A DNA stretch of 29,018 nt from a virus: the IMG/VR virus record IMGVR_UViG_3300018465_000004, positions 1-29,018 of that record; one strand, 5' to 3'. The position numbers were made by a program, and so were the translations under genes. Positions 1-29,018 of this stretch are shown in pieces; position 1 is the stretch's first letter; each line of letters starts with the position of its first letter. The notes under the pieces were generated by a model. It made no database searches. It was not told the origin of the DNA and saw only the letters and a program-made list of their open reading frames with translations.

Positions 1-2
1 GC

Positions 3-113
3 CGCAGCGACATCGACGGACACACCCGCCTCGTCGACGAATACTGGCAACTGGATTGGCGTAAGCAGCACCGAATCACGTTCTGGCTGAATCGGGCCGG
101 GCTCAACCGGTAA
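3..113 (+). CDS. 3' end of a truncated hypothetical protein (RSDIDGHTRLVDEYWQLDWRKQHRITFWLNRAGLNR*)
   Basis: Open frame from the window start to TAA at 111-113 with GC-rich third positions. Confidence 0.5.
   Translation, partial: RSDIDGHTRLVDEYWQLDWRKQHRITFWLNRAGLNR
86..112 (+). promoter_or_regulatory. Recurring motif copy (GCTGAAT-N15-CGGTA)
   Basis: Upstream of the holin-like gene; overlaps the previous stop codon. Confidence 0.45.
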
Positions 114-153
114 TAGAGGACAAGACCGCGCTCAAAGCCCGGAGGAGTCCACG

Positions 154-528
154 GTGGAATTCATTCCCGCAGTCGCAATGCTCGCGCTCATTCTCAAGGT
201 GGTCGACTTCACGCGGTACGCCCGCAACGGAGACTCCAACGGTGTCATCACCCAGCTAGTAACCTGGGCGGCCGGAGTTCTCATCGTTATGCTCGCAGCC
301 AAGACCCAGTGGGCCGACGGAATCCAGATCGGCGACCGGCCGCTGTCGGTACTCGACATCTGGTCCCAGCTATTTGCGGGACTGTCCGTCGGATCCGGCG
401 CCTCAGTAGTCAAGGACACCCTCAAGAGCGTGGACAACACCAACTCCTCGGCAATCCCCACCCTGCTCCCGGTCGGACCGGGAAAGACCAGACGCAATCC
501 CGCCGGCAATCCCCGGGACACCGGGTGA
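154..528 (+). CDS. Holin-like membrane protein
   Basis: GGAGG RBS; 2-3 hydrophobic segments; GLSVGSGASVVKD helix and charged C-terminal tail typical of actinophage holins. Confidence 0.6.
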   Translation: MEFIPAVAMLALILKVVDFTRYARNGDSNGVITQLVTWAAGVLIVMLAAKTQWADGIQIGDRPLSVLDIWSQLFAGLSVGSGASVVKDTLKSVDNTNSSAIPTLLPVGPGKTRRNPAGNPRDTG

Positions 529-965
529 GCCCGATGGTCGCGATCGCGTCGCCGGACGAGCCGCGCCGCAATCCGCGGCGCAGCCGCCCGGTGGATGTCT
601 CCCACTTCGCGACGGACATCGACAACGCCCTGCGGGCCTTTACCGACGACGTCACCTACGCGGTGGCAATGGCCCGCTCCGCGGTCACCATCGTCCGCAA
701 GCGCGGCGTCTGGCAAGCCCGCCGGGACGCCCGCGCGGCCGAAAGCGCCGCCCACGCTGAGTGCCGCAACGCGAAGCCCTTCACCTGCCTGGCCCTCAGC
801 CCGTGCGGTACCGGGGACTGCAAGTACGCACAAGGCGAAATGACCCTGTTGGACATTCCCGACGCGGACGGACCCACCGCCCGACCCCAGGCCAGCCGCG
901 CTGGCCGGTACAGCATCGAGAGCGTAGTCGAGCCGTTGATCGCGCTCCGCGCCTCACGGCAGTAA
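525..965 (+). CDS. Hypothetical protein with a Cys cluster
   Basis: GTGA overlap with the holin stop; GC3-rich codons. Confidence 0.65.
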   Translation: MSPMVAIASPDEPRRNPRRSRPVDVSHFATDIDNALRAFTDDVTYAVAMARSAVTIVRKRGVWQARRDARAAESAAHAECRNAKPFTCLALSPCGTGDCKYAQGEMTLLDIPDADGPTARPQASRAGRYSIESVVEPLIALRASRQ

Positions 966-986
966 GAACACCCCCACCCGCCGGTA
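960..986 (+). promoter_or_regulatory. Recurring motif copy (CAGTAAG-N15-CGGTA)
   Basis: Upstream of the SNF2-HNH-sigma operon. Confidence 0.45.
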
Positions 987-1020
987 GTAGCAGACAGCGC
1001 TACTACCGAGGGGACACCTG

Positions 1021-2676
1021 TTGCTGGTTGACGTCCGGCGCCTATCCCGCGAGACCCGGCTCGCCGCCGCGGACCGGATCCGGGTACTGACCGATTTCAC
1101 CCTGCCCCGGCTGGAATGGTTCAACTCCGACCCCTGCGGCCGGCACGCCAGCCTGGAGGAGGGCGTCAACCAAATCCCGCCGTGCCGGCACTGCGGCATC
1201 CGGTTCCGTAAGCACCAGCGGGTCGGCATCGCCTGGCTCTACATGCGCGGCAAGGGGCTGATCGCCGACCAGGTCGGCACCGGCAAGACCGCCCAGGCCG
1301 CCGGGTTGATCGCCGCCATGAAGCAGGTCGGAGAACTCGACGACGGGCGGGTCCTGGTCGTCTGCAAGACCGCCGCAGCCGGCCAGTGGGTACGTGAGAT
1401 GAAGCGGTTCCTGCCCAAGCTGCTGACCACCTGCGCCGTCGGTACCCGCCGGCAGCGCATCGAGAGGTACCTCGCCCACTGGGAAATCCTGGTCACCGGC
1501 CACCAGATGTTCCTCGCCGACGCCGACCTCATCGACAAGACCGGCGTGCGCACGATGGTCATCGACGACGTCGACGTCCTGCGCAACCCCGGCAACCGCA
1601 CCGCCTACCACCTCAAGCGGCTGGCCCGGGAATGCGAGCGGGTCGTGATCCTCACCGGGACGCCGTTGCAGAAGCGGCTCGTTGAGCTGCACTCCATCCT
1701 CGAACCCCTCGACGGCTGGCAGGTGTTCGGGTCGGCGACCCGGTTCAAGGCCGCCTACCTGCGTGAAGAACTGGTGCGCATCTACAGCCCGCAGGCCGGG
1801 CGGAAAGTCAACATCAAGCAGACCGTCGGCTACAAGAACCTCGACGACTTCAAAGTCAAGTTCGCCCCGTTCGTGATGCGCCGGACCCCTGCCGACATCG
1901 ACGACGTCGAGCTGCCGGTCATCAGCCCACACACCGTCTGGCTCGACCTGCACCGCGCCCAACGTGACCGCTACGACCAGCTCCGCAAAGGCGTCCTGAA
2001 GATACTTCGCGCCGAGGGTGCCCTGGTCAAGAAGGCCAAGGCGATGGCCCAGTTCACCTACGGCGCCCAGATCTGCGCCGGACTGTCCACCCTCGGTGAA
2101 CCGGACGGCCCCGGCTCCAGCGTCAAGCTCGACTGGATCGAACGGGCCATTGTGGACGGCGACCTCTCCGACGAGAAGGTCGTGGTCTTCTGCCGGTTCA
2201 CCGACACCGTCAGCGCGTTGATGGCGCGCCTGAACCGGGCCGGTGTCGGCCTCGGGGTTATCTGGGGGCGGGAGCGGAACAAGCAGATCCGCGACGGCGT
2301 CCAGGAACGCTTCTGGGACGACCCGGCGTGCCGGGTCCTCATCGGAACCGAGGCCATCGAACAGTCGCTGAACCTGCAAAACGCCAGACACCTGGTCAAC
2401 CTCGACCAGCTGATGAACCCCGCCCGCATGCAGCAGCTTGCCGGCCGGATCCGCCGTGACGGCTCGGCGTACCGCACGGTCTACGTCACCAACCTGCTGG
2501 TGCGCGGCACACAGGAGGACGGCTACCTCGACCTGCTCCAACGCGAGCAGGCCCTCGCCGACCACGTCTGGGAGGAGACCAACCAGCTCTTCGAGGCCCT
2601 CAGCCCGCTCGCCCTGCTCCAGCTCATCGGCCGAAGCGGAGGCCGCAACCCGACCGGATCGGATGTCAACGCATGA
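1021..2676 (+). CDS. SNF2-family (SF2) helicase/ATPase
   Basis: Motif I ADQVGTGKT, motif II variant IDDVD, motif III LTGTPLQ, KVVVFCRF, motif V QSLNLQ, motif VI QLAGRIRRDG. Confidence 0.9.
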   Translation: MLVDVRRLSRETRLAAADRIRVLTDFTLPRLEWFNSDPCGRHASLEEGVNQIPPCRHCGIRFRKHQRVGIAWLYMRGKGLIADQVGTGKTAQAAGLIAAMKQVGELDDGRVLVVCKTAAAGQWVREMKRFLPKLLTTCAVGTRRQRIERYLAHWEILVTGHQMFLADADLIDKTGVRTMVIDDVDVLRNPGNRTAYHLKRLARECERVVILTGTPLQKRLVELHSILEPLDGWQVFGSATRFKAAYLREELVRIYSPQAGRKVNIKQTVGYKNLDDFKVKFAPFVMRRTPADIDDVELPVISPHTVWLDLHRAQRDRYDQLRKGVLKILRAEGALVKKAKAMAQFTYGAQICAGLSTLGEPDGPGSSVKLDWIERAIVDGDLSDEKVVVFCRFTDTVSALMARLNRAGVGLGVIWGRERNKQIRDGVQERFWDDPACRVLIGTEAIEQSLNLQNARHLVNLDQLMNPARMQQLAGRIRRDGSAYRTVYVTNLLVRGTQEDGYLDLLQREQALADHVWEETNQLFEALSPLALLQLIGRSGGRNPTGSDVNA

Positions 2677-2963
2677 ACCTGCTCGATGCCGCAACGTACC
2701 CCTGCCAGATCCACAAGCAGCACTACCCCGTGCCGCGGACCAGCGTGCGACACCACATCTGGCCGGTTGAGCACGGCGGCCCGGACACCGAGGACAACGT
2801 CGTCTACGTCTGCCCGACCTCCAAAGGCAACCTGGAACAGCTCCTCCAGGAATACCTGTGGTCCCAGGGCCAGGCCCCGCAGTTGTTCACCAGGCGCTAC
2901 AGCCAGAAGGAACGCGAGCTGGCCGAACTCGGGTGGGCGCGCATCAAGCGTCAGGCGATGTAA
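2673..2963 (+). CDS. HNH endonuclease-like protein (degenerate)
   Basis: HHIWP-x3-GG-x5-N-x4-CP pattern; ATGA overlap with the SNF2 gene. Confidence 0.75.
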   Translation: MNLLDAATYPCQIHKQHYPVPRTSVRHHIWPVEHGGPDTEDNVVYVCPTSKGNLEQLLQEYLWSQGQAPQLFTRRYSQKERELAELGWARIKRQAM

Positions 2964-3650
2964 GTGGACACCGAGGCGCTCATCAACACCCACCTCGGCC
3001 TGGCCCACTCCCTGGCCCTCCAGGTCTGGCGCACCGCCCCGCACGCCCTGGACTTCGACGAGCTGCGCGCGATCGCCAACCTCGGCCTGGTCGCCGCCGC
3101 GGTGCGCTGGGAGCCCTACTGCATCGAGAATGACTTCAGCCCCGAGGCCCTGGAGTACTTCAAGCCGTTCGTGGTCCGCCGCGTCTACGGCGCCTTGATC
3201 GACGCCAGCCGCCAGGCGGACTGGGCCACCCGAAGCCTCCGTACCCGGGCCAAGGCACTCCAGGAAGCCGGCCAGGACAAGGGTTTGTCCCACGCCGAAC
3301 TGGCCGAGCGGACCGGGATGAGCATCAAGGAGGTCCGCGCCACCGTCCGGGACATGGCGCAGCGGCCCGTCTCCCTGGAAGGGGAGGAGATCGAGCCCAG
3401 CTCCCGGCAGAACGTCGAGTCCTCCGTCATCACCCAGACCGTGCTCAACAGCGTGGTCGTCGCCATCCGCGGCCTGCCCAGGGACCAGCAGGCCGTGGTC
3501 GCCCTGCACTACCACCGCGGCCTCCAGCTCCAGGAGGTCGCCAAGACCATGTCCATCACCGAATCCCGCGCCTCCCAGCTGCACGCCGAGGCCGTCCTGG
3601 TCATCCACCGGGCGATGGTCAGCGCCGCCGAAGACCACGACCAATGCTGA
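2964..3650 (+). CDS. Sigma-70 family RNA polymerase sigma factor, WhiG/FliA (sigma28)-like
   Basis: Region 2 RRVYGALIDASRQADWATRSLR resembles WhiG RGAMIDELRALDWIPRSVR; region 3 ELAERTGMSIKEV; region 4 LQEVAKTMSITESRASQLH. Confidence 0.88.
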   Translation: MDTEALINTHLGLAHSLALQVWRTAPHALDFDELRAIANLGLVAAAVRWEPYCIENDFSPEALEYFKPFVVRRVYGALIDASRQADWATRSLRTRAKALQEAGQDKGLSHAELAERTGMSIKEVRATVRDMAQRPVSLEGEEIEPSSRQNVESSVITQTVLNSVVVAIRGLPRDQQAVVALHYHRGLQLQEVAKTMSITESRASQLHAEAVLVIHRAMVSAAEDHDQC

Positions 3651-4051
3651 CCCCGGCCGAGAAGCAGGCCGGACGGCTGTTCCGCGCCGCGGAGGAAGAA
3701 GTACTCACACGGTCCTTCCTGGAAGACCCGCCGACCTACACCGTGCTGCCGGTGTCCGGGCAGTACCGGCACGAGTGCCCCCGCCGGCAGGGCCGCTCCA
3801 CAGCGCTGAGCCTGCACGAGGTGTACGTCCGGTCCCCACAGACCGACATCGCTGAACCGGACGGAAAGACCACAGTTCCCGCCGGCCGGTTCGCGTTCAT
3901 CTTCCGTGAGGGCCGCTGCCGGTTCTGCGGCCAGATAGCCCGCAGCAACCGGGGCCGACTTGTTGACGCAAGTCAGCGTCATCCGTTGCTCGGCAGGGTA
4001 ATTGACCGGGCAGGCCCGATAGAACCAGATGGTTCTGCGCCCGGACCTTGA
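3644..4051 (+). CDS. Hypothetical protein (HxC...CxxC, possible Zn binding)
   Basis: Overlaps the sigma gene stop; GC3 bias. Confidence 0.65.
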   Translation: MLTPAEKQAGRLFRAAEEEVLTRSFLEDPPTYTVLPVSGQYRHECPRRQGRSTALSLHEVYVRSPQTDIAEPDGKTTVPAGRFAFIFREGRCRFCGQIARSNRGRLVDASQRHPLLGRVIDRAGPIEPDGSAPGP

Positions 4052-4061
4052 GGAGAAGAAC

Positions 4062-4199
4062 ATGGCTGACAAGACCGACGCTGGGCACGAGTCGACGTGG
4101 GGCGCCAGCGAGGCCAAGAAGATCAAGTGGCAGGAAACCAAGGGCAAGGCCGTCCGCAAGGCGACCGAAAAGGCCAATGAGGAGCGCGACAATGCCTGA
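4062..4199 (+). CDS. Small charged protein, 45 aa (MADKTDAGHESTWGASEAKKIKWQETKGKAVRKATEKANEERDNA)
   Basis: GAGGAG RBS before ATG 4062; not in the ORF track because of its size. Confidence 0.6.
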   Translation: MADKTDAGHESTWGASEAKKIKWQETKGKAVRKATEKANEERDNA

Positions 4200-4386
4200 C
4201 CGCAACCGGAACCCCGACGACGCCGCAGAGAACCGCAACCCCAACGAGGACCAGCACGACGCTGAAGGCGGCAGCCACGGCACTGAGCCGGGCACCGGTA
4301 ACGAGCCGGGTGGCGACACCTACGGCGGAGGCCCTGGCGACCCGGTCCCCGGCGGAATCAACCAGACCGGCTCCGCGGGTCGCTAG
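4192..4386 (+). CDS. Small low-complexity Gly/Pro/Asp/Asn-rich protein, 64 aa
   Basis: GAGGAG RBS before ATG 4192; overlaps the previous ORF. Confidence 0.6.
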   Translation: MPDRNRNPDDAAENRNPNEDQHDAEGGSHGTEPGTGNEPGGDTYGGGPGDPVPGGINQTGSAGR

Positions 4387-4390
4387 CCAA

Positions 4391-4416
4391 GCGGAAACCG
4401 TGACCCCGTCACGGTA
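4391..4416 (+). promoter_or_regulatory. Recurring motif copy (GCGGAAA-N14-CGGTA)
   Basis: Intergenic, upstream of the operon leading to dnaB. Confidence 0.6.
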
Positions 4417-4454
4417 GAAGCAGGCACCAGCCCCGTACGGAAAGGCCCGGAGCA

Positions 4455-4796
4455 GTGACCCAAATCCATCGCATCCCCGCTCCGAGCCTCCCCTCTGTAC
4501 CCCAGGTCAGGCAGAAGATGCCAGACCCGTTCCGCCGCCCCCGCATCGACCTCGACGGCGCCCGCCACGAGCGGCGGGAATGGCGTCACATCCTCGCCTC
4601 CGACATCCGCACCGGTGACATCGTCCCGGGCATCGGCCGGGTCCACACCGTCGACGAAGACCTCAGTGTGCTGTCCTCCCCGGACATCGCCACCACCAGC
4701 TGGACGATCGCCGTCACCGGCGGCGTCAACAACCGCCGCGTCTTCAACGGCCAAGAACTGGTGATGGTGTTCGCCGCCGTTGGGACCGAAAGGTGA
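4455..4796 (+). CDS. Hypothetical protein
   Basis: GGAG RBS; coupled to the next ORF. Confidence 0.65.
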   Translation: MTQIHRIPAPSLPSVPQVRQKMPDPFRRPRIDLDGARHERREWRHILASDIRTGDIVPGIGRVHTVDEDLSVLSSPDIATTSWTIAVTGGVNNRRVFNGQELVMVFAAVGTER

Positions 4797-5059
4797 CCAG
4801 CCTGCTCCTCGCGCAGGGCGAGCACTACTACCTGTCCACTGCCTGCCTGCACGGCAAGCACGACTACTGCGTGGCCGCGATCGTCACCGACGAAAACTTC
4901 GTAGCCCTCAGCACGGAGGAGACAGTTAGTTTCGCGACCGTCGGTCGCCGCAAGAAGCCGTCCGAGTGCAAGTTCTGCGACGCGAAATGCATCTGCCCCT
5001 GCCACCGCCCCGCGGAGCGGCAGCCAGACATCACGTCCAGCTTGACCGACCTGACGTGA
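4793..5059 (+). CDS. Small Cys/His-rich phage protein (YLSTACLHGKHDYC...CKFCDAKCICPCH)
   Basis: GTGA overlap; metal-binding motif pattern. Confidence 0.7.
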   Translation: MTSLLLAQGEHYYLSTACLHGKHDYCVAAIVTDENFVALSTEETVSFATVGRRKKPSECKFCDAKCICPCHRPAERQPDITSSLTDLT

Positions 5060-5259
5060 GCGAAACCCGCTACGGGTTCACCTGGGGTCCGGCAACAGTC
5101 GAACGCGTCACGCGCATCGAACGGCCCAACGGCACCTACCGGATCCTGCGGGTCACCACCGGGTGCCCGTCGCAGGCTCTGGACATCTACATCTCCCCGA
5201 CCGGCCGGTCGGTCCGGGTGTTCCGCAGCGGCAGCGAACTCAAGACGGGGGACTGTTGA
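5056..5259 (+). CDS. Small phage hypothetical protein (ETRYGFTWGPATVER...IYISPTGRSVRVFR)
   Basis: GTGA and TTGA overlaps at both ends. Confidence 0.65.
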   Translation: MSETRYGFTWGPATVERVTRIERPNGTYRILRVTTGCPSQALDIYISPTGRSVRVFRSGSELKTGDC

Positions 5260-6698
5260 GCACATCCTTCGACCACGGGGAAACCCTGCTCGCCGCGATC
5301 ATCCCGGACCGACGCGACCTGCTCGACACCGCGCTGCGCCACCTCACCCAGGAACACTTCACCGACCCGGTCCAGCGCAACATGTTCCTGCTGCTGGACC
5401 GCTATGCCGAAGTCACCGGCGCCATCCTCACCCGCAGTGCGCTGCTCGACCTGCTGCGCACCAACCGCGCCGACGCCGGCAAGGTAGCCCAGTACCAGGA
5501 GATCTACGACCTGCTCGCCGGAAAGCCCGCCGACGAGGCCGACTTCCGGTGGAGTCTGACCCAGCTGCGGGAGCTGGCCGCCGAACGCGCGACCGGTGAG
5601 GCGCTGACCTACGGCATGCAGATCCTGACCCGCGGCGCCGACGGGGACAAAGGCGAGACACTGCGCGGGCACGTCGACGCGCGCACCCAGATCCTGCAAC
5701 GCTTCGCTGAGATCGACCGCAACCTGTCCATGCAGGAAGCCCCCGAAGGCGACATGCGCGAAGAAGGCGACGACATGCTCGCCGACTACGCCGCCCGCAA
5801 ATCCGCCCGCACCAACGGGCGGGGCACCGGAATCATGTTCGGCATCCCCAGCCTCGACGAGAAGATCAACGGCATCCTGCCCGGGGAACTCGGACTCGTC
5901 GCCGGCTACACCTCGGAGGGCAAGACCTCCGCCGTCGTCCAGCTCGCCTGGAACGCCTCGGTGAACCAGGGCCGCAACGTCGTGGTGCTCACCACCGAGA
6001 CCTTGCGACCCCAGGTACGGCGCCGACTCATCGCCCGCCACTCCTGCCTGGAGCACTTCGGCATCGACGGCGGTCTCAACTCACGGCTCATCCGCCAGGG
6101 CAACCTCGACGCCGAGCAGGAGCGCCAGCTCGCCGCGGTCGTCGCTGACTTCACCCGCAACCCCGGCTACGGACACTGCTACCTGGTCCAGGTCCCGCGG
6201 GCGGCGTCGATCGGCTACATCGAGTCCAAACTGGTGCGCATCCAGCGGATGTTCCACATCGACCTGGCCATCGTGGACTACCTGGCCCTGCTGCGCCCCG
6301 ACCGGCGCCGGGCCACCGACCGGGAAGAACTCGGCGGCAACCTCAAGGAAGCCAAGCAGCTCGCCACCACCTTCAACGATGGCGCCGGCATCCCATTGAT
6401 CTCCCCGTGGCAGGTCAACCGGTCCAACCGGGAGCTGGCCGAGAAGTGCGGCTACTACACGGCCCAGTCGTTGTCGGAGACCGCGGAGGCGTCCAACAGC
6501 CCGGACCTGATCGTCACCCTGCTCGCCCCGTTGGACAACGACAAGCGGATTTGCACCCTGAAGATGCAGGTGCTGAAGAACCGCGACGGCGAAAAGGTCA
6601 GCGGCCTGGAGGTCCAGGTCGACTACGCGACCAGCCGGTTTGCCCTGCCCGCCCAGCGCCGCGAGCTGTTCGGCGGAAACGACCTGCTCGGCCTGTAG
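5256..6698 (+). CDS. dnaB: DnaB-like replicative helicase
   Basis: GIPSLDEKINGILPGELGLVAGYTSEGKTS (Walker A), IVDYLALL (Walker B), QVNR, KNRDGE; start set at the TTGA overlap. Confidence 0.9.
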   Translation: MSTSFDHGETLLAAIIPDRRDLLDTALRHLTQEHFTDPVQRNMFLLLDRYAEVTGAILTRSALLDLLRTNRADAGKVAQYQEIYDLLAGKPADEADFRWSLTQLRELAAERATGEALTYGMQILTRGADGDKGETLRGHVDARTQILQRFAEIDRNLSMQEAPEGDMREEGDDMLADYAARKSARTNGRGTGIMFGIPSLDEKINGILPGELGLVAGYTSEGKTSAVVQLAWNASVNQGRNVVVLTTETLRPQVRRRLIARHSCLEHFGIDGGLNSRLIRQGNLDAEQERQLAAVVADFTRNPGYGHCYLVQVPRAASIGYIESKLVRIQRMFHIDLAIVDYLALLRPDRRRATDREELGGNLKEAKQLATTFNDGAGIPLISPWQVNRSNRELAEKCGYYTAQSLSETAEASNSPDLIVTLLAPLDNDKRICTLKMQVLKNRDGEKVSGLEVQVDYATSRFALPAQRRELFGGNDLLGL

Positions 6699-6706
6699 GG
6701 GCGAGC

Positions 6707-6733
6707 GCGGAATCCGAGCCGTCCTCACCGGTA
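6707..6733 (+). promoter_or_regulatory. Recurring motif copy (GCGGAAT-N15-CGGTA)
   Basis: Ends 9 nt before the bldC ATG. Confidence 0.6.
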
Positions 6734-6742
6734 TGGGAGGGT

Positions 6743-6949
6743 ATGACGAAATTGAACCAGCCCGAGCGCCTGCTCACCCCGGCTGAGGTCGCCGCCCTGT
6801 TCCGGGTGGTCACCAAGACCGTGACCAGGTGGCAGACCTCCGGCAAGCTCACCGCGGTACGGACCCTGGGTGGGCACCGCCGCTACCGGGAATCGGAGGT
6901 GCGGGCGCTGCTGATGCACAACCCGCACATCGCCGACCCGCAGCAGTGA
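6743..6949 (+). CDS. bldC: BldC-family (MerR-like HTH) transcriptional regulator
   Basis: LLTPAEVAALFRVVTKTVTRWQTSGKLTAVRTLGGHRRYRESEVRALL closely follows Streptomyces BldC (LLTPAEVATMFRVDPKTVTRWAKAGKLTSIRTLGGHRRYREAEVRALL). Confidence 0.9.
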   Translation: MTKLNQPERLLTPAEVAALFRVVTKTVTRWQTSGKLTAVRTLGGHRRYRESEVRALLMHNPHIADPQQ

Positions 6950-7551
6950 ATCGTCGGGACCGGCGTGGGCCGCCCTCGCCGGTCACCGTCGCCAACGAGC
7001 AGGTTTCCATCCTGGCCGCCTGTCAGCTAATCGGGATGGACCTGCCCGACCACCTCGCCTACGGCCGCAACCCCAAGATCTACTGCCCGTTCGGCGAGCT
7101 GTACCACGTGGACTCCGGCGCTGAGGCCGCCATGCGGATCTACGTCGAAAGCAACCACCTGTGGTGCTTCGCCGGCTGCGGCTACTTCAGCCCGGTCAGC
7201 CTCGTCGCCCGCGCATTCGACCTGCCCCACCGGGTCGCCGCGGACGAGCTGCTGGAGCGCGCCGGCATCCGACCGCCGACCCCGGACGAGGTGTGGCGCT
7301 CCGCCGTCGGGCACCACGAGCCGCCCGACCGGGACCTGCTCGCCGAGGCGCTCAAGACCTTCTGCCGCCGGCAGGATCCCGGCTGGGACGACACCCAGTT
7401 CCACCCCGGGGTCGCCCCGGTGCTCAGCCGCTGTCTCGCCCTGCTCGACCACGTCGACTCCGACGAGGCCGCCGCACAATGGCTCTCCGGTTGCAAGGAG
7501 GCGATGTCCCGGACTCTGGCCGTCCGGAGGACTATGGACACGCCTAGCTAG
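6946..7551 (+). CDS. CHC2 zinc-finger (DnaG primase Zn-binding domain) protein without TOPRIM
   Basis: CPF-x4-H-x-D...WCFAGCG pattern; GTGA overlap with bldC. Confidence 0.75.
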   Translation: MNRRDRRGPPSPVTVANEQVSILAACQLIGMDLPDHLAYGRNPKIYCPFGELYHVDSGAEAAMRIYVESNHLWCFAGCGYFSPVSLVARAFDLPHRVAADELLERAGIRPPTPDEVWRSAVGHHEPPDRDLLAEALKTFCRRQDPGWDDTQFHPGVAPVLSRCLALLDHVDSDEAAAQWLSGCKEAMSRTLAVRRTMDTPS

Positions 7552-7598
7552 GCGCTAGGGTTGTGCACAGTACCTCGCACCCTAAGGAGTCGTGACCT

Positions 7599-7877
7599 AT
7601 GGCCCGAGCGCCCGGAACGCTGCACAACACCTCGACCGCGGCAGGCATCAACGTCAGGCCGTTGGAGGACTGGCTCACCTTCGAGGAGGTCGCCCAGTTG
7701 TTCGGGATCACCCGTGGAGGCGTCGCCCATGCGGTCTGGCACTCGCAGGTCTTCGACTTCGATCGGGACGTCCGCGTGGTCTCCCGGATCTTCGTCGTGC
7801 GCAGGAGCGCCGTCATGCGGGAGAAGGCCCGTCGCGAGGCGGAGCGCGCGCAGACGGTCGCCGCGGAACGAGCCTAA
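7599..7877 (+). CDS. HTH DNA-binding protein
   Basis: AAGGAG RBS; WLTFEEVAQLFGITRGGV helix-turn-helix. Confidence 0.7.
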   Translation: MARAPGTLHNTSTAAGINVRPLEDWLTFEEVAQLFGITRGGVAHAVWHSQVFDFDRDVRVVSRIFVVRRSAVMREKARREAERAQTVAAERA

Positions 7878-7904
7878 AATCCCGCCAGAAAAGTTGGCCG
7901 CAGA

Positions 7905-7930
7905 GCGTAAAAGCCGCACGTGCCGCCGTA
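7905..7930 (+). promoter_or_regulatory. Recurring motif copy (GCGTAAA-N14-CCGTA)
   Basis: Intergenic, upstream of ORF 7975. Confidence 0.5.
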
Positions 7931-7974
7931 GAAGAGGGCGAGGTTGTTTTACGTCAAACAGGAGGTAACACACG

Positions 7975-8196
7975 GTGGCTAAGGTCAGGCTCGGCGACAC
8001 GGTTCGCTACACCGATGGTGCCGGTTTCGAGAAGGCGGCGCTCGTCGTCGGTACCCGGCGCTCGGTCCAGGACGGGACGGCGATCAAGCGTCCCGAGAAG
8101 GGCAGCGCGAACCTGCGGATCTACAGCCCGTCCGGGCAGGTCTACACGCGGGAGAACGTCCCCCAGGGCGACGGGCCGCGCACCTTCGCTCTCTGA
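7975..8196 (+). CDS. Small beta-rich phage hypothetical protein
   Basis: AGGAGG RBS; strong GC3 bias. Confidence 0.75.
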   Translation: MAKVRLGDTVRYTDGAGFEKAALVVGTRRSVQDGTAIKRPEKGSANLRIYSPSGQVYTRENVPQGDGPRTFAL

Positions 8197-8239
8197 GCAG
8201 CACTATCCGAGTGTGCTGACGGACATACTCGGAACACAA

Positions 8240-8273
8240 CGGTGGCCCGGTACCGCACGGTACCGGGCCACCG
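8240..8273. terminator. Perfect 16-bp inverted repeat (terminator or operator)
   Basis: CGGTGGCCCGGTACCG-CA-CGGTACCGGGCCACCG in an intergenic gap. Confidence 0.6.
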
Positions 8274-8290
8274 GTCTGAATGGGGGAGTC

Positions 8291-8686
8291 ATGGGACCGT
8301 GCACCGGCACCGGTACACAGACCGAGCTGGAATTCGTGCACGCGCTGCGCACCCGCGCCGCGGGTCGGTGCTGCGGGCCCGCCGTCATTCTGCCGCTGGT
8401 CGCCTACCGAATCGAGGTGCTGGAGTCCGCCTTCACGAGCCGGGCGCACGAGCTGCTCTGGGACGGGCTCGTTCCGGTCGAGGACGATGATCGGCTGCTC
8501 TTCCGGCTGTGCGCGGCGCACTGGATGGACCTGAGCTACCTGGTCGCCATGCGCGGTCGAGATCAACACCGAGGCGACTGGCTAGGCGAGTCTGTCACTT
8601 TGCTTAAGCAGATTTGCCAGGGCGCGGGATGGGATCTCAAGGAAGTGGGAAACATGATGCAGTGGCAGCGCGTGGCGTTGACCTGA
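8291..8686 (+). CDS. Hypothetical protein
   Basis: GGGGAG upstream of ATG 8291; 3' part of track ORF 7592..8686. Confidence 0.55.
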   Translation: MGPCTGTGTQTELEFVHALRTRAAGRCCGPAVILPLVAYRIEVLESAFTSRAHELLWDGLVPVEDDDRLLFRLCAAHWMDLSYLVAMRGRDQHRGDWLGESVTLLKQICQGAGWDLKEVGNMMQWQRVALT

Positions 8687-8707
8687 ACGACGCGTTACCC
8701 CTATCCT
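8678..8707 (+). promoter_or_regulatory. Housekeeping sigma (HrdB/SigA)-type promoter
   Basis: TTGACC-N18-TATCCT upstream of ORF 8723 and lsr2. Confidence 0.6.
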
Positions 8708-8722
8708 TCATACTCCAGCGCG

Positions 8723-9118
8723 ATGTCCAAGATGACCATTGCGCACGGAAGTGGAGGATCAACGTTGGATGCTGGATTAGGACCGTCAATCGAACGGTTG
8801 ACGCCCGTCCAGCGAATCGATGATTCGGTATTCGCACATGCCGTCAGTCCACTGGCTGAGGGCGCCCTGCGTTTCCGCCCACCATTTGATCTCGCCAGCT
8901 CCGCAGCGCTCGGCCAGAACACGCTGACCGGCAGGTTGGCGTTGGCCAGCTTCGGACTCGCCCGCATGCAACGAGCCGGAACATACCGGCTCCGCCTTGA
9001 CGAGGTGCTCGGTCCGGAGCAGCGCGAAGTAGTCGACGTGGTCATGCCGAGTTCGGGTGCGCTCGTCGATCTCCTCCACGGCCTGCTGAATGAATGGTTC
9101 CCAGATGAGGAGGCGTGA
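8723..9118 (+). CDS. Hypothetical protein (lower GC)
   Basis: ORF fills the gap before lsr2; its 3' end supplies the lsr2 RBS. Confidence 0.55.
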   Translation: MSKMTIAHGSGGSTLDAGLGPSIERLTPVQRIDDSVFAHAVSPLAEGALRFRPPFDLASSAALGQNTLTGRLALASFGLARMQRAGTYRLRLDEVLGPEQREVVDVVMPSSGALVDLLHGLLNEWFPDEEA

Positions 9119-9121
9119 GAG

Positions 9122-9514
9122 TTGTCGCGTAGAACTGTCATCATGCTTACCGACGACCTTGACGGCGGAGACGCTGATGAGACCGTGAGCTTCTCGATCG
9201 ACGGCATTTTCTACGAGATCGATCTGTCGGAGAAGAACGCCGGCAAGATGCGGGGAGCCCTGGAGAAGTACATGGGGGTCGCCCGGCGGATGCCCAAGAA
9301 CCACGTTCCCGGGCAGCGTCGGGGCGCGCCGCCCCGGATGCCGTACGTGCCGGCTCAGGCCGGTCCTGCACGGCCGGCTGTGACCGACAAGGAGCAGAAT
9401 CGCGCCATCCGCGAATGGGCAGCGGGCAAGGGTCTCGTCGTGTCCGACCGGGGCCGGATCAAGCAGGAGATCGTCGACCGGTACATGGCGGAGGCAGGCG
9501 TCAGGAGCAGTTGA
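9122..9514 (+). CDS. lsr2: Lsr2 nucleoid-associated protein
   Basis: LTDDLDGGDADETVSFSIDGIFYEIDLS dimerisation domain; IREWA...VSDRGRI AT-hook domain. Confidence 0.95.
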   Translation: MSRRTVIMLTDDLDGGDADETVSFSIDGIFYEIDLSEKNAGKMRGALEKYMGVARRMPKNHVPGQRRGAPPRMPYVPAQAGPARPAVTDKEQNRAIREWAAGKGLVVSDRGRIKQEIVDRYMAEAGVRSS

Positions 9515-9536
9515 ACCCCCGCCCGATTAGTTGGGC

Positions 9537-10145
9537 ATGACGTCATCGCGCAGCCGGGTCACCGCCGCCTCCGACGCCCCGGTCCAGGTCGAGGTGACCC
9601 GGATGCCGCCGATCGCCTTTCCGCGACCGCCGGCTGCGCTGCAATCCCGTGGCGGCCTGGAACAGGCTGTCACCGCCAGCGGGGGCCGGTGCGGCTACGC
9701 CGCCACCACCGCCGCGGTCACGCTGGTGATGGAGCGGGTCAAGCCGACCGCTCAGCTCGTCGCGGTCCTCGCCAACCCGGCCGGCTCCACAGTGGACGCC
9801 TTCCTGGACCGGGTCACCCTGTGCGCCACCGCCGCCGGGGAATGGGAGCGGGTGCACGGCGCCGAGATCGCCCTGACCGGCCCTGCCCGTCCGTCGGTCA
9901 ACCTCGGCGGCGCCGCCACCGTCTCGACTGTCGGGCTGTACATGCCCGACGTGGTGAGCGCGACCGGCGGTGTCGCGGCCAGCTCGCTGGCCTACCCCGC
10001 CGCGGACACCCGCACCGACTCGCTCAGCGGCCGGCTCGTGGTCCGGCCCGGCCAATGTTTGCTGTGGACCTTCCGCGCCGTGTTCGGCGCCAACGCCCGC
10101 GCGACCGTCGAGCTGGCCTGGTGGGAGCGCACCGCCGTCTCGTAG
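9537..10145 (+). CDS. DUF6143-like protein
   Basis: LANPAGSTVDAFL...GG...P...GRLVVRPG...VELAWWE resembles, from memory, the DUF6143 pattern (LINPxxSGVNLF...GKFIFPPG...FGWWE). Confidence 0.55.
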   Translation: MTSSRSRVTAASDAPVQVEVTRMPPIAFPRPPAALQSRGGLEQAVTASGGRCGYAATTAAVTLVMERVKPTAQLVAVLANPAGSTVDAFLDRVTLCATAAGEWERVHGAEIALTGPARPSVNLGGAATVSTVGLYMPDVVSATGGVAASSLAYPAADTRTDSLSGRLVVRPGQCLLWTFRAVFGANARATVELAWWERTAVS

Positions 10146-10146
10146 C

Positions 10147-10172
10147 GCGGAAAAGCCCAAGATCCCGCGGTA
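10147..10172 (+). promoter_or_regulatory. Recurring motif copy (GCGGAAA-N14-CGGTA)
   Basis: Ends 9 nt before the phosphoesterase GTG. Confidence 0.6.
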
Positions 10173-10181
10173 AGGGGACAT

Positions 10182-11114
10182 GTGCGACTTTTCATTGCGG
10201 GGGACACCCACGGCAACAACTCGTTCTGGGACTGGTACCTGCTGCCCCGGGCCAAGCTGCACGCGGCCGACCGGATCGTCCAGTGCGGCGACTTCGGCTT
10301 CTGGGAGCACGCGCCCAGCGGGGTGGAGTACCTCGACCTGCTGGAGCAGTCCGCGGCCGAAGCGGACCTGACCATCTACGCCCTGCACGGCAACCACGAC
10401 AACTGGTCGCTGGTGATGCAGCGCTACGGCACCGACCGCGACGACGAAGGCTTCGTGCGGGTCCGGCCCCACATCCGCTACATCCCGCAGGGCCACGTCT
10501 GGACCTGGGAGGGCACCCGGATGCGGGCCTTCGGCGGCGCCTACTCCATCGACAAGCAGTGGCGGCTGGATCTGGAGGCAAAGCGCAACAGGCAGGCCCT
10601 GGCTGTAGAGGAACACCGCCGCAGCGCCGGTCGCAAGCCCAAGCCGGTCATCGACCACACCGGCACCGTCTGGTTCCCGGACGAGGAGATGACCGACGCC
10701 GAGTTCACCGAGCTGATGATCGCCGATTGCCAGGTGCTCGACGTCGTGTTCAGCCACGACCGGCCCCGCCGGGCGGGCTGCGGACTCGATCTGAAGAACG
10801 AGCCGCTGTGCCTCCCGAACCAGGACCGGCTCGACCTTGCCCTGGCCGCCCACCGTCCACAGTGGTGGTTCCATGGGCATCTGCACCACAGCTACAAGGA
10901 CCGCGTCGACGTCGGTGACACCGTCACCACCATCGTCGGGCTTGCCTGCGACGACAAGGCGGCCATGCGGTTCTGGCGGCCCTGGCACAGCTGGTGCGCC
11001 CTGGACATCGTCGAGGGAAGCCCACCGACCTATTACGCCTCACACGTCCTGGACGAGGCCGTGGCCACGAAGAAGGCGCGCGCCGCCGCCCACAGCACCG
11101 AAGGAGAGCACTGA
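10182..11114 (+). CDS. Calcineurin-like metallophosphoesterase
   Basis: GDTHG, CGDFG, HGNHD, FSHD and HGHLHH motifs. Confidence 0.9.
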   Translation: MRLFIAGDTHGNNSFWDWYLLPRAKLHAADRIVQCGDFGFWEHAPSGVEYLDLLEQSAAEADLTIYALHGNHDNWSLVMQRYGTDRDDEGFVRVRPHIRYIPQGHVWTWEGTRMRAFGGAYSIDKQWRLDLEAKRNRQALAVEEHRRSAGRKPKPVIDHTGTVWFPDEEMTDAEFTELMIADCQVLDVVFSHDRPRRAGCGLDLKNEPLCLPNQDRLDLALAAHRPQWWFHGHLHHSYKDRVDVGDTVTTIVGLACDDKAAMRFWRPWHSWCALDIVEGSPPTYYASHVLDEAVATKKARAAAHSTEGEH

Positions 11115-11115
11115 C

Positions 11116-11586
11116 ATGGGGGACCGGCTCGGCCTGGTCGACATCGACGGGGTCCTGGCGAACACCGCCCACCGCGACCACTACGCCGTGCACCGCGACT
11201 GGGGGACCTACTTCTCTCTCGCCGGCCAGGACACCGTCTTCCGGCAGGGCATCGAGCTGGTGGAGAACCTGGAGATCGCCGGCTGGGACATCGCCTACCT
11301 CACCGGCCGGCGTGAGGACATGCGCGAGGTCACCCGCAAATGGCTGAAGAGGTTCGGGTTCCCGAAGTTTCCGCTCATCATGCGGATGATGGAGGACCGG
11401 ACCAAGCTGGCCCATCTCAAGGCCGGCGTCATCTCCGACGCCCTGCTGCTCTACCCCGACGGGGTGGCGCTGTGGGACGACGATCCCTGGGTGGTCGAGG
11501 AGGCCAACAAGGTGAAGACCGGAGCTGGTCGGCAGACGACGTGGTACGTCAAGCCGACCAGCATCGTCCGGCGTGGCCAGTCGTAG
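11116..11586 (+). CDS. HAD-family phosphatase (polynucleotide 3'-phosphatase/PseT C-domain-like)
   Basis: DIDGVLA motif I, YLTGR motif II, conserved K, WDDD motif IV; AAGGAG RBS. Confidence 0.85.
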   Translation: MGDRLGLVDIDGVLANTAHRDHYAVHRDWGTYFSLAGQDTVFRQGIELVENLEIAGWDIAYLTGRREDMREVTRKWLKRFGFPKFPLIMRMMEDRTKLAHLKAGVISDALLLYPDGVALWDDDPWVVEEANKVKTGAGRQTTWYVKPTSIVRRGQS

Positions 11587-11591
11587 GCGTC

Positions 11592-11855
11592 CTAGTTCAC
11601 GTGGCCGCGCATGCCGATCTCCTGGCTGCTGACCCGCACCCGGGTCCGTCCATTGCGGGACACGTCCTCAGCTAGCGCGTGCAGCACCCGCGCGGTCTCC
11701 TGCGGCTCCATTGTGGAGACCAGCTCGAACAGGCCGCTGTCGTGGCCGATGACGACCAGCCGGGGATGCGAGTTGGCCAGACCGACGACCAGCCGCATCA
11801 TCTCGCAGGTGTCGGTGTGGTCAACGCGTTCAGCGTGGTGATGTGGATCATTCAC
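11592..11855 (-). CDS. Hypothetical protein
   Basis: GGAAGGA upstream; GC3 bias on the minus strand. Confidence 0.55.
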   Translation of the reverse strand: MNDPHHHAERVDHTDTCEMMRLVVGLANSHPRLVVIGHDSGLFELVSTMEPQETARVLHALAEDVSRNGRTRVRVSSQEIGMRGHVN

Positions 11856-12054
11856 GGGGAGGGCGTCCTTCCGTTCGAAGGTGGATGGGCAGCGTAACGA
11901 ACAACTCGACGCAACGTAACGGCCTTCATCGATTCATTCACTCGTGCAGGTGACTCACGGCCCCTGGGCACACGTCGGCCCGATCTCCGGAAACCGCCAC
12001 GCCCTATTCACCCGAACGGTACGCTTCATGACGTAACGTGACGAGGGGGACGCA

Positions 12055-12240
12055 GTGAGCAAGCGGCGGAGACGGTACGAGATCGCCAGGGGTCAGCGCA
12101 GAGCTGAGCCCGTGGCGACCCGCGATCCGTGCAACTGTGATGAGTACTGCTCACGATGCGATCACCGCTGCCTCGGCGGGCACGCGAACTACCCAGGCTT
12201 CCACATGTGCGCGGAAGGGCATCAGTGGGGAATCCGTTAA
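12055..12240 (+). CDS. Small Cys/His-rich protein
   Basis: GAGGGGG RBS; CxC-x3-CxxC-x2-RC...HMC-x3-H pattern. Confidence 0.5.
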   Translation: MSKRRRRYEIARGQRRAEPVATRDPCNCDEYCSRCDHRCLGGHANYPGFHMCAEGHQWGIR

Positions 12241-12265
12241 ATTCGCCATGCTCTATTTGTGACTA

Positions 12266-12290
12266 ACCCGCCCACAAATTGTGGGCGGGT
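12266..12290. terminator. Inverted repeat with 12-bp arms
   Basis: ACCCGCCCACAA-A-TTGTGGGCGGGT, intergenic. Confidence 0.5.
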
Positions 12291-12389
12291 GCGCTCCAAT
12301 TCTTGAGGATCGGTGAAAGCGAAGTCCACGTTCAGTGGACGGGCTCCAAGCGGCTCCTCTAGGATTCGAAAACACCGGGGGTTCAGCAC

Positions 12390-12674
12390 ATGGCTACCGG
12401 GCGGTGTGCAGGATGTGGACATACGGCCTCATCCCGACAAGTAAAAATGCACGTACTTGACTGTCCCGAGTACCTGGCACTGTTCATGCGTGAACCAGAG
12501 AAATGCCTGCACCCGGAAGCCGAGTACCTCAGATACAAGTGGACCGAAGACTCGCCTGAAGCACGGGCGGAACGGCGCGACGAACGGCTTCAACTCCGCT
12601 TCGCAGAACTGGACCGACAACAGTCCATCGATGCGATCCGCTGGTTGCCCGAGCCGGACATACTCGCCGACTGA
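12390..12674 (+). CDS. Hypothetical protein (CxxC...HxxxC zinc-finger-like)
   Basis: RCAGCG...HVLDC. Confidence 0.65.
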   Translation: MATGRCAGCGHTASSRQVKMHVLDCPEYLALFMREPEKCLHPEAEYLRYKWTEDSPEARAERRDERLQLRFAELDRQQSIDAIRWLPEPDILAD

Positions 12675-12690
12675 GCACAGCAACGGGGGC

Positions 12691-13041
12691 GTGATGACTG
12701 ACCAGAAGCTGGGCGAAGACGTCGCCCAGCGCGGTCCCGACCGCAGCAAGCAGGGGGAACGGCTCCGCGCGACGCTGCTGGCCAGGCTCGATCAGGAGTA
12801 CCAGGGCCGCACCTTCGACGTCGTCCGCGAAGTCCACCTGCCGCGTGGTCAGGTCTACGTCACCAAGTTCGGCAGCCAGGGCCGCCACGGCTGGGTCATC
12901 CGCGACCGGGAGAGCGGTGAAGAGCAGGTTGTCGGCTGGGTCCTGCTCAAACGCATCCACGACATGTACCTCGGCCTCACCCTGCCCTCGCGTCGCCGGC
13001 ACATTCTGAACCGCGAACCGCGGGCTACAGATTCGGATTAG
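12691..13041 (+). CDS. Hypothetical protein
   Basis: GC3 bias from 12691; start GTG 12691 or ATG 12694. Confidence 0.65.
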   Translation: MMTDQKLGEDVAQRGPDRSKQGERLRATLLARLDQEYQGRTFDVVREVHLPRGQVYVTKFGSQGRHGWVIRDRESGEEQVVGWVLLKRIHDMYLGLTLPSRRRHILNREPRATDSD

Positions 13042-13150
13042 CCACTGAGCCAGGGCTGGGCCGGGTAGTCAATCGGGACGGTCGGTCCAGTCCTCCGAAT
13101 CGAATCCCAAACTCAAAAACTGAACACTACGTTCCTGACCAATAGGGGCA

Positions 13151-13852
13151 ATGGTGGAGATCGCCAAAGGCGGCGTGGACTACGTTTCCGCGCCGGCGGA
13201 TTACGCTGCCTTTTTTCGGCAGTACCGCTCATATGTCATCACGCTCGTCAAGAAAGTCGGAATTGATCCGCAGCACGCGGAGGACGTCGCCAGCGAGATC
13301 ATGCTCCGGTTCATGGAACGCGACTTCCTGAAGGAGTTCGACCCGACCCTGACCTTCGTCTACCAAGGCGAGATCCGTCCGGCCCGGTTCAAGAGCTTCC
13401 TCTCCCGGTTCGTGCTCATCTACGCCCGTGGGCACCGGGACAAGCAGCTACGGCAGATGACCCGCGAGCTGCTGCTCGTCGACAGCCCGCAGATCGAGGA
13501 CGGCACCTCCTGGATGGACGGCTACCAGACCGTGCCCGGCGCTGACGAGGACGTCCTGGGCCGCCTGGCCGAGGGCGAGCGGATCGCCGAGGTCCGCGCC
13601 TACCTGTCGACCATTCCGAAGCGGAGCCGGTTCGACACCTGCGACCTGATCAAGCTCTTCGAGCAGGTGCTGATCCAGCTCCGGGAGAAGGGCTACGAGA
13701 AGCCGAACGTGTCGGAGTTGCAGCGGCACTTCGCCATCTCCTCTACCGCGGCCCACTCGTGGCTGTGGTGGCTGCGCAGCAACATCGCCACCGCACTCGG
13801 TCGTCCACTACCCGCCAAGCGGGTCCGCGCCACCACGAGGACTGCGTCATGA
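13151..13852 (+). CDS. ECF-like sigma factor
   Basis: Region 2 YAAFFRQYRSYV...PQHAEDVASEIMLRF...FDP...FKSFLSRFV; C-terminal HTH VSELQRHFAISSTAAHSWL; no region 3. Confidence 0.7.
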   Translation: MVEIAKGGVDYVSAPADYAAFFRQYRSYVITLVKKVGIDPQHAEDVASEIMLRFMERDFLKEFDPTLTFVYQGEIRPARFKSFLSRFVLIYARGHRDKQLRQMTRELLLVDSPQIEDGTSWMDGYQTVPGADEDVLGRLAEGERIAEVRAYLSTIPKRSRFDTCDLIKLFEQVLIQLREKGYEKPNVSELQRHFAISSTAAHSWLWWLRSNIATALGRPLPAKRVRATTRTAS

Positions 13853-14385
13853 CCGCCGCCGTACTGGAACGGGTCGAGGCACCGGCTGAGCCGGTCAAGG
13901 CCGGCATCTCCATCCCGAAGCTCGCCTGGATGGCGGGGGTGATCGACATGAAAGGCCGCACCCGGCGGGTCATCCACATCAGCCGGCGCAACCCGCTCTA
14001 CATCCTCCAGGTCGAGACCTCCAACCTGGTCGTCGCCCGTCAGCTCTGCAAGCTCACCGGGACCCGGGTCGAGTACAGCGAGGCGAAGATCCTGGAGGTG
14101 CGGTCCCGGCGCGGGTGCGCGGAGCACTGCCCGGAACCGCACCAGCACGTGACCCCGGTGCTGCCCAAGGTCGGCCGCTGGCACATCTCCGGAGCCGGGG
14201 CGGCCATCGTTCTGCACAACCTGATGCCCTACTTCGGCGGCGAGACCGGGAACCTGAAGCAGTTCTGCGTTGACGTCTTCGACAACCTCCCGCTGGGCGG
14301 GCGCGGCCGGCACGCCGTCGACCAGAGCATCAAGCGGCTGTCCGGGCTCGGCTGGGACGTCTCGCCGCTGGTGAAGCAGGCGTGA
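13849..14385 (+). CDS. LAGLIDADG-fold protein, probably nuclease-inactive
   Basis: LAWMAGVIDMKG motif; RWHISGAGAAIVLHNLMPYF C-terminal pattern; coupled to neighbours on both sides. Confidence 0.65.
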   Translation: MTAAVLERVEAPAEPVKAGISIPKLAWMAGVIDMKGRTRRVIHISRRNPLYILQVETSNLVVARQLCKLTGTRVEYSEAKILEVRSRRGCAEHCPEPHQHVTPVLPKVGRWHISGAGAAIVLHNLMPYFGGETGNLKQFCVDVFDNLPLGGRGRHAVDQSIKRLSGLGWDVSPLVKQA

Positions 14386-15191
14386 TCCCGATCGGGCACG
14401 CCACTGTCCGCCAGCAGCTGGAGCGCGAGCTGCCCCCGGTTGCCCTGCTGCGCGGGCCCCGCAGCGTCGGCAAGTGGACCCTGGCGATGCACCTGGTGGA
14501 ACACCACCGCATCGCCAGGGTCGACCGGTTCCTCCACGATGGACCGCTCGGCGTGCTGACCGTGCGGGCGATCATCGACTTCGTCGGCATCGCCCCGTTC
14601 GGCAAGCGGAAGATCAGCGTGCTCACCCTCGACGGTGCCAGCGAGCCGGCGTTCAACGCGCTGCTCAAGGTGCTGGAGGAGCCGCCGGTCACGGCACGAT
14701 TCGTGCTCACCGCCGCCGGCCCGTTGCCGGCCACCGTGCTCAGCCGCGCCCAGATCTACCAGCTCGGTCTGCTCGCCGACGCCGAGCTGCGGCAGATCCT
14801 CATCGCGCAGGGCGTCCCCGCCGGGACCGCCGTGCGGGCCGGCGCCCTCGGTCGGGGTCAGGTCGACGTCGCGCTGTACGCCGCCCGCGGGCAAACCGAC
14901 CGGTACCGCACCACCGTGCTCACCCTGCTACGCGCCCTGGCTACCCACGATCACGAGCTGTTCGACCGGGTCTTCACCAGCGACTGGGAGGAACCCTGCC
15001 GGGAACTGCTCTGGCGGTGGGTGACCGAAGCCGTCTCCGGCCAGTGGAGCCTGTTCGGCCCGGCTGACGGCTGCGGTCTGCACACCCGGCGCGAACAGCT
15101 GCACCAGATGGTGTACCGGCTCAGCGCGTTGCCCGCCGCACATACCCGATTAGGAGTTCGTGTCGCGCTCGAACCGTTTCTCGCGACCTAG
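14382..15191 (+). CDS. holB: DNA polymerase III delta'-like clamp-loader subunit
   Basis: LLRGPRSVGKWTLA; AFNALLKVLEEPP; LPATVLSRAQ. Confidence 0.85.
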   Translation: MIPIGHATVRQQLERELPPVALLRGPRSVGKWTLAMHLVEHHRIARVDRFLHDGPLGVLTVRAIIDFVGIAPFGKRKISVLTLDGASEPAFNALLKVLEEPPVTARFVLTAAGPLPATVLSRAQIYQLGLLADAELRQILIAQGVPAGTAVRAGALGRGQVDVALYAARGQTDRYRTTVLTLLRALATHDHELFDRVFTSDWEEPCRELLWRWVTEAVSGQWSLFGPADGCGLHTRREQLHQMVYRLSALPAAHTRLGVRVALEPFLAT

Positions 15192-15265
15192 ACGTCCAGC
15201 CGCTGTGGCCGCACCGTGCTCGCTCTGGAACCCGCCATCGGCAGCTACCCATGAACGGAGACCCC

Positions 15266-15487
15266 ATGACCGCAACCGCCAAACGCGTGCGCGCAACCTA
15301 CCCCTGGCAGCGGTGGACCAACGGAGATGGCTGGGTCGCCTTTCCCAACCGGGACTACTTCATCTCCCTGGACGGGTTCCGCAACACGCTCTACAGCTAC
15401 GCCAGGGCGCACGGGTTGAAGGTCTACACCACCCCGGCAATCAACGGCGGCATCTACTTCCGGTTCTGGACGGACCCCGATGTCTGA
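15266..15487 (+). CDS. Small phage protein (YPWxxW motif)
   Basis: GGAG RBS before ATG 15266. Confidence 0.65.
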   Translation: MTATAKRVRATYPWQRWTNGDGWVAFPNRDYFISLDGFRNTLYSYARAHGLKVYTTPAINGGIYFRFWTDPDV

Positions 15488-15641
15488 CCACGAGCCGGTA
15501 ATCCTGCTCTGCCCCTGCTGCGCCAGCACCCTGGACGCCGACGCCGGACCCGACGAGCAGATTTTCGAATGCATCTCCTGCGGACAGAACTGGTCGATGG
15601 TCGTCAGCGCCGACCGGCAGACCCAACACTCCTTGACCTGA
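15480..15641 (+). CDS. Zinc-ribbon protein, 53 aa (CPCC...CISC)
   Basis: MSDHEPVILLCPCCASTLDADAGPDEQIFECISCGQNWSMVV; overlaps the previous ORF; not in the track. Confidence 0.65.
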   Translation: MSDHEPVILLCPCCASTLDADAGPDEQIFECISCGQNWSMVVSADRQTQHSLT

Positions 15642-15653
15642 GAGGACTTTACG

Positions 15654-16121
15654 GTGGCAGAAGAAGTAGCAGAAATCCACGTCGAGCTGGACGCGGACAC
15701 CTACGGCGCGACCCAATGTGGCAGCCCCGGCGAGACCGTCCCGATCGCGGAGGCGGACAAGGCGAACTGCCTGGTGTGCCTGGAGTTCCTCAAGCTCACC
15801 GACACCAACGTCGCCGACGCCCGCCGCAAGCTCGAACAGGAGCTGGCGAAAGTCCGCAAGTCCAACGCGGCCAAGTACCAGGCGCTGACCGCTCAGGACG
15901 CTGTCCCCTCGCCGGTACGGGTGATGGTCGAACGGCTCGAAACCCTGCTGGAGATGCTCCTCGACGCCGATTCGAAGCTCGCCTTCAACCTGAGGTTCGA
16001 GCAGCGGATGACCGACGTCCTCAACGAATGCCTGGCTGCGATCCGCCAGCAGCGGCTCACCCAGGCCGCAGCTGAACGGGTGGGCAAAGTCAGCAAGTCG
16101 GGGCTGATCGTTCCGGGCTAG
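15654..16121 (+). CDS. Coiled-coil hypothetical protein with an N-terminal H/C cluster
   Basis: GAGGA RBS; H...C...CLVC followed by a heptad-rich helix. Confidence 0.75.
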   Translation: MAEEVAEIHVELDADTYGATQCGSPGETVPIAEADKANCLVCLEFLKLTDTNVADARRKLEQELAKVRKSNAAKYQALTAQDAVPSPVRVMVERLETLLEMLLDADSKLAFNLRFEQRMTDVLNECLAAIRQQRLTQAAAERVGKVSKSGLIVPG

Positions 16122-16309
16122 TGAACGACGTATTTCTCGTCGCACTGATGGCGGCGGCCTTCGTGACCGCCGCCATCCTGCTCGTTCTGGCATTCAGCCA
16201 ACCCCCGCCCCGCCGGGCGCCGCCCACGCGGCCCAACCCGGAATGGCGTAGCTGGGCCGTGGACACCGTCGAATGGAGCCTCGATGAAGAGGGCGACCAA
16301 GGGCCTTGA
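16121..16309 (+). CDS. Small membrane protein
   Basis: N-terminal TM segment VFLVALMAAAFVTAAILLVLAF. Confidence 0.55.
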   Translation: MNDVFLVALMAAAFVTAAILLVLAFSQPPPRRAPPTRPNPEWRSWAVDTVEWSLDEEGDQGP

Positions 16310-16445
16310 AGAGCGGGACGTCGCGACCAAGCACCACCGCCGCCTGCAATGGCGGCCCGGCGAGGTCGCTGCGATCAAACGCCGCATGCGCCGACGTGAA
16401 CGAAAGCAAGCCCGCACCGAGATCCGCCGAGAGGCCAGCACGTGA
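16284..16445 (+). CDS. Small basic protein, 53 aa (MKRATKGLEERDVATKHHRRLQWRPGEVAAIKRRMRRRERKQARTEIRREAST)
   Basis: GGAG RBS; GTGA coupling to the next ORF; not in the track. Confidence 0.55.
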   Translation: MKRATKGLEERDVATKHHRRLQWRPGEVAAIKRRMRRRERKQARTEIRREAST

Positions 16446-16753
16446 ACAACTTCACCACCACCGAGACCGATCCGACCCCGTGCCCCAGCTGCGAGCGGCC
16501 CAACGAACTGCACACCGGCGAGGCGGGCCATGAACCAAAGCACGGCGACGTGTCGATCTGCTGGGGCTGCCAGCAGTTCGCCATCTTCGTCATCACCGAC
16601 GACAGCCTGACCCTGCGCCTGCCCACCGCCGAGGAACTCGACACCCTGAACAGCGACCCGAACGCGGTAGCCGCCCAGTCGGCGGTGGCCAACGCCGCCT
16701 TCGTGTCCACCGCCATGCGGATGTGGAACCCCGGGCACTTCTTCGGTGGCTGA
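16442..16753 (+). CDS. Zn-ribbon hypothetical protein (CPSC...CWGC)
   Basis: Two CxxC pairs. Confidence 0.7.
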   Translation: MNNFTTTETDPTPCPSCERPNELHTGEAGHEPKHGDVSICWGCQQFAIFVITDDSLTLRLPTAEELDTLNSDPNAVAAQSAVANAAFVSTAMRMWNPGHFFGG

Positions 16754-16976
16754 CATCGTCGAGGTCTTCCAGATACCCACCGGGCGGTGGAGCTGGGAGC
16801 GGATCAGCGGCAACTTTCAACGCCTGTCCTTCGGCACCATGACGTACGGCCGGCGCGAGGTCGCGGTACACGCTGCGATCCGGGTCAACGCACACCCGTT
16901 CGTGCTGGAGGTTGCCGCACCCGGCCCCCGCCCCACCCGACGACACCGGGAGGTGAAACCACGTGGGGACCTATAG
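16746..16976 (+). CDS. Small hypothetical protein
   Basis: Overlaps both neighbours; supplies the GGAGG RBS for the next gene. Confidence 0.55.
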   Translation: MADIVEVFQIPTGRWSWERISGNFQRLSFGTMTYGRREVAVHAAIRVNAHPFVLEVAAPGPRPTRRHREVKPRGDL

Positions 16977-17901
16977 CCAGTGGCGCACCGCCGTCGACAA
17001 GGGCGACCTGCGCAGGGTGGTCTGGATCTGCGGCGACCAGCACGTTCTCGTCGAGGAGGTGATCGACACCATCCGCGAGCACGTCAACGCAGGCGAGCTG
17101 GACTACACCAGCCTGTCCTGCGTGGACACAGCGGACCGGGACATCTGGGCTGCCGCCATGCAGTACCCGCTAACCCCCGGCGCCAGCCGGCTCCTGCTCG
17201 TCCGCGACGCCGAGAAGCTCGGCAACTGGGAACCGCTGACTGAGTGGATGGACCACTCCCGGCAGCTGCCCGGCAGCCATCTCGTGTTCGTCAGCAACGA
17301 AACCAACGTGCCGGACAAGCCGTACATCGAGGCCCTCCAGAGCCGGCGCCGGATCGGGCAGGTGGTCCGCTGCTCGCAACCCAGCCCGGAGGACGCCATC
17401 GCCTGGGTGCGTCGCCGGTCCCGGCTTGACCAGGAGATGGCCTTCCACCTGCTGCGCCGGGTCGGCGGCAACATCGCAGTGGCAGCCAGCGTCTGCACCA
17501 AGCTCACCGCCTTCGACGGCACCGCCGGGCCCGCCACCATCGACGCCCTCTGCGATCAGGAGCCCGGCCAGTCCTTCGTGGACGCCCTGATTGCCGGCGA
17601 CAAGCCGGAGGCCCTGCTCGCCGTGCCGCGGATGACCGACCGCGAGCAGGGTGCGGCCATCACCCTGCTCTCCGCCCGCCTGGACATCCTCGGCGCGCTG
17701 TGGCGCTCCTCCCGGCACGCCCAGAGCGTCCGGGACCTGCGCGGGGTGCCGGTGTTCCTGGCCAAGAAGTACCGGCACCTGGCTCGCGATTACGACCCGA
17801 ACCGCTGTGTGTATGCGCGACGTGTCGTAGCGGTAGTAGATGAGGCGTACCGAAGTGGCGCGCGAGTCGGTGTCCTGGAGGCATTGGTGGCGCTGTGGTG
17901 A
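16963..17901 (+). CDS. holA: DNA polymerase III delta-like clamp-loader subunit
   Basis: VVWICGDQHVLVEEVIDTIRE...QYPLTPGASRLLLVRDAEKL N-domain; LLRRVGGNIAVAASVCTKL; FVDALIAGD. Confidence 0.78.
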   Translation: MGTYSQWRTAVDKGDLRRVVWICGDQHVLVEEVIDTIREHVNAGELDYTSLSCVDTADRDIWAAAMQYPLTPGASRLLLVRDAEKLGNWEPLTEWMDHSRQLPGSHLVFVSNETNVPDKPYIEALQSRRRIGQVVRCSQPSPEDAIAWVRRRSRLDQEMAFHLLRRVGGNIAVAASVCTKLTAFDGTAGPATIDALCDQEPGQSFVDALIAGDKPEALLAVPRMTDREQGAAITLLSARLDILGALWRSSRHAQSVRDLRGVPVFLAKKYRHLARDYDPNRCVYARRVVAVVDEAYRSGARVGVLEALVALW

Positions 17902-18140
17902 GCCAAGGCGGTGACTGGTCCTGTGTGTTCGGGTGCCGGTTCACCGGTGACCCCATCGAGCACCACCGGGAGGTCCACGGAATCGGCTCTGACCTCGACG
18001 ACGAGACCTGCGACTGTGTGTGCCGGTGTGACCGGTTCAACACCTACCAGATGCTCGGCATGTTGGTGCTGTGCATCGCATCGCTGGTGTTCGCCTCGTT
18101 CGTCATGACCGATGGATGGGGTCTTATCAATGACTGTTGA
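17898..18140 (+). CDS. Small Cys-rich membrane protein
   Basis: GTGA overlap; C-terminal hydrophobic segment. Confidence 0.5.
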   Translation: MSQGGDWSCVFGCRFTGDPIEHHREVHGIGSDLDDETCDCVCRCDRFNTYQMLGMLVLCIASLVFASFVMTDGWGLINDC

Positions 18141-18597
18141 ACAGCCCGACCCGTGCCGCGCCGTCGTCGACCGCCGCGAGCAGCTGGCCGCCGAACCCCG
18201 ACCGCGGCCGGTGATGGTGACCACGACGGACACCGTCGAGATGGACATGTTCCGGCTCTACCGTCGCGAGTGGACCATCATGTACACCGCGGCCGTCAAC
18301 GACAACGGTTACCAGGACGCCGATCTGCTCCCGGCCTGCCGGACCCACTTCGAGACCACGTTCGCCGGCCGGGTACGGGATGAGGACGTCCGCTACGAGC
18401 TGGTCGACGAGGGCACTGCGGGCGTCCGCGGACGGCTGCTGCTGCGCCTGCCAGTCCTCAAAGGCGAGTTCAAGCACGCCACCGCCGCGTTCGACTGGGC
18501 CGTCGAGCAGGGCTGGGACGACGTGATGATCGTTCCCCGCAACTCGGCGATCGATCACAACCTGCGCAGCTACAGCATCAAGAAACTTCCGGCGTGA
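18130..18597 (+). CDS. Hypothetical protein
   Basis: GC3 bias; overlap coupling. Confidence 0.65.
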   Translation: MTVEQPDPCRAVVDRREQLAAEPRPRPVMVTTTDTVEMDMFRLYRREWTIMYTAAVNDNGYQDADLLPACRTHFETTFAGRVRDEDVRYELVDEGTAGVRGRLLLRLPVLKGEFKHATAAFDWAVEQGWDDVMIVPRNSAIDHNLRSYSIKKLPA

Positions 18598-18606
18598 GTC
18601 TCTCCG

Positions 18607-18876
18607 ATGAGTGAGTACCCGTCCGTGCAGGACATCATCGACGACATGGTCGGCCTCCAGGAGGTCGCCCAGGAGCTGGGCGTCGGGATGTACCGGCTCA
18701 AGCGCTGGATCGACCGGCGGGAGAGCACCAACTGCCCGAGGCCGGTCAAGAAGCTCGGCCAGGGCAACCTCTACTCCTTGGCCGACTGGAAAGGCTGGTT
18801 CGCATGGTGGCGAGTGACCCGGGGCAGCGAGACCTGGAACCGTGGCAAGGAAAAGAAGTCCAGCGACAGTGGATGA
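18607..18876 (+). CDS. MerR/AlpA-like HTH DNA-binding protein (excisionase-like fold)
   Basis: MVGLQEVAQELGV...RWIDRR...PRPV...LYSLADWKGW. Confidence 0.75.
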   Translation: MSEYPSVQDIIDDMVGLQEVAQELGVGMYRLKRWIDRRESTNCPRPVKKLGQGNLYSLADWKGWFAWWRVTRGSETWNRGKEKKSSDSG

Positions 18877-19046
18877 GGACGCTCACCATCTGGATCGACC
18901 GGTACAAGGATGCACTCGCCCTGGTGCGCCGGCAGGAGGCACAGATCGACGTCCTGAAGATGGTCTTCGACGAAGTCATGGACCTGCTGTCGCCCGAACA
19001 GCTGAACCAGGTCGAAGCGATCCTGCGGCGCCAGCCCGATCCGTAA
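18873..19046 (+). CDS. Small coiled-coil protein, 57 aa
   Basis: ATGA overlap. Confidence 0.55.
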   Translation: MRTLTIWIDRYKDALALVRRQEAQIDVLKMVFDEVMDLLSPEQLNQVEAILRRQPDP

Positions 19047-19132
19047 TGTCGGGAACAGAAGCGGGACCCCCGAGAAGAAGGGCCATGCCGATGACCTAGC
19101 ACAACGATCGCCTCCAAACGGCTGCATTGGCA

Positions 19133-19173
19133 GAGCCCCGCGCGAATCGACCCCCCGTCAGCGCGCGGGGCTC
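19133..19173. terminator. Inverted repeat between convergent genes
   Basis: GAGCCCCGCGCG-N17-CGCGCGGGGCTC. Confidence 0.6.
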
Positions 19174-19181
19174 GTCCATGT

Positions 19182-19484
19182 TCAGCGCCGCGTCGGTACC
19201 CCGGCAGGCGCCTGCGGAGCGGGGTCGTCCCGCGAGGACACTCCCAGGTAGAGCGCCACCGAGACGCCCATGACCACCACCGCCACCTTGAACGCCCGCC
19301 TGGTCCGCTGCCATGCCGTCCGGCGCATCCCCGGCAGCAGCTTCCTCGCACCGAAGTAGCTCTTCCAGGCCCCGTACGCCCAGGTCAGAACAACTCCCAG
19401 CAACAGGAACAGCACAGCGGTGAGTACATGCGACGACGTGAGCAGCGGATCCACTCCACCCACAGTAGTCAGATGATCACTCAA
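19182..19484 (-). CDS. Two-TM membrane protein
   Basis: Two hydrophobic helices separated by a basic loop. Confidence 0.6.
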   Translation of the reverse strand: MSDHLTTVGGVDPLLTSSHVLTAVLFLLLGVVLTWAYGAWKSYFGARKLLPGMRRTAWQRTRRAFKVAVVVMGVSVALYLGVSSRDDPAPQAPAGVPTRR

Positions 19485-19597
19485 TGGAAGTGACCTTCAC
19501 CCATTCGGGGGATCGGACAAAGTTCACCGGCGGACAACAGACCGATCTCAGTAACGTCGCAGACGCCTCGGAAGTACACACGGTTCCAACCCACAGG

Positions 19598-19631
19598 CGA
19601 GCGGCCCATCCCGATCGGGATGGGCCGCTCG
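19598..19631. terminator. Perfect 34-bp palindrome
   Basis: CGAGCGGCCCATCCCGATCGGGATGGGCCGCTCG, 22 nt past the stop of 19654..20415(-). Confidence 0.7.
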
Positions 19632-19653
19632 TTTGTTCCCGCAGAGATCAGGT

Positions 19654-20415
19654 CTAAAGGAAGGCCGGTAGTTCCTCGTCATCGGCAATCGGAACCGCAG
19701 GCTCGCCGGTGGGGTGGCAGTTCAGCATCGGGGCCCTCGCCCACGCACGCATCAGCCAATGGCGGTTGACGCGCTTCTTGCCCGAGTCCCACCACGAAGT
19801 GCTGTCCAGGTCGGTACTCCAGCCCAGCAGCCAGGTCTCCAGGTCACCATTCACCAGCAGGTCACCGATGACGTTGCACTGCTCACAGCAGATCGGGCAG
19901 CAGCCCGCCAACCGCAAGTCGTTGGGATTGGAGTCGGGACTGTCGAACCACAGGTGATCCAGCGCGGCGTGCACAAGCTGCCCGATCCGACGCCGCTGGA
20001 GATCGGTCATCCTGGTGATGTCGCCCGGCCGGCGGTAGCCGTACATGGCGAACGGCGCGGCGGGAAAGTCGATGGTGCGCGGCAGCCGCTCCCACCAGTC
20101 GTACGGGTGGTCCCGGTAGAACTGGTACAGCCAGCCGAGGAACGGCTCGAAGAGCGGGCAGACCCAGATCTGCTTCTTGTTGAGGTCGGCCCTGGCGAAC
20201 CCGCCGAGGACGAACTTCGCCCCTTCGCCGGTCTGGAGGTCAAACAACCAGACATGCTCGGCAGTCCACCCAAGGCTGCGGAGGAGCTGGCTGCTCTCGT
20301 TGCCCGGGTACAGGCCCGGCTCCGTCCACTCGGCGTCGGTGTACAGGCCGACGCCGAACTTGCCGTAGTTCCCCCTTCCGGGGCCGTGGCCAGCCTCGAT
20401 GATCTTCAGTTCCAC
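19654..20415 (-). CDS. Two-domain phage hypothetical protein
   Basis: GAAAGG RBS; N-domain DLQTGEGA...WVCPLFEPFL; C-domain GCCPICCEQC. Confidence 0.75.
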   Translation of the reverse strand: MELKIIEAGHGPGRGNYGKFGVGLYTDAEWTEPGLYPGNESSQLLRSLGWTAEHVWLFDLQTGEGAKFVLGGFARADLNKKQIWVCPLFEPFLGWLYQFYRDHPYDWWERLPRTIDFPAAPFAMYGYRRPGDITRMTDLQRRRIGQLVHAALDHLWFDSPDSNPNDLRLAGCCPICCEQCNVIGDLLVNGDLETWLLGWSTDLDSTSWWDSGKKRVNRHWLMRAWARAPMLNCHPTGEPAVPIADDEELPAFL

Positions 20416-20440
20416 AGTGGACCTTTCTAGCCGCGGGCAG

Positions 20441-20695
20441 TCATGACTGGTCAGACTGACGGGCTGCTGTGCGTTCCTTGTTCCAGTCTCGGGCGACGGG
20501 CTGGATGACCTTGATGAACAACAGGGTGAGCAGCGCTCCGACCACCAGACCGGTATTGAACTCGCCCAGGCGGTGGCGAAGCGTCAGGAGCACAGCGAGC
20601 AGGACGAGGTAGATCAGCAGCACCGCGGCCGTAGGCCGCAGCCAGAACGTGATCTTGTTCAGAAGCCTAATCACGGAGCGCTGCCACCTTCTCAA
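20441..20695 (-). CDS. Two-TM membrane protein
   Basis: Hydrophobic helices. Confidence 0.6.
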   Translation of the reverse strand: MRRWQRSVIRLLNKITFWLRPTAAVLLIYLVLLAVLLTLRHRLGEFNTGLVVGALLTLLFIKVIQPVARDWNKERTAARQSDQS

Positions 20696-21302
20696 CGGGC
20701 CAGCCGATGTACCCGGCCACCTCTTCAGTCGGGACGCCTGGTGTGCTCACCCACTCCTGCACCGCGATGGCAAGGCCGGGCGGGAGCCCGTCGGGTATCT
20801 CCACCTCGACCTCCTCGGGCTCGACTCCGTCGATGTGGAGCCAGAGCCCATCCGGGTCAAGCTGCTGAACGATGGCGTCGTACTCGTCATTCGTGCCGCC
20901 GCCTTCGGCGATGAGCGCCCCCGTGCGCCAGTCGGTGATCTTCCATTGCTCGTCCGGGTCCTCGGTGACGTCGATGAGCCGACGACCCGCGGCCTCCAGC
21001 TCGGCCACCTTCGCGGCGTGCGCATCGTGGTAGACGCCGTTGGCCTCCAGCAGCCTGATGACGTACTCGTGGATCGGGTCTTCTGTTGAGCCGGTCGTGA
21101 TGAGCGTCGGCTCTCCAGCCGGCCGCTTGGCTGTCCTTCGGCTGAGGTCGCTCAGTACGGCGGCCACGAACAGGACCATGGCGATCCCCACGGTCACCCC
21201 GTGGTTGAAGTGGTCGTATACCAGTCCGCCCACGACGATGGCACTCGTCAGTCCGAGGAAGCTCAGCACAATGGTGAGCAGCCACCGGTCCCGGTGTGAC
21301 AT
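20667..21302 (-). CDS. Membrane-anchored protein (2 TM plus acidic domain)
   Basis: GGAG RBS before ATG 21302 (MSHRDRWLL...). Confidence 0.6.
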   Translation of the reverse strand: MSHRDRWLLTIVLSFLGLTSAIVVGGLVYDHFNHGVTVGIAMVLFVAAVLSDLSRRTAKRPAGEPTLITTGSTEDPIHEYVIRLLEANGVYHDAHAAKVAELEAAGRRLIDVTEDPDEQWKITDWRTGALIAEGGGTNDEYDAIVQQLDPDGLWLHIDGVEPEEVEVEIPDGLPPGLAIAVQEWVSTPGVPTEEVAGYIGWPVEKVAALRD

Positions 21303-21324
21303 TGCATCTCCAGCCGCTATGAGG

Positions 21325-21372
21325 GGTAGCGGCACTGCGTCCATCCCATGAACGTATCGCAGTGCCGCTACC
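21325..21372. promoter_or_regulatory. 15-bp inverted repeat in a divergent intergenic region
   Basis: GGTAGCGGCACTGCG-N18-CGCAGTGCCGCTACC. Confidence 0.5.
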
Positions 21373-21434
21373 ACTGTCAGTGATTCCACTAACGAGTGTC
21401 GCTTGCATACGTTCGTAGACGTATACTTGGCGAC

Positions 21435-21662
21435 GTGATCGATCGCGACAGCCCAATGACCTTCGTCGAGCAGATCGCGCGGGAACTAGCGCGACGGATC
21501 GACGAAGGTATCTACACAGGCAGGCTGCCGACCGAACCCGAGCTGATGTTCGAGAGCGGGTGCGCCAGGTCGACCGTCGGAAAAGCCGTGGGACGGCTTG
21601 TCGCCGCCGGCATCGTCGTAAGGTCCAAGCGGGGGACCTTCGTCAAGAAGCAGGAACCGTAG
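21435..21662 (+). CDS. Stand-alone GntR-family winged-HTH regulator
   Basis: EQIARELARRI..G...RLPTEPEL......RSTVGKAVGRL...GIV...RGTFV; TATACT ends 7 nt before the GTG, suggesting a leaderless mRNA. Confidence 0.85.
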   Translation: MIDRDSPMTFVEQIARELARRIDEGIYTGRLPTEPELMFESGCARSTVGKAVGRLVAAGIVVRSKRGTFVKKQEP

Positions 21663-21667
21663 CCGGC

Positions 21668-22090
21668 CTAGGCTGGCGAGGTTGCCAGTTCGGGGTCCAC
21701 CTCTTCGAAATCAGGGTCCACCTCTTCGAACTCCAGGGCTAGCATGCCCGCATCGCGGTCGCTCCGGTCGGGGTCCGCGATCCCGGTGAGGAGGTACTCC
21801 TTGTCGGCCCGGAAGATGAAGTGCCCGCCGCAGGCCGGATCCAGGTCATTGGCCGGAGAGATGCTGATCCGCCAGCCGCCGTACCCGAGCCTGCGGGCCT
21901 GCCCGGCGACGAGCCACAAGTCGTCCCAGTTGGTGACAGGCATCGGCGTCCAGCCCTCAAGTCCTTCCGCTTCTGCCTTCTCCGTCCACTCCAGCTCGGT
22001 GTACAAGATCTTCAGGCGCTGCTCGTCGCGTTCCCCATCCGGCTTCGCCTCCTCCGCCTTGATCTCTTCGCGGATTGAATCCGATGTCAC
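21668..22090 (-). CDS. Acidic hypothetical protein
   Basis: GGAGG RBS before GTG 22090. Confidence 0.6.
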   Translation of the reverse strand: MTSDSIREEIKAEEAKPDGERDEQRLKILYTELEWTEKAEAEGLEGWTPMPVTNWDDLWLVAGQARRLGYGGWRISISPANDLDPACGGHFIFRADKEYLLTGIADPDRSDRDAGMLALEFEEVDPDFEEVDPELATSPA

Positions 22091-22128
22091 GTGTTCCTCC
22101 CCATCGATGTGTCTACTGTGGAGCAGGC

Positions 22129-22380
22129 TCAGTTCAAGCCTGCCGAAGATTCGGTTAGCCAGCGCAGCCACCCCAGGAACCGGTAGTACATGTCCCCGCA
22201 GGGCTCGGCCGGCAGGTCTTGCACGGCTTCGATGAACAGCGAGCCCATCATGAGGAACAAAGTGATCCGGGCCGAGCCTGGGAACTCCGCCAAGAGTTGC
22301 GCCCGCCGGGTGTCACATGGCCATGGATGCCCGCAGTCCATACACGTCCAGTTCGGCCGTTCGTAACGGTGTGCGCTCAT
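22129..22380 (-). CDS. Small H...WxCxxCxxxWPC protein of actinomycete XRE/DUF397-associated cassettes
   Basis: HRYERPNWTCMDCGHPWPC...YYRFLGW. Confidence 0.7.
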   Translation of the reverse strand: MSAHRYERPNWTCMDCGHPWPCDTRRAQLLAEFPGSARITLFLMMGSLFIEAVQDLPAEPCGDMYYRFLGWLRWLTESSAGLN

Positions 22381-22490
22381 GACGACATCCACTCGCCCAC
22401 AACCAGGCCCACGGCGAGGGCCAGGAGATGCAGAACCAGCAGCACGGTGCGGAACAGGTCCCGTGCAGAGTCGTTCGGGATGACGGCCAT
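22377..22490 (-). CDS. 37-aa single-TM peptide (MAVIPNDSARDLFRTVLLVLHLLALAVGLVVGEWMSS)
   Basis: TGATG and ATGA coupling on both sides; not in the track. Confidence 0.55.
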   Translation of the reverse strand: MAVIPNDSARDLFRTVLLVLHLLALAVGLVVGEWMSS

Positions 22491-22792
22491 CAACTGTTCC
22501 GAACCAGCTTCAGGCCGGGCTCCGCCGTGATCCTCCTGGCGTGAAGGGGCGTCAGGTGGCGTGCGGCCCGGGTCTGGTCAAGCGGTACACGCATCACCAG
22601 GAACGGCGGCTGCTGCACCGGGATCCCGGTGAAGGGGTCGAGGACGACACCCCGGATATGGACCGCTGTACGGGCCTCGTCGGCGAACCCGAGCAGGTCG
22701 ACCACCCGCAGCGGGAAGCCGGCGGCCTGATGGGCGAGCCGCCATTGCTCGGGCCAGATCCACAACTCTGTCCCCGTGGCGATCTCATCCAT
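22490..22792 (-). CDS. Hypothetical protein
   Basis: AGGAG RBS before ATG 22792. Confidence 0.6.
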   Translation of the reverse strand: MDEIATGTELWIWPEQWRLAHQAAGFPLRVVDLLGFADEARTAVHIRGVVLDPFTGIPVQQPPFLVMRVPLDQTRAARHLTPLHARRITAEPGLKLVRNS

Positions 22793-23058
22793 GACCGTGA
22801 CTCCTGAAGCTGGGTGTGGGGGGCGCACCGGCCGCTTCGAGGGGGCGGAGTCGGCCGCCGTCTAGGACGGGGAGCTTCGTCCCAGAAACGACCGGTGCGC
22901 GTCCATTTGCCGTCAGCCACAGCTCGGATCTTGTCACTACCCGTGGCCGGTGTCCGGCATGCAGTGAGGCTCCCACACCAAATCTGCATTCGCAAGTATC
23001 CTCATCGAATCGATGAAGCAGTTTGCCGAGCGCAACTCAAACGGGGGACACTGCCGGC

Positions 23059-23916
23059 ATGGCGACCAAGGCGAGCCCGACCCTGCGCAGACGACAGCTC
23101 GGCCGCGAACTCAAGGCTGCGCGCGAAACTTCCAGCCTGACGCCGCAGGACGCGGCCGACGTCCTCAGCGCGAGCGTGTCCACTGTGTACCGGATCGAGT
23201 CCGGCGGAGTCGGCCTCAAGGCGATCGAGCTGACCGCGCTGCTCGACCGGTACGGCATCACCGACCAGGAGGTGCGGACGCGCCTCGAACGCCTCCGTGC
23301 CGAGGGCCGGCAGCGCGGCTGGTGGTCCGGCTACCGCTCCGCCCTCAAGCCGAGCTACCAGACCTACATCGGCCTGGAGGACAGCGCCGTCGCGATCCGC
23401 AGCTTCGCCGGCATCGTCATCCCCGGCCCGTTGCAGACCGCCGCGTACGCCCGTGCCGTCATGATGACGGCGCAGCCTCCGCTCACGGACCCGGTGATCA
23501 GTCAGCGCGTCGAGGTTCGGATGCAGCGGCAGGGGCTCATCACCCGAGCTGAGGAACCGCTGCGCTTCCACGTCGTGCTCGATGAGGCCGCCGTACAGCG
23601 CCGGGTCGGCGGCGACGCCGTCTGGCAGGCCCAGCTTGAACATCTCGTCGAGCTGGCCAAGCTGCGGCACATCACCGTCCAGGTGCTGCCGTTCGACGTC
23701 GGCACCTTCGCCGAGTCAGCCGGCGAGTTCAGCATCCTGGACTTCGACGAAGGAGGTCCAGTTGCGTACGTAGAGTCACTCTCGGGTGATCTGTACGCTG
23801 AAGGCGATGGCGTCGAACGCTTCCTCCTTCACTTCGACGCGCTGCGCACGGCGGCCTTACCACCGACCAGGTCCGTTGGCATGATCGAGGGGCTGTTGCA
23901 CAGCGAGGAACCCTAG
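23059..23916 (+). CDS. XRE-family HTH plus DUF5753 regulator (WhiJ/Scr1-like)
   Basis: SPTLRRRQLGRELKAARE, HTH, RGWWSGY, YIGLE, IPGPLQTAAYARA, VLDEAAV, VQVLPF, VAYVESL. Confidence 0.93.
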   Translation: MATKASPTLRRRQLGRELKAARETSSLTPQDAADVLSASVSTVYRIESGGVGLKAIELTALLDRYGITDQEVRTRLERLRAEGRQRGWWSGYRSALKPSYQTYIGLEDSAVAIRSFAGIVIPGPLQTAAYARAVMMTAQPPLTDPVISQRVEVRMQRQGLITRAEEPLRFHVVLDEAAVQRRVGGDAVWQAQLEHLVELAKLRHITVQVLPFDVGTFAESAGEFSILDFDEGGPVAYVESLSGDLYAEGDGVERFLLHFDALRTAALPPTRSVGMIEGLLHSEEP

Positions 23917-23926
23917 GGAGCACACG

Positions 23927-24121
23927 GTGGCACTGAACAGAATGATGAAGAAGAGCACGCGCAGTAACACCGATGGCGCGTGCGTCCGGGCCGGCTATGC
24001 CGATCCGGACTGCCGGACCGTCGCGATCGACGACTCCAAGAACCCAGGACCCCAACTGGTCGTCTCCGTTGCCGCGTTCGGCGACCTTCTCGACCGGATC
24101 AAGGAGGGCGAGCTGAGCTAG
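23927..24121 (+). CDS. DUF397 protein (BldB/Scr2-like)
   Basis: KSTRS...ACV...VAIDDSKNPGP; sits directly after the XRE gene. Confidence 0.85.
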   Translation: MALNRMMKKSTRSNTDGACVRAGYADPDCRTVAIDDSKNPGPQLVVSVAAFGDLLDRIKEGELS

Positions 24122-24135
24122 ACCGCCCAGCCCGA

Positions 24136-24179
24136 CACAGCCCCCGCCGCGGAAGTCGGTCCGCACGGCGGGGGCTGTG
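24136..24179 (+). terminator. GC-rich hairpin after DUF397
   Basis: CACAGCCCCCGCCG-N16-CGGCGGGGGCTGTG. Confidence 0.7.
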
Positions 24180-24216
24180 CCGTTACCAGGGTCGGAGCGC
24201 CTCGTTAGGCACCCCG

Positions 24217-24588
24217 ATGACTATCAAGCCTCTATCCCGACGCGCACTGGCCCGAGCCGTGGGCTACATGCTGGTCTACGGCGGCATCATCGGCGGCATC
24301 CCCGCCGACCTTCAGCGCTACATCGACCCGGAGAAGTTCAAGACGGCCGAGGGCTTGGCGCTTCCAATGCCCAGCATCGAGCACACGCTGACCAAATGTC
24401 ATGCCTGCCGGGAGGACACCTGGGTCGGCCCTGGACAGCTCAAGACGTCCACCGAAAGCGATATACCGATCGTCTGCTACTTCTGCATGAGCGCCGGGCT
24501 GGTGATCATCGGCAGCGAGGAGCAGCCCGTCCACGTCCAGCCGGTCCCGGTACGACCTGAAACTGACGAGGTCCCGCGCCGCACATGA
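24217..24588 (+). CDS. Zn-finger hypothetical protein
   Basis: CHAC...CYFC. Confidence 0.6.
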   Translation: MTIKPLSRRALARAVGYMLVYGGIIGGIPADLQRYIDPEKFKTAEGLALPMPSIEHTLTKCHACREDTWVGPGQLKTSTESDIPIVCYFCMSAGLVIIGSEEQPVHVQPVPVRPETDEVPRRT

Positions 24589-25043
24589 CCGATCAGCACG
24601 TCACCCTGTTCTTCGGCAAGAAGTGGGACGCACCGAGGCTCGACGACACGGAGGACCGCCGCGTCGTCCAGAAAGCCGTTCCGGTCGGGGAGCAATGCCT
24701 GTACTGCGAGGAGCTGATCCTCCATGGCGACCGCGGGCTGTTCCATCCTTCTGTCACGGCGACCTACCGGGGATTGATCGGCTTCCTCCTCGACTGGGCC
24801 GGCTGGACCACGCTGCTCAAGCGCCGACAGCGAATCTGGACCGCCCGGCTCCGACCCATTCACGCCGAGTGCGACATGCGAATGGTCCTCGGCAGCATCA
24901 ACCACCTCAACGGCAACTGCATCTGCTGCAAAGGGTCGGGCTTCCAGGAGACCGAGTGGGCCGGCACGAGGCGGCAGGAGGCCCTCGCTGTGTGGGCACT
25001 GATGAACGAACGCCGGCAACACCAGGGCCTCGGCCCGCTTTAG
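24585..25043 (+). CDS. Zn-binding hypothetical protein
   Basis: CLYC...HAEC...H...CICC; ATGA overlap. Confidence 0.7.
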   Translation: MTDQHVTLFFGKKWDAPRLDDTEDRRVVQKAVPVGEQCLYCEELILHGDRGLFHPSVTATYRGLIGFLLDWAGWTTLLKRRQRIWTARLRPIHAECDMRMVLGSINHLNGNCICCKGSGFQETEWAGTRRQEALAVWALMNERRQHQGLGPL

Positions 25044-25139
25044 CCTGCGGCCCGCGTCTCGGCGACAGTTTGCGCACGCTGTGGTCCTGTGTAGGTGGCC
25101 ATCAGCCGCAGGCCCCTGGTTCGATTCCAGGGCGGGCCC
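25032..25139 (+). ncRNA. tRNA-like element (acceptor stem and T-arm, no canonical D or anticodon arm)
   Basis: CCTGG-TTCGATT-CCAGG at 25115-25131 followed by GCGGGCC, complementary to GGCCCGC at 25032 or 25049. Confidence 0.55.
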
Positions 25140-25140
25140 C

Positions 25141-26052
25141 GTGAACGTGATCAACCCCTACTGGGACGCCGTCAAGGGATGCATCACCCAGCATGAGATC
25201 GGCGGCTACGCCGTCGTGCGCGACAGCTGCCATGTCGACATGCGCCAGTTCGGAGACTGGCGCGCGCCCAAGGGCATGCGCTCCGGTGTCGCGAAGCTGT
25301 TCAAGCAGGCAATGGATATGCAGCAGCGGGTTGAGCTGGTCATGAGCTACGCGCTTACCATCCCCGACCCGAAAAGCATGGACGTGATCAGCCGGTACGT
25401 CGGCCCAGCCGCTATTGACCCCATGGCCGGCACCGGGTACCTCTCCTATCTCCTCGCGCAGCTCGGCGTCGACGTGCTCAGCTACGACCTCTATCCGCGC
25501 GATATCCAGCACGTCCCGATCCGGCGCGGGCACGCGCCTTATACGGTGCGCCGGCACGGCCGGAACCGGACCCTTATCATCGCCTGGCCCGAGCAGTACA
25601 ACTCAGTCGGCGCTGACACCTTGGCCGCCTATGACGGTGACACTGTCATATACCTCGGGGAATGGGGAGCCAGCTGTGGGACGCAGGCCCTCTATACCGC
25701 GCTGGACCGGGACTGGACGTGCATCGCCAGGATCCTTCCGGTGCGCTGGCCGATCGTCCGAGATGTGGTCCGTGTCTTCAAACGAAGACGCTGGACTCGC
25801 GGGCTCTACCTATCGCCTGGTGGGGTCATCAGCACCAACCCACGCTGGCTGCCAGACGAATTCTCCGCCTTGCTCCGACGGCACAACCTCGGCTGCATCT
25901 TCCGGGCAGCCGACGTCTTACAGCCGACCGGATCTGTCGAGCTGTCAGGCGAGATGCAATGCGTGGGAATGATCGCCCGCATGGACGATCCGGCCAGCTG
26001 CACCTGCGACTCGCCCGTGCTTACCGGGGTGGACGAGCTGGCCGAACCATGA
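25141..26052 (+). CDS. Class I SAM-dependent methyltransferase-like protein
   Basis: IDPMAGTGYLSYLL...VDVLSYD motif I/II; LIIAWP; VIYLGE. Confidence 0.7.
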   Translation: MNVINPYWDAVKGCITQHEIGGYAVVRDSCHVDMRQFGDWRAPKGMRSGVAKLFKQAMDMQQRVELVMSYALTIPDPKSMDVISRYVGPAAIDPMAGTGYLSYLLAQLGVDVLSYDLYPRDIQHVPIRRGHAPYTVRRHGRNRTLIIAWPEQYNSVGADTLAAYDGDTVIYLGEWGASCGTQALYTALDRDWTCIARILPVRWPIVRDVVRVFKRRRWTRGLYLSPGGVISTNPRWLPDEFSALLRRHNLGCIFRAADVLQPTGSVELSGEMQCVGMIARMDDPASCTCDSPVLTGVDELAEP

Positions 26053-26312
26053 TCTACCGGTGCCGCCACTGTCGTCAGCATGTCGAGTGGATGTCGACCA
26101 AGCTCGGCCGGCTGCTGTTCAACCACATGCCAGTCCCGGTCTCTGAGCTTGGCGAGCGCGAGGGTTGGATTCCCGGAACCTGGACCGACAAACGCGGCAA
26201 GCCCGTTACGATGCTCGCCCCGTTGAGCCATTACCAGCCGGCGACGCAGAACAAAGCAAGATTCGCAGTCGTGCCCCACCGCTGCCCGAACAAGGAGACG
26301 GCCGATGGCTAG
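26049..26312 (+). CDS. Zn-ribbon phage protein (CRHC...HRC)
   Basis: ATGA overlap; motif pattern. Confidence 0.65.
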   Translation: MIYRCRHCRQHVEWMSTKLGRLLFNHMPVPVSELGEREGWIPGTWTDKRGKPVTMLAPLSHYQPATQNKARFAVVPHRCPNKETADG

Positions 26313-26733
26313 GTTCGTCCTGGGGGAGGCGTTCTTTGACAAGGATGGCAACCCCATCAGCATCGACGAGTACGGCCGGCTGTTCGAGGACATGGAGTAC
26401 CGGGTGATCGTCGAGACTTCCCTCTGCCCTGGCCACCTGGTGCGGACGTGCTGGCTCGGCTTCCGCGTTCCCGACATCTTCTCCGACACCAACCTGATGA
26501 CGCCAGTCCTGCGGGCGATGGTGGGCGAGCGGGATCCGAGGCTAGTCCGCTACGATCCGGACCTGTTCGGCACCGGCGAGATCTTCAAGCAAGGCGAGCC
26601 AACGCAGACGATCCAGGAAGTTCAGCAGTACTCCACCCAGGACGAGGCAAGAGCCGGACACGAGCACTTCGTCGCCTGGCGCCGCGCCAACCTGGAAGCT
26701 CCGCTAGAGGAATACCTGGAGGTCGACGGATGA
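26305..26733 (+). CDS. Phage hypothetical protein
   Basis: AAGGAG RBS; VRTCWLG...YSTQDEARAGH. Confidence 0.7.
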   Translation: MARFVLGEAFFDKDGNPISIDEYGRLFEDMEYRVIVETSLCPGHLVRTCWLGFRVPDIFSDTNLMTPVLRAMVGERDPRLVRYDPDLFGTGEIFKQGEPTQTIQEVQQYSTQDEARAGHEHFVAWRRANLEAPLEEYLEVDG

Positions 26734-27077
26734 CCAAGCGCGGTTACCTCTACGACCCCAAGGCGGTCGGACCGTTCGGCCTTCCCGCCAGAGTTGTCAC
26801 GGAGGACGAGTTCGCCAAGGAACTCGCGAACTACCCGGGTGGCAGCATCCATTACGTGATGCGGGTTGCCGACACTGGAGATCACCCATGGTTTCCGCCT
26901 GACGTTGTTGAACGCCGCAGGATGGTCACCTGCGAGGAGTGCCGCGAGGTCTGTTGGATTGATGACCAGTCGCGAATCGACCCCAAAGCCAGGGTCATGT
27001 GCAGCCATTGTTGCCCGGTGAAGGTGGACGTGCTGTTCAAGAGGAGCCCCAACTACCGGCCCGGGATGCACAACTGA
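26730..27077 (+). CDS. Zn-finger hypothetical protein
   Basis: GGAGG RBS; CEEC...CSHC. Confidence 0.65.
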   Translation: MTKRGYLYDPKAVGPFGLPARVVTEDEFAKELANYPGGSIHYVMRVADTGDHPWFPPDVVERRRMVTCEECREVCWIDDQSRIDPKARVMCSHCCPVKVDVLFKRSPNYRPGMHN

Positions 27078-27398
27078 GAGTGGATCACTCGACCACGTTG
27101 CGCTACTTCGATGATCTTGCTAGCGTGATTCTCCCCAGCCTGGAAGCAGGGAGACCGCAGCGATGGCGATAGATCATATTTGGCGAGGAAAGGGAGTCAA
27201 GGTTCGCCGCGACCTCGGCGGCAATAGGGAAGTCCGGATCACCGATGGCGAACGCGTGATATCCGTTGAGTGCCCCGTCTGGGTGACTTTCCTCGACGAT
27301 CTTCGCGCGGGGAGATTCACTCAACCTGCGCAGTGATGAACCAAGCCGGCGGTCTGTTGGTAAGCGGCGGGGTCTGGGCCGCGTCCCACTTCGGGCAT

Positions 27399-27782
27399 CT
27401 ACGGCGCGATGCCGGCTGGTTGCCGGCTGCCCCACTGGTGAAGGTTCGCGCACATGTGCGCATTCTTGTAGCGAACCGGCCCGCCCAGGCAGGCTCCGGT
27501 GCACTCAGAACAGCGAACGGGGCAGTCAACCGCCGGCACAAACCGAGGGTCGCTACTCAGGACTTCTGGCAATGGTTCTTGGTCGGCGTGAGCATCCTCG
27601 ATGATGGTCACGTTTGGACATTCGGGTCTGGGACGATCATGATCTTGCTCGTTCCTGTTGCCCATCCAGGCTGGGCAAGCTTCCCACTTAGCCCAACGCT
27701 TAACCACGATCAAGGGATGTTCACCCGATCGAGTGATCCGTGACCACTGCCATCCCCCGGGCATGTACGGCATGAAAGGCAC
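27399..27782 (-). CDS. Cys/His-rich hypothetical protein
   Basis: Open frame with CxxxCxxC...HMC-x3-H; weak codon bias; start uncertain. Confidence 0.35.
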   Translation of the reverse strand: MPFMPYMPGGWQWSRITRSGEHPLIVVKRWAKWEACPAWMGNRNEQDHDRPRPECPNVTIIEDAHADQEPLPEVLSSDPRFVPAVDCPVRCSECTGACLGGPVRYKNAHMCANLHQWGSRQPAGIAP

Positions 27783-27811
27783 GAGAGCCCGTCATCCGTG
27801 ACGGGCTCTCG
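27782..27811. terminator. 13-bp hairpin downstream of the integrase
   Basis: CGAGAGCCCGTCA-TCCG-TGACGGGCTCTCG. Confidence 0.65.
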
Positions 27812-27858
27812 GCAGGGCAGCAAGGGCGACAGCGGTGCACCCCATCCCTCGCCGCAGA

Positions 27859-27884
27859 GTGGATACTAGCCGGCCTTCGCGGTA
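27859..27884 (+). promoter_or_regulatory. Recurring motif copy (GTGGATA-N14-CGGTA)
   Basis: Ends 9 nt before GTG 27894; points into the integrase 3' end. Confidence 0.45.
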
Positions 27885-27952
27885 GTCACTGGTGTGACGG
27901 GCATGACGAAGCAGGAGTGTTGCGACCGGTTCTGGACCGCAATGGCACACGT

Positions 27953-29017
27953 TCACGCTGCGAACTTGCGGCGGCGCGCTTCCAGCCAGTCCCGTTTCGA
28001 CGACTCTTCCCAGCTCCCCACCACTTCTACCCGCCAGGACGAATCAGCCCAACGCCCACGTCCGGCCGCCGGAGAAACGACCACGAAGGAAATCACTTCC
28101 CGCAGCGGTGCGTTGAGCAGGCCAGGTTCACCGCTCAGCGCCTCGTCCCATGTCTCATCGAGCGAGCGGAAAGCCTCATAACCTGGCCTGCCTTCGGCGC
28201 CCAAGGCTGTCATTGCGAGCGCCCCAAGCTCGGCGCGCAACCGGTCGAGGTTCTCCTCGAACGCTGCTTTCGTGTTGTCGAGTTGGTCCTCGCTCATCTT
28301 TCCTCGGGCAAACAAGCCGTAGAGGCGCGTGATTGCGGTCTGCTCCGCATCAATTTCTGCCTCAACCTGAGCCGTCGTCCGCACCGACATGTTGGCGGTG
28401 TTGTGCAACCGGCTCGCAATTTCGTCAATCGACTCCCCAGTCTTCGGGTCGGCGTTCTTCGCCAGCCACTCCCGCACAATTTGAAGTGCAGCGGCGTTGC
28501 TTATCGACACGTGCGTATCTGGGTGGAAGCTGGCCCGGTACCAACAAACCCACGAGTGTTCCCGTTTGCGCCCAGAGTATTTCGTCGTCAGCCGGCGAGA
28601 GCACAGCTCGCAGTAGAGCAACGCGCCGAGTGCGTGCACCGCATTCCGTGCCCGCGGCGGCAGATTTCCCTGGTCCTCGCGACGACGGCGGTACCGCTCC
28701 CAGGTGTTCGCCTCGATAACGGTCGGCTGTACCCCGTTTCGCCAGATGTCGTAGCTGGCCAGGTTATTTCGCACCGACTTCCCACTGGCCTTGCGCTGCG
28801 CCAACAATTCCGCGCTGCGTTCTCGAATCAGGCCCGCACCAAACCCGGTGTCGAGCATCTGACCGAGGGATTGCGGAGTCCACAACCCAGCCAAAGATGT
28901 GCGGAATCCTGTCTCGTTCAGGATCTTGACCAGTTGGCGCAGCGATTCGCCTGCTACATATTGATCGTAAAGCCGTCTCAGCTCTGGCGCTTCCACTGGG
29001 TTGAGAACATAATGCGG
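27953..29017 (-). CDS. Large serine recombinase/integrase (5' part outside the window)
   Basis: Recombinase domain EAPELRRLYDQYVAGESLRQLVKILN...W...L; Zn ribbon LLYCELC...WVC; coiled coil; frame open to the window edge. Confidence 0.9.
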   Translation of the reverse strand, partial: PHYVLNPVEAPELRRLYDQYVAGESLRQLVKILNETGFRTSLAGLWTPQSLGQMLDTGFGAGLIRERSAELLAQRKASGKSVRNNLASYDIWRNGVQPTVIEANTWERYRRRREDQGNLPPRARNAVHALGALLYCELCSRRLTTKYSGRKREHSWVCWYRASFHPDTHVSISNAAALQIVREWLAKNADPKTGESIDEIASRLHNTANMSVRTTAQVEAEIDAEQTAITRLYGLFARGKMSEDQLDNTKAAFEENLDRLRAELGALAMTALGAEGRPGYEAFRSLDETWDEALSGEPGLLNAPLREVISFVVVSPAAGRGRWADSSWRVEVVGSWEESSKRDWLEARRRKFAA

Positions 29018-29018
29018 C

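Follow-up and report, generated by a model that had tools for sequence, protein, structure and literature searches.

Two sigma factors, a BldC-family protein and Lsr2 in the replication module of a large clade of uncultured phages

A conserved replication and transcription module

The window analysed here is a stretch of 29,018 nucleotides from a 137.6-kb viral record (about 138 kb; CheckV completeness 100%). The element is an uncultured, probably temperate actinomycete phage, and belongs to a large clade of uncultured phages of 110–140 kb. On the plus strand, the window encodes an SNF2-family helicase (1021–2676; Pfam SNF2-rel_dom 112 bits, plus Helicase_C), a small HNH-motif protein (2673–2963; Pfam HNH 22.5 bits), a FliA/WhiG-like group-3 sigma factor (sigma-1; 2964–3650), a DnaB-like replicative helicase (5163–6698; Pfam DnaB_C 75 bits), a BldC-family wHTH protein (6743–6949), Lsr2 (9122–9514), a divergent ECF-like (group 4) sigma factor (sigma-2; 13151–13852), a LAGLIDADG-like protein (13849–14385), a clamp-loader delta'-like protein (14382–15191; Pfam DNA_pol3_delta2 32 bits) and an XRE-DUF5753/DUF397 pair (23059–24121). 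All six regulators that had been listed as a parallel set of actinomycete developmental genes are present at these positions as open reading frames with family or fold matches and a strong high-GC coding signature (GC3 0.83–0.95).

Gene order is kept in the nine relatives that we fetched: SNF2 helicase (syntenic in 9/9), which starts the conserved module, sigma-1, DnaB, BldC-like protein, Lsr2, metallophosphatase, sigma-2 and, at its end, the clamp loader. Lsr2 occurs in all nine, a BldC-like gene in eight, and sigma-2 in each of the seven whose sequence covers its position. The sigma-1, BldC, Lsr2 and sigma-2 block is common to more than 100 related phages, and sigma-1 has more than 120 homologues (62–76% identity) on contigs of up to 138, 137, 122, 119 and 221 kb. 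These four genes are the syntenic core of the clade's replication/early module. Co-occurrence across related phages, on which the original prediction was staked, was found for these four in fixed order, but not for the XRE/DUF397 pair or the LAGLIDADG gene.

Sigma factors and a recurrent promoter motif

Sigma-1 has FliA_WhiG (TIGR02479) as its best family and aligns to positions 1–223 of the 224 in the model, but its 102.7 bits lie under the cutoff of 189.6 bits and in the range of non-WhiG host sigma factors (84–126 bits), as against 291–293 bits for true WhiG. In the PDB it comes closest to E. coli FliA (9e-16) and S. venezuelae WhiG (2e-13), and it is 29% identical to WhiG. The anticipated WhiG/FliA likeness holds at the level of the best-matching family and stops short of membership. 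The sequence signal of sigma-2 is weak, with a Sigma70_r2 score just under the cutoff (23 against 24 bits). Its AlphaFold model (pLDDT 88) retrieves nothing but ECF sigma factors at the top of the Foldseek list, in agreement with the predicted second ECF-like sigma, and we class it as an ECF sigma by modelled fold only. Its roughly 200 homologues all fall within the clade, and no prophage copy was found among 401 sampled Actinomycetota genomes.

A motif, G(C)GGAAW-N14/15-CGGTA(G/T), recurs on the phage. Exact matches number six against none expected, each lying upstream of a gene on the coding strand; a relaxed pattern gives 16 sites (1–6 expected), and the CGGAA/CGGTA dyad is present in seven intergenic segments and absent from the coding background. 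On the plus strand, exact copies lie at 4391–4416 (GCGGAAA-N14-CGGTA), at 6707–6733 (GCGGAAT-N15-CGGTA) and at 10147–10172. The last two stop 9 nt short of the BldC ATG and of the metallophosphoesterase gene (10182–11114), respectively. A plus-strand site with one mismatch (GCTGAAT-N15-CGGTA; 86–112) lies at the head of the operon that takes in the SNF2 helicase, HNH and sigma-1 genes, and a variant on the same strand (CGTAAA-N15-CGTAGAAG; 7906–7934) precedes a small gene at 7975. The motif has related forms, CGTAAA/GTAAC...(C/T)GTAGAAG, and together they resemble ECF promoters in their 'AAC-type -35' look. The exact string is not conserved in the relatives. Upstream of BldC, a cGGTAT -10 element 9–10 nt before the ATG is conserved clade-wide, with G(G/T/C)AA(C/T) at -35. 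These patterns suggest that the motif is a phage-specific ECF-type promoter. As with every effect on the host discussed below, we infer its pairing with a sigma factor: the motif is most likely read by sigma-2, an assignment that is a guess. Because the motif ends 9 nt before the start codon, a phage-type promoter would drive BldC and give a leaderless or near-leaderless transcript. No FliA/WhiG-type promoter was found on the phage.

The conservation of both sigma factors inside the replication module argues that they have long served phages as transcription factors and are no borrowed WhiG or BldN. They most likely run the phage's own programme, since the predicted promoter recurs upstream of phage genes including BldC. 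The two would turn host core RNA polymerase towards phage promoters, with sigma-1 probably serving another temporal class than sigma-2. Phage-encoded alternative sigmas likewise retarget host core polymerase in Bacillus phages, as in the middle/late sigmas of SPO1 and the sporulation-like sigmas of Schwartz et al. 2022; some are similar to developmental sigmas of the host and can affect dormancy (PMC13401047). The present case differs in its host phylum (Actinomycetota), its ECF-type promoter motif and its combination of two sigmas, a FliA/WhiG-like one of group 3 and a divergent ECF-like one.

Host-type DNA-binding proteins in the module

The BldC-family protein was predicted to be near-canonical, and is: it scores 90.1 bits on NF033787 (curated family cutoff 77 bits), is 71–77% identical to host BldC, and has the same 68-residue single wHTH as BldC of S. 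coelicolor and S. venezuelae (SCO4091; PDB 6AMA, 6AMK). The alignment spans the whole core of the crystallised S. coelicolor protein (6AMA). Read against PMC5859096, it keeps K26, R30, H46, R47 and R48, and all residues that contact bases or grooves to read AATTNNNN(C) repeats are retained. Nine of the ten head-to-tail interface residues are also kept (L11, E16, F21, R22, V23, W31, T42, L43 and G44; the exception is I40V), and K33T and D24V are further substitutions. Unlike Streptomyces BldC, the protein is phage-encoded, directly after dnaB and downstream of the predicted ECF-type phage promoter. Phages are known to encode other small MerR-like wHTH proteins, among them D29 Gp36, L5 Xis and actinophage 'Cro/MerR-like' proteins such as Giles gp81, but their sequences are distant from that of BldC (Giles 'Cro' reaches 45.9 bits on NF033787, with 45% identity), whereas seven of the ten copies in the clade score above the cutoff and the best, at 107 bits, is at the level of host BldC itself. 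We found no published report of a phage-borne BldC in the literature.

Phage BldC copies are nearer to host BldC (66–87%) than to each other. One (L058) clusters with the host type-2 paralogue (support 99/95), and monophyly of the phage copies is rejected (p-AU 0.0018 and 0.003) on a tree of about 61 columns with long branches. The phylogeny shows that hosts supplied BldC to this slot of the module at least twice, with two paralogue lineages as the sources.

Lsr2 is confirmed by both of its Pfam domains (83 and 55 bits), with an oligomerisation and an AT-hook DNA-binding domain, and by an RGR AT-hook. This nucleoid protein of general function is already known from over 10% of actinophages (PMC8612146), and would silence or counter-silence AT-rich DNA. 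As with other Lsr2 and WhiB regulators, a host-type global regulator has been adopted by an actinophage; unlike the cases in Sharma et al. 2021 (PMC8612146), Lsr2 here shares a fixed module with BldC and the two sigmas, and with no WhiB.

Genes outside the shared core

The protein at 13849–14385 has no family match by sequence searches. Its structure model (pLDDT 90) is a single I-CreI-like domain (I-CreI/I-CvuI, Z 10.4). The predicted LAGLIDADG fold and missing catalytic acid both stand: the motif AGVIDMKG has Lys at the catalytic Asp position which, with an invariant Cys/His insert (C-x2-HC...H-x-H), distinguishes the protein from I-CreI. The proposed likeness to WhiA does not, as WhiA ranks 34th in the structure match (Z 8.7), below generic homing endonucleases. 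WhiA and I-CreI-type homodimeric homing endonucleases have the LAGLIDADG fold in common, and WhiA too lacks the catalytic acid, but we rejected a WhiA identity because the phage protein has neither the second domain nor the C-terminal HTH of WhiA. The gene is sporadic in the clade (two of seven relatives), and its product is probably a decayed or domesticated homing-endonuclease relative.

The predicted XRE/DUF397 pair is also present, as a WhiJ-type XRE (HTH_31) and DUF5753 regulator (23059–23916, plus strand; 179 bits) followed after 10 nt on the same strand by a small BldB-type DUF397 protein (23927–24121; 36 bits). This is the arrangement of host loci, and the order is identical to that of WhiJ9-BldB9 and other Streptomyces pairs (PMC10294661, PMC10364602). 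Unlike those pairs, it lies in a lysogeny region, no abaA-like third gene was found beside it, and DUF397 has changed at three positions that are near-invariant in the host consensus (W to K, E to R and R to D). The XRE protein is at most about 42% identical to any bacterial copy, and DUF5753 and DUF397 are absent from two relatives that are 93% and 96% complete. Close by are the C-terminal part of a large serine recombinase (27953–29018, minus strand; catalytic domain just beyond the window) and, after it, a tyrosine integrase (genome positions 30970–31434). We class the pair as strain-specific cargo that belongs to the lysogeny region, beside these integrases. Its role may be that of a switch for the phage itself or of a modulator of host WhiJ/BldB paralogues.

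Possible roles of the regulators

We consider it somewhat better than an even chance that the window is the early/middle arm for replication and transcription control of a phage of this clade, with regulators of three classes: phage sigmas, host-derived BldC and Lsr2, and a decayed or domesticated LAGLIDADG protein with cargo XRE/DUF397. Among the regulators, BldC and the XRE/DUF397 pair alone are members of developmental families. A coordinated hijack of host sporulation, in which the six genes form a parallel circuit (WhiG, BldC, WhiA, WhiJ/BldB and Lsr2) that delays or triggers sporulation, is unlikely. BldC is a true family member, WhiJ-type genes are confined to morphologically complex actinomycetes (PMC4255298), BldB forms hetero-oligomers with paralogues (PMC10294661), Streptomyces development has a part in containing phage infection (PMC10117723) and sporulation-sigma homologues of Bacillus phages alter dormancy (bioRxiv 10.1101/2021.11.12.468384). 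However, sigma-1 scores under the FliA/WhiG cutoff, the genera nearest the XRE gene (Actinomadura, Nonomuraea and Actinorhabdospora) have no WhiG above cutoff, the LAGLIDADG protein is a lone domain, it and the cargo pair are not common to relatives, and no WhiB was found in this phage or two relatives; the genes are therefore not one co-inherited set, nor a copy of the Streptomyces developmental circuit. The other suggestion of the original prediction, a circuit serving the phage's own gene programme, is supported by the score of sigma-1, the missing FliA/WhiG promoter and the predicted ECF-type promoter.

That BldC is instead an excisionase (recombination directionality factor) for the phage integrase is highly improbable. 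The protein matches TIGR01764 (33.1 bits; cutoff 28.8), Xis proteins have the fold in common (PMC5859096, PMC12266134) and the phage has both integrase types, yet the BldC model scores nearly three-fold higher, 24 kb separate the gene, which directly follows dnaB, from the integrases, and among relatives one has BldC without a tyrosine integrase (G006) and another a tyrosine integrase without detectable BldC (G007). A stronger contender, although we would still bet against it, is a purely phage-internal circuit in which all the proteins, BldC and Lsr2 included, act on phage DNA only (middle/late timing, genome architecture or replication) and the developmental likeness is a by-product of descent. 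The genes lie within the replication module under a phage-type promoter, and MerR-type and Lsr2 domains each occur in more than 10% of actinophages regardless of host development (PMC8612146). D29 Gp36, which is BldC-like in structure and the closest phage precedent to have been studied, binds direct repeats cooperatively in the phage genome and regulates phage genes, not host genes (PMC12266134). BldC-like copies have also drifted in some clade members (L034, 51 bits; L060, 76 bits) and no copy is detectable in another (L057). Against this, the phage has no AATT-N5-AATT array and no phased 9–10 bp array, and AATT is depleted (122 against 179 ± 14), although the missing arrays count for little, since BldC works by indirect readout (PMC5859096); the phage copy also differs by K33T and D24V. 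Most BldC copies are, moreover, nearer to host BldC than to each other and come from two host paralogue types, a pattern that makes better sense if it is important to match the host protein or its sites.

In the three-class reading, BldC and Lsr2 would be DNA-architectural proteins of host origin that became fixed in the module. BldC delays development (PMC6428758), and an effect of the phage copy on host development is plausible, although a slow timing effect may be irrelevant in a short lytic cycle because the gene lies in the lytic replication module. Given the retained DNA-reading residues and the refilling of the slot from two host paralogue lineages, phage BldC most likely sits where host BldC binds, either by itself or mixed with the host protein, and its occupancy would extend the vegetative, phage-permissive state.

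Regulator genes within the replication module

CheckV rates the 137,600-bp viral record, of which the window forms bases 1-29018, as 100% complete. The window has a GC content of 66.7% and nearly all of its genes are on the + strand. The phage is without a close deposited relative, as none of 50,697 phage records matched an 11.6-kb megablast query. PHROGs recognises almost nothing in the window, the sole match being phrog_19090, of unknown function, at 25081-26052 (106 bits), and about 35 further open reading frames (ORFs) match nothing in Pfam or PHROGs. The window contains no tRNA according to ARAGORN. At 21693-21738, within a block of reverse-strand genes, lie 2.1 copies of a 21-bp unit (92% match).

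Pfam places the claimed regulators within a replication/early module that contains an SNF2 helicase (1021-2676), an HNH protein (2673-2963), a DnaB-like helicase (5163-6698), a metallophosphoesterase (10182-11114), a PNKP-type phosphatase (11116-11586) and a clamp-loader delta'-like protein (14382-15191). The phage is probably temperate, because recombinase genes, one for a large serine recombinase and one for a tyrosine integrase, are found just beyond the end of the window. However, when 401 sampled Actinomycetota genomes were searched for prophages with a profile of the clade-specific second sigma factor (sigma-2), none matched.

A conserved four-gene core

The original prediction read six items of this region as a parallel set of actinomycete developmental regulators. 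All six are real, on family, PDB, fold, motif and gene-order evidence. The condition set to refute the prediction, a lack of co-occurrence in related phages, does not hold, as four of the genes recur together there. The first sigma factor (sigma-1) has more than 120 homologues at 62-76% identity, many of them on contigs of 100-220 kb, and sigma-2 has about 200. In IMG/VR, a single-sequence pattern scan for sigma-1 found 0 loci and a profile scan 3. Nine fetched relatives share the order SNF2, (HNH), sigma-1, DnaB, MerR-type helix-turn-helix (HTH), Lsr2, metallophosphatase, sigma-2, (optional LAGLIDADG), clamp loader. By tblastn, Lsr2 is present in 9/9 relatives, a BldC-like gene in 8/9, and sigma-2 in all seven loci that extend to its position; the LAGLIDADG ORF is found in 2/7. 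Neither DUF5753 nor DUF397 occurs in two relatives of 93% and 96% completeness, and no WhiB was found in any of the three records examined. This pattern of presence and absence shows that sigma-1, BldC, Lsr2 and sigma-2 are an old co-inherited core and that the other two items are variable cargo. It fits a regulatory module belonging to the phage better than a circuit taken from a host.

In one relative (L059:9356-9550), an orphan DUF397 gene lies by sigma-1, with the SNF2 helicase gene on one side and the HNH gene on the other, so DUF397 genes enter the clade at more than one place. The SNF2 helicase of another relative (L033:6246-8957) has 903 aa compared with the usual ~545 aa and a weak LAGLIDADG_3 match; this suggests an intein or the insertion of a homing endonuclease, which would mean that mobile endonucleases circulate in the clade. 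The modules of four relatives include an Acb2/Tad1-hairpin (anti-CBASS/Thoeris sponge) gene (L032:18504-18725, L034:17544-17765, L059:17434-17679 and L033:9801-10001), and Pfam detects no equivalent in the window at 11.6-13.1 kb, where GC is lower (63%). One relative has a HicA toxin gene and partner on the reverse strand inside its module (L058:14054-14652). A dCTP deaminase follows sigma-1 in three relatives but not in the window.

Two divergent sigma factors

Sigma-1 (2964-3650, + strand) has FliA/WhiG as its top family, and E. coli FliA and S. venezuelae WhiG as its top PDB relatives. It aligns to positions 1-223 of the 224 in the FliA/WhiG model TIGR02479 with 102.7 bits, under the curated cutoff of 189.6 bits. 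Calibration of the model on the genomes of five actinomycetes gave 291-293 bits for true Streptomyces WhiG and 84-126 for many non-WhiG host sigma factors, a background range that includes sigma-1. WhiG is nevertheless the nearest host sigma factor (29% identity over 178 aa, E 5e-18); the remaining host sigma loci tested gave one match at 6e-5 and otherwise none. With WhiG nearest at only 29% identity and a score in the background range, 'FliA/WhiG-like' is a fair label for what is a deeply diverged protein and not a captured whiG. No WhiG scores over the cutoff in Actinomadura, Nonomuraea or Actinorhabdospora, consistent with Chater and Chandra (PMC4255298).

Sigma-2 (13151-13852, + strand) is marginal by sequence, scoring 18.7-18.9 bits on the ECF (group 4) model TIGR02937, under the curated cutoff of 42.9 bits, and a profile of six sequences finds no match in the PDB. 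Its predicted structure (pLDDT 88) has the two-domain sigma2-sigma4 fold. The top Foldseek matches are nearly all ECF sigma factors, with probability 1.0 and ~200 aligned columns; they include Mtb SigL and SigH, RpoE, AlgU and BldN, and cover both domains.

Lsr2 and the LAGLIDADG protein

The Lsr2 protein (9122-9514, + strand) matches both the N-terminal oligomerisation domain and the C-terminal AT-hook domain (PF11774, 83.4 bits; PF23359, 54.7 bits), has its RGR hook in 'SDRGRI', and matches PDB Lsr2 domains at 1e-13 and 1e-6. Lsr2 is a general nucleoid protein whose domain is known in >10% of actinophages (PMC8612146).

The ORF at 13849-14385 (+ strand) has no sequence match in Pfam, NCBIfam, PHROGs or the PDB, and was matched by fold search only. 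It belongs to a family of 174 representative relatives or clusters that is without a Pfam model. Its structural model (pLDDT 90) matches I-CreI and I-CvuI at Z 10.4, aligning 108 residues of I-CreI at an rmsd of 3.5 (Foldseek probability 1.0). As originally proposed, the catalytic acid is absent: the motif reads AGVIDMKG (family consensus AGVxDxKG), with Lys at the position of the catalytic Asp of the I-CreI type. The family also has an invariant C-x2-HC...H-x-H insert (C90, H93, C94, H98 and H100) in a low-confidence loop of the model, which may form a zinc site in place of the lost active site.

The proposed link to WhiA is not upheld. WhiA has two degenerate LAGLIDADG domains and a C-terminal HTH in ~300 aa, whereas the phage ORF has a single I-CreI-type domain in 178 aa and no HTH. 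The WhiA chain 8dy9_I matches it over one domain only (Z 8.7), at rank 34 among generic endonucleases. We therefore rejected a WhiA identity for this ORF on its missing second domain and HTH and on the rank of WhiA in the search.

A WhiJ/BldB-type pair in a variable region

The XRE-DUF5753 gene (23059-23916, + strand) encodes an HTH_31 and DUF5753 regulator (179.3 bits, Pfam); a DUF397 gene in the same orientation (23927-24121; 36.3 bits) comes next, after a 10-nt gap. This order matches host loci, at least 12 of 30 of which show it. The pair lies by recombinases in a variable, partly reverse-oriented region. The nearest bacterial relatives of the XRE gene are only ~42% identical and come from Actinorhabdospora, Phytomonospora, Nonomuraea and Actinomadura, all of which are mycelial and spore-forming; whiJ-like genes are restricted to morphologically complex actinomycetes (PMC4255298). 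Together, these relatives and the distribution of whiJ offer the best clue to the biology of the host. An abaA-like (anti-sigma-like) third gene is present at many, though not all, host loci, and the ORFs flanking the phage pair match nothing in Pfam or PHROGs. Repeats in the divergent region at 22.8-23.06 kb are short, and none is convincing as an operator. At three near-invariant positions, the phage DUF397 protein does not have the residue of the host consensus. Because BldB hetero-oligomerises with its paralogues (PMC10294661), interference with host BldB-family proteins is conceivable.

The phage encodes a true BldC

The gene at 6743-6949 (+ strand), in the slot directly after dnaB, encodes a stand-alone winged HTH of 68 aa. 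It scores 90.1 bits on the BldC family model NF033787, over the curated cutoff of 77 bits (host BldC, 105-107 bits). The protein aligns to crystallised S. coelicolor BldC (6AMA) over its whole core and is 71-77% identical to host BldC. Its domain matches are to HTH_17/MerR N-terminal only, and it lacks the MerR coiled coil and effector domain. Host BldC binds cooperatively to AATTNNNN(C) direct repeats and controls developmental genes. We read the functional residues listed by Schumacher et al. 2018 (PMC5859096) on the 6AMA alignment. All five base and groove readers (K26, R30, H46, R47 and R48) are identical in the phage protein, as are nine of the ten head-to-tail interface residues (L11, E16, F21, R22, V23, W31, T42, L43 and G44; the tenth differs as I40V). 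Of the backbone and phosphate contacts, only D24V and the phosphate contact K33 (K33T) are changed.

The phage genome has no AATTNNNN(C) direct-repeat array, no AATT-N5-AATT pair and no phased 9-10-bp array. AATT is depleted across the whole genome (122 observed, 179 +/- 14 expected), which may represent avoidance of Lsr2- or BldC-type AT-rich sites.

Evidence for repeated capture of BldC

Within the clade, the BldC copies score 107.1, 101.8, 99.8, 97.2, 96.7, 90.1 and 86.3 bits on NF033787, with two weaker copies at 75.9 and 51.2 bits and one relative without a detectable copy. The 'Cro' protein of phage Giles scores 45.9 bits on the same model. Most of the phage BldCs are nearer to host BldC (66-87%) than to one another. 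The copy of one relative, at L058, bears the signature TPGEVAAL...RTPGGHRRF of a second, 'type-2' host BldC paralogue, which is found in Actinomadura, Nonomuraea and Actinorhabdospora but of which no copy exceeds the cutoff in two Streptomyces genomes. Actinomadura craniellae (G003; L036, L041 and two further loci) has four BldC-family genes over the cutoff, at 107.5, 105.4, 89.8 and 89.7 bits. A maximum-likelihood tree groups the L058 copy with the second host paralogue (support 99/95), and an AU test rejects a single phage clade with all rows included (p 0.0018) and with long branches removed (p 0.003). As it stands, this tree of only ~61 alignment columns suggests that the same slot has been filled from hosts at least twice.

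The conserved residues, the scores, the tree and the absence of target arrays from the phage genome together favour a phage BldC that must match host BldC or its sites. The best-studied phage structural look-alike of BldC, D29 Gp36, regulates phage genes (PMC12266134). Alternatively, the BldC-like protein could serve as an excisionase for this probably temperate phage. We rank this explanation low, as the gene is 24 kb away from the integrases and, among the relatives, BldC and the tyrosine integrase do not co-vary.

A phage promoter motif

The motif GCGGAAW-N14/15-CGGTA has six exact sites in the whole phage genome and none in shuffled sequences, and all six are on the coding strand upstream of genes. 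Allowing one mismatch gives 16 sites where 1-6 are expected. An unbiased dyad count likewise finds CGGAA...CGGTA in seven intergenic segments and in none of the coding controls. Sites end 9 nt ahead of the BldC ATG and 9 nt ahead of the metallophosphatase start, spacing that would imply leaderless or near-leaderless mRNAs. A cGGTAT element lies at the same distance from the BldC start across the clade, where the -35 position is GCGGAAT, CGTAAC, TGTAAC or CGCAAC; the exact GCGGAAW-N14/15-CGGTA string is not kept in the relatives, only the -10 and an AAC-like -35. Additional promoter-like sites have CGTAAA or GTAACC followed by (C/T)GTAGAAG.

ECF sigma promoters typically have a -35 of the 'AAC' type, and sigma-2 is thus the likeliest reader of the phage motif. 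A one-mismatch site (86-112) heads the sigma-1 operon and a weak variant precedes sigma-2, so a cascade from sigma-2 to sigma-1 is possible. FliA/WhiG sigma factors recognise promoters of the TAAA-N15-GCCGATAA type. Judged by this consensus, the phage genome has no promoter of the class; its one exact GCCGATAA is on the opposite strand and has no TAAA upstream. No sigma-70-type early promoter of note was found at 11.5-13.3 kb.

Discussion

The observation behind the original prediction is confirmed, and the parallel developmental circuit built on it is only partly supported. For four of the six items, the 'developmental' label reflects a family resemblance and nothing more. With the labels of sigma-1, the LAGLIDADG protein and Lsr2 falling away, just BldC and the WhiJ/BldB-type pair belong to truly developmental families.

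Earlier work describes phages that carry global regulators of host type as well as sigma factors of their own (PMC8612146; Schwartz et al.; PMC13401047 on SPO1). Known examples include WhiB and Lsr2 in actinophages (PMC8612146) and sporulation sigma factors in Bacillus phages (Schwartz et al.). The literature searched holds no report of a phage-borne true BldC, nor of a fixed module with two sigma factors, BldC and Lsr2. Three findings are new relative to that literature: that phages carry a true BldC, that this BldC is fixed in a two-sigma/BldC/Lsr2 module common to a large uncultured clade, and that there is evidence for repeated capture.

One scenario, which we put forward tentatively and regard as possible rather than probable, is that large temperate actinophages of soil, forming a widespread clade, carry a host-matched BldC brake in a fixed slot. 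The brake would be refreshed by repeated capture of the local host's paralogue, would have its own sigma-dependent promoter, and would hold infected hyphae in a vegetative and phage-permissive state; the divergent WhiJ/BldB-type pair in the lysogeny region would be a second handle on host development.

The two-sigma system and its defined promoter motif make up a compact candidate orthogonal transcription cascade for high-GC bacteria. Should the host regulon prove to be a target of the captured BldC, this would constitute viral control of multicellular development in actinomycetes, and the phage proteins would also supply naturally occurring BldC variants with which to dissect site selection by BldC.
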